In this document: positions 1 to 64,000 of the stretch, one piece after another
Numbering within the stretch: the stretch's first letter is position 1
Layout: each line of letters begins with the position of its first letter
DNA from: Ranitomeya imitator
Lineage: Eukaryota
Reading direction: 5' to 3'
Assembly: GCF_032444005.1 (NCBI RefSeq)
Contig: NC_091283.1
Coordinates: 629,114,001-629,178,000 of the forward strand
DNA: 64,000 nucleotides
Program-made: the position numbers and the translations under genes
Notes under the pieces: model-generated
What the model saw: only the letters and a program-made list of their open reading frames with translations
The model's database searches: none
Told to the model about the DNA's origin: nothing

Positions 1-70
1 ACGCAAAGCAACGGTTATATAGCTCAAATATTTCTACCTATTTACCTATGTATTGAAGAATATTCTGTTA

Positions 71-418
71 GGCTAGGTTCAGATTGCGTTAGGGCAATCC
101 GTTTAGCGCTAAGCGCTAGCGGATTGCGCTAACGCAATGTCTTTTTCGGGGTCGCGTTTAACGTCCCCGCTCTCGCAGATCCCCGATCTGCGAGAGCGAG
201 GAACGGACCTCGGGCGCGCCGCGGACGCTGCAAGCAGCGTCCGAGGCGCATCACAAAACACCGGCACATCGCTAGCGTGTGCCGAAAATGGCACGCGCTA
301 GCGATGCGCGTTCCCATTGCTGCCAATGGGCGCGCTAACGGATGCGTTGCACGGCGTTAATTTTGCCGTGCAACGCTGTTCGTTAGCGCGGTCCCATTAA
401 CGTAATCTGAACGTAGCC
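71..418. mobile_element. PIF/Harbinger-type MITE
   Basis: Terminal inverted repeats GGCTAGGTTCAGATTGCGTT / AACGTAATCTGAACGTAGCC; TTA duplicated at 68-70 and 419-421; same family in opposite orientation at 56886-57241. Confidence 0.85.
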
Positions 419-749
419 TTAGAAAACTTTCTTTCAATGACAGTTACTCTATGTAAAATCTAATGTTAAAATCGCATTGCATACGCAAGCCACACGGATG
501 TCATACAGATGCTAGGTGAGAAAAATCACATTATACTCTCATGACACCCGGCCGACTTTTCAGGAACAACATTGGACCAATTTTATTAACGCTGATGGGT
601 AAGAGCGCCGATTGACATATACATGTGCAGCCACCTGCGTTCATTTTCAACATGGGTGTGGCCCTCGTCTCACTACTGTTACTTCAAGATGACCCTCATT
701 TATCACACAAAAAGAGCACATCCTGTACATACACCCTGTGTGTGGGAAC

Positions 750-2760
750 CAGGGGCGGATTATCAGAGGGTCAATATGGGCGGTAGCCCAGTGGTCTGGG
801 GGGGCCCTGGGCTACCGCACAGATTGACCCTCCACTAATCGTCTGTGAATGCCCGCCGGCATTTATGTGACCCCGGACCCGGTGGGCAGAGAGAGGGGGT
901 CCGCATCGGGCCCCTTCCGGCGCTGCGGCGGTTTCCTATTGACGTGCGGGCACGCGACCGCACGTCAATAGTTAACAACAACAGCCGCCAGCCAATTGGA
1001 GGTTGGCAGCTGAAGTCGGCCGCAGCGCACACGTCGCCGGCGTCTGACGTCATTGTCAGTCGCCGGCGAGTGTGCGCTGCTGGAGGGAGCTCGCCGCCTG
1101 GAGCGCGGACAGGTGAGGAGACTGTTTTTTTTTTTTGTTGTTTTTTGATAAGCTAACGGTAGACACACTGGGGGGCAATGCTGGAGGACACACTGGGGCA
1201 ATGCTGGAGACACTGGGGGCAATGCTGGAGACACTGGGGCAGATTGCTGGAGGACACACTGGGGGCAATGCTGGAGACACTGGGGAAGATTGCTGGAGAC
1301 ACTGGGGCAGATTGCTGGACACACTGGGGCAATGCTGGAGGACACACTAGGGCAGATTGCTGGAGACACTGGGGCAATGCTGGAGACACTGGGGCAGATT
1401 GCTGGACACACTGGAGCAATGCTGGACACACTGGGGCAGATGATTGCTGGAGACACTGGGGCAGATTGCTGGACACACTGGGGCAGATTGCTGGAGGACA
1501 CACTGGGGCAATGCTGGAGACACTGGGGCAATGCTGGAGACACTGGGGCAATGCTGGAGACACTGGAGCAATGCTGGAGACACTGGGCCAGATTGCTGGA
1601 CACACTGGTGGTAATATGCTGGACACACTGGGGCAGATTGCTGGACACACTTTCTGGGGGTAATGCTGGACACACTGGGGCAATATGCTGGACACACTGG
1701 GGCAAATTCCTGGACACACTGGGGGTAATATGCTGAACACACTGGGGGTAATATGCTGGACACACTGGGGCAGATTGCTGGACACACTGGGGCAGATTGC
1801 TGGACACACTGGGGGTAATATGCTGGACACACTGGGGCAGATTGCTGGACACACTGGGGCAGATTGCTGGACACACTGTCTGGGGGCAATGCTGGACACA
1901 CAAGGGCAGATTGCTGGACACACTGGGGGCAATATGCTGGAGTCAAACACTGGGACAGATTGCTGGACACACTGTCTGGGGGCAATGCTGGACACACTGG
2001 GGCAATATGCTGGACATACTGGGGCAGATTGCTGGACACACTGGGGGCAGGACTGGAGGCATGGGCAGAATGTAGACACGGGGCATGATTGGAGACACGG
2101 GGCAGAATGAAAGACATGGGGCAGGATTGGATCATGGGGCAGGATGAATACGATGGAGACAGATGGGGCAGGATGGGGAGATCATATGGTGTAGAATGGA
2201 TACTCATGAGTGCAGGATGGGAGAACATATGGCTGGAGCCAGGAATGAGATAAACGGGGCCAGGGTGGGGAATATTATTACCATAGGGGCTAATTAAGGG
2301 ATATTATTACTGCAGTGATGTATTTATTTTATTTTTTGAGGATACTGTTTTAAATGGGGGGGCGGTCCTGTTACTGTGAAGAGTGACACTATATCACCTT
2401 TTTTTCCTTCATGTGTTGTAATGTAGAAGTTGTGAAAATTTAAGTAATGTGTTCTGCAAGCGGAGCTCGAGATAACTGTTATTTCCTGCAGAAACGAGTC
2501 CTGGCTGGAAGAAATGATGGCGGTCTGTGCTGGATGAAAGATGAAGGACTTCACCTAGAGACATCACTGGTGAGTCAGTGTTACCTATACACTGACACTA
2601 TACACTATATACAGAGCTCCTGTGTACAATGTCACCAGTGATCACTGTATTACCTATACATTATATACAGAGCTCCTGTGTATAATGTCACCAGTGATCT
2701 CTGTATTACCTCTACACAGACACTGCATACTAAGTACAGATCTCCTGTGAATACTGGCAC
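750..2760. mobile_element. Probable hAT-like non-autonomous element carrying an internal minisatellite; right end not found
   Basis: Starts CAGGGGCGGATT, followed by a GC-rich subterminal region and then tandem repeats. No matching right TIR seen before the PLE fragment at about 2770. Confidence 0.35.
1160..2050. repeat. Degenerate ~20-25-bp minisatellite (GCTGGACACACTGGGGCAGATT-like)
   Basis: Direct tandem units visible; source of the spurious Cys/Gln-rich ORFs. Confidence 0.9.
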
Positions 2761-2769
2761 TTATGGTGA

Positions 2770-3262
2770 TAACCTACACAAAAAGGTGTGATACCACAAT
2801 TAATATGATCCACCACGGTACTGTGATAAAATATACATTTTATTAGACATATTTTTTTTGTACAAAAAGACAAATGTGTAAAAGTATGAATTACTACATA
2901 GAAAAAGGGTACAGATCCTCAAAAAGAGGGACTATATTGCCATAGGTAAGCGCCTAGAACCCAGGCCAAAACATGCATAAACATATGAACTGCTATGTTA
3001 TAATAGTGAGACAGTCTGTTTATATCAAGATGCCGTTGGACTCTGAAAAATCCCCATACATAACGGCCTATGGAATGCCAGTCATTCTAATAAAGGGAGA
3101 CATGTAATCATGCTATAATCCTAACTTTCAGGTTCCCAACATGCTGAATTCTCACATAGAACGGTGTAGTGATATGATATGTTACCTAGTTATAGGCCTG
3201 GTATGCGCTCCTCGGCGTCCCTCTGCCCCGACGCGCGTTTCGCGTTAGCTTCTTCTGAAGGC
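2770..3262 (-). mobile_element. 5'-truncated Penelope-like pLTR fragment with degenerate hammerhead motif
   Basis: The minus strand at 3226-3262 reads GCCTT-CAGAAGA-AGCTAACGC-GAAA-CGCGCG-TC-GGGGC, a minimal hammerhead with CUGA>CAGA. AT-rich 3' tail lies toward 2770; boundaries approximate. Confidence 0.55.
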
Positions 3263-3264
3263 AT

Positions 3265-6200
3265 ATAATTATTGTTCTGTATGGGGATTATGGGTGAAAT
3301 ATCACAAATACACATGCTCAGGAACATATTTCATCTACTTCTGATAGGAATATGGGTATAATTATTGATCTGTATGGGGATTATGGGTGAAATATCACAA
3401 ATACACATGCTCAGGAACATACTTCATCTACTTCTGATAGGAATATGGGTATATCTATTGTTCTGTATGGGGATTATGGGTGAAATATCACAAATACACA
3501 TGCTCAGGAACATACTTCATCTACTTCTGATACGAATATGGGTATAATTATTGTTCTGTGTGGGGATTATGGGTGAAATATCACAAATACACATGCCCAG
3601 GAACATATTTCATCTACTTCTGATAGGAATATGGGTATATCTATTGATCTGTATGGGGATTATGGGTGAAATATCACAAATACACATGCCCAGGAACATA
3701 CTTTATCTACTTCTGATAGGAATATGGGTATAATTATTGTTCTGTATGGGGATTATGGGTGAAATATCACAAATACACATGCCCAGGAACATATTTCATC
3801 TACTTCTGATAGGAATATGGGTATAATTATTGATCTGTATGGGGATTATGGGTGAAATATCACAAATACACATGCCCAGGAACATACTTCATCTACTTCT
3901 GATAGGAATATGGGTATAATTATTGTTCTGTATGGGGATTATGGGTGAAATATCACAAATACACATGCCCAGGAACATATTTCATCTACTTCTGATAGGA
4001 ATATGGGTATAATTATTGTTCTGTATGGGGATTATGGGTGAAATATCACAAATACACATGCGCAGGAACATACTTCATCTACTTCTGATAGGAATATGAG
4101 TATAATTATTGTTCTGTATGGGGATTATGGGTGAAATATCACAAATACACATGCTCAGGAACATATTTCATCTACTTCTGATAGGAATATGGGTATAATT
4201 ATTGTTCTGTATGGGGATTATGGGTGAAATATCACAAATACACATGCTCAGGAACATACTTCATCTACTTCTGATAGGAATATGGGTATAATTATTGTTC
4301 TGTATGGGGATTATGGGTGAAATATCACAAATACACATGCCCAGGAACATACTTCATCTACTTCTGATAGGAATATGGGTATATCTATTGATCTGTATGG
4401 GGATTATGGGTGAATTATCACAAAAACACATGCCCAGGAACATACTTTATCTACTTCTGATAGGAATATGGGTATAATTATTGATCTGTATGGGGATTAT
4501 GGGTGAAATATCACAAATACACATGCCCAGGAACATACTTTATCTACTTCTGATAGGAATATGGGTATAACTATTGTTCTGTATGGGGATTATGGGTGAA
4601 ATATCACAAAAACACATGCCCAGGAACATATTTCATCTACTTCTGATAGGAATATGGGTATATCTATTGATCTGTATGGGGATTATGGGTGAATTATCAC
4701 AAAAACACATGCCCAGGAACATACTTCATCTACTTCTGATAGGAATATGGGTATATCTATTGATCTGTATGGGGATTATGGGTGAAATATCACAAATACA
4801 CATGCTCAGGAACATATTTCATCTACTTTTGATAGGAATATGGGTATGTCTATTGTTCTGTATGGGGATTATGGGTGAAATATCACAAATACACATGCCC
4901 AGGAACATACTTCATCTACTTCTGATAGGAATATGGGTATAATTATTGTTCTGTATGGGGATTATGGGTGAGATATCACAAATACACATGCCCAGGAACA
5001 TACTTCCTCTACTTCTGATAGGAATATGGGTATATCTATTGATCTGTATGGGGATTATGGGTGAATTATCACAAAATCACATGCCCAGGAACATATTTCA
5101 TCTACTTCTGATAGGAATATGGGTATAATTATTGATCTGTATGGGGATTATGGGTGAAATATCACAAATACACATGCCCAGGAACATACTTTATCTACTT
5201 CTGATAGGAATATGGGTATAACTATTGTTCTGTATGGGGATTATGGGTGAAATATCACAAAAACACATGCCCCGGAACATATTTCATCTACTTCTGATAG
5301 GAATATGGGTATAATTATTGATCTGTATGGGGATTATGGGTGAAATATCACAAATACACATGCCCAGGAACATACTTTATCTACTTCTGATAGGAATATG
5401 GGTATAATTATTGTTCTGTATGGGGATTATGGGTGAAATATCACAAATACACATGCCCAGGAACATACTTTATCTACTTCTGATAGGAATATGGGTATAA
5501 TTATTGTTCTGTATGGGGATTATGGGTGAAATATCACAAATACACATGCCCAGGAACATATTTCATCTACTTCTTATAGGAATATGGGTATAATTATTGA
5601 TCTGTATGGGGATTATAGGTGAAATATCACAAATACACATGCCCAGGAACATACTTCATCTACTTCTGATAGGAATATGGGTATAACTATTGTTCTGTAT
5701 GGGGATTATGGGTGAAATATCACAAATACACATGCCCAGGAACATACTTCATCTACTTCTGATAGGAATATGGGTATATCTATTGTTCTGTATGGGGATT
5801 ATGGGTGAAATATCACAAATACACATGCTCAGGAACATATTTCATCTACTTTTGATAGGAATATGGGTATGTCTATTGTTCTGTATGGGGACTATGGGTG
5901 AAATATCACAAATACACATGCCGAGTAACATACTTCATCTACTTCTGATAGGAATATGGGTATAACTATTGTTCTGTATGGGGATTATGGGTGAAATATC
6001 ACAAATACACATGCCCAGGAACATATTTCATCTACTTCTGATAGGAATATGAGTATAACTATTGATCTGTATGGGGATTATGGGTGAATTATCACAAAAA
6101 CACATGCCCAGGAACATACTTCATCTACTTCTGATAGGAATATGGGTATATCTATTGATCTGTATGGGGATTATGGGTGAAATATCACAAATACACATGC

Positions 6201-8900
6201 TCAGGAACATACTTCATCTACTTCTGATAGGAATATGGGTATAATTATTGTTCTGTATGGGGATTATGGGTGAGATATCACAAATACACATGCCCAGGAA
6301 CATACTTCCTCTACTTCTGATAGGAATATGGGTATATCTATTGATCTGTATGGGGATTATGGGTGAATTATCACAAAATCACATGCCCAGGAACATATTT
6401 CATCTACTTCTGATAGGAATATGGGTATAATTATTGATCTGTATGGGGATTATGGGTGAAATATCACAAATACACATGCCCAGGAACATACTTTATCTAC
6501 TTCTGATAGGAATATGGGTATAACTATTGTTCTGTATGGGGATTATGGGTGAAATATCACAAAAACACATGCCCCGGAACATATTTCATCTACTTCTGAT
6601 AGGAATATGGGTATAATTATTGATCTGTATGGGGATTATGGGTGAAATATCACAAATACACATGCCCAGGAACATACTTTATCTGCTTCTGATAGGAATA
6701 TGGGTATAATTATTGTTCTGTATGGGGATTATGGGTGAAATATCACAAATACACATGCCCAGGAACATACTTTATCTACTTCTGATAGGAATATGGGTAT
6801 AATTATTGTTCTGTATGGGGATTATGGGTGAAATATCACAAATACACATGCCCAGGAACATATTTCATCTACTTCTTATAGGAATATGGGTATAATTATT
6901 GATCTGTATGGGGATTATAGGTGAAATATCACAAATACACATGCCCAGGAACATACTTCATCTACTTCTGATAGGAATATGGGTATAACTATTGTTCTGT
7001 ATGGGGATTATGGGTGAAATATCACAAATACACATGCCCAGGAACATACTTCATCTACTTCTGATAGGAATATGGGTATATCTATTGTTCTGTATGGGGA
7101 TTATGGGTGAAATATCACAAATACACATGCCCAGGAACATACTTCATCTACTTCTGATAGGAATATGGGTATAACTATTGTTCTGTATGGGGATTATGGG
7201 TGAAATATCACAAATACACATGCTCAGGAACATATTTCATCTACTTTTGATAGGAATATGGGTATGTCTATTGTTCTGTATGGGGATTATGGGTGAAATA
7301 TCACAAATACACATGCCCAGGAACATACTTCATCTACTTCTGATAGGAATATGGGTATAATTATTGTTCTGTATGGGGATTATGGGTGAAATATCACAAA
7401 TACACATGCCCAGGAACATACTTTATCTACTTCTGATAGGAATATGGGTATAATTATTGATCTGTATGGGGATTATGGGTGAAATATCACAAATACACAT
7501 GCTCAGGAACATATTTCATCTACTTTTGATAGGAATATGGGTATGTCTATTGTTCTGTATGGGGATTATGGGTGAAATATCACAAATACACATGCCGAGT
7601 AACATACTTCATCTACTTCTGATAGGAATATGGGTATAACTATTGTTCTGTATGGGGATTATGGGTGAAATATCACAAATACACATGCCCAGGAACATAT
7701 TTCATCTACTTCTGATAGGAATATGAGTATAACTATTGATCTGTATGGGGATTATGGGTGAAATATCACAAATACACATGCTCAGGAACATACTTCATCT
7801 ACTTCTGATAGGAATATGGGTATAATTATTGTTCTGTATGGGGATTATGGGTGAAATATCACAAATACACATGCCCAGGAACATACTTCATCTACTTCTG
7901 ATAGGAATATGGGTATATCTATTGATCTGTATGGGGATTATGGCTGAAATATCACAAATACACATGCCGAGGAACATACTTCATCTACTTCTGATAGGAA
8001 TATGAGTATAATTATTGTTCTGTATGGGGATTATGGGTGAAATATCACAAATACACATGCCCAGGAACATACTTCATCTACTTCTGATAGGAATATGAGT
8101 ATAATTATTGATCTGTATGGGGATTATGGGTGAAATATCACAAATACACATGCTCAGGAACATACTTCATCTACTTCTGATAGGAATATGGGTATAATTA
8201 TTGTTCTGTATGGGGATTATGGGTGAAATATCACAAATACACATGCCCAGGAACATACTTCATCTACTTCTGATAGGAATATGGGTATAATTATTGTTCT
8301 GTATGGGGATTATGGGTGAAATATCACAAATACACATGCCCAGGAACATACTTCATCTACTTCTGATAGGAATATGAGTATAATTATTGATCTGTATGGG
8401 GATTATGGGTGAAATATCACAAATACACATGCTCAGGAACATACTTCATCTACTTCTGATAGGAATATGGGTATAATTATTGTTCTGTATGGGGATTATG
8501 GGTGAAATATCACAAATACACATGCCCAGGAACATACTTCATCTACTTCTGATAGGAATATGGGTATATCTATTGTTCTGTATGGGGATTATGGGTGAAA
8601 TATCACAAATACACATGCCCAGGAACATACTTCATCTACTTCTGATAGGAATATGGGTATATCTATTGATCTGTATGGGGATTATGGGTGAAATATCACA
8701 AATACACATGCCCAGGAACATACTTCATCTACTTCTGATAGGAATATGGGTATAATTATTGTTCTGTATGGGGATTATGGGTGAAATATCACAAATACAC
8801 ATGCCCAGGAACATACTTCATCTACTTCTGATAGGAATATGGGTATAATTATTGTTCTGTATGGGGATTATAGGTGATATATTGTGAATACACATGCCCA
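3265..8900 (+). repeat. 93-bp satellite A, about 60 units
   Basis: Unit ATTATTGTTCTGTATGGGGATTATGGGTGAAATATCACAAATACACATGCCCAGGAACATACTTCATCTACTTCTGATAGGAATATGGGTATA; 31-aa periodic ORFs; decays at about 8870-9050. Confidence 0.97.
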
Positions 8901-9704
8901 GTATCATATTCGATCAATTCCTGGTAAGAACACGTATGTGTACAATTATTGTTTTATATGTTGATTATTGGTAAAATATGATGAAACATTTCATTAACTT
9001 CCAGTAAGAATATGGGTATATTTATTATTCTATATGGGGTTATGGTCAGAATGCCATGGATATACAGATCCTGTAACCTATTTGCATCTGACAGGATTAC
9101 ATGTCCATTGACTTCTCCCACCCCTGGGAGATGTGAGCCCTGGCATCATAGGTCTTTGACCCAGTGTTCCCACCTCCTTATTAGGCCGGCCATGTCATAG
9201 AGATGAGCAGTCTTGCACCATACTTCTTGCTTATATACCTATATTATTCTCAATACATTGTTCTTTATAGAATGTTGGATCGTTTGCAGGATTTTATTGG
9301 TTACTTAGGTTTGTTGACATCAATAACTTTTAATGGAGATATATAGAATTTTTTTTTAATAACTTTTAATAAAATAATAGGTTTTATCTTAACAAAAATA
9401 TTTGGAAATGGAACATGTATTTTAGTGTATACTGGTCTCTAGGTTAATACGAAGGCCATCATAACAAATCCAACAAAATAGCTTTCATGGAACAATAAAT
9501 GATCCTGCTTACGTTCACATGTCTGATATAGGACTCGGTATTGCTTCTTCGTCAGTAGGCAAGGCATAATTGAATCTTATGTGCCTGTTTTCCATCCAGG
9601 TTCACTTGAATGGGAATGGAAACCTTCATATTGTTCCCCGCTATACAGGGCAGATTTTTTTTTTTTTGTGTGTGGCTGTGGGAAAAAGATGAGGGTAACG
9701 TATA

Positions 9705-11255
9705 CAGTCATGGCCAAAAGTTTTGAGAATGACACCAAAATTCTATTTTCACATGATCTGCTGCCCTCTGGTTTTTATTAGTGTTTGTCTGATGTTTATA
9801 TCACATACAGAAATATAATTGCAATCATATTATGAGCACCAATAGGTTATATTGACAGTTAGAATGAGTTAATGCAGCAAGTCAATATTTGCAGTGTTGA
9901 CCCTTCTTCTTCAAGACCTCTGCAATTCTCCCTGGCATGCTCTCAATCAACTTCTGGACCAAATCCTGACTGATAGCAGTCCATTCTTGCATAATCAATG
10001 CTTGCATTTTGCCAGAATTTGTTGGTTTTTGTTTGTCCACCCGTCTCTTGATGATTGACCACAAGTTCTCAATGGGATTAAGATCTGGGGAGTTTCCAGG
10101 CCATGGACCCAAAATCTCTGTTTTGTTCCATGAGCCATTTAGTTATCACCTTTGCTTTATGGCACGGTGCTCCATCATGCTGGAAAAGGCATTGTTGGGC
10201 GCCAAACTGCTCTTGTACGGTTGGGAGAAGTTGCTCTTGGAGGACATTCTGGTACCATTCTTTATTCATGGCTGTTTTTAGGCCGATTCCCTTGGCTGAG
10301 AAGCAACCCCACACAAGAATGGTTTCAGGATGCTTTACAGTTGGCATGAGACAAGACTGGTGGGAGCGCTCACCTCTTCTTCTCCGAATAAGCTGTTTTC
10401 CAGATGTCCCAAACAATCGAAAAGGGGATCCATCAGAGAAAATGACTTTGCCCCAGTCCTCAGCAGTCCACTCCCTGTACCTTTTGCAGAATATCAGTCG
10501 GTCCCTGATGTTTTTTTCTGGAGAGAAGTGGCTTCTTTGCTGCCCTCCTTGAAACCAGGCCTTGCTCAAAGAGTCTCCGCAGTCTCACAGTGCATGCAGA
10601 AGCACTCACACCAGCCTGCTGCCATTCCTGAGCAAGCTCGGCACTGCTGGTAGTCCGATCCCGCAGCTGAAACAGTTTTAAGATACGGTCCTGGCGCTTG
10701 CTGGTCTTTCTTGGGCGCCCTGGAGCCTTTTTGACAACAATGGAAGCTCTCTCCTTGAAGTTCTTGATGATGCGATAGATTGTTGACTGAGGTGCAATCT
10801 TTGTAGCTGCAATACTCTTCCCTGTTAGGCCATTTTTGTGCAGTGCAATGATGGCTGCACATGTTTCTTTAGAGATAACCATGGTTAACTGAAGAGAAAC
10901 AATGATACCAAGAACCAGCCTCCTTTTAAAGTGTCCAGTGATGTCATTCTTACTTAATCATGACTGATTGATCGCCAGCCCTGTGCTCATCAACACCCAC
11001 ACCTGTGTTAATGGATCAATCACTAAAATGATGTTAGCTGCTCCTTTTAAGGCAGGACTGCAATGATGTTGAAATGTGTTTTGGGGGTTAAAGTTCATTT
11101 TCTGGGCAAATATTGACTTTGCAAGTACAGTAATTGCTGTTAAGCTGATCACTCTGACATTCAGGAGTATATGCAAATTGCCATTACAAAAATGAAGCAG
11201 TAGACTTTGGAAAAATTACTATTTGTCTCATTCTCAATACTTTTGGCCATGACTG
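9705..11255 (-). mobile_element. Tc1 DNA transposon, full length, inactive
   Basis: TIR CAGTCATGGCCAAAAGT at both ends; TA TSD at 9703-04 and 11256-57. Confidence 0.93.
9882..10882 (-). pseudogene. Frameshifted Tc1 DD34E transposase
   Basis: HTH region (GRPRK), VIFSD, WGCFS, FQHDGAPCH and [15 protein letters not shown] motifs are split over ORFs 10460-10882, 10078-10569 and 9882-10112. Confidence 0.92.
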
Positions 11256-11814
11256 TACAGCACTTTGCCAGCCAATTTACTGCTTTATCCAAGCATCCAG
11301 GCGGCTGCCCAGGGCTCCCCTTTTAGACACAAAAAATGGACAAAAGCGGACACTAGAACATAAAAGAGAGGTAGGATGACACAAAAGGAGGATACTCAGA
11401 GGGACAGAAGGATACAAGAGGGACAGGAAGACCCAAAGCGGGACAGCAGGATACAAAGGGGGGCATTTTATTCAGTTGTTTGAGTTATCCCAGTTTTTCA
11501 CAAATCCAAGCACCCTCTGCTCACGTTTAGCTTGGATAAAAGAGACTCTACTGGATATTTTTATCAGGTAAAGGATAAATATGGGAGTTGGGATTTGTAG
11601 CCATGTTGTCCAAATCATAATCCCCATATAAATGAATATTGATAATAATCAATAATATAATCATCCACATCTGATGATCATATCACATTACATTTTATGT
11701 GAAATTAGTGGGGTAAGGTGTTTGTTGGTTGACAGCACACGCTATGCACGATTGAGCAGCTAAGTATTAAATTTCACAAGGAAAACACAGGCTATTTTCA
11801 ACTCGACGCTTTAA

Positions 11815-12300
11815 AGAGGACCTGTCATCACATTCAATGCCACCAAGCCGCAGCTATGGTGGCATAGTTGACAGGTCCAGCTGTGTGGAGAGACCTTTGT
11901 CCACCTCCCTGGGTGCCTCCTCATTGAAATACTAAACTTTATTGCCCCCTTGGCGCGCGTAACGGGAATCAAGAAGTGGTCCTGTTGGTGTTTTGGAGTG
12001 TGAACCAATCAGTGCTTGAGCCCTGCGCTGTGCCGCGTCATCAGTCGCTGGGCAGTAAAAAAATTCCTGCCCAGCAACTGATGACGCAGTGCATTGTAGA
12101 TAGCGCAGATTTGTTCACACTCCATCGGACCGATACAGACACTTCATGCTTCCAGTGGTGCCCGTCGAGAGGAATAAAGTGTAATATTTTAGTGCGGAGG
12201 CACCAGGGAGGCGGATAGAGGGCTGTCCACACTGCTGGACCTGTCAGCTATGCCACCATAGCTGCGGCTTGGTGGCATTGAATGTGATGACAGGTCAGCT
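11815..12300. mobile_element. Kolobok/T2-type MITE
   Basis: TTAA at 11811-14 and 12301-04; ~75-bp TIRs (AGAGGACCTGTCATCACATTCAATGCCACCAAGCCGCAGC...). Confidence 0.85.
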
Positions 12301-12949
12301 TTAAGCCTTTTTTTCAGTACTGAAGATAAGCAGTTAAAAGTCTCTTAAATCAGCCTTTATTTACTTATTTCAGCAACCTTGACGTCCAACCACAAAATAT
12401 ATCAATAAAGTCACAAAAGCTATTTTCAAGTCAATGCTTCAGACGGTTTTCACAATCTTGAAGAAAAAAAAAAAAAAAGCAAAAACTTTGTTAAACCCGT
12501 CTTTCCAGGCCTGTTTCAGCATCTTTGAGCGTATAAACACTGCATATGTCCAGGAAATCAATGCAGATATTTTCAAATTAATAGTTCAAACTGTTATCGC
12601 TATATTAATGAAAAGCCGTCATATAGAGACAATAAACAGCCTATACTGACTTATTACAGCGCTATTGAATGCAGAATTACCAAGTTGTAAAAGGAAATTA
12701 CTTAGCCTATTTGACGCTGTAATATAAATCTACATATAGGTATTCATTTATTATGGAGCTTAGGTGCCCACAAGTTTTTAAAGATATTTTTTCAAACAAA
12801 GCTGCAAAATTATTTGGCCTCTGTAAATATAATATTTCACATTGAATTACCATGGAGGTGAATAATTCTATTCATATTATTATGGGAAATTCATCAAATG
12901 TGGTACTGGGCATGACTATTTGGGATAAATATATATGTTCTTAAAATAA

Positions 12950-15900
12950 TGATAAAATATGTTCGTAGGCATGTGTATTTGTGATATTTCACCCATAATC
13001 CTCATACAGAACAATAGATATACCCATATTCCTATCAGAAGTAGATGAAGTATGTTCCTGGGCATGTGTATTTGTGATATTTCACCCATAATCCCCATAC
13101 AGAACAATAGTTATACCCATATTCCTATCAGAAGTAGATGAAGTATGTTCCTGGGCATGTGTATTTGTGATATTTCACCCATAATCCCCATACAGAACAA
13201 TAATTATACCCATATTCCTATCAGAAGTAGATGAAGTATGTTCCTGGGCATGTGTATTTGTGATATTTCACCCATAATCCCCATACACAACAATAATTAT
13301 ACCCATATTCCTATCAGAAGTAGATGAAGTATGTTCCTGGGCATGTGTATTTGTGATATTTCACCCATAATCCCCATACAGAACAACAATTATACCCATA
13401 TTCCTATCAGAAGTAGATGAAATATGTTCCTGAGCATGTGTATTTGTGATATTTCACCCATAATCCCCATACAGATCAATAATTATACCCATATTCCTAT
13501 CAGAAGTAGATGAAGTATGTTCCTGGGCATGTGTATTTGTGATATTTCACCCATAATCCCCATACACAACAATAATTATACCCATATTCCTATCAGAAGT
13601 AGATGAAGTATGTTCCTGGGCATGTGTATTTGTGATATTTCACCCATAATCCCCATACAGAACAACAATTATACCCATATTCCTATCAGAAGTAGATGAA
13701 ATATGTTCCTGAGCATGTGTATTTGTGATATTTCACCCATAATCCCCATACAGAATAATAATTATACCCATATTCCTATCAGAAGTAGATGAAGTATGTT
13801 CCTGGGCATGTGTATTTGTGATATTTCACCCATAATCCCCATACAGATCAATAATTATACCCATATTCCTATCAGAAGTAGATGAAGTATGTTCCTGGGC
13901 ATGTGTATTTGTGATATTTCACCCATAATCCCCATACAGAACAATAATTATACTCATATTCCTATCAGAAGTAGATGAAGTATGTTCCTGAGCATGTGTA
14001 TTTGTGATATTTCACCCATAATCCCCATACAGAACAATAATTATACCCATATTCCTATCAGAAGTAGATGAAGTATGTTCCTGGGCATGTGTATTTGTGA
14101 TATTTCACCCATAATCCCCATACAGAACAATAATTATACTCATATTCCTATCAGAAGTAGATGAAGTATGTTCCTGGGCATGTGTATTTGTGATATTTCA
14201 CCCATAATCCCCATACAGAACAATAGTTATACCCATATTCCTATCAGAAGTAGATGAAGTATGTTCCTGGGCATGTGTATTTGTGATATTTCACCCATAA
14301 TCCCCATACAGAACAATAGTTATACCCATATTCCTATCAGAAGTAGATGAAATATGTTCCTCGGCATGTGTATTTGTGATATTTCACCCATAATCCCCAT
14401 ACAGAACAATAATTATACCCATATTCCTATCAGAAGTAGATGAAGTATGTTCCTGGGCATGTGTATTTGTGATATTTCACCCATAATCCAAATACAGAAC
14501 AATAATGATACTCATATTCCTATCAGAAGTAGATGAAGTATGTTCCTGAGCATGTGTATTTGTGATATTTCACCCATAATCCCCATACAGAACAATAATT
14601 ATACCCATTTTCCTATCAGAAGTAGATGAAGTATGTTCCTGGGCATGTGTATTTGTGATATTTCACCCATAATCCCCATACAGAACAATAATTATACCCA
14701 TATTCCTATCAGAAGTAGATGAAGTATGTTCCTGGGCACGTGTATTTGTGATATTTCACCCATAATCCCCATACAGAACAATAGTTATACCCATATTCCT
14801 ATCAGAAGTAGATGAAGTATGTTCCTGAGCATGTGTATTTGTGATATTTCACCCATAATCCCCATACAGAACAATAGTTATACCCATATTCCTATCAGAA
14901 GTAGATGAAGTAACATAGTAACATAGTAACATAGTTAGTAAGGCCGAAAAAAGACATTTGTCCATCCAGTTCAGCCTATATTCCATCATAATAAATACCA
15001 AGATCTACGTCCTTCTACAGAACCTAATAATTGTATGATACAATATTGTTCTGCTCCAGGAAGACATCCAGGCCTCTCTTGAACCCCTCGACTGAGTTCG
15101 CCATCACCACCTCCTCAGGCAAGCAATTCCAGATTCTCACTGCCCTAACAGTAAAGAATCCTCTTCTATGTTGGTGGAAAAACCTTCTCTCCTCCAGACG
15201 CAAAGAATGCCCCCTTGTGCCCGTCACCTTCCTTGGTATAAACAGATCCTCAGCGAGATATTTGTATTGTCCCCTTATATACTTATACATGGTTATTAGA
15301 TCGCCCCTCAGTCGTCTTTTTTCTAGACTAAATAATCCTAATTTCGCTAATCTATCTGGGTATTGTAGTTCTCCCATCCCCTTTATTAATTTTGTTGCCC
15401 TCCTTTGTACTCTCTCTAGTTCCATTCTATCCTTCCTGAACACCGGTGCCCAAAACTGGACACAGTACTCCATGTGCGGTCTAACTAGGGATTTGTACAG
15501 AGGCAGTATAATGCTCTCATCATGTGTATCCAGACCTCTTTTAATGCACCCCATGATCCTGTTTGCCTTGGCAGCTGCTGCCTGGCACTGGCTGCTCCAG
15601 GTAAGTTTATCATTAACTAGGATCCCCAAGTCCTTCTCCCTGTCAGATTTACCCAGTGGTTTCCCATTCAGTGTGTAATGGTGACATTGATTCCTTCTTC
15701 CCATGTGTATAACCTTACATTTATCATTGTTAAACCTCATCTGCCACCTTTCAGCCCAAGTTTCCAACTTATCCAGATCCATCTGTAGCAGAATACTATC
15801 TTCTCTTGTATTAACTGCTTTACATAGTTTTGTATCATCTGCAAATATCGATATTTTACTGTGTAAACCTTCTACCAGATCATTAATGAATATGTTGAAG

Positions 15901-17688
15901 AGAACAGGTCCCAATACTGACCCCTGCGGTACCCCACTGGTCACAGCAACCCAGTTAGAGACTATACCATTTATAACCACCCTCTGCTTTCTATCACTAA
16001 GCCAGTTACTAACCCATTTACACACATTTTCCCCCAGACCAAGCATTCTCATTTTGTGTACCAACCTCTTGTGCGGCACGGTATCAAACGCTTTGGAAAA
16101 ATCGAGATATACCACGTTCCTGGTATGTTCCTGGGCATGTGTATTTGTGATATTTCACCCATAATCCCCATACAGAACAATAGTTATACCCATATTCCTA
16201 TCAGAAGTAGATGAAATATGTTCCTGGGCATGTGTATTTGTGATATTTCACCCATAATCCCCATACAGAACAATAGATATACCCATATTCCTATCAGAAG
16301 TAGATGAAGTATGTTCCTGGGCATGTGTATTTGTGATATTTCACCCATAATCCCCATACAGAACAATAGTTATACCCATATTCCTATCAGAAGTACATGA
16401 AGTATGTTCCTGGACATGTGTATTTGTGATATTTCACCCATAATCCCCATACAGAACAATAGATATACCCATATTCCTATCAGAAGTAGATGAAGTATGT
16501 TCCTGAACATGTGTATTTGTGATATTTCACCCATAATCCCCATACAGAACAATAATTATACCCATATTCCTATCAGAAGTAGATGAAGTATGTTCCTGGG
16601 CATGTGTATTTGTGATATTTCACCCATAATCCCCATACAGAACAATAGTTATACCCATATTCCTATCAGAAGTAGATGAAGTATGTTCCTGAGCATGTGT
16701 ATTTGTGATATTTCACCCATAATCCCCATACAGAACAATAGTTATACCCATATTCCTATCAGAAGTAGATGAAGTATGTTCCTGGGCATGTGTATTTGTG
16801 ATATTTCACCCATAATCCCCATACAGAACAATAGTTATATCCATATTCCTATCAGAAGTAGATGAAATATGTTCCTGGGCATGTGTATTTGTGATATTTC
16901 ACCCATAATCCCCATACAGAACAATAGATATACCCATATTCCTATCAGAAGTAGATGAAGTATGTTCCTGGACATGTGTATTTGTGATATTTCACCCATA
17001 ATCCCCATACAGAACAATAGTTATACCCATATTCCTATCAGAAGTAGATGAAGTATGTTCCTGGGCATGTGTATTTGTGATATTTCACCCATAATCCCCA
17101 TACAGAACAATAATTATACCCATATTCCTATCAGAAGTAGATGAAGTATGTTCCTGGGCATGTGTATTTGTGATATTTCACCCATAATCCCCATACAGAA
17201 CAATAGATATACCCATATTCCTATCAGAAGTAGATGAAGTATGTTCCTGAGCATGTGTATTTGTGATATTTCACCCATAATCCCCATACAGAACAATAGA
17301 TATACCCATATTCCTATCAGAAGTAGATGCAGTATGTTCCTGAGCATGTGTATTTGTGATATTTCACCCATAATCCCCATACAGAACAATAGATATACCC
17401 ATATTCCTATCAGAAGTAGATGCAGTATGTTCCTGGGCATGTGTATTTGTGATATTTCACCCATAATCCCCATACAGAACAATAATTATACCCATATTCC
17501 TATCAGAAGTAGATGAAGTATGTTCCTGAGCATGTGTATTTGTGATATTTCACCCATAATCCCCATACAGAACAATAATTATACCCATATTCATATCAGA
17601 AGTAGATTAATTATGTTCCTGGGCATGTGTATTTGTGATATTTCACCCATAATCCCCATACAGAACAATAGTTATACCCATATTCCCT
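12950..17688 (-). repeat. 93-bp satellite A in reverse orientation, interrupted by CR1 at 14911-16115
   Basis: Reverse complement of the 3265-8900 unit; decays toward about 12820. Confidence 0.96.
14911..16115 (-). mobile_element. 5'-truncated CR1-clade LINE (C-terminal RT plus 3' UTR)
   Basis: ORF 15024-16115 contains YLDFSKAFDTVPH, GVPQGSVLGP and FADDTKL; 8-bp tandem tail (TAACATAG)3 at 14911-14934. Confidence 0.92.
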
Positions 17689-17735
17689 TCTTGCTATATT
17701 ACAAGAAGTCATTTCCTGGGCTGCATTTGTAAAAT

Positions 17736-17770
17736 GTGCTGCCATCTAGTGGTGGAGTCTAGTATTGCAG
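17736..17770 (-). promoter_or_regulatory. Candidate CTCF site with upstream motif
   Basis: Minus strand reads CTGCAATACTAGACTCCACCACTAGATGGCAGCAC: core CCACTAGATGGCAG plus a TGCAATA-type upstream module. Motif match only. Confidence 0.55.
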
Positions 17771-18199
17771 CCCATCATCCCAATATGCAGTTTAGTCTGT
17801 CCCCGAATATTGCTGTGGATTCGGTGCAGGTTTCATCCTATTCTTTGCAAGGGGTGAAATCAAAGCTGAAATCTACAGGAAACCAGTGACAGGCTGAATA
17901 TAAAAAATCCACACGGTGCCAAGTTTTGTGCAGACATTTTTCTGCAGAGTGTGGAAGCCATCTACTGTGCTGGTCCTGTACTATGCAGCACCCACTCAGA
18001 ACGTCTCTCCTGGATGGAAGACACTCAGGCTTTCCTACTCTGAACTAATAGAAGCCCCCTAGACATAAACCCAATCAGCACACACAGCCCTGCAGCAGGA
18101 GGTGTCGGCCAGCTGCCCCTATAGCAGGACACAGGGGACAATGTGGGCAAAGACAAGACGTACTGTCAGCAGACTGCAGGCACCACTGCTCACCAACCA

Positions 18200-18337
18200 G
18201 CTCACCCGGAAGTAATGTAGCTCAAGGACCTGGGACGATGTCAACGTCATGTGACCAGTCACGTGTGCGGGAGGAGTCGCCCTCCTCCACCGTCCTGGTG
18301 CCCGGAGACGCATGAGGAGGATTACTTCCTGGTGAGT
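18200..18337 (+). promoter_or_regulatory. Candidate CpG-rich promoter / non-coding first exon ending in a splice donor
   Basis: ETS motif CCGGAAGT at 18206-13, E-box CACGTG at 18260-65, local CpG richness, donor CTG|GTGAGT at 18331/32. Confidence 0.4.
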
Positions 18338-18544
18338 CAGTTGCTGCTCATTGCGAGTGGGTGTTAGTCAGTTGTGTGATTTTGCGTGGCGTTTCCAAAC
18401 AGAGATTCTTCCTTTTGCTCCTCCATAAAGTCCTGAGCCTGCAGTGTACACTGCAGCCATACTGCTTAGCGGAGCTGTGCTTATATTCTCGGGAAGAGGC
18501 TGCTCCCTAGCAAGAATATGTTTATGTATATTATCCGTGCTTGC

Positions 18545-19370
18545 TCCCTCTCCACGTACAAGACCCCTCTGCTCCCCCTCCCATGTACTAGACCCCTCTG
18601 CTCCCCCTCCCATGTACAAGACCCCTCTGCTCCCCCTCCCACGTACAAGACCCCTCTGCTCCACCTCCCATGTGCAAGACCCCTCTGCTCCTCCTCCCAT
18701 GTGCAAGACCCCTCTGCTCCTCCTCCCACGTACAAGACCCCTCTGCTCCACCTCCCATGTGCAAGACCCCTCTGCTCCTCCTCCCACGTACAAGACCCCT
18801 CTGCTCCACCTCCCATGTGCAAGACCCCTCTGCTCCTCCTCCCATGTACTAGACCCCTCTGCTCCCCCTCCCATGTACAAGACCCCTCTGCTCCCCCTCC
18901 CATGTACAAGACCCCTCTGCTCCCCCTCCCATGTACAAGACCCCTCTGCTCCCCCTCCCATGTACTAGACCCCTCTGCTCCCCCTCCCATGTGCAAGACC
19001 CCTCTGCTCCCCCTCCCATGTGCAAGACCCCTCTGCTCCCCCTCCCATGTGCAAGACCCCTCTGCTCCCCCTCCCATGTGCAAGACCCCTCTGCTCCCCC
19101 TCCCATGTGCAAGACCCCTCTGCTCCCCCTCCCATGTACAAGACCCCTCTGCTCCCCCTCCCATGTACTAGACCCCTCTGCTCCCCCTCCCATGTACAAG
19201 ACCCCTCTGCTCCCCCTCCCATGTGCAAGACCCCTCTGCTCCCCCTCCCATGTGCAAGACCCCTCTGCTCCCCCTCCCATGTGCAAGACCCCTCTGCTCC
19301 CCCTCCCATGTGCAAGATCCCTCTGCTTCCTCTCCCATGTGCAAGACCCCTCTGCTCCCCCTCCCATGTG
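18545..19370 (+). repeat. 29-bp C-rich minisatellite, part 1
   Basis: Unit CAAGACCCCTCTGCTCCCCCTCCCATGT(A/G). Confidence 0.95.
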
Positions 19371-20695
19371 TAAGAAAATCCCGAAGAGCATTATCGGTGG
19401 TGGAGACCAATAATATCTAAACTGAACGTGTGTGTATGTAAAACCACACACTGTTCTATTCCTGTCCAGTATACCACCACCTCTGCCTGGACCAAAGGAC
19501 AACTGCAATATGTACCAAATACAACAGAAAAAGAGCACCAAGCAGTCATGAAGTCCGAATAACAATAATTTTATTAAATCACAACATTATTAAAACCAGA
19601 CAAAAGATACATAATAGGGCTAAAAAGATGACACTAGGGGGTCACCCGCAACATACAGAGCCCAAGGCAGGGTGTCAACCTAACACAAAGACAATGCTAG
19701 CATACAGGGAACAGTACTAGATATAATAGCGTGGCCACATGTAACAAGAGAATACCTTTGGCCACAGTCCAAAAACGCTGTATAAAGACAAAATGTCCCT
19801 AAGCTCCAATGAGCCATGCACGTTACCTGATGCAGTTGGTCAGTAATGAAGGGACACCCGACCACCCCGACGCGCGTTTCGGTGTGTTACCTTCCTCAGG
19901 GGGCGCATAGGCAGACAGGGGGCTGAACCGCATAAATAGGGTCCCGAGGATAGGGCGGCGCAGCTGTGTGCAATAGCACTTCCGCTCAGCCTCAGTGAGC
20001 CGGGCGCGAGACGACCGGAAGTACGTGGGGCCCCACGTGACCAGGAAGTCCGCGCACGGTCAACAGAGAGTCGGCGGTAAAAAGAGCGCAAGCGCACATG
20101 TAATATGCGGCAAGTTACGCCATATTAGTGAAGGGCAACATACGGGCAAAGGGGAGCGGACGCCAAGCTAATGAAGGTAAAAAATAAATATACCAGGCGC
20201 CATCTAGCGATGCATCACAGTAGGCAGTTGCCGCACTGCCTATATAAGTAAAGATATAGATATGGATATACAAACACAATATGAGTATATAGGGGACTAA
20301 TTGGAAAGTATGATCCATAGTATAACCTATAGGTGTACATAATAACTAGAGAACCCATCGCCTCCACCAACATCCACAATATGTACAGTATAAAACAGAT
20401 GTATAAATATAATTAACGCATGTACAGATATACAATAATTTGGAAGGGATACATTCTCTAGTAGTAATGATCACTCATAACACCTGGTCACACATTCACA
20501 TAATTAATGAAATATGCCCCCCATATTAAGTATGCATCCAAGAACCGCGATATGCAAGATGGAGTTCTTCCTCTGCTCCAGAATTCTAACAAGTTCCCGA
20601 CAGTTGCCACCACCATATCCCTTCAAAGGAAAACCTAAGATTAAAGAACGAAAAAAGAAAAATTTAAACCCATATAAAAACATATACAATGGGGG
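19371..20695 (-). mobile_element. Solo Penelope-like pLTR inserted in the 29-bp minisatellite
   Basis: Contains a canonical hammerhead (19865-19903), a CpG-rich promoter-like segment (19940-20230) and an AT-rich tail with AATAAA on the minus strand; flanked by minisatellite on both sides. Confidence 0.65.
19865..19903 (-). ncRNA. Minimal type I hammerhead ribozyme
   Basis: CCCC-CUGAGGA-A-GGU(AACAC)ACC-GAA-ACGCGCGU-C-GGGG: intact core, palindromic stem III, GUC cleavage site. Confidence 0.8.
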
Positions 20696-20813
20696 CGCAA
20701 GACCCCTCTGCTCCCCCTCCCATGTACAAGACCCCTCTGCTCCTCCTCCCATGAACAAGATCCCTCTGCTTCCCCCACCCATGAGTAAGGCCCTTGTGCT
20801 TCCCCACCCATGA
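20696..20813 (+). repeat. 29-bp minisatellite, part 2
   Basis: Same unit; ends in CACCCATGA, the left TSD copy of the outer palindrome. Confidence 0.9.
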
Positions 20814-20984
20814 GGGACGTACTAAAAAGAATGAAGAAAAGGAATAAATAAAAAGAATGAACATAATAACTTATAGGTCCAAAGAGATGGAGAGAAGTTA
20901 TAGATTTCTTATGCATCTTGGATATGAACTGAACATAAATTATATGTAAAAAAAATTAGGAAATCAACATAGATCCCGTAAAAA

Positions 20985-21430
20985 AAGGTGTATATTATAT
21001 TCCCTGAGCTTTATAGGTGGGCAATGAACATGGAATATATGTAGATAATAGGAGAATGAACACAGATCCCATATAAACAGGTGTATAATATATTCCCTGA
21101 GCCTGATAGGTGGGGAATGAAGATGAAATATATGTAGATAATAGAAGAATGAACACATATCCCATATAAACAGGTGTATATTATATTCCCTGAGCTTTAT
21201 ATGTGGGGAATGAAGATGAAATATATGTAGAGAATAGGAGAATGAACACATATCCCATATAAACAGGTGTATATTATACTCCCTGATCCTGATTAGTGGG
21301 GAATGAACATGAAATATATGTAGAGAATAGGATAATGAACACATATCCCATATAAACAGGTGTATATTATATTCCCTGAGCCTGATAGGTGGGGAATGAA
21401 CATGAAATATATGTAGATAATAGAGGAATG
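20985..21430 (-). repeat. 93-bp satellite B, left of the young PLE insertion
   Basis: Unit TCCCTGAGCCTGATAGGTGGGGAATGAACATGAAATATATGTAGATAATAGGAGAATGAACACATATCCCATATAAACAGGTGTATATTATAT on the + strand. Confidence 0.95.
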
Positions 21431-21964
21431 GGACAAACGAAAAGAGAAAGGGTAGACTAAAAATAGTATGCACAACCCAAAATATAGAGACAATCGGTAG
21501 TACTATAAAGCAAAACACCTTTATTAAACACCTCAAAAAACATGTTAAAAACATTTAAAAACAAATGTACAAATCCCTATACCCATCATATCCCATAATA
21601 AATGACAATCCCATAATACAATAGGAAAACAGTAATATCCTACCCTAGATGCACCTAGTCACATATGCTCTCCTGCAAAAATGTGCCTATACAGGCCGCA
21701 AAGGACTCGACCACAATATGTCAGTATCCACTGCTAATAACCAAAAAATGAAACATCCATGCAATACATGGTCCTGAGATTGGAATGTGATAGCATGCTA
21801 TATAACAGCTGTGGATACAACCTGTCCTGCGTCAATTCTGGTATATGGAGATGCAGCAATGTCAAAGGGCACAGAGCACCACAAGGGTTAAATCCACATA
21901 GAGCCAGGGAACATAACAGCCCCAAAATGGCCCTGAGGTAGGAGAAGGATAAGGTGGGAGCGCA

Positions 21965-22002
21965 CCCCACGCGTATCGCTGCCTCCGCAGCTTCGTCAGG
22001 GG
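21965..22002 (-). ncRNA. Non-canonical hammerhead-like motif in pLTR (left copy)
   Basis: Mirror of 32322-32359. Confidence 0.5.
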
Positions 22003-23250
22003 AAGTGAAACTAAAGGTGCAACAGTGTGTGCTTAAATAATAAATCCAATAAGGTAAATTGCATACCGGTGTGGGAGAGAGAGAGAGAGGTAAAAGCCGG
22101 AAGACGCCGGCGACGCCATGACGACAGGAACACAATCATAATGAACGGCAATCCTAGAGCGTCCAAAGGGTCACATGCGCACGCGCAAACCGCGGTATTC
22201 CATAGGACCACGTTGCGCACGCGCCGTGCCAGCCGGCTAGATGGACACGTCATAGGACACAGGGCAAAGAGAAATGGAATAAAGCCCGAGGACCGGACTA
22301 AGCTAGCGAGGCCGGCTAGATGGACACATCATGGGACACAGAGCAGAGGGGGTGGGATAAGGACCAAAAAGCCAGAGAGGGGGGAAGGGAGGGGAAAAAA
22401 AAAAAAAAACACAACAGGTAAAAAGAGGGCAGAGTGTGCATGTTGCAGCAAGACACAGAGGCACAAGATATCCACCCGCAGAATGCCGGGAGATATCACA
22501 ATCATAGACATATACTAGTGATTAAAGGCAAAACCGCCAAAGGACACAAAAAGACAGGGCATATAAAGCCACCCAGAAAACCTGAAAGGGAGAAAGGAAT
22601 ATTATTATTGTTGGCAAGTGCACAGGTATAAGTGCACGTAAACACCTATACAGCAACCATATACAGTATGTAACAATATCAGGCAAAAAACACACACATA
22701 TATAAATATAAACAGACTGATGTCCCTTGAGTCCGTAAGTATATGTACGAGTATTCTCTCAATGCCGCTATGTAGACGTTTCCGGTCCCCAGCTTATAGT
22801 CCCATAGTCGATGAGGCCGACACCATCCAGATCTATACGAGAGAAAGCACTCTTCATCACAAGCCCCTTCCGACTTGCCAATCTCAAATGCGCATCCGAG
22901 CCCATAGTCCATAATAGGAGTTTGCCATAAAATCCGCATTGTAGCTGTGAGAGCAAAATCTCTTCTGCATAAGATGTCCTTCCATTTGCCATAATGGCAT
23001 GCCGCACATCCACCCTCCAGGGTCCACTTCATTATCTAATGTGTCAAAGACCTCTGCATCCATGTTGGTCCCCACAGTAAGCTTGTAATATCCATATCCC
23101 AATTTCCAGGGATGATCATCACCCTTTTGGGTGCGTCCTCAGCCTTCCTGAATGGAGACAAATGCAAAATTAGATATGGGCACCAAATCTGAAGGGAACC
23201 AAATCAGACGTCCCAGAAACTAAAAATACCCCAATGAATCTACGCGCCAA

Positions 23251-25776
23251 CTATCCTAGGAACCCCGTGAAGAGCAATTCCTCATTTAGGCCCATGGGTG
23301 CGACCGCCTGAAGATCGAAAATCCACCTGGACTCAGCACGCAAGAGATAGTTAGATATATTGCCACCCCTTTCGCCACAGGAAACCCTCTGTAACCCCAC
23401 AACTTGCAAATCAATGGGCGAACCCCTATGTTTCAGCAAGAAATGCGCCGCCACAGGAGTCAAGATTTTACCTTTGCCTTGGTCCGTAGCCGCCAGGCGT
23501 ATGGTTGATACGTGTTTTTGAAACCTCTTACGTAGTTCTTGGGATGTTTGCCCTACATAGATCATATTACAAGGGCAAATTAGCACATAAATAACATTTC
23601 TGCTCCTGCAGTTGATGTAAGCCTTTAACGCATGTCTGCTGGAGTTCGTGGGGTGTGTAAATATGTCCCGGGTGGGCGTCATAAAGGGGCAGACATTACA
23701 TTCCCCACAGGGGAATGATCCCTTGAGGACAATACCCCTATTAAGTTTGACCGTGGGCCTAGAAAAATGGCTCCTGGTCAACAACTGCCTCAGATTCGGG
23801 GCTCTTCTAGATGTCAATAACGGCCTATTGCTGATGACTTGTGTGGTTTGCATATCTGTTTGCAAGATCGGCCAATGTCTAGTGAGGATGTGTCTTACCT
23901 GCCCCCAGCTGTCATTATAGTCCGTGATGAACCTCGTCTGCGATTCTCGGGAACGACCCACAGGAATCAAAAGTGAGGCCTGATCATGTTGTCTTGCTTG
24001 CTGGAAAGCCGTGGCAACCACTCGTTTGGGATAACTCCTCTGTCTGAAGCGGTCCGTCAGATCCCGAGCTTGCATCAGAAAGTCTTGATCCCGAGTGCAA
24101 TTACGTCTAATGCGTAAAAATTGTCCCGTCGGGACGCCCACCTTCGTGTGCCAAGGGTGAAAACTGTTGAACTCCAAAAGAGCGTTAGTAGCAGTGGGCT
24201 TCCGGAAAAGGTCCGTGACCAGCTTGTTCCCTTGTACGAAAATTCTCAGATCCAGAAAGCTAGTCGAACTGTTGGAAATAGAGTGGGTTAAAAAGATATT
24301 ATGGGGGTTGGAATTGAGGCTGTGGATGAAATCAGTACAACCCTCCCTGCTGCCCGACCAAATAAAGAATAAGTCATCGATATAGCGATGCCAATTCCGG
24401 ACATGATGTTGATATGCCAGGGATGGGTACACAAACACCTCCTCCCACCAACCTAAGAAGATGTTTGCGTAGGTTGGTGCACATTTCGCCCCCATTGCCA
24501 CTCCAGCTGTCTGTAAATAAAATGTTCTGTCAAACAAAAAATAGTTGTGATGAAGAACAAATTTCAGCAGATCCAACAGAAAAGAATCATGCCCCCGATC
24601 TGAGTGTGACAGTTTGTCTAGGCAAAAAGTAACCGCATGCAGGCCATCACTATGCTTGATGTTGGAGTACAAAGACTCCACATCACAAGTTACCAGGTAG
24701 AATTCTCCCGGCAGTTCTATCCGTCCACAGACCTCAATAAAATGGGCAGAATCCCTTATAAAGGAGGGCAAGGCCGTGACTATTGGCTGGAAGAAGAAGT
24801 CCAAATACTCACTTGCCCGCTCGCAGATACTCCCAATGCTAGAAACAATCGGCCTTCCTGGTGGTTTCTTCTCGTCTTTATGTATCTTCGGCAACATATA
24901 AAATGTTGCCGTGACCGGATGTTCCACCCATAAATATTTTTTCTCTTGGGGCGAGATAATGCCGAAACTTAGCGTCCTGCAGAGTAAAGAGTCAAATTTA
25001 GACGCAAACACTGCCGTGGGATCTGAAGGTAATTTTTGATAGCATCTGGGGTTAGTGAGCTGTCTATTGGCCTCCTCTAAATATGCTTCAATTGACCACA
25101 GCACCACATTGCCCCCCTTATCCGCCTCTTTAATCACAAATTCCTTGTTGCTTTGTAAGTCCCGCAAGGCCCGTTTTTCGGCAAGATTAAGGTTAGAGGA
25201 TCTACCCACCTGTGTTGGCATTGCCAGAATGTCTCGTTTCACCAGCTCAAAGAATATCTTGATTGCGGGTACCAAGGAAAAGGAAGGCGTTTTAAGGGAT
25301 CTATTTCTGCCAGGGAACTTTCTTCTGGTACACCCTGATTCGTTCTCCTCCAGTAGGGCTAGTAGATCTTGAAAGGCTTGGCGCTCATCCTCAGGTATTG
25401 ATTGTAGAATATCCGGTTTTTTGTAGATAACCTGAAATGTGAGGTTCCTACAAAACAAATAGAGGTCCTTAACTAAAGTAAATTTGTCGGCCGTATGTGT
25501 GGGAGCAAAAGTTAAACCCCTCTTCAGGACGGCAAGTTCCACCGCAGTAAGTTCATATTTAGAAAGATTTATTACCTGGAGGGTGGATGTAGAGGCTCCA
25601 GAGGTCTGTTCCGTATCAGGGGGGGAGGAGGCTTGATTTATTTCCGTCTGGTTGAGTATTTGTGGGGGTAAGTCGGATTGTGGTCCCTGTGGCGCGTTAT
25701 GCGTTTTCTTGTTCCCCCTCCGTCTCCTCCCACGCCTGGTCCGTGGTCTACCTCGCTTCCGGTGGAAGATAAAAAA
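23251..25776 (-). CDS. PLE reverse transcriptase + GIY-YIG endonuclease (left copy)
   Basis: Frame is open from the slippery site at 25770-76 to the stop at 23251; translation identical to the right copy. Confidence 0.93.
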   Translation of the reverse strand, partial: FFIFHRKRGRPRTRRGRRRRGNKKTHNAPQGPQSDLPPQILNQTEINQASSPPDTEQTSGASTSTLQVINLSKYELTAVELAVLKRGLTFAPTHTADKFTLVKDLYLFCRNLTFQVIYKKPDILQSIPEDERQAFQDLLALLEENESGCTRRKFPGRNRSLKTPSFSLVPAIKIFFELVKRDILAMPTQVGRSSNLNLAEKRALRDLQSNKEFVIKEADKGGNVVLWSIEAYLEEANRQLTNPRCYQKLPSDPTAVFASKFDSLLCRTLSFGIISPQEKKYLWVEHPVTATFYMLPKIHKDEKKPPGRPIVSSIGSICERASEYLDFFFQPIVTALPSFIRDSAHFIEVCGRIELPGEFYLVTCDVESLYSNIKHSDGLHAVTFCLDKLSHSDRGHDSFLLDLLKFVLHHNYFLFDRTFYLQTAGVAMGAKCAPTYANIFLGWWEEVFVYPSLAYQHHVRNWHRYIDDLFFIWSGSREGCTDFIHSLNSNPHNIFLTHSISNSSTSFLDLRIFVQGNKLVTDLFRKPTATNALLEFNSFHPWHTKVGVPTGQFLRIRRNCTRDQDFLMQARDLTDRFRQRSYPKRVVATAFQQARQHDQASLLIPVGRSRESQTRFITDYNDSWGQVRHILTRHWPILQTDMQTTQVISNRPLLTSRRAPNLRQLLTRSHFSRPTVKLNRGIVLKGSFPCGECNVCPFMTPTRDIFTHPTNSSRHALKAYINCRSRNVIYVLICPCNMIYVGQTSQELRKRFQKHVSTIRLAATDQGKGKILTPVAAHFLLKHRGSPIDLQVVGLQRVSCGERGGNISNYLLRAESRWIFDLQAVAPMGLNEELLFTGFLG

Positions 25777-26402
25777 TCATCACTAGAGCTTTCTTCACCA
25801 CGAGGTAGAGAGGTGGATATTGTAGTTGCTGTCACGGAACCATGGCCATAGGTTCTAGTACGGCGTGGGTTACCCCTGTGCGTCCATCTATACACTGCAT
25901 TTTGCTCAAAATCAGTCCTGTCCCTAAGAAGTTTTTTACGCTTCCTGCTCGTCACCTCTACCTCATATTTGTCCAAGGTCTCTTTAAGTGTGGTCTTGAA
26001 GGTATGCACCTGTGTCCCTTCAAATGTGTTCAATTTGGTTTCCAATTCTTTAATGGAGGTCTTGGTCGCCGTAAACAGGTCTCTGTCATGCTCCAATAAT
26101 AGGTTGATAAGTATATTTGAACAGCGTGTAAGACCCTGTTCCCAAATCTGTTAAAATGATCCTGAGGGTTCCCAAGCTGGAAATATGGAGACCCTCAAAC
26201 CACGAGGTATCAAACCTAATTTCAAATACTCTTCTAGACTCCTCATGTTCCACCAGAGTCTAATCCCTGTCTTATGTGCCCTCATCAATTCTGAGCACAC
26301 ATTGGAAAAACCTGATTCTGACTCAACAGCAACCGATCCAGAAAGATCAAACACATTGGATGGTTTGGCTAGCCAGGCCGCCTCCCTAGCCTCCCAGTCC
26401 AT
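25638..26402 (-). pseudogene. PLE ORF1 with in-frame stop at 26151-53 (left copy)
   Basis: Mirror of 27922-28686. Confidence 0.7.
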
Positions 26403-26455
26403 CACCCTAAACCCGAGTATGCAAAAACCAATATGGAAAAAAAAAAAAAAAAAAT

Positions 26456-26486
<31 letters not shown>

Positions 26487-27161
26487 TACAAAATTACGCA
26501 AAAATATGCGTGTGCTGCTCCCAAAGAACACCCCGGGACACGGGGCAACAACTAGCACAAGAGTAAAGATAGAAAGGGGCGCACCAATATATAATGTCAC
26601 AGTCACCATCAAGGGGTGCAATACTTAGTCTATAAATAGAACAGGACAAACGAAAAGAGAAAGGGTAGACTAAAAATAGTATGCACAACCCAAAATATAG
26701 AGACAATCGGTAGTACTATAAAGCAAAACACCTTTATTAAACACCTCAAAAAACATGTTAAAAACATTTAAAAACAAATGTACAAATCCCTATACCCATC
26801 ATATCCCATAATAAATGACAATCCCATAATACAATAGGAAAACAGTAATATCCTACCCTAGATGCACCTAGTCACATATGCTCTCCTGCAAAAATGTGCC
26901 TATACAGGCCGCAAAGGACTCGACCACAATATGTCAGTATCCACTGCTAATATCCATGCAATACATGGTCCTGAGATTGGAATGTGATAGCATGCTATAT
27001 AACAGCTGTGGATACAACCTGTCCTGCGTCAATTCTGGTATATGGAGATGCAGCAATGTCAAAGGGCACAGAGCACCACAAGGGTTAAATCCACATAGAG
27101 CCAGGGAACATAACAGCCCCAAAATGGCCCTGAGGTAGGAGAAGGATAAGGTGGGAGCGCA

Positions 27162-27199
27162 CCCCACGCGTATCGCTGCCTCCGCAGCTTCGTCAGGGG
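27162..27199 (-). ncRNA. Non-canonical hammerhead-like motif in the central spacer (5' pLTR of left copy)
   Basis: Identical to 21965-22002. Confidence 0.5.
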
Positions 27200-27837
27200 A
27201 AGTGAAACTAAAGGTGCAACAGTGTGTGCTTAAATAATAAATCCAATAAGGTAAATTGCATACCGGTGTGGGAGAGAGAGAGAGAGGTAAAAGCCGGAAG
27301 ACGCCGGCGACGCCATGACGACAGGAACACAATCATAATGAACGGCAATCCTAGAGCGTCCAAAGGGTCACATGCGCACATGGATACTGACATATTGTGG
27401 TCGAGTCCTTTGCGGCCTGTATAGGCACATTTTTGCAGGAGAGCATATGTGACTAGGTGCATCTAGGGTAGGATATTACTGTTTTCCTATTGTATTATGG
27501 GATTGTCATTTATTATGGGATATGATGGGTATAGGGATTTGTACATTTGTTTTTAAATGTTTTTAACATGTTTTTTGAGGTGTTTAATAAAGGTGTTTTG
27601 CTTTATAGTACTACCGATTGTCTCTATATTTTGGGTTGTGCATACTATTTTTAGTCTACCCTTTCTCTTTTCGTTTGTCCTGTTCTATTTATAGACTAAG
27701 TATTGCACCCCTTGATGGTGACTGTGACATTATATATTGGTGCGCCCCTTTCTATCTTTACTCTTGTGCTAGTTGTTGCCCCGTGTCCCGGGGTGTTCTT
27801 TGGGAGCAGCACACGCATATTTTTGCGTAATTTTGTA

Positions 27838-27868
<31 letters not shown>

Positions 27869-27921
27869 ATTTTTTTTTTTTTTTTTTCCATATTGGTTTT
27901 TGCATACTCGGGTTTAGGGTG

Positions 27922-28686
27922 ATGGACTGGGAGGCTAGGGAGGCGGCCTGGCTAGCCAAACCATCCAATGTGTTTGATCTTTCTGGATCGGTTGCTGTTG
28001 AGTCAGAATCAGGTTTTTCCAATGTGTGCTCAGAATTGATGAGGGCACATAAGACAGGGATTAGACTCTGGTGGAACATGAGGAGTCTAGAAGAGTATTT
28101 GAAATTAGGTTTGATACCTCGTGGTTTGAGGGTCTCCATATTTCCAGCTTGGGAACCCTCAGGATCATTTTAACAGATTTGGGAACAGGGTCTTACACGC
28201 TGTTCAAATATACTTATCAACCTATTATTGGAGCATGACAGAGACCTGTTTACGGCGACCAAGACCTCCATTAAAGAATTGGAAACCAAATTGAACACAT
28301 TTGAAGGGACACAGGTGCATACCTTCAAGACCACACTTAAAGAGACCTTGGACAAATATGAGGTAGAGGTGACGAGCAGGAAGCGTAAAAAACTTCTTAG
28401 GGACAGGACTGATTTTGAGCAAAATGCAGTGTATAGATGGACGCACAGGGGTAACCCACGCCGTACTAGAACCTATGGCCATGGTTCCGTGACAGCAACT
28501 ACAATATCCACCTCTCTACCTCGTGGTGAAGAAAGCTCTAGTGATGATTTTTTATCTTCCACCGGAAGCGAGGTAGACCACGGACCAGGCGTGGGAGGAG
28601 ACGGAGGGGGAACAAGAAAACGCATAACGCGCCACAGGGACCACAATCCGACTTACCCCCACAAATACTCAACCAGACGGAAATAA
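27922..28686 (+). pseudogene. PLE ORF1 / N-terminal region with in-frame TAA at 28171-73
   Basis: MDWEAREAAWLA...PAWEPSGSF*QIWEQGLTRCSNILINLLLEHDRDL...STRRK*; track ORFs 27703-28173 and 28228-28686 are in the same frame. Confidence 0.7.
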
Positions 28687-31073
28687 ATCAAGCCTCCTCC
28701 CCCCCTGATACGGAACAGACCTCTGGAGCCTCTACATCCACCCTCCAGGTAATAAATCTTTCTAAATATGAACTTACTGCGGTGGAACTTGCCGTCCTGA
28801 AGAGGGGTTTAACTTTTGCTCCCACACATACGGCCGACAAATTTACTTTAGTTAAGGACCTCTATTTGTTTTGTAGGAACCTCACATTTCAGGTTATCTA
28901 CAAAAAACCGGATATTCTACAATCAATACCTGAGGATGAGCGCCAAGCCTTTCAAGATCTACTAGCCCTACTGGAGGAGAACGAATCAGGGTGTACCAGA
29001 AGAAAGTTCCCTGGCAGAAATAGATCCCTTAAAACGCCTTCCTTTTCCTTGGTACCCGCAATCAAGATATTCTTTGAGCTGGTGAAACGAGACATTCTGG
29101 CAATGCCAACACAGGTGGGTAGATCCTCTAACCTTAATCTTGCCGAAAAACGGGCCTTGCGGGACTTACAAAGCAACAAGGAATTTGTGATTAAAGAGGC
29201 GGATAAGGGGGGCAATGTGGTGCTGTGGTCAATTGAAGCATATTTAGAGGAGGCCAATAGACAGCTCACTAACCCCAGATGCTATCAAAAATTACCTTCA
29301 GATCCCACGGCAGTGTTTGCGTCTAAATTTGACTCTTTACTCTGCAGGACGCTAAGTTTCGGCATTATCTCGCCCCAAGAGAAAAAATATTTATGGGTGG
29401 AACATCCGGTCACGGCAACATTTTATATGTTGCCGAAGATACATAAAGACGAGAAGAAACCACCAGGAAGGCCGATTGTTTCTAGCATTGGGAGTATCTG
29501 CGAGCGGGCAAGTGAGTATTTGGACTTCTTCTTCCAGCCAATAGTCACGGCCTTGCCCTCCTTTATAAGGGATTCTGCCCATTTTATTGAGGTCTGTGGA
29601 CGGATAGAACTGCCGGGAGAATTCTACCTGGTAACTTGTGATGTGGAGTCTTTGTACTCCAACATCAAGCATAGTGATGGCCTGCATGCGGTTACTTTTT
29701 GCCTAGACAAACTGTCACACTCAGATCGGGGGCATGATTCTTTTCTGTTGGATCTGCTGAAATTTGTTCTTCATCACAACTATTTTTTGTTTGACAGAAC
29801 ATTTTATTTACAGACAGCTGGAGTGGCAATGGGGGCGAAATGTGCACCAACCTACGCAAACATCTTCTTAGGTTGGTGGGAGGAGGTGTTTGTGTACCCA
29901 TCCCTGGCATATCAACATCATGTCCGGAATTGGCATCGCTATATCGATGACTTATTCTTTATTTGGTCGGGCAGCAGGGAGGGTTGTACTGATTTCATCC
30001 ACAGCCTCAATTCCAACCCCCATAATATCTTTTTAACCCACTCTATTTCCAACAGTTCGACTAGCTTTCTGGATCTGAGAATTTTCGTACAAGGGAACAA
30101 GCTGGTCACGGACCTTTTCCGGAAGCCCACTGCTACTAACGCTCTTTTGGAGTTCAACAGTTTTCACCCTTGGCACACGAAGGTGGGCGTCCCGACGGGA
30201 CAATTTTTACGCATTAGACGTAATTGCACTCGGGATCAAGACTTTCTGATGCAAGCTCGGGATCTGACGGACCGCTTCAGACAGAGGAGTTATCCCAAAC
30301 GAGTGGTTGCCACGGCTTTCCAGCAAGCAAGACAACATGATCAGGCCTCACTTTTGATTCCTGTGGGTCGTTCCCGAGAATCGCAGACGAGGTTCATCAC
30401 GGACTATAATGACAGCTGGGGGCAGGTAAGACACATCCTCACTAGACATTGGCCGATCTTGCAAACAGATATGCAAACCACACAAGTCATCAGCAATAGG
30501 CCGTTATTGACATCTAGAAGAGCCCCGAATCTGAGGCAGTTGTTGACCAGGAGCCATTTTTCTAGGCCCACGGTCAAACTTAATAGGGGTATTGTCCTCA
30601 AGGGATCATTCCCCTGTGGGGAATGTAATGTCTGCCCCTTTATGACGCCCACCCGGGACATATTTACACACCCCACGAACTCCAGCAGACATGCGTTAAA
30701 GGCTTACATCAACTGCAGGAGCAGAAATGTTATTTATGTGCTAATTTGCCCTTGTAATATGATCTATGTAGGGCAAACATCCCAAGAACTACGTAAGAGG
30801 TTTCAAAAACACGTATCAACCATACGCCTGGCGGCTACGGACCAAGGCAAAGGTAAAATCTTGACTCCTGTGGCGGCGCATTTCTTGCTGAAACATAGGG
30901 GTTCGCCCATTGATTTGCAAGTTGTGGGGTTACAGAGGGTTTCCTGTGGCGAAAGGGGTGGCAATATATCTAACTATCTCTTGCGTGCTGAGTCCAGGTG
31001 GATTTTCGATCTTCAGGCGGTCGCACCCATGGGCCTAAATGAGGAATTGCTCTTCACGGGGTTCCTAGGATAG
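28548..31073 (+). CDS. PLE reverse transcriptase + GIY-YIG endonuclease (right copy)
   Basis: VINLS...KRGLTFAPT N-terminus; RT motifs LPKIHK, GRPIVS, DVESLYSNI, GVAMGAKCAPTYAN and RYIDD; Cys-rich linker CGECNVC; GIY-YIG NVIYVLICPCNMIYVGQT...RFQKH. Uninterrupted. Confidence 0.95.
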   Translation, partial: FFIFHRKRGRPRTRRGRRRRGNKKTHNAPQGPQSDLPPQILNQTEINQASSPPDTEQTSGASTSTLQVINLSKYELTAVELAVLKRGLTFAPTHTADKFTLVKDLYLFCRNLTFQVIYKKPDILQSIPEDERQAFQDLLALLEENESGCTRRKFPGRNRSLKTPSFSLVPAIKIFFELVKRDILAMPTQVGRSSNLNLAEKRALRDLQSNKEFVIKEADKGGNVVLWSIEAYLEEANRQLTNPRCYQKLPSDPTAVFASKFDSLLCRTLSFGIISPQEKKYLWVEHPVTATFYMLPKIHKDEKKPPGRPIVSSIGSICERASEYLDFFFQPIVTALPSFIRDSAHFIEVCGRIELPGEFYLVTCDVESLYSNIKHSDGLHAVTFCLDKLSHSDRGHDSFLLDLLKFVLHHNYFLFDRTFYLQTAGVAMGAKCAPTYANIFLGWWEEVFVYPSLAYQHHVRNWHRYIDDLFFIWSGSREGCTDFIHSLNSNPHNIFLTHSISNSSTSFLDLRIFVQGNKLVTDLFRKPTATNALLEFNSFHPWHTKVGVPTGQFLRIRRNCTRDQDFLMQARDLTDRFRQRSYPKRVVATAFQQARQHDQASLLIPVGRSRESQTRFITDYNDSWGQVRHILTRHWPILQTDMQTTQVISNRPLLTSRRAPNLRQLLTRSHFSRPTVKLNRGIVLKGSFPCGECNVCPFMTPTRDIFTHPTNSSRHALKAYINCRSRNVIYVLICPCNMIYVGQTSQELRKRFQKHVSTIRLAATDQGKGKILTPVAAHFLLKHRGSPIDLQVVGLQRVSCGERGGNISNYLLRAESRWIFDLQAVAPMGLNEELLFTGFLG

Positions 31074-32321
31074 TTGGCGCGTAGATTCATTGGGGTATTT
31101 TTAGTTTCTGGGACGTCTGATTTGGTTCCCTTCAGATTTGGTGCCCATATCTAATTTTGCATTTGTCTCCATTCAGGAAGGCTGAGGACGCACCCAAAAG
31201 GGTGATGATCATCCCTGGAAATTGGGATATGGATATTACAAGCTTACTGTGGGGACCAACATGGATGCAGAGGTCTTTGACACATTAGATAATGAAGTGG
31301 ACCCTGGAGGGTGGATGTGCGGCATGCCATTATGGCAAATGGAAGGACATCTTATGCAGAAGAGATTTTGCTCTCACAGCTACAATGCGGATTTTATGGC
31401 AAACTCCTATTATGGACTATGGGCTCGGATGCGCATTTGAGATTGGCAAGTCGGAAGGGGCTTGTGATGAAGAGTGCTTTCTCTCGTATAGATCTGGATG
31501 GTGTCGGCCTCATCGACTATGGGACTATAAGCTGGGGACCGGAAACGTCTACATAGCGGCATTGAGAGAATACTCGTACATATACTTACGGACTCAAGGG
31601 ACATCAGTCTGTTTATATTTATATATGTGTGTGTTTTTTGCCTGATATTGTTACATACTGTATATGGTTGCTGTATAGGTGTTTACGTGCACTTATACCT
31701 GTGCACTTGCCAACAATAATAATATTCCTTTCTCCCTTTCAGGTTTTCTGGGTGGCTTTATATGCCCTGTCTTTTTGTGTCCTTTGGCGGTTTTGCCTTT
31801 AATCACTAGTATATGTCTATGATTGTGATATCTCCCGGCATTCTGCGGGTGGATATCTTGTGCCTCTGTGTCTTGCTGCAACATGCACACTCTGCCCTCT
31901 TTTTACCTGTTGTGTTTTTTTTTTTTTTTCCCCTCCCTTCCCCCCTCTCTGGCTTTTTGGTCCTTATCCCACCCCCTCTGCTCTGTGTCCCATGATGTGT
32001 CCATCTAGCCGGCCTCGCTAGCTTAGTCCGGTCCTCGGGCTTTATTCCATTTCTCTTTGCCCTGTGTCCTATGACGTGTCCATCTAGCCGGCTGGCACGG
32101 CGCGTGCGCAACGTGGTCCTATGGAATACCGCGGTTTGCGCGTGCGCATGTGACCCTTTGGACGCTCTAGGATTGCCGTTCATTATGATTGTGTTCCTGT
32201 CGTCATGGCGTCGCCGGCGTCTTCCGGCTTTTACCTCTCTCTCTCTCTCCCACACCGGTATGCAATTTACCTTATTGGATTTATTATTTAAGCACACACT
32301 GTTGCACCTTTAGTTTCACTT

Positions 32322-32359
32322 CCCCTGACGAAGCTGCGGAGGCAGCGATACGCGTGGGG
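32322..32359 (+). ncRNA. Non-canonical hammerhead-like motif in the 3' pLTR
   Basis: CCC-CUGACGA-A-GCUGC(GGAG)GCAGC-GAUA-CGCG-UG-GGG: hammerhead geometry, but GAUA replaces GAAA and G sits at the cleavage position. Confidence 0.55.
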
Positions 32360-32977
32360 TGCGCTCCCACCTTATCCTTCTCCTACCTCAGGGCCATTTT
32401 GGGGCTGTTATGTTCCCTGGCTCTATGTGGATTTAACCCTTGTGGTGCTCTGTGCCCTTTGACATTGCTGCATCTCCATATACCAGAATTGACGCAGGAC
32501 AGGTTGTATCCACAGCTGTTATATAGCATGCTATCACATTCCAATCTCAGGACCATGTATTGCATGGATGTTTCATTTTTTGGTTATTAGCAGTGGATAC
32601 TGACATATTGTGGTCGAGTCCTTTGCGGCCTGTATAGGCACATTTTTGCAGGAGAGCATATGTGACTAGGTGCATCTAGGGTAGGATATTACTGTTTTCC
32701 TATTGTATTATGGGATTGTCATTTATTATGGGATATGATGGGTATAGGGATTTGTACATTTGTTTTTAAATGTTTTTAACATGTTTTTTGAGGTGTTTAA
32801 TAAAGGTGTTTTGCTTTATAGTACTACCGATTGTCTCTATATTTTGGGTTGTGCATACTATTTTTAGTCTACCCTTTCTCTTTTCGTTTGTCCTGTTCTA
32901 TTTATAGACTAAGTATTGCACCCCTTGATGGTGACTGTGACATTATATATTGGTGCGCCCCTTTCTATCTTTACTCT

Positions 32978-35353
32978 GATAATAGAGGAATGAACACATA
33001 TTTCATATAAACAGTTGTATATTATATTCCCTGAGCCTGATAGGTGGGGAATGAACATGAAATATATGTAGAGAATAGGAGAATGAACACATATCCCATA
33101 AAAACAGGTGTATATTATATTCCTTGAGCTTTATATGTGGGGAATGAAGATGAAATATATGTAGAGAATAGAAGAATGAACACATATCCCATATAAACAG
33201 GTGTATATTATATTCCCTGAGCTTTATATGTGGGGAATGAAGATGAAATATATGTAGAGAATAGGAGAATGAACACATATCCCATATAAACAGGTGTATA
33301 ATATATTCCCTGAGCCTGATAGGTGGGGAATGAACATGAAATATATGTAAATAATAGGAGAATGAACACATATCCCATATAAACAGGTGTATATTATATT
33401 CCCTGAGCCTGATAGGTGGGGAATGAACATGAAATATATGTAAATAATAGGAGAATGAACACATATCCCATATGAACAGGTGTATATTATATTCCCTGAG
33501 CCTGATAGGTGGGGAATGAACATGAAATATATGTAAATAATAGGAGAATGAACACATATCCCATATGAACAGGTGTATATTATATTCCCTGAGCCTGATA
33601 GGTGGGGAATGAAGATGAAATATATGTAGGTAATAGGAGAATGAACACATATCCCATATAAACAGGTGTATATTATATTCCCTGAGCCTGATAGGTGGGG
33701 AATGAACATGAAATATATGTAAATAATAGGAGAATGAACACATATCCCATATGAACAGGTGTATATTATATTCCCTGAGCCTGATAGGTGGGGAATGAAG
33801 ATGAAATATATGTAGGTAATAGGAGAATGAACACATATCCCATATAAACAGGTGTATATTATATTCCCTGAGCCTGATAGGTGGGGAATGAACATAGAAT
33901 ATATGTAGAGAATAGAGGAATGAACACATAACCCATATACACAGGTGTATATTATATTCCCTGAGCCTGATAGGTGGGGAATAAACATGAAATATGTGTA
34001 GAGAATAGAGGAATGAACACATATCCCATATAAACAGGTGTATATTATATTCCCTGATCTTGATAGGTGGGGAATAAACATGAAATATATGTAGAGAATA
34101 GGAGAATGAACACATATCCCATATAAACAGGTGTATATTATATTCCCTGAGCCTGATAGGTGGGGAATGAAGATGAAATATATGTAGATAATAGGAGAAT
34201 GAACACATATCCCATATAAACAGGTGTATATTATATTCCCTGAGCTTTATAGGTGGGGAATGAACATGAAATATATGTAGAGAATAGAGGAATGAACACA
34301 TATCCCATATGAACAGGTGTATATTATATTCCCTGAGCCTGATAGGTGGGGAATGAACATGAAATATATGTAGATAATAGAGGAATGAACACATATCCCA
34401 TATAAACAGGTGTATATTATATTCCCTGAGCTTTATAGGTGGGGAATGAACATGAAATATATGTAGAGAATAGAGGAATGAACACATATCCCATATGAAC
34501 AGGTGTAGATTATATTCCCTGAGCCTGATAGGTGGGGAATGAACATGAAATATATGTAGATAATAGAGGAATGAACACATATTTCATATAAACAGTTGTA
34601 TATTATATTCCCTGAGCCTGATAGGTGGGGAATGAACATGAAATATATGTAGAGAATAGAGGAATGAACACATATCCCATATAAACAGGTGTATATTATA
34701 TTCCCTGATCTTGATAGGTGGGGAATAAACATGAAATATATGTAGAGAATAGGAGAATGAACACATATCCCATATAAACAGGTGTATATTATATTCCCTG
34801 AGCCTGATAGGTGGGGAATGAAGATGAAATATATGTAGATAATAGGAGAATGAACACATATCCCATATAAACAGGTGTATATTATATTCCCTGAGCTTTA
34901 TAGGTGGGGAATGAACATGAAATATATGTAGAGAATAGAGGAATGAACACATATCCCATATGAACAGGTGTATATTATATTCCCTGAGCCTGATAGGTGG
35001 GGAATGAACATGAAATATATGTAGATAATAGAGGAATGAACACATATCCCATATAAACAGGTGTATATTATATTCCCTGAGCTTTATAGGTGGGGAATGA
35101 ACATGAAATATATGTAGAGAATAGAGGAATGAACACATATCCCATATGAACAGGTGTAGATTATATTCCCTGAGCCTGATAGGTGGGGAATGAACATGAA
35201 ATATATGTAGATAATAGAGGAATGAACACATATTTCATATAAACAGTTGTATATTATATTCCCTGAGCCTGATAGGTGGGGAATGAACATGAAATATATG
35301 TAGAGAATAGGAGAATGAACACATATCCCATAAAAACAGGTGTATATTATATT
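32978..35353 (-). repeat. 93-bp satellite B, continuation right of the young PLE
   Basis: Same unit and orientation as 20985-21430. Confidence 0.96.
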
Positions 35354-36570
35354 CGAAAATAAAAATCATAGAGTTCATTCATAGAGTTATGCACATGAAG
35401 TTATACTAAGGTAACAAATCTCCAGTTAGTGATTCATGGGTTACCTTATATAGCAGCGATTAGGGAGTAATCCAGTGTTCGATCTCTAGATAGTCCCGGA
35501 GAAGGGAGGGGGTTTCGCAGAAACGTTAGTGGTTGGAGTTCAGGAAGTCTTCTGGAGCGCTGTCCCGGCCGATGACAGATGCCCTCTTGCTTCTCTGGTA
35601 GGCCCTTGCGCAAGCATGGAGCACTCGTGGTAGAAGCCAGCAGTGCGCGGTGAGCGTGCAGGACCTAGCGTGATGTCAGAAATCACGTGACCAGGCACGT
35701 GACAATGTACAGAGCTCTATGTGGACTAATTCCTAAGTGTTTTGGAAAGCTCGGATTCCTTCGTCAGGGATGGTCCATTGATTGACGGAGCTGTCTTTTA
35801 TCTTCAGAGTGTGTCATGTGACATAGAATTTAGTCAGTGAAGGATAAGAGTTCTACTTCACTTTTGAGACCTCTAGGTATTAGAGTGTCTAATTCAAATA
35901 TCCATCTATTCTCTGCAAGGGACATTTGTTTAACCCCTTTCTACCATCAGATGCACTATGCCATTTGTGTGACCTGGGACCTAATTCCCATGCACGGGAT
36001 AGTACGTCACCACCAATCAGCTGTGCTCACGGAGGAAGCGCGGCCGGGTGTCAGCTGATTATCACAGCAGACATCCGGCACTATGTGCCAGGAGCGGTTA
36101 CGGACCGTTCCCGGCACTCTAACCCCAGAAACACTGCGATCCAACAAGATCGCAGCATTGCGGTGGCATAGGGAAGCATCGCGCAGGGAGGGGGCTCCCA
36201 ATGTGTTTCCTTGGGACTCTCGGAACAACACAATGTGATTGCGTTGTTCCGAGGGTCTCCTCCCTGCGGGCCCCGGAACCAAGATGGCAGCGGGGTCTTT
36301 TTGGGTCCTGTATTTTAATATTCCTTAAAATATGGCAATTTGCATTGTATTGGAAAATGATAGCGATATCTTCCCTAATGTTAGGGTCTCTCATTTTTTT
36401 TTTTATTTTGGAGTAAATTTATCCTCGGTATGTTTTCCACTAGTTCTTTTGTTTGCATCAATTGACGTTTGTCGTACCCTTTGTTGACAAATTTCTGTGT
36501 CAGAAAATCAGCCTCCTTATTAAAGTCGTGGGTCTTAGAACAATTCCTATGTGCCCGTATATATTGACTC
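35354..36570 (-). mobile_element. Old PLE remnant, left arm (3' pLTR plus RT fragment)
   Basis: 35354-35930 mirrors 37540-38099; RT C-terminal remnant INFLDLNIF...TYHKPTD in ORF 36381-36752 (that part extends into the spacer). Confidence 0.8.
35934..36310 (+). mobile_element. Truncated left end of the piggyBac-type element family seen at 55470
   Basis: TTAA|CCCCTT start; clearly similar to 55470-55850; replaces part of the left arm. Confidence 0.7.
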
Positions 36571-36879
36571 TTTGGGATGTTAATAAGACAGCTGGGGAGA
36601 TGGCAACTGTCCATTGAGGTGTAATTGTTACAATCAGTTGGTTTATGGTATGTTTGGGTCTGAATAGTTCCTTCCTCTACAAAAATGTTCAGATCCAGAA
36701 AATTAATTGATTCTGTACTCATGGTTGCCGAAAAGTTTTTTAAAAATATCATTTTTATTTATTTAAGCAATAAAATCAGTTAAAAGTTTAGGTCCACCTG
36801 ACCAGATGAAAATTATATTGTTAATAAAACGATTCCAGAGGACCAGGTTCGCCGGTAGTTCACACCCAAATAGTCAATA

Positions 36880-38099
36880 CATACAGGCACATAGGAATTG
36901 TTCTAAGAGCAACGACTTTAATAAGGAGGCTGATTTTCTGACACAGAAATTTATCAACAAAGGGTAAGACAAACGTCAATTGATGCAAACAAAAGAACTA
37001 GTGGAAAACATACCGAGGATAAATTTACTCCAAAATAAAAAAAAATGAGAGACCCTAACATTAGGGTAGATATCCCTATCATTTTCCAATACAATGCAAA
37101 TTGCCATATTTTAAGAAATATAGTGGAAAAACATTGGAGTGTCCTAAAAGAAGACAAAATCATGGGAGATCGTTTTTCAGCTCATCCCAAATGTATTTAC
37201 AAGAAAGCTATCACCAATCCCTCAATAAGTCTTCTTTCACGCTTCTTACAAGTCCGTAGAGGATTTTACCCCTGCCACAAGTGTAAAACATACAAAACAT
37301 TGCAAACAGGAAAACAATTTAATATTTCAAACGGAACCACAGAATTCACCATTAGGGATTGCATTGCATGCAATACTTCAGTAGTTATTTATTCATTAAA
37401 ATGCCCTTGCGGTAAACATTATGTGGGACATACCAAGCGCCCACTTAATGTTAGAATCAGTGAGCACTTGCGCACTGGTCTCCATATTGTTAAAAGGGAC
37501 TGGAAAAAAGGAAAATACATTAAACAAATGTCCCTTGCAGAGAATAGATGGATATTTGAACTAGACACTCTAATACCTAGAGGTCTCAAAAGTGAAGTAG
37601 AACTCTTAGCCTTCACTGACTAAATTCTATGTCACATGACACACTCTGAAAATAAAAGACAGCTCCGTCAATCAATGAACCATCCCTGACGAAGGAATCC
37701 GAGCTTTCCAAAACACTTAGGAATTAGCCCACATAGAGCTCTGTACATTGTCACGTGCCTGGTCACGTGATTTCTGACATCACGCTAGGTCCTGCACGCT
37801 CACCGCGCGCTGCCGGCTTCTAACACGAGTGCTCCATGCTTGCGCAAGGGCCTACCAGAGAAGCAAGAGGGCATCTGTCACCGGCCGGGATAGCGCTCCA
37901 GAAGACTTCCTGAACTCCAACCACTAACGTTTCTCCGGAACCCTCTCCCTCCTCCAGGACTATCTAGAGATCGAACACTGGATTATTCTCTCATCTCTGC
38001 TATATGAGGTAACCCATGAATCACTAACTGGAGCTTTGTTACCTTAGTATAACTTCATGTGCATAACTCTATGAATGAACTCTATGATTTTTATTTTCG
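36880..38099 (+). mobile_element. Old PLE remnant, right arm with decayed GIY-YIG domain and 3' pLTR
   Basis: ORF 37045-37623 contains CHKCKT and VIYSLKCPCGKHYVGHTKRPLNVRISEH; decayed hammerhead CUGACGA-AGGAA..UUCC-AAAA at 37683-37722, mirrored at 35731-35770. Confidence 0.82.
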
Positions 38100-40900
38100 A
38101 ATATAATATACACCTGTCTTTATGGGATGTGTTTCATTCTCCAATTATCTACATATATTTCTTCTTCATTCCCCACCTATCAGGCTCAGGGAATATAATA
38201 TACACCTGTTTATATGGGATATGTGTTCATTCCCCTATTATCTACATATATTCCATGTTCATTCCCCACCTATCAGGCTCAGGGAATATAATATACACCT
38301 GTTTATATGGGATATGTGTTCATTCCTCTATTATCTACATCTATTTCATGTTCATTCCCCACCTATAAAGCTCAGGGAATATAATATACACCTGTTTATA
38401 TGGCATATGTGTTCATTCCTCTATTCTCTACATATATTTCATGTTCATTCCCCACCTATCACGCTCAGGGAATATAATATACACCTGTTTATATGGGATA
38501 TGTGTTCATTCTCCTATTATCTACATATATTTCATCTTCATTCCCCACCTATCAGGCTCAGGGAATATAATATACACCTGTTTATATGGGATATGTGTTC
38601 ATTCTCCTATTATCTACATATATTCCATGTTCATTCCCCACCTATCAGGCTCAGGGAATATAATATACCCCTGTTTATATGGGATATGTGTTCATTCTCC
38701 TGTTATCTACATATATTTCATGTTCATTCCCCACCTATCAGGCACAGGAAATATAATATACACCTGTTTATATGGGATATGTGTTCATTCCCCTATTATC
38801 TACATATATTCCATGTTCATTCCCCACCTATAATGCTCTGGGAATATAATATACACCTGTTTATATGGGATATGTGTTCATTCTCCTATTCTCTACATAT
38901 ATTTAATCTTCATTCCCCACCTATCAGGCTCAGGGAATATAATATACACCTGTTTATATGGGATATGTGTTCATTCTCCTATTATCTACATATATTTCAT
39001 GTTTATTCCCCACCTATCAGGCTCAGGGAATATAATATACACCTGTTTATATGGGATATGTGTTCATTCCTCTATTATCTACATATATTTCATGTTCATT
39101 CCCCACCTATAAAGCTCAGGGAATATAATATACACCTGTTTATATGGGATATGTGTTCATTCCTCTATTATCTACATATATTTCATGTTCATTCCCCACC
39201 TATAAAGCTCAGGGAATATAATATACACCTGTTTATATGGGATATGTGTTCATTCCTCTATTATCTACACATGTTTCATGTTCATTCCCTACCTATCAGG
39301 CTCAGGGAATATAATATACACCTGTTTATATGAGATATGTGTTCATTCCTCTATTCTCTACATATATTTCATGTTCATTCCCCACCTATAAAGCTCAGGG
39401 AATATAATATACACCTGTTTATATGGCATATGTGTTCATTCCTCTATTCTCTACATATATTTCATGTTCATTCCCCACCTATCAGGCTCAGGGAATATAA
39501 TATACACCTGTTTATATGGGATATGTGTTCATTCCCCTATTATCTACATATATTCCATGTTCATTCCCCACCTATAATGCTCTGGGAATATAATATACAC
39601 CTGTTTATATGGGATATGTGTTCATTCTCCTATTATCTACATATATTTCATCTTCATTCCCCACCTATCAGGCTCAGGGAATATAATATACACCTGTTTA
39701 TATGGGATATTTGTTCATTCTCCTATTCTCTACATATATTCCATGTTCATTCCCCACCTATCAGGCTCAGGGAATATAATATACACCTGTTTATATGGGA
39801 TATGTGTTCATTCTCCTGTTATCTACATATATTTCATGTTCATTCCCCACCTATCAGGCACAGGAAATATAATATACACCTGTTTATATGGGATATGTGT
39901 TCATTCCCCTATTATCTACATATATTCCATGTTCATTCCCCACCTATAATGCTCTGGGAATATAATATACACCTGTTTATATGGGATATGTGTTCATTCT
40001 CCTATTCTCTACATATATTTCATGTTTATTCCCCACCTATCAGGCTCAGGGAATATAATATACACCTGTTTATATGGGATATGTGTTCATTCCTCTATTA
40101 TCTACATATATTTCATGTTCATTCCCCACCTATAAAGCTCAGGGAATATAATATACACCTGTTTATATGGGATATGTGTTCATTCCTCTATTATCTACAT
40201 ATATTTCATGTTCATTCCCCACCTATAAAGCTCAGGGAATATAATATACACCTGTTTATATGGGATATGTGTTCATTCCTCTATTATCTACACATATTTC
40301 ATGTTCATTCCCTACCTATCAGGCTCAGGGAATATAATATACACCTGTTTATATGAGATATGTGTTCATTCCTCTATTCTCTACATATATTTCATGTTCA
40401 TTCCCCACCTATTAGGCTCAGGGAATATAATATACACCTGTTTATATGGGATATGTGTTCATTATCCTATTCTCTACATATATTTCATGTTCATTCCCCA
40501 CCTATCAGGCACAGGGAATATAATATACACCTGCTTATATGGGATATGTGTTCATTCCTCTATTCTCTACATATATTTCATGTTCATTCCCCACCTATTA
40601 GGCTCAGGGAATATAATATACACCTGTTTATATGGGATATGTGTTCATTCTCCTATTATCTACATATATTCCATGTTCATTCCCCACCTATCAGGCTCAG
40701 GGAATATAATATACACCTGTTTATATGGGATATGTGTTCATTCTCCTATTATCTACATATATTCCATGTTCATTCCCCACCTATCAGGCTCAGGGAATAT
40801 AATATACACCTGTTAATATGGGATATGTGTTCATTCTCCTATTCTCTACATGTATTTCATGTTCATTCCCCACCTATAAAGCTCAGGGAATATAATATAT
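38100..40900 (+). repeat. 93-bp satellite B in inverted orientation, about 30 units
   Basis: Reverse complement of the 32978-35353 unit. Confidence 0.96.
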
Positions 40901-41077
40901 ACCTTTTTTACGGGATCTATGTTGATATCCTAATTTTTTTTTTACATATAATTTATGTTCAGTTCATATCCAAGATGCAGAAGAAATCTATAACTTCTCT
41001 CCATCTCTTTGGACCTATAAGTTATTATGTTCATTCTTTTTATTTATTCCTTTTCTTCATTCTTTTTAGTACGTCCC

Positions 41078-42945
41078 CACCCATGAACAAGACCCCTCTG
41101 CTCCCCTTCCCATGTACAACACCACTCTGCTCACCCTCCCATGTACAAGACCCCTCTGCTCCCCCTCCCATTTACAAGACTCCTCTGCTCCCCCTCCCAT
41201 GTACAAGACCCCTCTGCTCCCCCTCCCATGTACAAGACCCCTCTGCTCCCCCTCCCATGTACAAGACCCCTCTGCTCCACCTCCCATGTGCAAGACCCCT
41301 CTGCTTCCCCCACCCATATACAAGACCCCTCTGCTTCCCCCACCCATGTACAAGACCCCTCTGCTCCTACCTCCCATGTGCAAGACCCCTCTGTTCCACC
41401 TCCCATGTGCAAGACCCCTCTGCTCCCCCTCCCATGTGCAAGACCCCTCTGCTCCTCCTCCCATGAACAAGATCCCTCTGCTTCCCCCACCCATGAGTAA
41501 GGCCCCTGTGCTTCCCCACCCATGAACAAGACCCCTCTGCTCCCCTTCCCATGTACAACACCACTCTGCTCCCCCTCCCATGTACAAGACCTCTCTGCTC
41601 CCCCTCCCATGTACAAACCAAGTAAACAATGAAGGACAGCATCCAATCCAGGTGAAAGTGTACAAGACCCCTCTGCTCCACCTCCCATGTGCAAGACCCC
41701 TCTGCTCCGCCCTCCCATGTGCAAGACCCCTCTGCTCCCCCTCCCATGTGCAAGACCCCTCTGCTCCCCCTCCCATGTGCAAGACCCCTCTGCTTCCCGC
41801 ACCCATGAGCAAGGCCCCTGTGCTTCCCCCACCCATGAACAAGACCCCTGTGCTCCCCCTCCCATGTGCAAGACCCCTCTGCTCCACCCTCCCATGTACA
41901 AGACCTCTCTGCTCCCCCTCCCATGTACAAACCAAGTAAACAATGAAGGATAGCATCCAATCCAGGTGAAAGTGTTCAAAAATGGATTCCTTTATTTGCC
42001 AAAGTGCAACGTTTCAACCCACATGGGTCTTTGTCAAGCATGTACAAGACTCATCTGCTCCCCCTCCCATGTACAAGACCCCTCTGCTCCCCCTCCCATG
42101 TACAAGACTCCTCTGCTCCCCCTCCCATGTGCAAGACCCCTCTGCTTCCCCCACCTATGTACAAGACCCCTCTGCTTCCTCACCCATGTACAAGACCCCT
42201 CTGCTCCACCTCCCATGTACAAGACCCCTCTGCTCCACCTCCCATGTGCAAGACCCCTCTGCTTCCCCCTCCCATGTACAAGACCCCTCTGCTTCCCCCA
42301 CCCATGTACAAGACCCCTCTGCTCCTACCTCCCATGTGCAAGACCCCTCTGCTCTACCTCCCATGTGCAAGACCCCTCTGCTCCGCCCTCCCATGTGCAA
42401 GACCCCTCTGCTCCCCCTCCCATGTGCAAGACCCCTCTGCTCTCCCTCCCATGTGCAAGACCCCTCTGCTTCCCCCTCCCATGTACAAGACCCCTCTGCT
42501 TCCCCCACCCATGTACAAGACCCCTCTGCTCCTACCTCCCATGTACAAGACCCCTCTGCTCCACCTCCCATGTGCAAGACCCCTCTGCTCCGCCCTCCCA
42601 TGTGCAAGACCCCTCTGCTCCCCCTCCCATGTGCAAGACCCCTCTGCTCTCCCTCCCATGTGCAAGACCCCTCTGCTTCCCGCACCCATGAGCAAGGCCC
42701 CTGTGCTTCCCCCACCCATGAACAAGACCCCTGTGCTCCCCCTCCCATGTGCAAGACCCCTCTGCTCCACCCTCCCATGTACAAGACCCCTCTGCTCCAC
42801 CTCCCATGTGCAAAACCCTTCTGCTCCACCTCCCATGTGCAAGACCCCTCTGCTCCCCCCTACCATGTGCAAGACCCCTCTGCTCCCCCCTCCCATGTGC
42901 AAGACCCCTCTGCTTCCCCTCCCATGTACACGACCCCTCTAAATC
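41078..42945 (+). repeat. 29-bp minisatellite, part 3
   Basis: Same unit and same orientation as parts 1 and 2. Confidence 0.95.
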
Positions 42946-45332
42946 CTCCGTACCTCCTTGTTTCCGTAGCAGTTGCAGTATATGTGCTTGCAGAGTCTGT
43001 ATTATTGCCACTTTGGGTGTTGTGGTATCTTTAATGTATATACAGGAACCTGCCACTGTTCCCTTTGTTATAAAGAAAAAAATCCTCCTTTCTCACCAGA
43101 GGACCTTTGCAAATTATGACATTTTACCAGAAAAATACCTTTTTTTTCTGGTAAAATAACAGAAGCCAAGTAGATCTTAAGGACAATAAAGTCTTTTAGG
43201 TTCTGTTGGTGACCATAAAGTAACAGATCCAACACTTCTGTCAGTTCCTTTGTTTTGCTTTTATCACAGCACTACAATGGAGTAACTTAATGGATTAACT
43301 TAACCCCATTTTGAACAGAGCCCAAGTGCAATACAACTGGGGGGAGTACAGCATCCCTAGGTGCAAATAACAGTGTCTAGTCTGGAGCTCATATTTTGAT
43401 CCATGATCAAAGTGGAAAAGACGTGTCTAAAAAGAACAAAACAATTGATGGCGTTATATGAAGTTTTATATCGTTGAGCTCTCGGTGCCAGACTGGTCAT
43501 GCCATGTTTTTATGTACTGGTGATCTTTGGTTTCCATAGAACAAAGGCAGTCTGACATATCTAGGCAACAAATTTTATATGATCTAAGAACCTGAGATTA
43601 AAGGGGTTGCCTGCTTCTAATGGATCCCCCAAGTGATAGGTGAAATTTGTGACATTTTTGATGCAAGGGTTGATAATCCCTTGAAATCAGTGTTTTGGAA
43701 TAAAATATAACTTTTAATAATAGGATATTAACAACCGTGAGTCTGCCATTTGAAAGAGGACTCGGGGTCTCTAAGGTCTTTTATAGACTAGTGTGTTTTT
43801 CGTGTGTACCACATTATTTGTCTTGGCACCTTGCACTTTCGGTTACCTCTTTTATACTATACTTATTAAAATTTATATTTTATTCCAAAACGCTGATTTC
43901 AATTAAGACTAGTTGGATGTAACCATCTGCTACATTTCATTGGTTGAATCCATGCAGCACCAGTTGTCTGCAATATACTAACATGTCTGCTTCTCCAGAG
44001 CGAGAACTGGACTATGTAGCTCAGGGGTAAGGAACCTTTTTTTGGACATGGGACATTTGGATATTTATAATATCAGTCACAGGCTGAACAAAATTATCAC
44101 CTTAAAAATTAGCCTGTTATATGTGGTCAAACAATTAACTCTCCGCTAATGTGATGGCTGGAACTGCTTTTCTTTGGTGAGGTGTGCGATAAGTGGTACT
44201 GATGATGTTGCTACTCACAACTGCTTTTCCAGGCTAGCGTCAGTCTGGAGCTCAGTGGGCTCTGCAATAAGTTTTGTAAAAAGAAAAAAAAGGCCACAGC
44301 AGTACGGTGTTCCAAACACAGATGTATATTACACTGCTTGTCTCCTCAAATAATACACATGTCTACTGTATGTACATCACATAGGATACACTGAGACTGC
44401 TGTATATGCATCACCTAACATACACTGAGACTTTGGTGTATATACATCATACAACCCCTGGCAAAAATTATGGAATCACAGGCCTCGGAGGATGTTCATT
44501 CAGTTATTTAATTTTGTAGATTAATAGCAGATCACAGACATGGCACAAAACTAAAGTCATATCAAATGGCAACTTTCTGGCTTTAAGAAACACTAAAAGA
44601 AATCAAGAACAAAAAAAATTGTTAGTCAGTAATGATTACTTTTTTTAACCAAGAATAGGGAAAAAATTATGGAATCACTCAATTATGAGAAAAAAATTAT
44701 CGAATCACCCTGTAAATTTTCATTCCCAAAACTAACACCTGCATCATATTACCGTATATACTCGAGTATAAGCCGAGATTTTCAGCCCAAATTTTTGGGC
44801 TGAAAGTGCCCCTCTCGGCTTATACTCGAGTCACAGTTTGTGACAGGGTCGGCGGGTGAGGGGGGGAGAGGTCTGAGGCATACTTACCTAGTCCCGGCGA
44901 TCCTGACGCTGCACCTGCCTGTCACACTGTCTCCGGGTGCCGCAGCTCTTCCCCTGTTCAGCGGTCACGTGGGACCGCTCATTAGAAAAATGAATATGGA
45001 CTCCACTCCCATAGGGGTGGAGCCGCTTATTCATTTCTCTAATCAGCGGTAACGGTGACCGCTGATAGAGGAAGAAGCTGCGGCACCCGAAGACAGTGTG
45101 ACGGGCAGGGGGAGCGTCAGGATCGCCGGGAGCAGGTAAGTATGTCATATTTACCTGTCCACGATCCACACGCCGGGCGCCACTCCATCTTCCCGGCGTC
45201 TCTCCGCTCTGACTGTGCAGGTCAGAGGGCGCGATGACGCATATAGTGTGCGCGGCGCCCTCGGCCTGATCAGTCAGTGCAGAGAGACGCCGGGACCGGA
45301 CGCTGGGGAGCTGCAAGCAAGAAAGGTGAGTA

Positions 45333-46983
45333 CAGTTAGGTCCATATATATATTTGGACAGAGACAACATTTTTCTAATTTTATTTATAGACATTACCAC
45401 AATTAATTTTAAACAAAACAATTCAGATGCAGTTGAAGTTCAGACTTTCAGCTTTCATTTGAGGGTATCCACATTAAAATTGGATGAAGGGTTTAGAAGT
45501 TTCAGCTCCTTAACATGTGCCACCCTGTTTTTAAAGGGACCAAAAGTAATTGGACAGATTCAATAATTTTAAATAAAAGGTTTATTTTTAGTACTTGGTT
45601 GAAAACCCTTTGTTGGCAATGACTGCCTGAAGTCTTGAACTCATGGACATCACCAGACGCTGTGTTTCCTCCTTTTTGATGCCCTGCCAGGCCTTCACTG
45701 CGGTGGTTTTCAGTTGCTGTTTGTTTGTGGGCCTTTCTGTCTGAAGTTTAGTCTTTAACAAGTGAAATGCATGATGAATTGGGTTGAGATCAGGTGACTG
45801 ACTTGGCCATTCAAGAATATTCCACTTCTTTGCTTTAATAAACTCCTGGGTTGCTTTGGCTTTATGTTTTAGGTCATTGTCCATCTGTAGTATGAAACGA
45901 CGACCAATCAGTTTGGCTGCATTTGGCTGGATCTGAGCACACAGTATGGCTCTGAATACCTCAGAATTCATTCGGCTGCTTCTGTCCTGTGTCACATCAT
46001 CAATAAACACTAGTGACCCAGTGCCACTGGCAGCCATGCATGCCCAAGCCACCACACTGCCTCCACCGTGTTTTACAGATGATGTGGTATGCTTTGGATC
46101 ATGAGCTGTACCACGCCTTTGCCATACTATTCTCTTTCCATCATTCTGGTAGAGGTTGATCTTGGTTTCATCTGTCCAAAGAATGTTCTTCCAGAACTGT
46201 GCTGGCTTTTTTACAGTTTTTTTTAGCAAAGTCCAGTCTAGCCTTTTTATTCTTGATGCTTATGAGTGGCTCGCAGCGTGCAGTGAACCCTCTGTATTTA
46301 CTTTCATGCAGTCTTCTCTTTATGGTAGATTTGGATATTGATACGCCTACCTCCTGGAGAGTGTTGTTCACTTGGTTGGCTGTTGTGAAGGGGTTTCTCT
46401 TCACCATGGAGATTATTCAGCGATCATCCATCACTGTTGTCTTCCGTGGGCACCCAGGTCTTTTTGCATTGATGAGTTCACCAGCGCTTTCTTTCTTTCT
46501 CACGATGTACCAAATTGTAGATTTTGCCACTCCTAATATTGTAGCTTTTTCTCGGATGGGTTTTTTCTGTTTTCGCAGCTTAAGGATGGCTTGTTTCACC
46601 TGCATGGAGAGCTCCTTTGACCGCATGTTTACTTCACAGCAAAACCTTCCAAATGCAAGCACCACACCTCAAATCAACTCCAGGCCTTTTATCTGCTTAA
46701 TTGAGAATGACATAACGAAGGGATTGCCCACACCTGTCCATGAAATAGCCTTGGGGTCAATTGTCCAATTACTTTTGGTCCCTTTAAAAACAGGGTGGCA
46801 CATGTTAAGGAGCTGAAACTCCTAAACCCTTCATCCAATTTTAATGTGGATACCCTCAAATGAAAGCTGAAAGTCTGAACTTCAACTGCATCTGAATTGT
46901 TTTGTTTAAAATTCATTGTGGTAATGCCTATAACCAAAATTAGAAAAATGTTGTCTCTGTCCAAATATATATGGACCTAACTG
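45333..46983 (-). mobile_element. Tc1 element with ~220-bp TIRs nested in the MITE
   Basis: TIR CAGTTAGGTCCATATATATTTGGACAGAGAC; TA TSD at 45331-32 and 46984-85. Confidence 0.93.
45588..46665 (-). pseudogene. Frameshifted Tc1 transposase
   Basis: WTDETK, KHGGGSV, QMDND and [11 protein letters not shown] motifs spread over three ORFs. Confidence 0.92.
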
Positions 46984-47019
46984 TATGTGTTTTTTTTTTT
47001 TTTTTATTGCAGCAGCAGC

Positions 47020-47610
47020 GTTATATTTGGCACAGATTTATAATGAGCATCTATGGGGCCAAACTGAACGGTGCAGAGCATATATGGCACAGATTTATAA
47101 TGAGCATCTATGGGGCCAAACTGAACGGTGCAGAGCATTATATGTGGCACAGCTTTATAAGGAGCATCTATGGGGCCATAATGAACGGTGCAGAGCATAT
47201 ATGGCACAGCTTCATAAGGAGAATCTATAGGGCCATAATGAACGGTGCAGAGCATATATGGCACAGCTTCATAAGGAGCATCTATAGGGCCATAATGAAC
47301 GGTGCAGAGCATATATGGCACATCTTTATAAGGAGCATCTATGGGGCCATAATGAACGGTGCAGAGCATTATATATGGCACAGCTTTATAAGGAGCATCT
47401 ATGGGGCCATAATGAACGGTGCCGAGCATTGTATATGGGGCACAGCTTTATATGGAGCATCTATGGGGCCATAATGAACGGTGCAGAGCATTCTATATGG
47501 CACAGCTATATATGGATAATATATGGGGCAATAATCAATGGTATGGAGCATTATATATGGCACAGCTTTATGTGGAGCATCTATGGGGCAATAATGAATG
47601 GTATGGAGCA
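47020..47610. repeat. ~56-59-bp minisatellite inside the MITE
   Basis: Unit ATATATGGCACAGCTTTATAAGGAGCATCTATGGGGCCATAATGAACGGTGCAGAGCAT-like. Confidence 0.9.
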
Positions 47611-47837
47611 TCTATTTTTATTTTTGAAATTCACCGGTAGCTGCTGCATTTTCCACTCTAGGCTTATACTCGAGTCAATAAGTTTTCCCAGTTTTTTGTG
47701 GCAAAATTAGGGGGGTCGGATTATACGCGGGTCGGCTTATACCCGAGTATATACGGTAGATCAGCTCATTAGTCTGCATCTAAAAAAGAGTGATCACACA
47801 TTGGAGAGCTGTAGCACCAAGTGGACTGACATGAATC

Positions 47838-48819
47838 ATGGCTCCAACTGAAAACAAAGGAAAAGATTATCAAACTCTTAAAAGAGGGTAAATCACACAA
47901 TGTTGAAAAAGATGTTGGTTGTTCACAGTCAGCTGTGTCTAAAATCTGGACCAAAAACAAACAATATGGGAAGGTTGTTAAAGGCAAACATACTGGTAGG
48001 CCAAGGAAGACATCAAAGCGTCAAGACCAGAAACTTAAAGCAATATGTCTCCAAGACAGGAAATGCACAACAAAACAAATGAGGAACGAATGGGTGGAAA
48101 CTGGAGTCAATGTCTGTGACCGAACAGTAAGAAATCGCCTAAAGGAAATGGGATATACATATAGAAAAGCTAAACGAAAGCCATCATTAACACTTAAACA
48201 GAAAAAAACAAGGTTACAAAGGGCTAAGGAAATACAATCGTGGACTGTGGATGAGTGGATGAAAGTCATATTCAGTGATGAATCACGAATCTGCATTGGG
48301 CAAGGTGATGTGGCTGGAACTTTTGTTTGGTGCCATTCCAATGAGATTAATAAAGATCACTGCCGGAAGAGAACATGCAAATTTCCACAGTCATTGATGA
48401 TATGGGGGTGCATGTCAGGTAAAGGCACTGGAGAGATGGCTGTCATTACATCTTCAAATGCACAAGTTTATGTTGATATTTTGGACACTTTTCTTATCCC
48501 ATCAAATGAAATCATTTTTTAAGATGATAATGCATCCTGCCATAGAACAGAAACTGTGAAAACATTCCTTGAAAAAAGACACATAAGGTCAATTTCATGG
48601 CCTGCAAATAGTCTGGATCTCAATCCAATTGAAAATCTTTGGTGGAAGTTGAAGAAAATGGTCCATGACAAGGCTCCAACCTGCAAAGCTGATCTGGCAA
48701 CAGCAATCAGAGAAAGTTGGAGCCAGATTGATGAAGAGTACTTTTTGACACTCATTAAGTCCATGCCTCAGAGACTGCAATCTCTTCTAAAAGCCAGAGG
48801 TGGTGCAGCAAAATACTAG
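47838..48819 (+). pseudogene. Disrupted Tc1 transposase
   Basis: GRPRK, VIFSDESR, MIWGCMS and WPANSLDLNPIENLW motifs; stops and frameshifts. Confidence 0.9.
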
Positions 48820-49095
48820 TAATGTGTTGGAGTGTTTTTTTGTTTGTTTGTTTTTCATGATTCCATACTTCACAATTGAGTGATTCCATAATTTTTCCCC
48901 TATGCTAGGTTAAAAAAAGTAACCATTACGGATTACCATCGGGAATTTCTGATGCGATGCTTATACACAATGTTGAATAAATCAAGATGTTTTGAAATCT
49001 TTTCCATTTTTCATCATTTGTAGATCACTAACATGTCTATCCTTCCTATGATTTCCATAATTTGACGACTTTTCCTTCTTAAGTGTTTTAATTAA

Positions 49096-50377
49096 AAGTG
49101 AAGCTGTCAGCAGGATTGTGCTAAATAAATTACAGGCATTGTTATGTTGCCACTGTTCCACTGATTAAAATGATACCTGTGGTGAAGAAATTTGTCTTGT
49201 GGTTCTTGTGTAATCAGTGTTAGACGTTTTCGTTTAATGATATGCCTGTGCTCCTGGGCGGTACTGTAAGCAGAGTCTTATCTGTATGTTCTAGGCCAGA
49301 AAAACTAAGAAGAGACCTGCCCACAGGCCACCATGAAAAACAAACATGTTTCTCATCAGTGAGACAGAGAGAGAGACAGACTTTTTATGCTTTAGGGCTG
49401 ATTGTGGGGCGACCTGTCTTTCCTTGGTTTCTCTGGCCTAGAGCACCAAGATAAGACTCTGCCTGCAGTTCCGCCCCAGTGCATGAGCATATCATTACCT
49501 GCAAACTTCTAACACTGATTACACAAGAACCACAAGACGGATTTATTCAGAGAAGGTCTCATTTCAATCAGTGTAAAGGTACCTTCATACTGAGCGACTT
49601 AACAATGATATCGCTAGCGATCCGTGACGTTGCAGCGTCCTGGATAGCGATATCGTTGTGTTTGACACGCAGCAGCGATCTGGATCCTCCTGTGACATCG
49701 TTAGTCGGAGCAGAAGGGCCAGAACTTTATTTCGTCGCCGGATCTCCCGCAGACATCGCTGAATCGGCGTGTGTGACGCCGATTCAGCGATGTCTTCACT
49801 GGTAACCAGGGTAAACATCGGGTTACTAAGCGCAGGGCCGCGCTTAGTAACCCGATGTTTACCCTGGTTACCATTGTAAATGTAAAAAAAAAAAAGCACT
49901 ACATACTTACATTCCGGTGTCTGTGCCCTCACAGTCAGCTTCCCGCACTGACTGTGAGCGCCGGCCGGCCGTAAAGCACAGCGGTGACGTCACCGCTCTG
50001 CTTTACGGCCGGCCGGCGCTGAGACAGTGCAGGGAAGCTGAGGCCGGAGGACAGACACCGAAATGTAAGTATGTACTGTTTGTTTTTTTTACATTTACAA
50101 TGGTAACCAGGGTAAACATCGGGTTACTAAGCGCGGCCCTGTGCTTAGTAACCCGATGTTTACCCTGGTTACCAGGGGACTTCTGCATCGTTGGTTGCTG
50201 GAGAGCTGTCTGCGTGACAGCTCTCCAGCGACCACACAACGACGAAACAGCGACGCTGCAGCGATCGGCATCGTTGCCTATATCGCTGCAGCGTCGCTTA
50301 ATGTGACGGTACCTTAACTGTGGCAACATGACAATGCCTGTAGTTTTACTTATCAAAATCCTGCTGACAGGTTCACT
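49096..50377. mobile_element. Kolobok/T2-type MITE
   Basis: TTAA flanks (49092-95, 50378-81); TIR AGTGAAGCTGTCAGCAGGATT / AATCCTGCTGACAGGTTCACT. Confidence 0.75.
49577..50314. mobile_element. Harbinger-type MITE nested in the T2 MITE
   Basis: TIR (A)GGTACC(T/G)TCA; TAA on both sides; internal palindromes. Confidence 0.8.
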
Positions 50378-51000
50378 TTAATTGTTGAGAGAAAATATAT
50401 GGGGATTTAATTTTTTATTATGGGTTTACCATTTATAGAGATTTTTACACTCATAAGGCCAAGCCCTTACAAAAGTACCCAGGTTAGTGATGAGTGGATC
50501 GCTCCAACTACGGTCAAGGTCAGTTCTCTCTAGCCATGGGCATGAGCAGCGGGATATCCTAAGCCAAGCCTGGGATTTCAAAAGATCAGCAAATTGGCAC
50601 AGCTCCCGCCAACAGCCAGCGATCACAGATTGTGGACCAGTTTTGCGCTAAGCGATCTGCTCATCTCTTGCTAAGAAAATTATATCGGAGGTAATTTTGG
50701 AAGATACTCCGGAATTAAAAGTTGAAGCAACTCCTCTGTTAAAATGCCCATACACATAACATAAATGTAAGCCAAACAAGTGTATTCTGGAAATGGCGAA
50801 CAACCATCTAATGTGTATAGTGGTTTCTTTACTCTTCCCTTACAGCAGATGTCAGGGAGCAGAAGGATTGGGCATGTCGGATTTCAAAATGTTGATCCTT
50901 CTGTTATGATGGGATAAACTGCCAAGTGCTGATAGAGGTTCAGTTTAAGATATGTGGCCACAGTTCTTTTAATCCTCTTATTTATCAAAATTCCGAAAAA

Positions 51001-52886
51001 CAGTGGGGAAAATACGGTAAGGCCACATTCACACGTTCCTTTTTTATCCTGCGGGTTCTCCCGCAGCGGATTTGATAAATCTGCAGGGCAAACCCGCTGC
51101 GGTTATCCCTGCAGATTTATCGCGTTTTGTCCTGCGGGTTCCGCTGCGGGATTTACCCCTACTATTGATGCTGCATATGCAGCAATATGCAGCATCAATA
51201 GTAATGTTAAAAATAATAAAATCATGATGATATACTCACCCTCTGACGTTCCGATCTCCTGGGCGCTGCAGGCGGCGGTCCGGTTCCAAAGATGCTGTGC
51301 GACCAGGACCTTCGGTGACGTCACGGTCATGTGACCGCGACGTCACCGAAGGTCCTGGTCGCATAGCAAACCTGAGACCGGACGGCCGCGTGCAGCGCTG
51401 AGACTTCAGAGGTGAGTATATCATGATTTTTTATTTTAATTCTTTTTTTTTTTAACTCAAATATAGTTCCCGGGGCCTGGAGGAGAGTCTCCTCTCCTCC
51501 ACCCCGGGTATAACCCGCACATTATCCGCATTACTTCCCGCATGGTGGGCACAGCCCCATGCGGGAAGTAAGCGTATCAATGCATTTCTATGGGTGTAGA
51601 ATCGCTGCGATTCTGCACAAAGAAGTGACATGGTCCTTCTTTTTTTCCGCAGCAATTCAGCGCGGTTTTTTTCGGGTTTTTCCTCATCATGTGCACTGCG
51701 GTTTCTGTTTTCCATAGGGTAACATTGTACTGTACCCTGCATGGAAAACAGCTGCGGACTCGCAGCGGCAAAATCGCCGCGGTTCCTCAGTAAAAACCGC
51801 ATAGTGTGAACATGGCCTAAGTATTTGATACACTGCCGAACTGGCAAATTTTCCCACCCAAAAAGAATGGAGAGATCTGTAATTTTTTATTCTCATTACC
51901 TGTATAAAAGACACCTGTCCACAAAATCAATCACACTCCAACCGCTCCACCATTGACCAAGACCAAAGAGCTGTGTAAGGACACTGGGGCCAAAATTGTA
52001 GACCTGCACAAGGCTGCGATGGGCTACAGGACAATAGTCAAGCAGCTTGGTGAGAAGGCAATTACTATTGGTATAATTACGGTATTAGAAAATGGAAGAA
52101 ACACAAGATGCCCGTCATTCTTCCTCAGTCTGAGGCCCCATGTAAGATCTCGCCATGTATGTTAAGAATGATTTTCAGAAAGGTCAGGAATCTGCCCAGA
52201 ACCGTGAAGGATGGTGGGAGAAACCTCATACTTTGGGGGTGCTTTTCTGCAATGGGGACAGGATGACTGCACTGTATTGAAGGGAGGATGGATGGGGTCA
52301 TGCAATGCAGTATTTTGGCCAACAACCTACTTGCCTCAGTAAGCCCATTGAAGATGGATCGTGGCTGTGTCTTCCAACATGACAGTAACCCAAAACACAC
52401 AGCTAGTGCAACTAAGGAGTGGCTCTGTAATAAGCATTTCAAGGTCCTGGAGTGGCCTTACCAGTCCCCAGATCTGAACCCAATAGAACATTTTTAGAAG
52501 GAGCTGAAACTCAATGTTGCCCAGCGACAGCCCCGAAACCTGAAAGATCTGGAGAAGATCTGTATGGAAGAGTGGGCCAGAATCCCTGCTGCAGTGTGTG
52601 CAAAGTTGGACAAGAACTACAGGAAACTTCTGACCTTTAATTGCACTCAAAGGTTTCTGTACCAAATACTACGTTGTGTTTTTCTATTGTATCAAATACT
52701 TATTTCATGCTATAAAATGCAAATTAATTATGTTAAAATTATACAAAGTGACTTTCTGGATTTTTTTTTTAATACTGTCTCTCATAGTTGAAGTGTACCT
52801 ACAAAAAAATTACATACCTCTCCGTTCTTTGTAGGTGGGAAAACTTGCAAAATCGGCAGTGTATAAAATACTTATTTTCACCACTG
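51001..52886 (+). mobile_element. Internally deleted, decayed Tc1 element
   Basis: TIR CAGTGGGGAAAATA..GTATTTGATACACTGCCGA / TCGGCAGTGTATAAAATACTTATTTTCACCACTG|TA; transposase remnants FQHDSNPKH and [12 protein letters not shown]. Confidence 0.85.
51021..51817. mobile_element. Harbinger-type MITE inserted in the Tc1 left TIR
   Basis: TAA|GGCCACATTCACAC ... GTGTGAACATGGCC|TAA. Confidence 0.85.
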
Positions 52887-52912
52887 TACTTTCTATTTTG
52901 TGCATAGCCTTT

Positions 52913-53270
52913 GGCTATGTTTACACGTTGCAGATTATTTGTGGTTTTTTAGCGTTTTTGCGCTATAAAAACGCTATAAAACCGCAAATAATCTGCATAC
53001 ATTAAGCATCCTATCATTTTTAATGAAATCCGCAATTTTTGTGCACATGATGTGCGTTTTTCCACATGAAAAACGCATTGCGGAAAAATAATGAACCTGC
53101 TCATTAATTTTGCGTTTTTTTTCGCGGTTTTCCCACTGTCTAATGCATTGGGAAGTGTCTGGGAAAAAACGCACAAAAAATGCATGCGGATTTCATGCGG
53201 AAATCTGGCAGAAATGTCCGGATTTCCACAGGAATTTTCTGCATGAATTCCTGAACGTGTGCACATAGCC
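52913..53270. mobile_element. Harbinger-type MITE
   Basis: GGCTATGTTTACACGTT ... AACGTGTGCACATAGCC; TSD not conserved. Confidence 0.7.
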
Positions 53271-53336
53271 TCAGGGGTCCTCCAGTGAGCTGGATTCTAA
53301 GCTAGATACATCACTTTACATTAGGTCAAATACAAG

Positions 53337-53975
53337 GAGAAACATGAGTTAATGCTATATCATTAAAAATCCTTTACATTTTGTTATAAAAATGCTAAAA
53401 GCAAAATTATACACATACAAACACAAACAAAATTGAGCAAAAATGTAACAAAAGTGGGGACAGTGCACAGGAGTGCTATCCTACCTACATCCATGGGTAA
53501 TGACCACTATATTTGAGCTATATATGTATGTGTCTGCCAACCTTCACTAGATTGTTGACTGTTATAACTTTATGTCATGGTTGACATTGCTTCATTTCCT
53601 CCAGTGCGGACTTGGATGTGGGTATTATGCAACATTTGAATTCACGTTGACATCAACATTACACATTGCTGCGGTCCACTTTGAATGCTCCACTTGAATG
53701 TCGCATGTATAAATATTATTATTATGGGCATTGTCACCTTGACCACTTTTCAGATGGCCATAATATTTTGATTACTTTGCAGACATTAACCCAAGGGCTA
53801 TTTGCACACCTAGTACTCCTTGCCCTACCTACTTTGGTTCTAGTGTCACCGTCCCCATTTTTGTTACTTTTTTGCCTAATTTTGTTTGTGTTTGTATGTG
53901 TATAGTTTTGCTTTTAACATTTTTCTAATAAAATGTAAAGGATTTTAAAAGATATAGCATTGACTCATGTTTCTC
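53337..53975. repeat. Old inverted repeat (~135-bp arms) with T-rich, AATAAA-containing ends
   Basis: 53337-53470 is a diverged reverse complement of about 53845-53975. Confidence 0.6.
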
Positions 53976-54387
53976 ATTATACAGTTGTGCTCAAAATTTT
54001 ACATACCCTGGCAGAATTTTTGCTTTCTTTACCTTCTTTCAGAGAATATGAATGATAACTACAAAACTTTTCCTTTACTCATGGTTAGTGGTTGGGTGAA
54101 GCCATTTATTGTCAAACTACTGTGTTTTCTCTTTTTAAATCATAATGACAACCCAAAACATCCAAATGACCCTGATCAAAAGATTACATTCCCTGGTGAT
54201 TTGGGCCAAATAACATGCAGAGAAGTTGATGCAAATGGGTTTGAATGGCTACTAAAGGTAACATCCTCACCTGAGACCTGTTTGCTTGTAATCAGTGTGC
54301 GTGTGCATAAAAGCTGAGTGAGTTTCTGGGGTCCAGACAGACTTTTGCATCTTTCATCCAACCACTGACATTTCTGGATTGTGAGTC

Positions 54388-55407
54388 ATGGGGAAAGCAA
54401 AAGAATTGTCAACGGATCTACGGGAAAAGGTAGTTGAACTGTACAAAACAGGAAAGGGATAAAAAAAGATATCCAAGGAATTGATAATGCCAGTCAGCAG
54501 CATTCAAGCTGTGACTAACAAATGGAAAATCAGGGGCTCTGTAAAAACAAAACCACAGTCAGGTAGACCAACAAAAATGTTGTCCACAACTGCCAGGAAA
54601 ATTTTTCGAGATGCAAAGAAAAACCCACAAATAACATCAGCTGAAATACAGGACTCTCTGAAAACTAGCGGTGTGGCTGATTGAAGATGCACAATAAGGA
54701 GGCACTTGAAAAAATATAGGCTGCATGGTTGACTCGCCAGTAGAAAGCCATTACTACGCAAATGCCACAAAGTATCTCGCCTACAATATGCAAAACAGCA
54801 CAGAGACAAGCCTCAAAACTTCTGGAACAAGGTAATTTGGAGTGATAACATCAAAATTGAACTTTTGGGCCACAACCTTAAACGTTAAATTTGGAGAGAC
54901 GTCAGCAAGGCCTGTAATGAAAGGAACACAATTTCTACTGTAAAGCACGGAGGTGGATCGCTGATGTTTTGGGGATGTGTGAGCTACAAAGGCACAGTAA
55001 CCTCTTTCAAAGTTGAAGGAAAGATGAATGCAGCAGGTTATCAGCAAATACTGGAGGCAAATTTGCACTCAACAGCCCAGAAGCTGCCCATGGGACGTAA
55101 ATGGACAATTCGACATGACAACAGTCCAAAACACAAGGCCAAGTCGACCGGTCATTGGCTACAGCAGAACAAAGTGAAGGTTCTGGAGTGGCCATCTCCG
55201 TCTCCTGACCTCAATATCATTGAGCCACTCTGGGGAGATCTCAAGCGTGCAGTTCATGCTAGACAGCCCAGGAATTTACAGGAACTGGAGGTTTTTTGCC
55301 TAGAAGAGTGGGCAGCTTTACCATCTGAGAAAATAAAGAACCTCACCACAACTACCACAAAAGACTTCAAGCTGTTATTGATGTTAGAGGGGCAATACAC
55401 ATATTAA
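54388..55407 (+). pseudogene. Disrupted Tc1 transposase
   Basis: MGKAKELS, GRP, MFWGC, HDNSPKH and WPSPSPDLNIIEPLW motifs; stops and frameshifts. Confidence 0.9.
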
Positions 55408-56885
55408 ATGGGGTATGTGAACTTTTGATCAGGGTCATCTGGATGTTTTGAGTTGTCATTATGATTTAACCCCTTAATCCCATATGACGTACTATCCCGT
55501 CCAGGTGACCTGGGACTTAATTCCCATGGACGGGATAGTACGTCATATGCGATTGGCCGCGCTCACGGGGGGAGCGCGGCCGGGTGTCAGCTGCCTATCG
55601 CAGCTGACATCCGGCACTATGTGCCAGGAGCGGTCACGGACCGCTCCCGGCACATTAACCCCCGGCACACCGCGATCAAAGATGATCGCGGTGTGCCGGC
55701 GGTGCAGGGAAGCATCGCGCAGGGAGGGGGCTCCCTGCGGGCTTCCCTGAGACGATCGGTACACGGTGATGTGCTCACCGTGTACCGAGCGTCTTCTCCC
55801 TGCAGTCCCCGGATCCAAAATGGCCGCCGGGCTGCATCCGGGTCCTGCAGGGAGCACTTCCGGGTCAGGATCAGGCTGCAGCTGCAGCTCTAATCCTGCC
55901 CGGCTGTATGTCAGATCACCGATCTAACAGAGTGCTGTGCACACTGTCAGATCGGTGATCTGTGATGTCCCCCCCTGGGACAAAGTGAAAAAGTAAAAAA
56001 AAAAATTTCCACACTTGTAAAAAAAAATTAAAAAAAAATTCCTAAATAAAGCAGAAAAAAAAAAATATTATTCCCATAAATACATTTCTTTACATAAAAA
56101 AAAACAAAAAAAACAATAAAAGTACACATATTTAGTATCGCCGCGTCCGTAACGACCCGACCTATAAAACTGGCCCACTAGTTAACCCCTTCAGTGAACA
56201 CCGTAAGAAAAAAAAAAAAAAAACGAGCCAAAAAACAACGCTTTATTATCATAACGCTGAACAAAAAGTGGAATAACACGCGATCAAAAAGACGGATATA
56301 AATAACCATGGTACCTCTGAAAACGTCATCTTGTCCCGCAAAAAACGAGCCGCCATATAGCATCATAACCAAAAAAATAAAAAAGTTATAGTCCTGAGAA
56401 TAAAGCGATGCCAAAATAATTATTTTTTCTATAAAATAGCTTTTATCGTATAAAAGCGCCAAAACATAAAAAAAATGATATAAATGAGGTATCGCTGTAA
56501 TCGTACTGACCCGAAGAATAAAACTGCTTCATCAATTTTACCAAACGCGGAACGGTATAAACGCCTCCCCCAAAAGAAATTCATGAATAGCTGGTTTTTG
56601 GTCATTCTGCCTCACAAAAAATCGGAATAAAAAGCGATCAAAAACTGTCACATGTCCGAAAATGTAACCGATAAAAACGTCAACTCGTCCCGCAAAAAAC
56701 AAGACCTCACATGACTCTGTGGACCAAAATATGGAAAAATTATAGGTCTCAAAATGTGGAGACGCAAAAACTTTTTTGCTATAAAAAGCGTCTTTTAGTG
56801 TGTGACGGCTGCCAATCATAAAAATCCGATATAAAAAACTCGCTATAAAAGTAAATCAAACCCCCCTTCATCACCCCCTTAGTTA

Positions 56886-57241
56886 GGCTAGGTTCACATT
56901 GCGTTAATGGGTTAACGCTAACGGACAGCGTTGCACGGCGAAAATGTCACAATTAACGCCGTGCAACGGGTCCGTTAGCACAACCATTGACAGCAATGTG
57001 ATTTTCGGGTGTAGCGCATCGCTAGAGCGTGCCATTTTCGGCTCGCGCTAGCAAGGTGCCGTTCTTTTGTGGCGCGCCTCAGACGCTGCTTGCAGCGTCC
57101 GCGGCGCGCCCGAGGTCCGATCCCCGATCTTCCAGAGCGGGGACGTTAACGCGACCACTAAACACGACACCTAAAAAGACATTGCATTAGCGCAATCCGC
57201 TAGTGCTAAACGGATTTCCCTAATGCAATGTGAACCTAGCC
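56886..57241. mobile_element. Harbinger-type MITE (same family as 71-418)
   Basis: TTA|GGCTAGGTTCACATTGCGTT ... AATGCAATGTGAACCTAGCC|TTA. Confidence 0.88.
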
Positions 57242-57292
57242 TTAGGGAAAAATAATAAAATTAAAAAAAATGTATTTATTTCCATTTTCCCA

Positions 57293-57447
57293 TTAGGGTT
57301 AGGGTTAGGGCTAGGGTTAGGGCTAGGGTTAGGGTTAGGGTTTGTATTACATTTACGGTTGGGATTAGAATTAGGGGTGTGTCAGGGTTAGGTGTGTGGT
57401 TAGGGTTACAGTTGGGATTAGGGTTAGGGGTGCGTTTGGATTAGGGT
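57293..57447 (+). repeat. Degenerate telomere-like (TTAGGG/CTAGGG)n tract inside the piggyBac-type element
   Basis: About 7 near-perfect hexamers followed by degenerate copies. Confidence 0.8.
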
Positions 57448-57459
57448 TTCAGTTATAAT

Positions 57460-59640
57460 TGGGGGTTTCCACTGTTTAGACACATCAGGGGCTCTCCAAA
57501 CGCGACGTGGCGTCCGATCTCAATTCCAGCCAATTCTGCATTGAAAAAGTAAAACAGTGCTCCTTCACTTCCGAGCTCTCCCGTGCGCCCAAACAGGGGT
57601 TTACCCCAACATATGGGGTATCATCGTACTCGAGACAAATTGGACAACAACTTTTTGGGTCCAAGTTCTCTTGTTATCCTTGGGAAAATAAAAATTTGGG
57701 GGGCTAAAAATCATTTTTGTGGGAAAAAAAAGGATTTTTTATTTTCACGGCTCTGCGTTGTAAACTGTAGTGAAACACTTGGGGGTTCAAAGTTTTCACA
57801 ACACATCTAGATAAGTTCCATGGGAGGTCTAGTTTCAATATGGGGTCACTTGTGGGTGGTTTCTACTGTTTGGGTACATCAGGGGCTCTGCAAATGCAAC
57901 GTGACGCCTGCAGACCAATCCATCTAAGTCTGCATTCCAAATGGCGCTCCTTCCCTTCCGAGCTCTGCCATGCGCCCAAACAGTGGTTCCCCCCCACATA
58001 CGGGGTATCAGCGTACTCAGGACAAATTGAACAACAACTTTTGGGGTCCAATTTATTCTGTTACCCTTGTAAAAATACAAAGCTGGGGGCTAAAAAATCA
58101 TTTTTGTGAAAAAAAAAAAGAATTTTTATTTTCACGGCTCTGCGTTATAAACTGTAGTGAAACACTTAGGGGTTCAAAGTTCTCACAACACATCTAGATA
58201 AGTTCCTTGGGAGGTCTAGTTTCTAATATGGGGTCACTTGTGGGGGGTTTGTACTGTTTGGGTACATCAGGGGCTCTGCAAATGCAACGTGACTCCTGCA
58301 GACCAATCCATCTAAGTCTGCATTCCAAATGGCGCTCCTTCCCTTCCGAGCTCTGCCATGCGCCCAAACAGTGGTTCCCCCCCACATATGGGGTATCAGC
58401 GTACTCAGGACAAATTGGACAACAACTTTTGGGGTCCAATTTATTATGTTACCCTTGTGAAAATACAAAACTGGGGGCTAAAAAATAATTTTTGCGAAAA
58501 AAAAAAAAAAATTATTTTAACGGCTCTGCGTTATAAACTGTAGTGAAACATTTGGGGGTTCAAAGCTCTCAAAACACATCTAGATAAGTTCCTTATGGGG
58601 TCTAGTTTCCAAAATGGTGTCACTTGTGGGGGGTTTTAATGTTTAGGCACATCAGGGGCTCTCCAAACCAACATGGCGTCCCAACTTAATTCCAGTCAAT
58701 TTTGCATTGAAAAGTCAAATGGCGCTCCTTCCCTTCCGAGCTCTGCTATGCACCCAAAAAGTGGTTTACCCCCACATATGGGGTATCGTCGCACTCAGGA
58801 CAAATTGCACAACAACTTTTGTGGTCTAATTTCTTCTCTTACCCTTGGGAAAATAAAAAATTGGGGGCGAAAAGATCATTTTTGTGAAAAAATAAGATTT
58901 TTTATTTTTACGGCTCTGCATTATAAACTTCTGTGAAGCACTTGTTGGGTCAAAGTGCTCACCACACATCTAGATAAGTTCCTTAAGGGGTCTACTTTTC
59001 AAAATGGTGTCACTTGTGAGGGGTTCCAATGTTTAGGCACATCAGGGGCTCTCCAAACGCAACATGGCGTCCCATCTCAATTCCTGTCAATTTTGCATTG
59101 AAAAGTCAAATGGCGCTCCTTCCCTTCCGAGCTCTGCCATACGCCCAAACAATGGTTTACACCCATATATGGGGTATCAGCGTACTCAGGACAAATTGGC
59201 CAACAATTTTTGAGGTCCAATTTCTTCTCTTACTCTTGGGAAAATAAAAAATTGGGGGCGAAAAGATCATTTTTGTGAAAAAATATGATTTTTTATTTTT
59301 ACGGCTCTGCATTATAAACTTCTGTGAAGCAATTGGTGGGTCAAAGTGGTCACCACACATCTAGATAAGTTCCTTAGGGTGTCTACTTTCCAAAATGGTG
59401 TCACTTGTGGGGGGGTTTCAATGTTTAGGCACATCAGTGGCTCTCCAAACGCAACATGGTGTCCCATCTCAATTCCTGTCAATTTTGCATTTAAAAGTCA
59501 AATGGCGCTCCTTCCCTTCCGAGCTCTGCCATGCGCCCAAACAGTGGTTTACTCCCACATATGGGCTATCAGCGTACTCAGTACAGATTGTACAACAATG
59601 TTTGGCATCCATTTTATCCTGTTACCCTTGGTAAAATAAA
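57460..59640 (+). repeat. ~388-bp internal tandem repeat, about 5.5 units
   Basis: Anchor CATCTAGATAAG at 57804, 58191, 58577, 58967 and 59358 (period 386-391). Confidence 0.9.
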
Positions 59641-60712
59641 ACAAATTGGAGCTGAAATAAATTTTGTGTGAAAAAAAGTTAAATATTCATTCTTATTTAA
59701 ACATTCCAAAAATTCCTGTGAAACCCCTGAAGGGTTAATAAACTTCTTGAATGTGGTTTTGAGCACCTTGAGGGGTGCAGTTTTTAGAATGGTCTCACAC
59801 TTGGGTATTTTCTATCATATAGACCCCTCAAAATGACATCAAATGAGATGTGGTCCCTAAAAAAAAATGGTGTTGTAAAAATGAGAAATTGCTGGTCAAC
59901 TTTTAACCCTTATAACTCCCTAACAAAAAAAAATTTTGGTTCCAAAATTGTGCTGATGTAAAGTAGACATGTGGGAAATGTTACTTATTAAGTATTTTGC
60001 GTGAGATATCTCTGTGATTTAAGGGCATAAAAATTTAAAGTTGGAAAATTGCGAAACTTTCTAAATTTTCGCCAAATTTCCGTTTTTTTCACAAATAAAC
60101 GCAAGTTATATCGAATAAATGTTACTACTAAAATGAAGTACAATATGTCACGAGAAAACAATGTCAGAATCGCCAAGATCCGTTGAAGCGTTCCAGAGTT
60201 ATAACCTCATAAAGGGACAGTGGTCAGAATTGTAAAAATTGGCCCGGTCATTAACGTGCAAACCACCCTCGGGGCTTAAGGGGTTAAAAAGAGAAAACAC
60301 AGTAGTTTGACAATAAATGGCTTCACCCAACCCCTAACCATGAGTGGTGAAAAAGTTTTAGTATTATCATTCATATCCTCTGAAAAAAGGCCAAAAAAGC
60401 AAAAATTCTACCGGGGCATGTAAACTTTTGAGCACAACTGTATTCGATATTTGACTGAGTTGCTATCAAATTTAATATATGGGTATCTGTTGCATAAATA
60501 TGTATAAACCATTATGATTTTGATTAGTTTTCTTTCTATACTTTACATAAGGTGTTTATTACCCGTTGTCTGTAGATTTTAGGGTTCAGTGACATCAGTT
60601 CCATGTGCAATCTAATTTTTGTTTTTTTTCCATTCCAAACAGGATATATATTACCTGTTGAGGTCTTATTTTCCACCACAAAATACTCCTGTCCCTGACA
60701 AACTCACCAAGG

Positions 60713-60790
60713 ATGGACATGACAAGAAAAATGATGACAGAGAAGATATTAAAGCTCACCCTGGAGATCATCTACCTGCTGACTGGAGAG
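60713..60790 (+). CDS. Anuran FAX/KRAB-type zinc-finger gene, first coding exon (exon starts at about 60643)
   Basis: Pyrimidine tract plus AG at 60641-42; MDMTRKMMTEKILKLTLEIIYLLTGE; phase-0 donor GTGAG at 60791. Confidence 0.8.
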
Positions 60791-61206
60791 GTGAGGGATT
60801 CTTGGAATTATGTCACATGACTGAAGTTATTTTTTTTTACTCATAATAGCATGTCAATAAAACTACAAGCTTTTTATTGGCCCATCCACAGCATCAATGG
60901 AAAACGAGCAGCACTCTGCTGTGCACTTCTGCCCCTTTGTTTCCATAATCAAGGGCCTGACCAGTACAGATGAAAACTTCTGACAATAAAGTCACAATAA
61001 AATGTAAAACATCTACTCCTTAATTCTGTCCTAATCCAATAGGCAATAAAATGATGACAGTTTTCCATCTCTTCTGGCTTCCAATATCTCCTCTAAAGGT
61101 CCAACTCTGGGTACTGTCACACATGACATCTTGATGCTGACCAATATTTTGGACATATTGTGTACAGTATAAAGCGATATTCAATTATGTCCCACTTTAT
61201 ATGCAG

Positions 61207-61383
61207 GATTGCAAAGTGGTGAAGGAGAATTCTGGTGAATGTATTATTCCTGGTGCATCTGTGGTATGGAACAGAATGCAAAGCCTCATGATAAAGCCCT
61301 CACCTCACTTACTGATACATGAGGAAAACCAAAAGAAGATCCTAGACCTCACCAACAAGATGATTGAGCTGCTCACTGGAGAG
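61207..61383 (+). CDS. FAX/KRAB-type zinc-finger gene, second coding exon
   Basis: CAG acceptor at 61204-06; DCKVVKENSGEC...PSPHLLIHEENQKKILDLTNKMIELLTGE; GTAAG donor at 61384; in phase with the previous exon. KRAB-A and finger exons are not seen in the window. Confidence 0.82.
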
Positions 61384-61884
61384 GTAAGCGCTGCTTTGAA
61401 TACTGGGGCATTATACAGTAACCAAAGGTGTAGCTAGGGTTAGGGTAGCACCTGAGTGGGCCCCTAACCAGAAAACCCTGATTACAACTATGGTGGTGCA
61501 TCCTAATTGTGGATGTAGGAGAACCTCAGCAGATGACTGTGCTGTTACTGAAAATAACCTGTGTACAAAAACCAAAACTGATATTACCGCCATATGGTGA
61601 CCATATAGTGGTAGATGCCAGTCCTGCAGAACATGTAATAGATTACAGTACAGTTACAGATAGTAACTTGCAACTTATGTTTTTTCTGATGAGTCGTTAA
61701 CTTTTCCTTTATTTCCCATCTGGCCCAGACCAACACAACAAGTTCTCCAACTACGACTCAGCTGCATAGATTACAACAAAGACACATTTGACGTCTCACA
61801 TTTCCTGTACTGTCCCCATCTGTTCCCAATTTGCACAATCTCCTCATCCTGCTGATACCACAATTCTGAGCTTCGCCCATGAAT

Positions 61885-62447
61885 TTTCAATAGGATTGAG
61901 ATTAGGGCGTTGTGATAGCCACTCCAAAACATTGACTTTGTTATCCTTAAGCCTCTTTGTTACCATTTTAGCTGTATGCTCCAGTCATTGTCCATTTGGT
62001 AGACCCATTTCCACCCAAGCTTTAACTTCCTGGCTTAAGTCTTGAGATGTTGCTTCAGTATTGCCACATAATCTCCTTTTCTCATGATGCCATCTAAATT
62101 GTGAAGTGCACTTGTCCCTCCTGCAACATAAGAACTCCATAAAGGCTACGTTCACATTAGCGTTACGCTAATGTGCGTCGCTGTTGCGTCGGCGACGCAG
62201 CGGCGACGCGCCCCTATGTTTAACATAGGGGACGCGTGCGTTTTTTTGTTTGCGTTTTTCGACATGTGCGTCGTTTTCGACGCTAGCGTCGGACGCACGA
62301 AAATGCAACAAGTTGCATTTTTCGTGCGTCCGATTTTCGTCAAAAAACGACGCACGCGTCGCAAAACGCAGCGTTTTTGCGCGCGTTTTTGTTGCGTCGC
62401 CGGCGCGCAACGCTAATGTGAACGTAGCCTAAGATGATGATGCTACT
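61885..62447 (-). mobile_element. Tc1 transposase C-terminal fragment
   Basis: Decayed NVLEW.SQ.P.LNPIEN-type sequence on the minus strand, interrupted by a MITE. Confidence 0.6.
62144..62429. mobile_element. Harbinger-type MITE
   Basis: GGCTACGTTCACATTAGCGTT ... AACGCTAATGTGAACGTAGCC|TAA. Confidence 0.85.
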
Positions 62448-62818
62448 CAGGGCCGGACTACGACAAAAAAGCAGTCCTGCCACACAGATCCCACCTGCCC
62501 CCAAACTATAACGCGTCCCACCTCAGATCTGTGAATTTTTATTTACTTTCTCCAGCGGTTTGTTTTTTTTTCAGTGCTAGAGTGACACTTTAATTGTAAG
62601 CCCCAGTGATATCCTCACCCTCCAACGTCTTCCCCGCTTTTCAGCACCGCTCCAGTCCCCCGACACCATTTTGTAGGCGCAGCTTCTGGCAGCCAGAAGT
62701 CAGAAGCTACAACACAAGCTTTCAATATAAGACTATCGATGTGAATATTTTTCTGCCCAATGATGACAGAAGTATTCTAGGAGTGATACCTTTATTGGCT
62801 AACCAGAAAATAATATGT

Positions 62819-62858
62819 TTGCAAACTTTCAGAGCACAGTGGCTCCTTCTTCAGGCAA
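62819..62858 (-). ncRNA. Hammerhead ribozyme, left arm (one substitution in stem III)
   Basis: Mirror of 63475-63514, with AGUU instead of AGCU. Confidence 0.6.
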
Positions 62859-62984
62859 GATTACAAATAGATTAATAAGAAACAAGCACATTTAAAGAAT
62901 ACTACAGGAGGACATTTGCTAGAGGGTGGGAAGTGTGATGAGTCCATAGATAAGCCAAGGTAATCAAATTAGGCATTTTCTTAA

Positions 62985-63378
62985 GGTACCTTCACACTCA
63001 GCAACTTAACAACGAGAACGACAACGATCCGTGACGTTGCAGCATCCTGGATAGCGATCTCGTTGTGTTTGACACGCAGCAGCGATCAGGATCCCGCTGT
63101 GCCATCGCTGGTCGGAGCTAGAAGTCCAGAACTTTATTTGGTCGTCAGGTCGGCGTGTATCGTCATGTTTGACAGCAAAAGCAACAATGCCAGCAATGTT
63201 TTTACATGGAGCTAACAACCAGCGAGAACGATAAGTGAGTTGCCGTTACGTCACTGGATCGCTCCTGCATCGTTCTGGTGTTGCCGTGTTTGACGTCTCT
63301 ACAGCAACCTAAACAGCGACGCTGCAGCGATCGGCTCGTTGTCTATATCGCTGCAGCGTCGCTGAGTGTGACGGTACC
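62985..63378. mobile_element. Harbinger-type MITE (shorter relative of 49577-50314)
   Basis: GGTACCTTCACACTCAGC ... GCTGAGTGTGACGGTACC. Confidence 0.8.
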
Positions 63379-63474
63379 TTTTACAAATGGAGAGGCAGTG
63401 GGAATAATGTTCTTAGTTATCTGGAGTCCGTCTGGTGGAGGTGTGAATTGTATCCATGTAGTGACTCATAAATC

Positions 63475-63514
63475 TTGCCTGAAGAAGGAGCCACTGTGCT
63501 CTGAAAGCTTGCAA
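63475..63514 (+). ncRNA. Minimal type I hammerhead ribozyme
   Basis: UUGC-CUGAAGA-A-GGAGC(CACUGU)GCUCU-GAA-AGCU-U-GCAA: intact core, palindromic stem III. Confidence 0.78.
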
Positions 63515-63855
63515 ACATATTATTTTCTGGCTAGCCAATAAAGTTATCACTACTAGAATACTTCTGTCATCATTGGGCAGAAAAATATTCACATCGATTT
63601 TTCGAACACGGTACCACAATACAATTTGTTATTGTACATCAATATAAGACTACGAGAGCCAGAATGAGGCCAGGACGAAGCTCTCATAGAGTTGTACTGA
63701 AAAGTGACCTCTGCGCAGCTCCATGAAACAATAGATCTGCGAGGAGGTCACTTTTCACAAGAGACAAACCGGAGCGATGCTGGAAACCACTGAAGGCAGC
63801 GTAAGGAGAGTACAAGACAGGGGTCTTACATGTAAAGTACCACTCCAGTGCCATA

Positions 63856-63995
63856 CTGGGGCCGACGTGTATCCACCACACGGGACATGCTGGGGCCGAC
63901 GTGTATCCACCACTTGGGACACCCTGGGGCCGATGTGTATCCACCATAGGGGACACACTGGGGCCGACGTGTATCCACCACACGGGATATGCTGA
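63856..63995. repeat. ~33-bp minisatellite
   Basis: GGGGCCGACGTGTATCCACCAC... repeated four times. Confidence 0.8.
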
Positions 63996-64000
63996 GACCC

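Follow-up and report, generated by a model that had tools for sequence, protein, structure and literature searches.

The older, 8.7-kb component of a nested palindrome in Ranitomeya imitator is probably a single insertion of a Penelope-like element (PLE) lineage that carries a satellite, satellite B, within the element itself. The palindrome, whose existence was confirmed, spans 20,264 bp of a 64,000-nucleotide stretch of DNA (the window, whose numbering is used throughout), and the older element is what is left once the young Penelope dimer at 21431-32977 is set aside. The whole of it was inserted as one head-to-head unit, as PLEs do, and with this single integration about 30 satellite units in each arm reached a new locus. 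The features of the locus are as follows.

20805-20813: left TSD copy CACCCATGA, 9 bp, in a 29-bp host minisatellite (20697-20813)
20814-20956, minus strand: left terminal segment, 3' end of the left copy; RNA-sense end ...AGTACGTCCC; 99.2% identical to the right tail
20957-21430, minus strand: satellite B, outer part of the left arm; 93-bp unit, 5.1 units; its final 15 bp form the young insert's TSD
21431-32977: young head-to-head PLE dimer, inserted in the left satellite array
21431-27379, minus strand: young left copy, RT/GIY-YIG ORF at 25542-23251
27381-32977, plus strand: young right copy, RT/GIY-YIG ORF at 28782-31073
32978-35354, minus strand: satellite B, inner part of the left arm; 25.5 units; the first 15 bp are the second copy of the young TSD
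35355-35832, minus strand: left 3' UTR (the pLTR of the original prediction), 96.2% identical to its right counterpart
35833-36858, minus strand: left PLE coding remnant, tblastn E 1.5e-17 and 2e-17
35946-35833, minus strand: left EN C-terminus, within the left PLE remnant
36837-36465, minus strand: left RT, residues about 384-507, tblastn E 1.5e-17
36584-36858, minus strand: asymmetric centre, without a partner in the right arm in the arm alignment
36859-37623, plus strand: right PLE coding remnant, tblastn E 9e-14 against the young PLE
37624-38098, plus strand: right 3' UTR, with a hammerhead-like CTGACGA at 37686-37692
38099-40923, plus strand: satellite B, right arm, 30.4 units
40924-41077, plus strand: right terminal segment, 3' end of the right copy
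41078-41086: right TSD copy CACCCATGA, after which the minisatellite resumes, up to 42940
41409-41616: paralogous higher-order minisatellite copy, serving as an internal empty site

Setting aside the young insert left two inverted arms of 4,208 and 4,219 bp around the 275-bp asymmetric centre, in agreement with the two mirror arms of ~4.2 kb that had been predicted. From the centre outwards, each arm consists of a 5'-truncated RT/GIY-YIG remnant, a 475-bp 3' UTR, 30.5 satellite units and a terminal segment of ~150 bp. This order of remnant, UTR and satellite had been foreseen, as had the ~30 units per arm (5.1 + 25.5 were found on the left and 30.4 on the right); the unique tail of ~180 bp that was to complete the arm is instead a segment of about 143-154 bp present in many copies. 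The PLE/satellite junctions at 35354/35355 and 38098/38099 are exact mirror images of each other, again as anticipated, and the satellite-bearing arms have the same length to the base (2,978 bp). The mirror relation holds for architecture and length, not for the order of the satellite variants, which are not colinear. The old arms differ by 3.5-5.9%, and some events are specific to one arm: an insertion nested in it and flanked by a TSD of its own, a replacement of 383 bp, and higher-order repeats that are not alike. Outwards, both sides run into the same minisatellite, in the same orientation and with a TSD.

The symmetry axis falls within PLE coding sequence. With the nested young element's intact 763-aa ORF as reference, we scored the old remnants by tblastn and found two truncated PLE copies at the centre, placed 5' to 5' so that their 3' ends face outward. 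The truncation points are unequal, lying at about residue 380 on the left and further 3', at about residue 470, on the right. On the left, an unrelated GC-rich repeat of 383 bp (35934-36316) stands in for about 378 nt of the EN region. The right remnant retains a 192-codon open ORF (37045-37623) that spans the Cys motif and the GIY-YIG domain, and its EN part (37078-37614) matches the intact ORF at E 9e-14. The older element thus contains both the RT and the EN of an EN+ PLE insertion, in copies that are remnants rather than intact, and has an inverted, 5'-truncated partner copy inside one TSD, as PLE insertions do. Both UTR/satellite junctions run on from the ORF stop. A representative library contained 1,128 homologues of the old right remnant. 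Among five of the long ones, scanned with Pfam, P0015 scored above the cut-off for GIY-YIG and below it for RVT_1 (26.2 bits), and P0016 scored above the cut-off for RVT_1. The protein libraries contained no close relative of the old ORF, with a best identity of 40-46%.

After removal of one TSD copy, the joined flanks of the element were compared with the stretch that begins at 41409: 203 of the first 208 bases agree, without a break at the junction, and this paralogue contains a single copy of CACCCATGA. The paralogous minisatellite stretch therefore represents the empty site and proves an exact TSD of 9 bp. The original prediction had placed one 9-13-bp duplication around the whole and supposed an empty allele with a single copy of it; the duplication is now fixed at 9 bp, and the single copy is seen in a paralogous empty site. 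The 9-mer occurs elsewhere in adjacent pairs of minisatellite units. Because both arms end at the same base, ...TTTTTAGTACGTCCC, with the one exact TSD directly next to it, the element arose by a single head-to-head integration. The predicted head-to-head pair thus stands, on the 5'-to-5' centre, the outward 3' ends and the single TSD.

The tail had been taken to be unique. Half of its sampled words, however, were present in the runs of seven organisms, very small runs included, and contigs from two other organisms (16 from X27 and 14 from X35) carry the tail with unrelated flanks ending exactly before 20814. These flanks, of 170-180 nt, are mutually unrelated (agreement 0.41); the comparison covered positions 19300-22300 with short contigs, whose depth does not equate to copy number. 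Since the tail is multi-copy and meets unrelated flanks at the same end base, it is the conserved terminus of a dispersed mobile unit, shared by copies with many different flanks in other species. In contigs of organisms A and E it is joined to the satellite, and its inner part is itself degenerate satellite B (score 37, versus 14.4 +/- 2.8 for shuffles). Judging from these sequences, the satellite appears to be internal to a dispersed mobile unit that ends in the tail, rather than a product of one-off read-through into neighbouring DNA. Four letters of the tail (20895-20897 and 20937) are common to both arms and are minority variants among the family contigs of three species; the arms therefore share one template lineage. 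No poly(A) signal or tail was found at the element's end.

Satellite B is abundant in three or more of the organisms compared. When the young insert and one copy of its TSD were excised, the 93-bp period was restored and the two arrays aligned as one ungapped block of 2,777 bp. They are not in-register copies today. Within the left inner array, an exact repeat of 663 bp recurs 7 units further on (33997-34659 and 34648-35310), and the right array has exact repeats of its own, of 288 and 235 bp, displaced by 11 and 12 units. The non-colinear order of the variants in the two arms is not predicted by simple copying of one RNA. In a contig of another organism-A sample, satellite B adjoins the last 30 nt of the 3' UTR, and the base and phase of the junction are those of 35354/35355; this contig could derive from the present locus if the library is reduced-representation. 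Of the central 2.85 kb, runs of low coverage contained only some tenth, and so the PLE body is much rarer than the satellite and the tail. The majority of copies with a tail may lack coding sequence or be truncated, and no second full copy, with ORF, satellite and tail, was seen in the material compared.

Both old 3' UTRs contain a hammerhead-like CTGACGA motif (35761-35767 on the left, 37686-37692 on the right). An Rfam search returned no hammerhead, even at E<=5, and none in satellite B on either strand. The motif CCCTGACGAAG is common to the old and young elements and likewise has no Rfam hammerhead match; the old motif has AAAAC versus GAAAG in the motif of a mini-dimer at 63479, and a block of ~41 nt surrounding the young motif occurs at high copy number in each of the four runs. 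With the array left out, the motif lies about 566 nt from the 3' end in the old element versus 568 nt in the young one, a single and weak comparison. The arms of the young dimer (21431-26943 and 27381-32893) are 100% complementary, and its TSD is 15 bp, GATAATAGAGGAATG, at 21416-21430 and 32978-32992. Its two 3' ends differ by 84 nt, the left being the shorter, and its 763-aa ORF gave weak Pfam matches to RVT_1 and GIY-YIG, both below the cut-offs.

Work with purified PLE protein has shown that it cleaves and extends both strands and that reverse transcription starts at defined internal sites, whatever the RNA's 3' end (PMC11167929); inverted 5'-truncated copies are typical of PLEs (PMC8557442). 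We propose that the mobile unit would comprise the RT/GIY-YIG ORF, the ~475-nt 3' UTR, an array of 93-bp satellite B and a terminal segment of ~150 nt ending in ...GTACGTCCC. The element's endonuclease would cut the 29-bp minisatellite with a break staggered by 9 bp, and both DNA ends would then prime reverse transcription at the same defined start, the tail end of the RNA. The two cDNAs would halt at different points inside the RT region and be joined 5' to 5', leaving two outward-facing arms within one TSD. The satellite would travel within the element, presumably in most copies of the family, and 5'-truncated or fold-back copies would leave satellite-plus-tail arrays at new loci. Later, the arms would have diverged by about 3.5% and the arrays turned over internally, a GC-rich repeat would have taken the place of part of the left EN region, and a young, unrelated PLE dimer would have entered the left array. 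The idea that retrotransposition is a route for seeding inverted satellite arrays is thus supported, and more generally than was first proposed.

The PLE could instead have lain upstream of a separate retroelement made of satellite B and tail, with read-through and a start of reverse transcription at that element's 3' signal producing a fusion in one lineage that was inserted head to head. Such a fusion would suit the far wider occurrence of tail and satellite than of the PLE body, the initiation of PLE reverse transcription at an internal signal (PMC11167929) and the wealth of non-autonomous PLE derivatives in frogs (bioRxiv 10.64898/2026.07.22.740005). We consider it unlikely, however, because the UTR enters the array without trace of a second element's 5' end or TSD, and because the satellite/3' UTR junction recurs in the contig of another sample, in a small run without depth in non-repeat bins, which suggests more than one copy. 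One-off 3' transduction, in which a PLE transcript ran ~3 kb past its own 3' end through a genomic array into unique flank and was integrated twice, was the origin first put forward. This process is established for LINE-1, and ORF, UTR, satellite and tail are indeed contiguous in both arms inside one TSD. We nevertheless find it quite improbable: the supposed flank is a conserved family terminus, multi-copy in the runs of seven organisms and bordered by unrelated sequence at an identical end base, it is degenerate satellite rather than foreign DNA, and the end of the element bears no poly(A) signal or tail. A source locus sought in protein and metagenome libraries gave no match.

Long inverted arms of tandem repeats with a 9-bp TSD also recall FB/Tetris-type elements (PMC4079207), and could point to an origin at the DNA level, either as a fold-back DNA transposon with a PLE passenger or by inverted duplication of a single-armed insertion during replication or repair. 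That origin is highly improbable given an axis inside PLE coding sequence between copies truncated at different residues, UTR/satellite junctions that are mirror-identical and continuous with the ORF stop, and the failure to find a transposase; inverted duplication would in addition require its breakpoint to fall precisely on the family terminus, and no TSD is expected from it. The 5.5-kb arms of the nested young dimer, at 100% identity, show the pattern that fold-back chimeras can mimic, and a chimeric read or a mis-joined repeat might be invoked for the whole palindrome. The old arms, however, differ by 3.5-5.9% with arm-specific events, their centre is asymmetric, and both outer ends join the same minisatellite in one orientation with a TSD, and we regard an assembly artefact as extremely improbable.

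The older element resembles head-to-head PLE insertions in its RT with C-terminal GIY-YIG, in its 5'-truncated copies set 5' to 5' with 3' ends outward, one TSD and a defined start of reverse transcription, and in its tandem-repeat target, here a minisatellite, the bias in the literature being towards microsatellites (PMC8557442; mechanism in vitro, PMC11167929). One PLE end may carry an optional 3' tail extension of 30-40 bp, reflecting two reverse-transcription start sites (PMC8557442); the old element is without this asymmetry, which amounts to 84 nt in the young one. Unlike known PLE insertions, the older element has in each arm 2.8 kb of 93-bp satellite units that separate the 3' UTR from the terminus, and no hammerhead detectable by Rfam. 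LINE-1 3' transduction moves downstream sequence to a new locus by retrotransposition, whereas the cargo in the older element is something other than unique flank, has a conserved family terminus as its end, with neither poly(A) signal nor poly(A) tail, and was integrated on both strands. SVA, a composite retrotransposon with an internal VNTR that is mobilised in trans by LINE-1, is likewise a retroelement spread by retrotransposition with a long tandem array inside it, one that grows and shrinks; here, in contrast, the enzyme class is PLE, poly(A) is lacking, integration is fold-back and the array is also a major genome satellite. Hikosaka and Kawahara reportedly described in 2004 that Xstir-type tandem repeats ride on MITEs in Xenopus, likewise a short tandem repeat of a frog dispersed by a mobile element, but that carrier derives from a DNA transposon and forms no fold-back cDNA dimer.

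Tetris and FB of Drosophila have inverted arms of tandem repeats that also exist as satellite, and a short TSD, but are DNA transposons with repeat-built terminal inverted repeats (PMC4079207), whereas the arms here contain PLE coding remnants. The 30.5 units per arm and the 9-bp TSD are a structural resemblance only to fold-back transposons; in place of a transposon middle with transposase, the arms contain PLE EN/RT remnants and UTR, and at the axis two unequally truncated cDNA copies meet 5' to 5'. Non-LTR retrozymes and hammerhead satellites are also tandem non-coding repeats tied to PLE 3' regions, in amphibians, and non-autonomous spread by PLE enzymes has been proposed for retrozymes (bioRxiv 10.64898/2026.07.22.740005; PMC7229834). 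Each retrozyme unit has a type I hammerhead, whereas the 93-bp satellite B has no match on either strand and lies downstream of a single hammerhead-like motif.

By what means satellite arrays come to occupy new chromosomal sites has long been asked. The carriers known so far are mostly DNA transposons, such as MITEs, Helitrons and fold-back elements, and PLEs are the least understood class of retroelements. At this locus, a PLE would carry a kilobase-scale array between its UTR and its priming site, and two-strand priming would deposit an inverted pair. Since PLE integration is often 5'-truncated and both strands are primed, each jump would deposit either a bare satellite-plus-tail array or a mirror pair. 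We tentatively raise the possibility, which we hold to be less probable than its alternative, that a poison-frog Penelope lineage with satellite B inside its 3' region, upstream of the RT start, has been the main engine of the satellite's spread through several species and a systematic source of long palindromes. The locus itself is a dated series of old insertion, array turnover and nested young insertion, which lends itself to the study of satellite turnover at constant length. If the arrangement is general, it would account for the satellite blocks that lie interspersed in the giant genomes of frogs, supply ready-made long palindromes as potential fragile or recombinogenic sites, and allow the internal-initiation model of PLE reverse transcription to be tested in nature.

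Self-comparison and tandem-repeat finding were used to map the locus around the old element, a head-to-head pair of Penelope-like element (PLE) copies at 20814-41077 that measures ~8.7 kb without the younger PLE pair nested in its left satellite B array. Each arm reads outward as a remnant of the reverse transcriptase (RT) and GIY-YIG endonuclease coding region, 3' UTR, satellite B and a terminal segment, referred to here as the tail.

Organization of the locus (window positions)
18542-19375, 20697-20813 and 41078-42940: host minisatellite, 29-bp unit
20814-20956: left terminal segment (tail)
to 21430: satellite B, 93-bp unit, 5.1 units, outer left arm
21431-32977: young insert, 11,547 bp
to 35354: satellite B, 25.5 units, inner left arm
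35355-38098: non-satellite centre, 2.7 kb
38099-40923: satellite B, 30.4 units in opposite orientation, right arm
to 41077: right terminal segment, inverted

Both arms of the old element stop at the same base. Reading inward, each end begins GGGACGTAC..., and the tail terminus reads ...GUACGUCCC. The 9-mer CACCCATGA is found at 20805-20813 and again at 41078-41086. Because the host is itself a tandem repeat, a repeated 9-mer is by itself weak evidence for a target-site duplication (TSD); this 9-mer is a minority minisatellite variant that is found elsewhere in adjacent unit pairs. We then joined the flanks, omitting one copy of the 9-mer, and compared them with a paralogous stretch of the minisatellite (41409 onward). 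The two agree at 203 of the first 208 bases across the junction, and the match takes in rare variants on both sides of it. Together, these two observations make the evidence for a TSD strong. The paralogous stretch therefore acts as an internal empty site and shows a clean 9-bp TSD with no other loss. The flanking duplication of the original prediction, put at 9-13 bp, does surround the whole element, and the empty site sets its size at exactly 9 bp. This clean TSD establishes that the old element arose by a single integration event; it is very unlikely that the structure is an assembly chimera or was duplicated in inverted orientation afterwards. The host minisatellite at 41409-42940 is organized at a higher order: units with the CACCCATGA variant come repeatedly in pairs, and two of the paralogous blocks lead into the same non-repeat sequence (...ACAAACCAAGTAAACAATGAAGGA...). 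About 120 bp to the left of the old element, the same minisatellite is split by an unrelated 1.3-kb insertion (19376-20696), parts of which are high-copy in two species.

Using the young ORF as a query, we found two matches on opposite strands of the old centre.

PLE remnants in the old centre
36837-36465, minus strand: RT, residues ~384-507 (E = 1.5e-17)
37078-37614, plus strand: Cys motif and GIY-YIG, residues 538-761 (E = 9e-14)

The old copies point away from each other. The left copy reaches ~residue 380 and the right begins near residue 470, and because of this unequal truncation 275 bp (36584-36858) have no partner in the other arm. In the left arm, ~378 nt of endonuclease coding sequence are replaced by an unrelated GC-rich repeat (35934-36316), which is nearly equal in length to the stretch it replaced. 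This ~375-bp repeat contains an internal inverted repeat and has a second, 78% identical copy at 55457-55831. The right remnant retains an open 192-codon frame (37045-37623), for which an exhaustive search of representative proteins returned 1,128 homologues. The best of these are PLE relatives with 40-46% identity, and no intact member of the old PLE family was found among the matches. A separate protein homology search gave no match to the 192-residue ORF. Five long homologues out of the 1,128 were scanned against Pfam: P0015 has GIY-YIG above the cut-off and RVT_1 below it, P0016 has RVT_1 above the cut-off, and P0001, P0006 and P0044 had no Pfam match.

In the young insert, two copies of one element stand head to head. 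The element has an intact ORF of 763 codons, whose RVT_1 and GIY-YIG Pfam matches are weak and each below the cut-off. Complementarity between the arms is 100% over 5.5 kb, and the insert lies between two copies of a duplicated 15-bp satellite sequence. Deletion of the insert and one copy of the duplication restores the 93-bp period, and the arrays then align in one ungapped block of 2,777 bp. The 3' ends of the two young copies differ by 84 nt (21431 versus 32893-32977), the left copy terminating in ...CGTTTGTCC and the right copy extending to ...CTTTACTCT. The shorter end adjoins a different flank in a contig from another sample, and the 84-nt difference fits the two start sites described for PLE reverse transcription and the resulting "tail". 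The old and young elements share no nucleotide similarity in their 3' regions. Within the young pLTR, a ~41-nt block around CTGACGA (21966-22006, also at 27163-27203 and 32318-32358) is the sole high-copy part of that region in all four runs compared, and contigs break on both sides of it. It presumably represents a hammerhead core conserved across many PLE families. Rfam searches of the whole window at the gathering threshold, and of 20600-41300 at E ≤ 5, found no hammerhead or other relevant RNA, and the bare CTGANGA motif is not above chance (34 found, 28.8 expected). Predicted folds of the 3'-terminal RNA improve only slightly on those of shuffled sequences (z ~ -2.2) and were given no weight.

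We asked where the tail and satellite B are found in other organisms, using sequencing runs of coded organisms. With a 152-bp tail query, half of the sampled words were present in runs of seven organisms, some of these runs comprising only 9-140 million letters. The contigs of four runs were aligned to 19300-22300, the read evidence being short Logan contigs. Satellite B contigs are very numerous in organisms A, D and E, where contig depth is not a copy number, and contigs joining the tail to satellite B were found in organisms A and E. In runs X27 (16 contigs) and X35 (14 contigs), the match begins exactly at 20814 and proceeds inward, and outside this position the contigs carry 170-180 nt that are mutually discordant (agreement 0.41). 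Therefore, position 20814 is the terminus of a dispersed unit located at many different sites in other species, and the tail is not the unique sequence it was originally taken to be. The inner tail scores 37 against satellite B (shuffles, 14.4 ± 2.8) and, judged from this sequence likeness, looks like a decayed array edge rather than foreign flank. In another sample of organism A, one contig exits satellite B in the phase of 35354/35355, and its next 30 letters are those of the old 3' UTR. This run is small, and within 19300-22300 its contigs hit repeat-rich bins only, which suggests that the UTR/satellite junction is probably multi-copy too. Metagenome scans with the satellite B consensus and the tail end gave no match.

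These termini bear on how satellite B came to lie in the element. The original prediction was that a PLE transcript had read past its 3' end through a satellite array. Because the tail ends in a conserved terminus that adjoins many different flanks, satellite B is inside the mobile unit, upstream of the priming site, and simple read-through is not upheld. A hybrid history is possible, in which the transcript read into a resident satellite-tail element and the 3' signal of that element was then used. In the PLE sense, one frame of satellite B is interrupted by only two stops over 2.8 kb (38122-41466), with same-frame ORFs of 403, 339 and 368 codons. A protein homology search found no homologues of the 403-codon frame, and its openness is probably a by-product of the unit length (93 = 31 × 3).

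Over all unique parts, the two old arms differ at 35 of 1,004 positions (3.5%).

Differences between the old arms
Tail: 1 of 133
UTR plus ORF end: 23 of 613
RT part: 11 of 258
Satellite B arrays in register: 5.9%, with transitions about equal to transversions

At four tail positions, both arms carry a letter that only a minority of the family contigs from three species have, and thus both derive from one template lineage. The distance from the UTR junction to the end is exactly 2,978 bp in each arm. The arms are therefore mirror images in length, as first described, but their satellite variants are not colinear: array identity is 94.1% in register and 93.7% off register, and aligning the arrays unit by unit gave no better result than aligning them after the order of units had been shuffled (p 0.1-0.4). 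On these grounds we rejected the idea that the arrays are still mirror copies. Each array has higher-order repeats of its own: in the left array, 663 bp recur exactly 7 units further on, and in the right array, 288 bp and 235 bp recur exactly after 11 and 12 units. Gene conversion leaves length unchanged, and turnover of this kind would fit the equal arms; that separate gains and losses should arrive at equal lengths would have a chance of a few percent. We also discarded rolling-circle copying of a 93-nt circle, since both arrays have pre-existing variant types and higher-order patterns in common.

Satellite A, also with a 93-bp unit, forms an inverted pair of ~61 and ~51 units (3264-9040 and 12936-17686). 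Its likeness to satellite B is weak (shared CTGATAGG; score 16 versus 9.6 ± 1.8 for shuffles), and mirrored degenerate units lie at the inner array ends. The pair lacks both a common outer tail and a TSD, and was therefore rejected as a second clean instance. Between its arrays lies a Tc1/mariner-like element whose inverted ends are 48 bp long (TACAGTCATGGCCAAAAG...; 9703-11257). The centre of the pair holds a 505-bp palindrome of 79% identity (11811-12304), in which the CTGATGA motifs at 12038 and 12078 are opposed; this palindrome may be a decayed miniature fold-back element.

The anatomy of the old element fits well with the published PLE mechanism. Purified PLE protein cleaves and extends both target strands, and reverse transcription begins at defined internal RNA sites (PMC11167929). 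PLEs typically have inverted 5'-truncated partner copies and favour microsatellites (tandem repeats) as targets (PMC8557442). Here, a break staggered by 9 bp would have been made in the host minisatellite, two cDNAs would have started at the same tail base, and these would have been truncated unequally and then joined 5' to 5'. The young dimer follows the same plan with a 15-bp TSD. Fold-back PLE insertions are already known. Helitrons and MITEs are among the carriers of tandem repeats that also form satellites. The mobile element Tetris (PMC4079207) is another known case, and PLE-related hammerhead tandem repeats are known as well (bioRxiv 10.64898/2026.07.22.740005). The literature searched contained no description of a PLE with a short-unit satellite inside it: for a catfish satellite whose unit is 2.7 kb, the wording goes no further than "related to Penelope", and the poison-frog genome paper (PMC11152451) mentions neither satellites nor Penelope. 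The value of the finding would be greater if a genome-wide census confirmed that this PLE lineage has spread satellite B.

What the first reader, a model, noticed from the sequence alone, without database searches (positions are those of the whole stretch)
20814..63652. Recurrent two-ended PLE integration: three unrelated families, one architecture
Young (15-bp TSD), old (9-13-bp TSD) and miniature (14-bp TSD) insertions all have 3' ends facing outward, 5' ends fused centrally and a single TSD. This suggests a regular pathway in which both 3'-OH ends of a staggered GIY-YIG cut prime reverse transcription from a 3' end, on two RNAs or on one re-used RNA (PLE RTs lack RNase H). That differs from L1 twin priming, where the arms copy non-overlapping parts of one RNA. 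It would be a systematic generator of long palindromes in frog genomes.
Basis: inference. Interest (0 to 1): 0.8.

Follow-up and report, generated by a model that had tools for sequence, protein, structure and literature searches.

The report
Head-to-head Penelope retrotransposon insertions, frog
Three jumping-gene insertions in this poison-frog DNA each consist of two back-to-front copies inside one target duplication, which is the long-described insertion style of Penelope-like retrotransposons rather than a new architecture.

Summary
Three insertions have inverted arms with 3' ends outward, 5' ends joined centrally, and one target-site duplication (TSD).

- **Young:** 21431-32977, 15-bp TSD, arms identical over 5,513 nt.
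- **Old:** about 20815-41077, 9-13-bp TSD, arms 94.5-96% alike.
- **Miniature:** 62736-63638, 14-bp TSD.

The young and old elements encode Penelope-like (PLE) reverse transcriptase plus GIY-YIG endonuclease. The three share no nucleotide similarity. The PLE identity of the miniature rests on layout alone.

The layout is not new. An inverted 5'-truncated copy, a partial tandem (pLTR), a one-sided 3' "tail" and a single TSD are the published PLE insertion structure (PMC8557442, PMC3846280, PMC8969392). A purified PLE protein cleaves and extends both target strands in vitro, from two RT start sites that define the tail (PMC11167929).

Priming from both nicks is therefore the best explanation, and the window adds one argument for it. 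In the young dimer each arm holds sequence the other lacks (84-nt tail on the right; 436 nt of extra 5' sequence on the left), so neither arm copies the other.

Sequence alone cannot show the mechanism. The scan has noted the same geometry many times elsewhere in this genome.

The parts
21416..21430 (.). Left copy of the 15-bp TSD (GATAATAGAGGAATG) of the young dimer
   Evidence: identical 15-mer at both junctions; satellite phase is continuous once the insert and one copy are removed
21431..27379 (-). Young PLE1 left arm. It holds a full 5,213-nt unit lacking the last 84 nt (21431-26559), plus an 820-nt upstream partial copy (26560-27379). The inner 436 nt of that partial copy are absent from the right arm and carry a 16-nt deletion.
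27380..27380 (.). Single extra A at the head-to-head junction, templated by neither arm. The join is blunt, with no palindrome and no microhomology.
   Evidence: junction context compared with the unit sequence
27381..32977 (+). Young PLE1 right arm: a 384-nt upstream partial copy (27381-27764, identical to 32594-32977) plus a full 5,213-nt unit (27765-32977)
32894..32977 (+). 84-nt 3' 'tail', present at the outer end of the right arm only. It is also present at the internal tandem junction of both arms (27681-27764 and its mirror).
28782..31073 (+). RT plus C-terminal GIY-YIG open frame (763 aa from GTG; the frame is open from 28548). The mirror copy lies at 25542-23251 on the - strand.
32978..32992 (.). 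Right copy of the 15-bp TSD of the young dimer
20803..20814 (.). Left copy of the old dimer's TSD (CCCCACCCATGA; readable as 9-13 nt) in the 29-bp host satellite
20815..36864 (-). Old PLE2 left arm, interrupted by the young dimer. It comprises a 142-nt unique 3' terminus; the 93-bp satellite array (20957-21430 plus 32993-35354, 30.6 copies); a core with RT remnants (36837-36465); and 288 nt of extra 5' sequence (36577-36864).
36865..41077 (+). Old PLE2 right arm: core with the GIY-YIG region remnant (37078-37614), the 93-bp satellite array (38099-40923, 30.4 copies), and the unique 3' terminus
41075..41086 (.). Right copy of the old dimer's TSD. It overlaps the last 3 nt of the inverted terminus.
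62722..62735 (.). Left copy of the 14-bp TSD (TCAATATAAGACTA) of the miniature dimer
62736..62862 (-). Miniature left arm (127 nt)
62863..63470 (.). Centre of the miniature: about 205 nt of non-palindromic sequence, plus a nested repeat with its own inverted ends at about 62983-63385
63471..63597 (+). Miniature right arm, 97% complementary to the left arm. It contains a CTGAAGA...GAAA hammerhead-like core at 63479-63506.
63598..63638 (+). 41-nt one-sided tail between the right arm and the TSD
63639..63652 (.). Right copy of the 14-bp TSD of the miniature dimer

Best explanation
Each of the three blocks is the product of a single integration event of a Penelope-like retrotransposon. For the miniature, this would be a short non-coding RNA mobilised by PLE machinery. 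All three sit in the layout already described for this class.

**Most likely mechanism (inferred, not shown here)**
1. The GIY-YIG endonuclease makes nicks on both strands, 9-15 nt apart.
2. The 3'-OH of each nick primes reverse transcription near the 3' end of element RNA. This leaves two antisense cDNAs growing toward each other.
3. The two RT start sites differ, one including the 'tail' and one internal to it, which gives the one-sided tail.
4. The template RNA is longer than one unit, so each arm carries a pLTR.
5. The two cDNAs are joined at their 5'-side ends by an end-to-end template jump or by end joining. In the young dimer this left one untemplated A.
6. Fill-in of the staggered target gives the single TSD.

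**Shown here:** the anatomy, the TSDs, the arm orientation, the arm overlap and the private segments.

**Inferred:** the order of events, the number of RNAs used and the joining step.
For: - **Coding capacity.** RT and GIY-YIG are in one frame with no RNase H hit. The YIDD, GVAMG and IY...YVG motifs are visible in the translation. There are 445 homologues at E<=1e-20, mostly frog proteins named RT or GIY-YIG domain proteins, with the best at 99% identity from Ranitomeya imitator.
- **Old element.** Its remnants match the same protein at E 1.5e-17 and 9e-14, on opposite strands.
- **TSDs.** They are phase-checked in two satellites. The 14-mer is unique among ten inverted pairs tested.
- **Partial tandem.** The young arms are each more than one unit long, with an exact 384-nt direct repeat.
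- **Private segments.** Each young arm holds sequence the other lacks.
- **Satellite arrays.** The old arms hold 30.6 and 30.4 satellite copies. Their best alignment is in the colinear register (94.5% against at most 93.8% when shifted).
- **Literature, layout.** The same layout with a one-sided tail and 8-10-bp TSDs is published.
- **Literature, mechanism.** The PAc protein cleaves and extends both top and bottom strands. It initiates at two internal sites that bound the tail, and it is predicted to be a dimer.
Against: - No experiment or read-level data here shows two priming events.
- The published in-vitro work does not itself link both-strand extension to inverted copies. Arkhipova et al. 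2013 favoured self-priming on an antisense template.
- The old dimer has symmetric ends with no tail.
- No canonical hammerhead was found in any of the three.
- The central junction of the young dimer could not be confirmed independently. Public short-read contigs stop at 27379 and continue with the canonical unit.
- The PLE affiliation of the miniature is architectural only.
Confidence: 0.62

Rival explanations
1. **Snap-back or self-priming.** A single cDNA, or a cDNA made on an antisense transcript, folds back on itself and copies itself to make the second arm. This is the model favoured for rotifer PLEs by Arkhipova et al. 2013.
For: - Head-to-head arrangement with identical arms.
- The literature reports palindromes at inverted junctions in Adineta vaga PLEs.
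- An asymmetric centre could be read as a fold-back loop.
Against: - In the young dimer the right arm has an 84-nt tail that the left lacks, and the left arm has 436 nt that the right lacks. Neither arm can therefore be a straight copy of the other.
- The junction is blunt with one extra A, and has no palindrome or overlap.
- The same one-sided tail is seen in the miniature.
Confidence: 0.15
2. **Two successive insertions.** A second PLE copy homes into the 5' end of an earlier copy in inverted orientation. PLE endonuclease is known to cut its own pLTR sequence.
For: - The PAc RNP nicks its own pLTR-ORF junction in vitro.
- PLEs do nest: the young dimer sits inside the old one.
Against: - One TSD brackets the whole dimer in all three cases, and no second TSD is present.
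- The young arms show 0 differences in 5,513 nt, although the family is heterogeneous. About 30% of the contig pieces laid from the two deeply sampled runs, X3 and X4 (one sample), differ by 1-5%.
- The young arm 5' ends do not coincide with a known cleavage site.
Confidence: 0.06
3. **Assembly artefact (young dimer only).** The perfect 5.5-kb palindrome was produced by a chimeric or fold-back long read.
For: - The arms are 100% identical.
- No public contig bridges the 27379/27381 junction.
- PLE inverted structures are known to trouble assemblies.
Against: - The centre is asymmetric by 436 nt, the tail is one-sided, and a clean phase-consistent 15-bp TSD sits in the flanks.
- Two older dimers of the same design, with diverged arms, lie in the same window and cannot be artefacts.
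- Short-read contigs drop single-copy junctions of high-copy repeats, so one search is uninformative.
Confidence: 0.05
4. **The miniature (62736-63638) is unrelated to PLEs.** It would instead be a terminal-inverted-repeat DNA transposon or a chance hairpin repeat.
For: - It has no nucleotide similarity to either PLE in the window.
- It gives no Rfam hammerhead even at E<=10.
- Its fold is no better than shuffled sequence (z = +0.96 and +0.47).
- Several true TIR transposons lie nearby.
Against: - A 14-bp TSD is longer than those I recall for the known DNA transposon superfamilies (from memory, not tested here).
- The right TSD copy is separated from the inverted repeat by a 41-nt one-sided extension, which is the PLE 'tail' signature.
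- A CTGAAGA...GAAA core with a helix II stem is the only such motif in 64 kb. It occurs on the outward-reading strand of each arm, where 0.22 are expected by chance.
Confidence: 0.2

Closest known systems
Canonical EN+ Penelope-like element insertion layout (Evgen'ev & Arkhipova 2005; Arkhipova 2006; Craig et al. 2021 Fig. 2; for example Pen2a_Av of Adineta vaga, PMC3846280)
   Same: - A single RT plus C-terminal GIY-YIG frame.
- A partial tandem forming pLTRs.
- An inverted 5'-truncated copy abutting the 5' end.
- An optional extension ('tail') at one end only.
- One TSD of variable length around the whole unit.
   Different: - Here the inverted copy of the young dimer is itself longer than a full unit (1.14 and 1.07 units), where the literature usually shows a short pLTR-sized stub.
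- The tails are 84 and 41 nt, against the usual 30-40.
- There is no palindrome or overlap at the inverted junction.
- No canonical hammerhead was detected.
- One family carries a 2.8-kb 93-bp satellite array inside each arm.
PAc (Poseidon of Anolis carolinensis) in-vitro system, Frangieh et al. 2024 (PMC11167929)
   Same: - It supplies the biochemical basis: both target strands are cleaved and extended.
- RT starts at two internal sites whose spacing equals the genomic tail.
- The template is multi-unit RNA.
- The protein is predicted to be a dimer.
   Different: - The paper does not connect both-strand extension to inverted genomic copies.
- It reports no difference in start site between strands, whereas two of the three dimers here have the tail on one arm only.
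- The frog elements were not tested biochemically.
L1 twin priming
   Same: - The second nick's 3'-OH also primes reverse transcription.
- The result is an inverted segment inside one TSD.
   Different: In twin priming the two segments are adjacent, essentially non-overlapping parts of one RNA. Here both arms contain the same sequence from the 3' end inward (5,513 nt of overlap).
Non-LTR retrozymes, the non-autonomous PLE derivatives of amphibians (bioRxiv 10.64898/2026.07.22.740005)
   Same: The miniature is short and non-coding, and it carries a hammerhead-like core. Frog genomes are rich in such PLE-dependent elements.
   Different: - Retrozymes are described as direct tandem arrays with type I hammerheads, whereas the miniature is an inverted dimer.
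- Its ribozyme is unconfirmed.

Membership tests
Penelope-like elements (EN+, C-terminal GIY-YIG) | Reverse transcriptase domain with catalytic motifs | tested here: met
   - Young element: Pfam RVT_1 at E 0.0016, below the gathering score, but the LVTCDVESLY, GVAMG and YIDD motifs are visible.
- There are 445 homologues at E<=1e-20, many carrying PF00078.
- Old element: tblastn to the young protein at E 1.5e-17.
Penelope-like elements (EN+, C-terminal GIY-YIG) | GIY-YIG endonuclease fused C-terminal to the RT in the same frame | tested here: met
   - PF01541 at residues 650-688, E 4.7e-4, 20.8 bits against a cut-off of 22.6, so marginal by Pfam.
- The VIYVL...MIYVGQT...R...E...N pattern and an upstream Cys cluster are visible.
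- Relatives are named GIY-YIG domain proteins.
- Old element: the region matches at E 9e-14, but there is no Pfam hit.
Penelope-like elements (EN+, C-terminal GIY-YIG) | Partial tandem organisation (pseudo-LTR) | tested here: met
   - Young: an exact 384-nt direct repeat at a spacing of 5,213 nt in the right arm, and 736 nt of repeat in the left arm.
- Not assessable in the 5'-truncated old arms or in the miniature.
Penelope-like elements (EN+, C-terminal GIY-YIG) | Inverted 5'-truncated copy at the 5' end, with one TSD around the whole insertion | tested here: met
   All three blocks.
Penelope-like elements (EN+, C-terminal GIY-YIG) | Optional short 3' 'tail' at one end only | tested here: met
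   - Young: 84 nt on the right arm only.
- Miniature: 41 nt on the right arm only.
- Old: symmetric ends, differing by 4 nt at most.
Penelope-like elements (EN+, C-terminal GIY-YIG) | Hammerhead ribozyme motif in the pLTR | tested here: inconclusive
   - No Rfam family at gathering score over the whole window.
- None at E<=10 in the young pLTR or in the miniature.
- The pattern scan finds a CUGANGA...GAAA core only in the two miniature arms, and the fold is no better than shuffles.
- As I recall, minimal PLE hammerheads fit the Rfam models poorly.
L1-type twin priming product | The inverted and direct segments are non-overlapping parts of one template | tested here: not met
   The arms overlap over their whole shared length: 5,513 nt in the young dimer, about 3.6 kb in the old, and 127 nt in the miniature.
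TIR DNA transposon / MITE (considered for the miniature) | A short TSD directly abutting both terminal inverted repeats | tested here: not met
   The 14-bp TSD abuts the left arm, but lies 41 nt beyond the right arm. No short repeat abuts both ends.
Non-LTR retrozyme (considered for the miniature) | Direct tandem units, each with an active type I hammerhead | tested here: not met
   The arrangement is inverted, not tandem, and the ribozyme is unconfirmed.

The most novel reading that the evidence does not exclude
One RNA molecule is copied twice during a single integration.

**Proposed sequence**
1. The first nick primes at the internal start site.
2. The second nick can then prime only on the still single-stranded RNA 3' of that site, that is, at the distal start site.
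3. The second RT re-copies the same RNA by strand displacement.

**What this would explain**
- Why the tail is on one arm only.
- Why the arms of a fresh dimer are identical (0 differences in 5,513 nt) in a heterogeneous family.
- Why PLEs, which lack RNase H, systematically produce long palindromes.

**Testable prediction**
Tail/tail dimers should be essentially absent. The arms of young dimers should never differ by subfamily-diagnostic variants.
Probability: 0.25. Interest if true: 0.55.

Novelty: new member of a known kind. Interest (0 to 1): 0.3.

Why it matters
For PLE specialists these are very clean natural records of a poorly understood integration reaction.

- The young dimer preserves both RT start points, both cDNA end points and a blunt junction, with no later mutations.
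- Its complementary private segments favour two priming events over snap-back copying.
- A genome-wide census of such dimers could discriminate between one-RNA and two-RNA models.

On the practical side, the window shows that PLE insertions create kilobase-scale perfect palindromes. They also carry whole satellite arrays to new sites in inverted pairs. Both matter for assembly and repeat annotation of large frog genomes.

It does not reveal a new architecture. The layout and the both-strand priming activity are already published.

Tried and rejected
1. **Read-level check of the young dimer's central junction.** I ran the look-up of sequencing runs and read laying. All four runs are short-read contig sets. 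Their contigs stop at 27379 and continue with the canonical unit sequence, so the junction was neither confirmed nor refuted. The runs show only that the family is high-copy and heterogeneous.

2. **Small census of other genomic copies.** I used the look-up of encoding contigs with a 99%-identical Ranitomeya protein and with a full-length relative. No DNA was returned because the assembly files are too large.

3. **Hammerhead ribozymes.** Rfam at gathering score over the whole window and at E<=10 on the young pLTR and the miniature gave none. A stringent pattern scan gave none. A relaxed scan found only the miniature's motif, and folding gave no support.

4. **A possible fourth dimer at 3264-17686** (inverted arrays of a different 93-bp satellite). 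This was rejected. The centre and outer flanks are not mirror images, and the centre holds a Tc1-type transposase HTH fragment.

5. **Other inverted pairs between 43 and 62 kb.** They have no long TSDs and look like ordinary TIR transposons.

6. **Literature searches for an explicit 'both nicks prime, hence inverted copies' model**. None was found in the searchable library. The 2005 and 2006 reviews and Pyatkov et al. 2004 are not in it, so priority cannot be excluded.

7. **Complex prediction for a protein dimer.** Not run. Two full-length copies would exceed the size limit, and the N-terminal region is interrupted.
Full report
**1. What is there**

The window holds a nested set of repeats. 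A 29-bp satellite (18542-19375, 20690-20814, 41075-42940) was hit by an 'old' element. That element was later hit by a 'young' one. A third, small insertion lies at 62.7 kb.

**2. Young dimer**

- The repeat finder reports inverted arms of about 5.5 kb. Base by base, 21431-26943 and 27381-32893 are identical at all 5,513 positions. The two reported mismatches are the boundary bases.
- The insert is 21431-32977. It is flanked by GATAATAGAGGAATG at 21416-21430 and 32978-32992.
- The host here is a 93-bp satellite, so I checked its phase. The left flank ends so that phase 12 should follow. The right flank after the second TSD copy starts at phase 12, and with the TSD included it starts at phase 90. 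This is a true 15-bp duplication and not periodicity.
[quoted passage not shown] It lies on the - strand on the left (25542-23251) and the + strand on the right (28782-31073). The 3' ends therefore point outward.
- Homologues number 445 at E<=1e-20. Most are frog proteins, and the best is 99% identical, from Ranitomeya imitator. The genome is a poison frog or a close relative.
- Each arm is longer than one unit. In the right arm 27381-27764 equals 32594-32977 exactly, at a spacing of 5,213 nt. This is a pLTR-type partial tandem.

The arms are not mirror images at either end.
- The right arm ends with 84 nt (32894-32977) that the left arm lacks. Both arms contain these 84 nt at their internal tandem junction.
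- The left arm runs 436 nt further 5' (26944-27379). This stretch is 430/431 identical to unit positions 21752-22182 and carries a 16-nt deletion.
- The join is blunt, with one extra A at 27380 and no palindrome.

**3. Old dimer**

- Between the two inverted arrays of the 93-bp satellite lies a 2.7-kb core (35355-38098). Its halves match the young protein on opposite strands. The left half is 36837-36465 (-), residues 384-507. The right half is 37078-37614 (+), residues 538-761.
- The satellite-to-core boundaries are mirror-symmetric. The arrays hold 30.6 and 30.4 copies.
- Beyond each array lies the same unique terminus of about 142 nt (141 nt aligned, 99.3% identical).
- The satellite is therefore part of the element. 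The inverted structure runs from 20815 to 41077.
- With the young insert removed, the arms align colinearly at 94.5% over 3.56 kb. Every shifted register is worse, at 93.8% or below. The unique core parts are 95.4-96.4% alike.
- The flanks are CCCCACCCATGA on both sides. The 29-bp host repeat continues in phase after the second copy.
- The left arm extends 288 nt further 5' than the right (36577-36864).

**4. Miniature**

- TCAATATAAGACTA flanks 62736-63638. Chance expectation for a 14-mer in these search windows is about 5e-5.
- The arms are 127-128 nt and 97% complementary.
- The left TSD abuts its arm. The right TSD lies 41 nt beyond its arm.
- The centre holds about 205 nt of non-palindromic sequence, plus a nested repeat.
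- There is no similarity to either PLE and no Rfam hammerhead.
- A CTGAAGA…GAAA core with a short helix II is the only such motif in the window. It occurs once per arm on the outward strand, but the fold is no better than shuffles.
- The PLE link of the miniature is therefore architectural.

**5. How this compares with what is known**

- Craig et al. 2021 describe the layout. [quoted passage not shown]
- Arkhipova et al. 2013 show rotifer copies with two direct pLTRs and one inverted pLTR, a 31-bp one-sided tail and 8-10-bp TSDs. They propose self-priming on an antisense template.
- A TE-curation guide lists inverted pLTRs as a PLE peculiarity.
- Frangieh et al. 2024 purified an Anolis PLE protein. 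[quoted passage not shown] RT starts at two internal sites whose interval is the tail, and the protein is predicted to dimerise.
- The recurring architecture is therefore established.

**6. Mechanism**

- The geometry fits dual target-primed reverse transcription. With nicks that leave 3' overhangs of 9-15 nt, the cDNA on the top strand makes a minus-oriented left arm. The cDNA on the bottom strand makes a plus-oriented right arm. Fill-in then gives one TSD.
- The window's own contribution is that each young arm has private sequence. This is hard to reconcile with one arm being copied from the other.
- The tailed and tail-less ends correspond to the two published start sites.
- Identity of the arms (0 in 5,513) within a heterogeneous high-copy family suggests the same source RNA, or even the same molecule.
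- A one-RNA, two-pass scheme would explain why the tail is one-sided. I rate it possible but unproven.
- Rivals are snap-back copying, sequential homing and misassembly. They are weighed in the Rival explanations section.

**7. Verdict**

- The scan's own notes list many similar dimers elsewhere in this genome. They are unverified, but they agree that the pattern is common.
- An earlier follow-up on another locus reached the same 'known layout' reading.

Noticed in passing
window 20957-21430, 32993-35354 and 38099-40923: The 93-bp satellite arrays, about 30.5 copies (2.8 kb) per arm, lie inside the old PLE. They sit between its core and a unique 3' terminus of about 142 nt. Retrotransposition of this family would therefore move whole satellite arrays and deposit them as inverted pairs.
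   Followed up: partly
window 27922-28707 (mirror in the left arm): Single-ORF relatives of 987-1058 aa align across the young element's N-terminal region. Against them it shows an in-frame stop at 28171-28173 and a change of frame somewhere between about 28554 and 28707. The stop and frame change are identical in both arms. Either a disrupted RNA was mobilised in trans, or the family uses recoding, since another note proposes a -1 frameshift.
   Followed up: partly
window 26944-26952, compared with 21731-21751: The upstream partial copy of the left arm lacks 16 nt (ACCAAAAAATGAAACA) that its own downstream unit has. The 5' end of the right arm maps only 9 nt from this point. Contigs of runs X1 and X13 carry the 16 nt. 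Contigs of run X3 at this place do not, at word depth of about 338, so the deletion may be a multi-copy subfamily variant.
   Followed up: partly
window 3264-8908 and 12951-17686: Two arrays of a different, unrelated 93-bp satellite (60.7 and 50.9 copies) lie in inverted orientation around a 4-kb non-palindromic centre. The centre contains a Tc1-type transposase HTH fragment (10460-10882, - strand; PF01498, E 1.5e-10). This is not a PLE dimer.
   Followed up: partly
window 35934-36317: In the old left arm, 384 nt of an unrelated repeat replace the 398 nt that encode the endonuclease region in the right arm (37122-37519). The repeat has a 78.5% similar copy at 55465-55831.
   Followed up: partly
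window 19376-20690: A 1.3-kb unique block interrupts the 29-bp satellite just left of the old dimer. It has no similarity to the three elements and no clear TSD, and its identity is unknown.
   Followed up: partly
window 62983-63385 and 49576-49744: A nested repeat with its own inverted ends (GGTACCTTCACAC...) sits in the centre of the miniature dimer. An 85% similar partial copy lies at 49.6 kb.
   Followed up: no
window 57461-59677: A tandem repeat of 391-bp units (5.7 copies, 87% matches) lies between inverted 160-nt Tc1-like ends at 53979-54138 and 60284-60443.
   Followed up: no

Follow-up and report, generated by a model that had tools for sequence, protein, structure and literature searches.

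The integration of Penelope-like elements (PLEs) is, to our knowledge, the least understood mechanism of retrotransposition in animals, with only one biochemical study devoted to it. A typical PLE insertion carries an inverted 5'-truncated copy, a one-sided tail and a target site duplication (TSD) (PMC8557442; PMC3846280). This canonical structure of EN+ PLEs has been described for Penelope/Poseidon, Neptune, Nematis and Naiad, and the tail is 30-40 bp long (PMC8557442; PMC3846280). The purified protein of a Poseidon-clade PLE cleaves and extends both target strands in vitro, and it uses two internal RNA sites to begin reverse transcription, the spacing of which defines the tail (PMC11167929). 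In transformed Drosophila melanogaster, newly transposed Penelope copies with long inverted repeats of the element body have been linked to siRNA production (summarised in PMC3681739).

A stretch of 64,000 nucleotides from the frog Ranitomeya imitator (the window) contains an insert of 11,547 bp that breaks up a 93-bp satellite (Table 1). It consists of two PLE copies arranged head-to-head, and both outer ends of the insert are element 3' ends. When the two halves were compared without gaps about the symmetry point (p+q=54324), 21431-26943 proved to be the exact reverse complement of 27381-32893 over 5513 bp, with 0 mismatches; immediately beyond these arms the identity collapses. The first-pass annotation of this DNA had described just such a head-to-head dimer, with no difference between its 5513-bp arms. 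Because the arms match without gaps or mismatches, the A15/T15 and A18/T18 runs are equally long in both, as had been remarked for the 15- and 18-nt homopolymers. The unit period is 5213 nt (27381-27764 equals 32594-32977). The left copy measures 5949-5950 nt (21431-27379/27380, minus strand) and the right copy 5597 nt, in agreement with the cDNA lengths of 5950 and 5597 nt given earlier for a 5213-bp unit. Each copy has terminal direct repeats; those of the right copy span 384 nt, those of the left 736/752 nt. The centre between the mirror arms, 437 bp, is asymmetric and built from upstream element sequence.

This architecture is the already known inverted-repeat-plus-tail type of PLE in a complete example, and not a new kind. 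As in the canonical EN+ PLEs, an ORF with RT and C-terminal GIY-YIG is accompanied by partial-tandem pseudo-LTRs, the inverted copy is joined on the 5' side, an extra tail is found at one outer end only, a single TSD surrounds the whole unit, there is no poly(A) tail and the target is repetitive and AT-rich. Unlike in those elements, the inverted copy is near full length, with about 450 nt of upstream sequence missing, and forms arms of 5.5 kb and no short fragment. In addition the tail is 84 nt rather than 30-40, and the pseudo-LTR is without a scored canonical hammerhead. That inverted pseudo-LTRs are known in PLEs but are usually short, as the first annotation held, agrees with the canonical architecture (PMC8557442; PMC3846280); the one described here is near-full-length. 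The locus shares with Penelope in D. melanogaster the long inverted repeats of the element body seen there in newly transposed copies. The host and the clade are different, however, and the copies there are described as "rearranged", not as two complete mirror copies with a defined TSD and tail (PMC3681739).

Table 1. Coordinates of the insert, its parts and the flanking satellite in the window
Feature	Position	Strand	Remarks
Host 93-bp satellite, left part	20957..21430	+	Tandem Repeats Finder, period 93
TSD, left copy	21416..21430	+	15 bp, GATAATAGAGGAATG
Left PLE copy	21431..27379	-	3' terminus 21431 = unit position 300; one full 5213-nt unit plus 5' extension up to the equivalent of 32142
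3' pseudo-LTR, left copy	21431..22182	-	752 nt, without the tail; direct repeat of 26644-27379 save for a 16-nt indel
Hammerhead-like box, further copy	21962..22004	-
RT-GIY-YIG frame, left copy	23251..25776	-	From the ORF list; exact mirror of 28548-31073
N-terminal ORF, left copy	25638..26402	-	In-frame TAA 26151-26153
Asymmetric central segment	26944..27379	-	5' pseudo-LTR extension, left copy only (alignment)
Hammerhead-like box, further copy	27159..27201	-
Filler base A at the head-to-head joint	27380	.	Fits neither copy's continuation
Right PLE copy	27381..32977	+	5597 nt; unit position 1 to position 384 of the next unit
N-terminal ORF, right copy (MDWEAREAAW...)	27922..28686	+	Premature TAA 28171-28173 (tblastn, translation)
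RT-endonuclease frame, right copy	28548..31073	+	Open; 763 aa from the first start codon, 28782
Hammerhead-like box	32320..32362	+	CUGACGA, 5-bp helix with GGAG loop, GAUA, CGCG
3' pseudo-LTR, right copy	32594..32977	+	384 nt, = 27381-27764
84-nt tail	32894..32977	+	Authentic unit sequence, positions 301-384, right end only
TSD, right copy	32978..32992	+	15 bp, GATAATAGAGGAATG
Host 93-bp satellite, right part	32993..35354	+	Oriented as the left part

Motifs and homologs support the identity of the element as a PLE. The frame 28548-31073 carries DKG (residue 219), YIDD (residue 465), CGECNVC and VIY..YVG. The order in its C-terminal part is CGECNVC, VIY..(10)..YVG and then the R/H/E positions. 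A Pfam GIY-YIG match covers residues 650-688 of the 763-aa ORF with E=4.7e-4, just under the curated cut-off, and the match to the RVT_1 profile is weak, as is usual for PLEs. Homologs of the RT-endonuclease protein number 453, the best of which are frog proteins annotated with RVT_1 and GIY-YIG. The relatives of the ORF are Ranitomeya RT/GIY-YIG proteins, and the RefSeq protein P0003, 99% identical, is encoded on two chromosomes. Solved structures, searched by sequence, gave no match. The RT with DKG/YxDD, the Cys-rich linker with GIY-YIG, the pseudo-LTRs and the inverted 5' copy with tail and TSD are all present, and together with the frog PLE homologs they bear out the original assignment to Penelope.

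By tblastn the N-terminal ORF has homology with the N-terminal parts of related PLE proteins from frogs. Its codon 84 is TAA in both arms and AAA in other copies. Where this ORF begins to overlap the RT frame there is a T_TTT_TTA heptamer (28548-28554). The description of the pair as two complete RT-GIY-YIG copies therefore holds for the RT-endonuclease ORF, which is open, but not for the N-terminal ORF, which has the TAA in both arms.

Three Rfam scans, including one on a 111-nt stretch, found no hammerhead family at the gathering score or at E<=10, and a canonical hammerhead in the pseudo-LTR was rejected on this ground. The hammerhead-like box at 32320-32362, which is also a contig break point in three runs, departs by our own reading from the catalytic core, with U for the expected A14 and G at the cleavage position. 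The hammerhead motif is typical of canonical PLE clades and is absent in Naiad/Chlamys. Since it is not universal among PLEs, a missing motif is no bar to membership.

Removing 21431-32992 in silico brings back regular 93-bp satellite units with the flanks in register. About one satellite unit in five contains the 15-mer of the TSD without change, which rules it out as a unique sequence. Because it is a common satellite variant, the TSD is deduced from the phase of the repeat, identity alone being no proof. A deletion of 78+93k bp would mimic a 15-bp TSD, and a random phase would yield 14-15 bp in about 2/93 cases. Of the single 15-bp TSD claimed earlier around the pair, what stands is that the outer 15-mers lie in the correct satellite phase; with so common a 15-mer, the duplication is phase-based only.

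The flanks also bear on the question of an assembly artefact, in which a chimeric or fold-back long read made an inverted duplicate of a single-copy insertion. Perfect palindromes on the kilobase scale are a known failure mode. Tandem and inverted PLE structures are said to trouble assemblies (PMC8557442), and 27380-27404 is uncovered by contigs of runs X1 and X2. A fold-back would invert the flank too, however, whereas here the flanks are direct and in phase for the 15-bp TSD, a coincidence with the low random frequency given above. The asymmetric centre bears a filler base and lacks 16 nt, and the outer termini are two different ones, both used by other copies. The hole in the cover is uninformative, since the repeat is multi-copy and its contigs are short and built from k-mers; among the Logan contigs listed for the public runs, all of them short, none bridges 27380 or either outer junction. 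An artefact is, on this evidence, unlikely.

The right copy outruns the equivalent of the left copy's end by 84 nt. The 3' ends had been placed 84 nt apart (32977 versus the equivalent of 32893), and 32894-32977 is indeed found at the right end only. This difference is the known PLE "tail". Contigs of other copies exit to different flanks at 27677-27682 (unit positions 297-302) and likewise at 32977/27765 (unit positions 384/385). Since other copies end at both positions, both termini are regular start points. A duplicated start-site motif for the two termini was rejected, the 84-nt segments before and after position 300 showing no significant similarity (21% of shuffles reach the same score). 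The octamer CCCTTTCT, common to both ends, lies 11-14 nt ahead of each and is an anecdote only.

The locus resembles the product expected from PAc (Poseidon of Anolis carolinensis), with its two-strand cleavage and extension and two internal starts of reverse transcription (PMC11167929). Both outer ends are 3' ends, and the stretch between the two start sites makes the difference between them. The position of the start sites is different, 111-118 nt inside the ORF in PAc and 242 and 158 nt upstream of the ATG (27922) here, and in vitro neither start site shows a strand preference.

At the centre, alignment showed 26944-27379 to be 32142-32593 minus 16 nt (the equivalent of 32569-32584), and this deletion sits 9 nt from the start of the right copy. 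Contigs of other copies run on past 27379 with unit sequence. A repeat finder had indicated a 16-nt overlap or microhomology; its ungapped extension is poor, and the alignment gives a blunt joint with one base. Neither microhomology nor a palindrome was found at the joint, 26944-26955 and 27369-27380 being mismatched throughout, and the alignment of the centre revealed no inner duplication. The 436-nt extension of the left arm is missing from the 5' end of the right arm.

These details are difficult to reconcile with self-priming, in which the first-strand cDNA folds back, or the RT switches onto its own product, with no second target priming. Such a snap-back would agree with the perfect identity of the arms, and self-priming has been proposed for PLE inverted repeats with palindromes at the inverted junction (PMC3846280). 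The joint here is, however, free of palindrome and complementarity, and the extra 84 nt of the right arm are authentic element sequence that is absent from the left arm, where there was no template for them. A snap-back would have run on into inverted flank, and it would not leave the left extension without a counterpart in the right arm. The tail and the palindrome-free joint led us to reject this origin, which we regard as improbable.

Four variants common to both arms (28171, 30325, 31418 and 31654) are in the minority relative to the rest of the family. Contigs cover 28171 and 30325 in all four public runs and 31418 and 31654 in three, and every contig of the covering runs reads another base at these sites (at 28171, A in all four). 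The common minority variants indicate that both arms come from one source lineage. We consider it likely that the pair represents one retrotransposition event of a young PLE into the 93-bp satellite, because there is one flanking duplication in phase, the flanks are co-oriented, no inner duplication is present and at least four variants are common to the arms. In a two-step history, a single insertion would have come first. A second member of the family would then have landed precisely at its 5' end in the opposite orientation, or the copy would have been duplicated locally in inverted form, and gene conversion would have erased the differences. The pseudo-LTR junctions of PLEs can be targets of their own endonucleases (PMC11167929), and gene conversion does occur in inverted repeats. 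Yet the single pair of duplications is on the outer flanks, with none at the centre; the second insertion must have hit the boundary of element and flank exactly, without a duplication of its own; and with the same four minority variants in both arms the second copy must share the source. This is the least likely of the alternatives.

As both outer ends are element 3' ends, the geometry of the single event fits priming from both sides of the break. Priming by both sides, with the cDNAs then joined, had been suggested in the first-pass annotation and is the best explanation; the outer 3' ends, the recurrent termini and the blunt joint agree with it. The anatomy, the identity as a PLE, the common minority variants and the recurrent 3' termini are observed; how the steps followed each other, the use of a different start site by each strand and the supply of proteins in trans we infer as follows. 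The GIY-YIG endonuclease of the element would break both strands of the target, with 15 bp between the nicks. On the top strand, the 3'-OH that follows 21430 would prime the copying of a read-through element RNA from unit position 300; on the bottom strand, the 3'-OH at 32978 would use the other start site, position 384. The first cDNA would comprise one unit plus about 740 nt and the second one unit plus 384 nt. Their 3' ends would then be joined head-to-head by an end-to-end template jump or by end joining, with one untemplated base added, and each joined cDNA would serve as template for the other strand. Both cDNAs would be copied from RNA of the same defective source copy, with the nonsense codon in its N-terminal ORF; because of this defect the proteins were probably supplied in trans.

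Zero differences between two independent 5.5-kb cDNAs are expected at RT error rates up to about 1e-4. Difference-free cDNAs could also mean that one arm was copied from the other, or later gene conversion. The dual-priming model leaves the 16-nt deletion unexplained, and the 84-nt tail stands against the 30-40 nt usually reported. In L1 twin priming the 3'-OH of the second target strand primes too, and the internal joint between the cDNAs frequently shows little homology or none. Both primers there use one RNA and each segment is copied once, giving an inversion without duplication. Here, in contrast, nearly the whole template is present twice, with 5513 nt of the unit in both orientations, which does not fit twin priming of the LINE-1 type, as that leaves no duplicated element sequence.

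Tentatively, and with rather less confidence than in the single event, the locus may be an intact, full-length footprint left by a dimeric PLE RNP that carried out target-primed reverse transcription on both strands in concert. The protomers would copy their own RNAs from different internal start sites, and the short inverted pseudo-LTR familiar from PLEs would be the 5'-truncated version of such a symmetric product. In that case mirror dimers of full length would arise regularly in this frog genome and would be a ready supply of 5.5-kb hairpin RNA for silencing. The locus offers no new principle and is a useful reference specimen: a clean natural product of a young insertion, with outer 3' ends, two start sites, longer-than-unit cDNAs and a blunt joint with a filler base. 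The mobilisation of a copy with a nonsense codon probably points to proteins acting in trans. In large amphibian genomes, perfect 5.5-kb inverted repeats of this kind hamper both assembly and the annotation of repeats; they are also candidate dsRNA sources.

The geometry of the insert recurs in a small unrelated element of the window (62736-63638), which has inverted termini, a one-sided 40-nt extension and a 14-bp TSD. Its geometry was counted as support for dual priming in one event.

The insertion at 21431-32977 is a head-to-head dimer of Penelope-like element (PLE) copies. Ungapped comparison about the symmetry point showed 21431-26943 and 27381-32893 to be exact reverse complements, with no mismatch over 5513 bp and with both long homopolymer runs of the same length in the two arms, as the first-pass annotation had claimed. 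Beyond the arm limits complementarity is lost at once. The period of the element is 5213 nt, based on the identity of 27381-27764 to 32594-32977, and this 384-nt direct repeat agrees with the unit length and the right cDNA of 5597 nt proposed earlier. Element 3' ends lie outermost in the dimer, against target DNA, and the two 5' ends face each other in the middle. Rather than a neutral spacer, all but one base of the 437-bp centre (26944-27379) is the left copy's own upstream sequence, identical to 32142-32593 of the right copy apart from one 16-nt gap. The bases absent from the left copy's upstream extension are TGTTTCATTTTTTGGT, equivalent to 32569-32584. The base at the joint, 27380 (A), matches neither copy. 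A 16-nt overlap at the joint, suggested by a repeat finder, was ruled out as an artefact of ungapped extension.

Coordinates of the PLE copies, their hammerhead-like box and the surrounding repeats
Feature	Position	Strand or orientation	Remark
Right PLE copy	27381-32977	+	5597 nt
Left PLE copy	27379 -> 21431	-	
Hammerhead-like box in pseudo-LTR	32320-32362; 21962-22004; 27159-27201	+; -; -	~40 nt; deviates from catalytic core
Satellite A	3264-8908; 12951-17686	forward; inverted	93 bp
Satellite B	20957-35354; 38099-40923	forward; inverted	93 bp; forward array is host of dimer
C-rich repeat	18542-19375; 41075-42940		29 bp

The element is assigned from its sequence to the endonuclease-bearing PLEs, an assignment based on motifs, homologs, pseudo-LTRs, the inverted copy, the one-sided extension and an insertion with no poly(A) tail. 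The frame 28548-31073 contains DKG, YIDD, a CGECNVC linker and a VIY..YVG endonuclease motif, with weak Pfam matches to RVT_1 and GIY-YIG. Homologs numbered 453 in a database search; proteins of Ranitomeya imitator and R. variabilis ranked first and those of other frogs came next, and many of the homologs carry RVT_1 and GIY-YIG annotations. A RefSeq model 99% identical to the element protein is found on two chromosomes of GCA_032444005.1. Over 27100-33080, 79% of the element's sampled words occur in a DNA run from a different organism (among runs X3-X5, organisms B and C), which also has many contigs at least 99% alike to the element; judged by these contigs, at least one further species has the family in almost unchanged form. 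Three scans gave no Rfam score for a canonical hammerhead ribozyme in the element. Contigs from two DNA runs (X1 and X3) and one RNA run (X20) part from the element on either side of the hammerhead-like box, so the box appears to be common to other repeat families of the genome.

The architecture of the dimer is the published canonical PLE architecture. Inverted pLTR structures had been noted earlier as known for PLEs but usually short; the literature bears out the first part. Long inverted repeats have also been reported in new Penelope copies of transformed flies (PMC3681739). The dimer is unusual in being so complete, with an inverted copy close to full length, two identical arms and readable sequence at every junction.

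The two 3' ends differ by 84 nt, as previously noted, and alignment places the extra 84 nt of the right end in authentic unit sequence, positions 301-384 counted from 27381. Several contigs of other copies (runs X1 and X2) exit to unrelated flanks at 27677-27682, positions 297-302, and further exits occur at 32977 (cDNA run X15) and 27765 (X20), positions 384/385. Thus both termini are regular ends of the family. The difference is the PLE "tail", published as a 30-40-bp extension on just a single end of the inserted unit (PMC8557442; PMC3846280), but it is longer in the dimer. Biochemical work attributed the tail to reverse transcription starting at two neighbouring internal sites (PMC11167929).

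The 11,547-bp insert splits a 93-bp satellite, which has the same orientation on either side. The 15-mer GATAATAGAGGAATG closes the left flank and opens the right flank, and in silico removal of 21431-32992 restores regular 93-bp units. The exact 15-mer occurs in roughly one-fifth of the satellite units, so the duplication is deduced from the phase of the repeat, and formally the same flanks could be left by a 78+93k-bp deletion. A 15-bp TSD is nevertheless the natural reading of this phase, given that a small unrelated element of the same geometry in non-satellite DNA (62736-63638) has a TSD of 14 bp. Of the single TSD claimed at the outset, the restored phase stands; the 15-mer itself is frequent in the satellite.

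Two-strand priming is the simplest account of the dimer. A staggered break with nicks 15 bp apart would allow priming at position 300 by the top-strand 3'-OH and at position 384 by the bottom-strand 3'-OH. The cDNA 3' ends would be joined via one untemplated base, each cDNA becoming the template for the other strand. The earlier proposal of longer-than-unit cDNAs primed on both sides of the break and joined at their ends fits the two outer 3' ends and the central 5' joint. Purified PLE protein cleaved and extended both strands, unlike R2 or L1, and the protein itself is predicted to be dimeric (Frangieh et al., PMC11167929). The locus can serve as a reference case for the model of two-strand priming. 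Snap-back, in which self-primed copying of its own cDNA gives the second arm, was proposed earlier for palindromic PLE joints (PMC3846280) but is contradicted here by the lack of complementarity at the joint and by the 84 nt on the right arm that are absent from the left. A fold-back assembly artefact is unlikely; it would have inverted the flank, and would yield neither the correct satellite phase, nor a centre that is asymmetric and carries a deletion and a filler base, nor two different regular termini. Among the listed short k-mer contigs of the public runs, none crosses 27380. A two-step origin is likewise improbable: another copy from the same source would have had to insert precisely at the boundary and leave no duplication of its own. 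Under two-strand priming, zero differences between two independent 5.5-kb cDNAs are expected, by computation, as long as the error rate does not exceed about 1e-4 per base. The same identity sets an age limit of about 0.14-0.27 million years at an assumed 1-2e-9 substitutions/site/year, without gene conversion.

The copies had been described as complete; this holds for the RT-endonuclease frame with its DKG/YIDD/GIY-YIG-type motifs but not for the N-terminal ORF. The N-terminal 200 residues of ~1000-aa relatives align to a separate frame from ATG 27922, which in the right copy is interrupted by TAA at 28171-28173 (codon 84), with the same TAA at the mirror position 26151-26153 of the left copy. 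All contigs of four public runs have A at 28171, giving AAA, and at 30325, 31418 and 31654 all contigs likewise read another base than the arms in runs covering each position. At least four minority variants, one a nonsense codon, are therefore common to both arms and tie them to one source lineage. From the shared nonsense codon it follows that the copied RNA was defective; other copies presumably supplied the proteins. The two frames overlap by ~140 nt (28548-28686), from a T_TTT_TTA heptamer at 28548, and joining them requires a -1 shift. The gene model of a related family omits the overlap region, which hints at a conserved shift as a candidate. A contig of RNA run X20 omits 346 nt (30424-30769, GT..AG ends; not a multiple of three) inside the RT-endonuclease ORF, which suggests that a family member has spliced transcripts.

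Loose ends bearing SMART oligo and poly(A) identify run X15 as cDNA. One of its contigs has a poly(A) tail at 32822, 18 nt past AATAAA (32799-32804) and upstream of both insertion termini, and in another a SMART oligo marks a 5' end at 32401, downstream of where the left copy's 5' end lies. Neither of the 3' termini that served in insertion would be present in the polyadenylated mRNA. These single contigs weakly favor a longer read-through RNA over the polyadenylated mRNA as the insertion template, in agreement with internal initiation.

The 16-nt deletion (26944-26952 versus 32569-32593) is the sole difference between the left upstream extension and the internal unit, and stops 9 nt short of the point equivalent to the right copy's first base. 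Two discontinuities so near in a 5213-nt unit have a chance of about 0.4%, so coincidence is unlikely; the pair may reflect a favoured RNA end or a site of template jumping. No recurrent 5' ends were found near them.

The small element at 62736-63638 has inverted termini (62736-62862 and 63471-63597) that mismatch at 4 positions; its right end alone is extended, by 40 nt (63599-63638), and its 14-bp TSD is TCAATATAAGACTA. It gave no hammerhead at the Rfam gathering threshold. CTGAAGA...GAAA boxes are present in both arms, and the element shares its one-sided-tail geometry with the 11.5-kb dimer.
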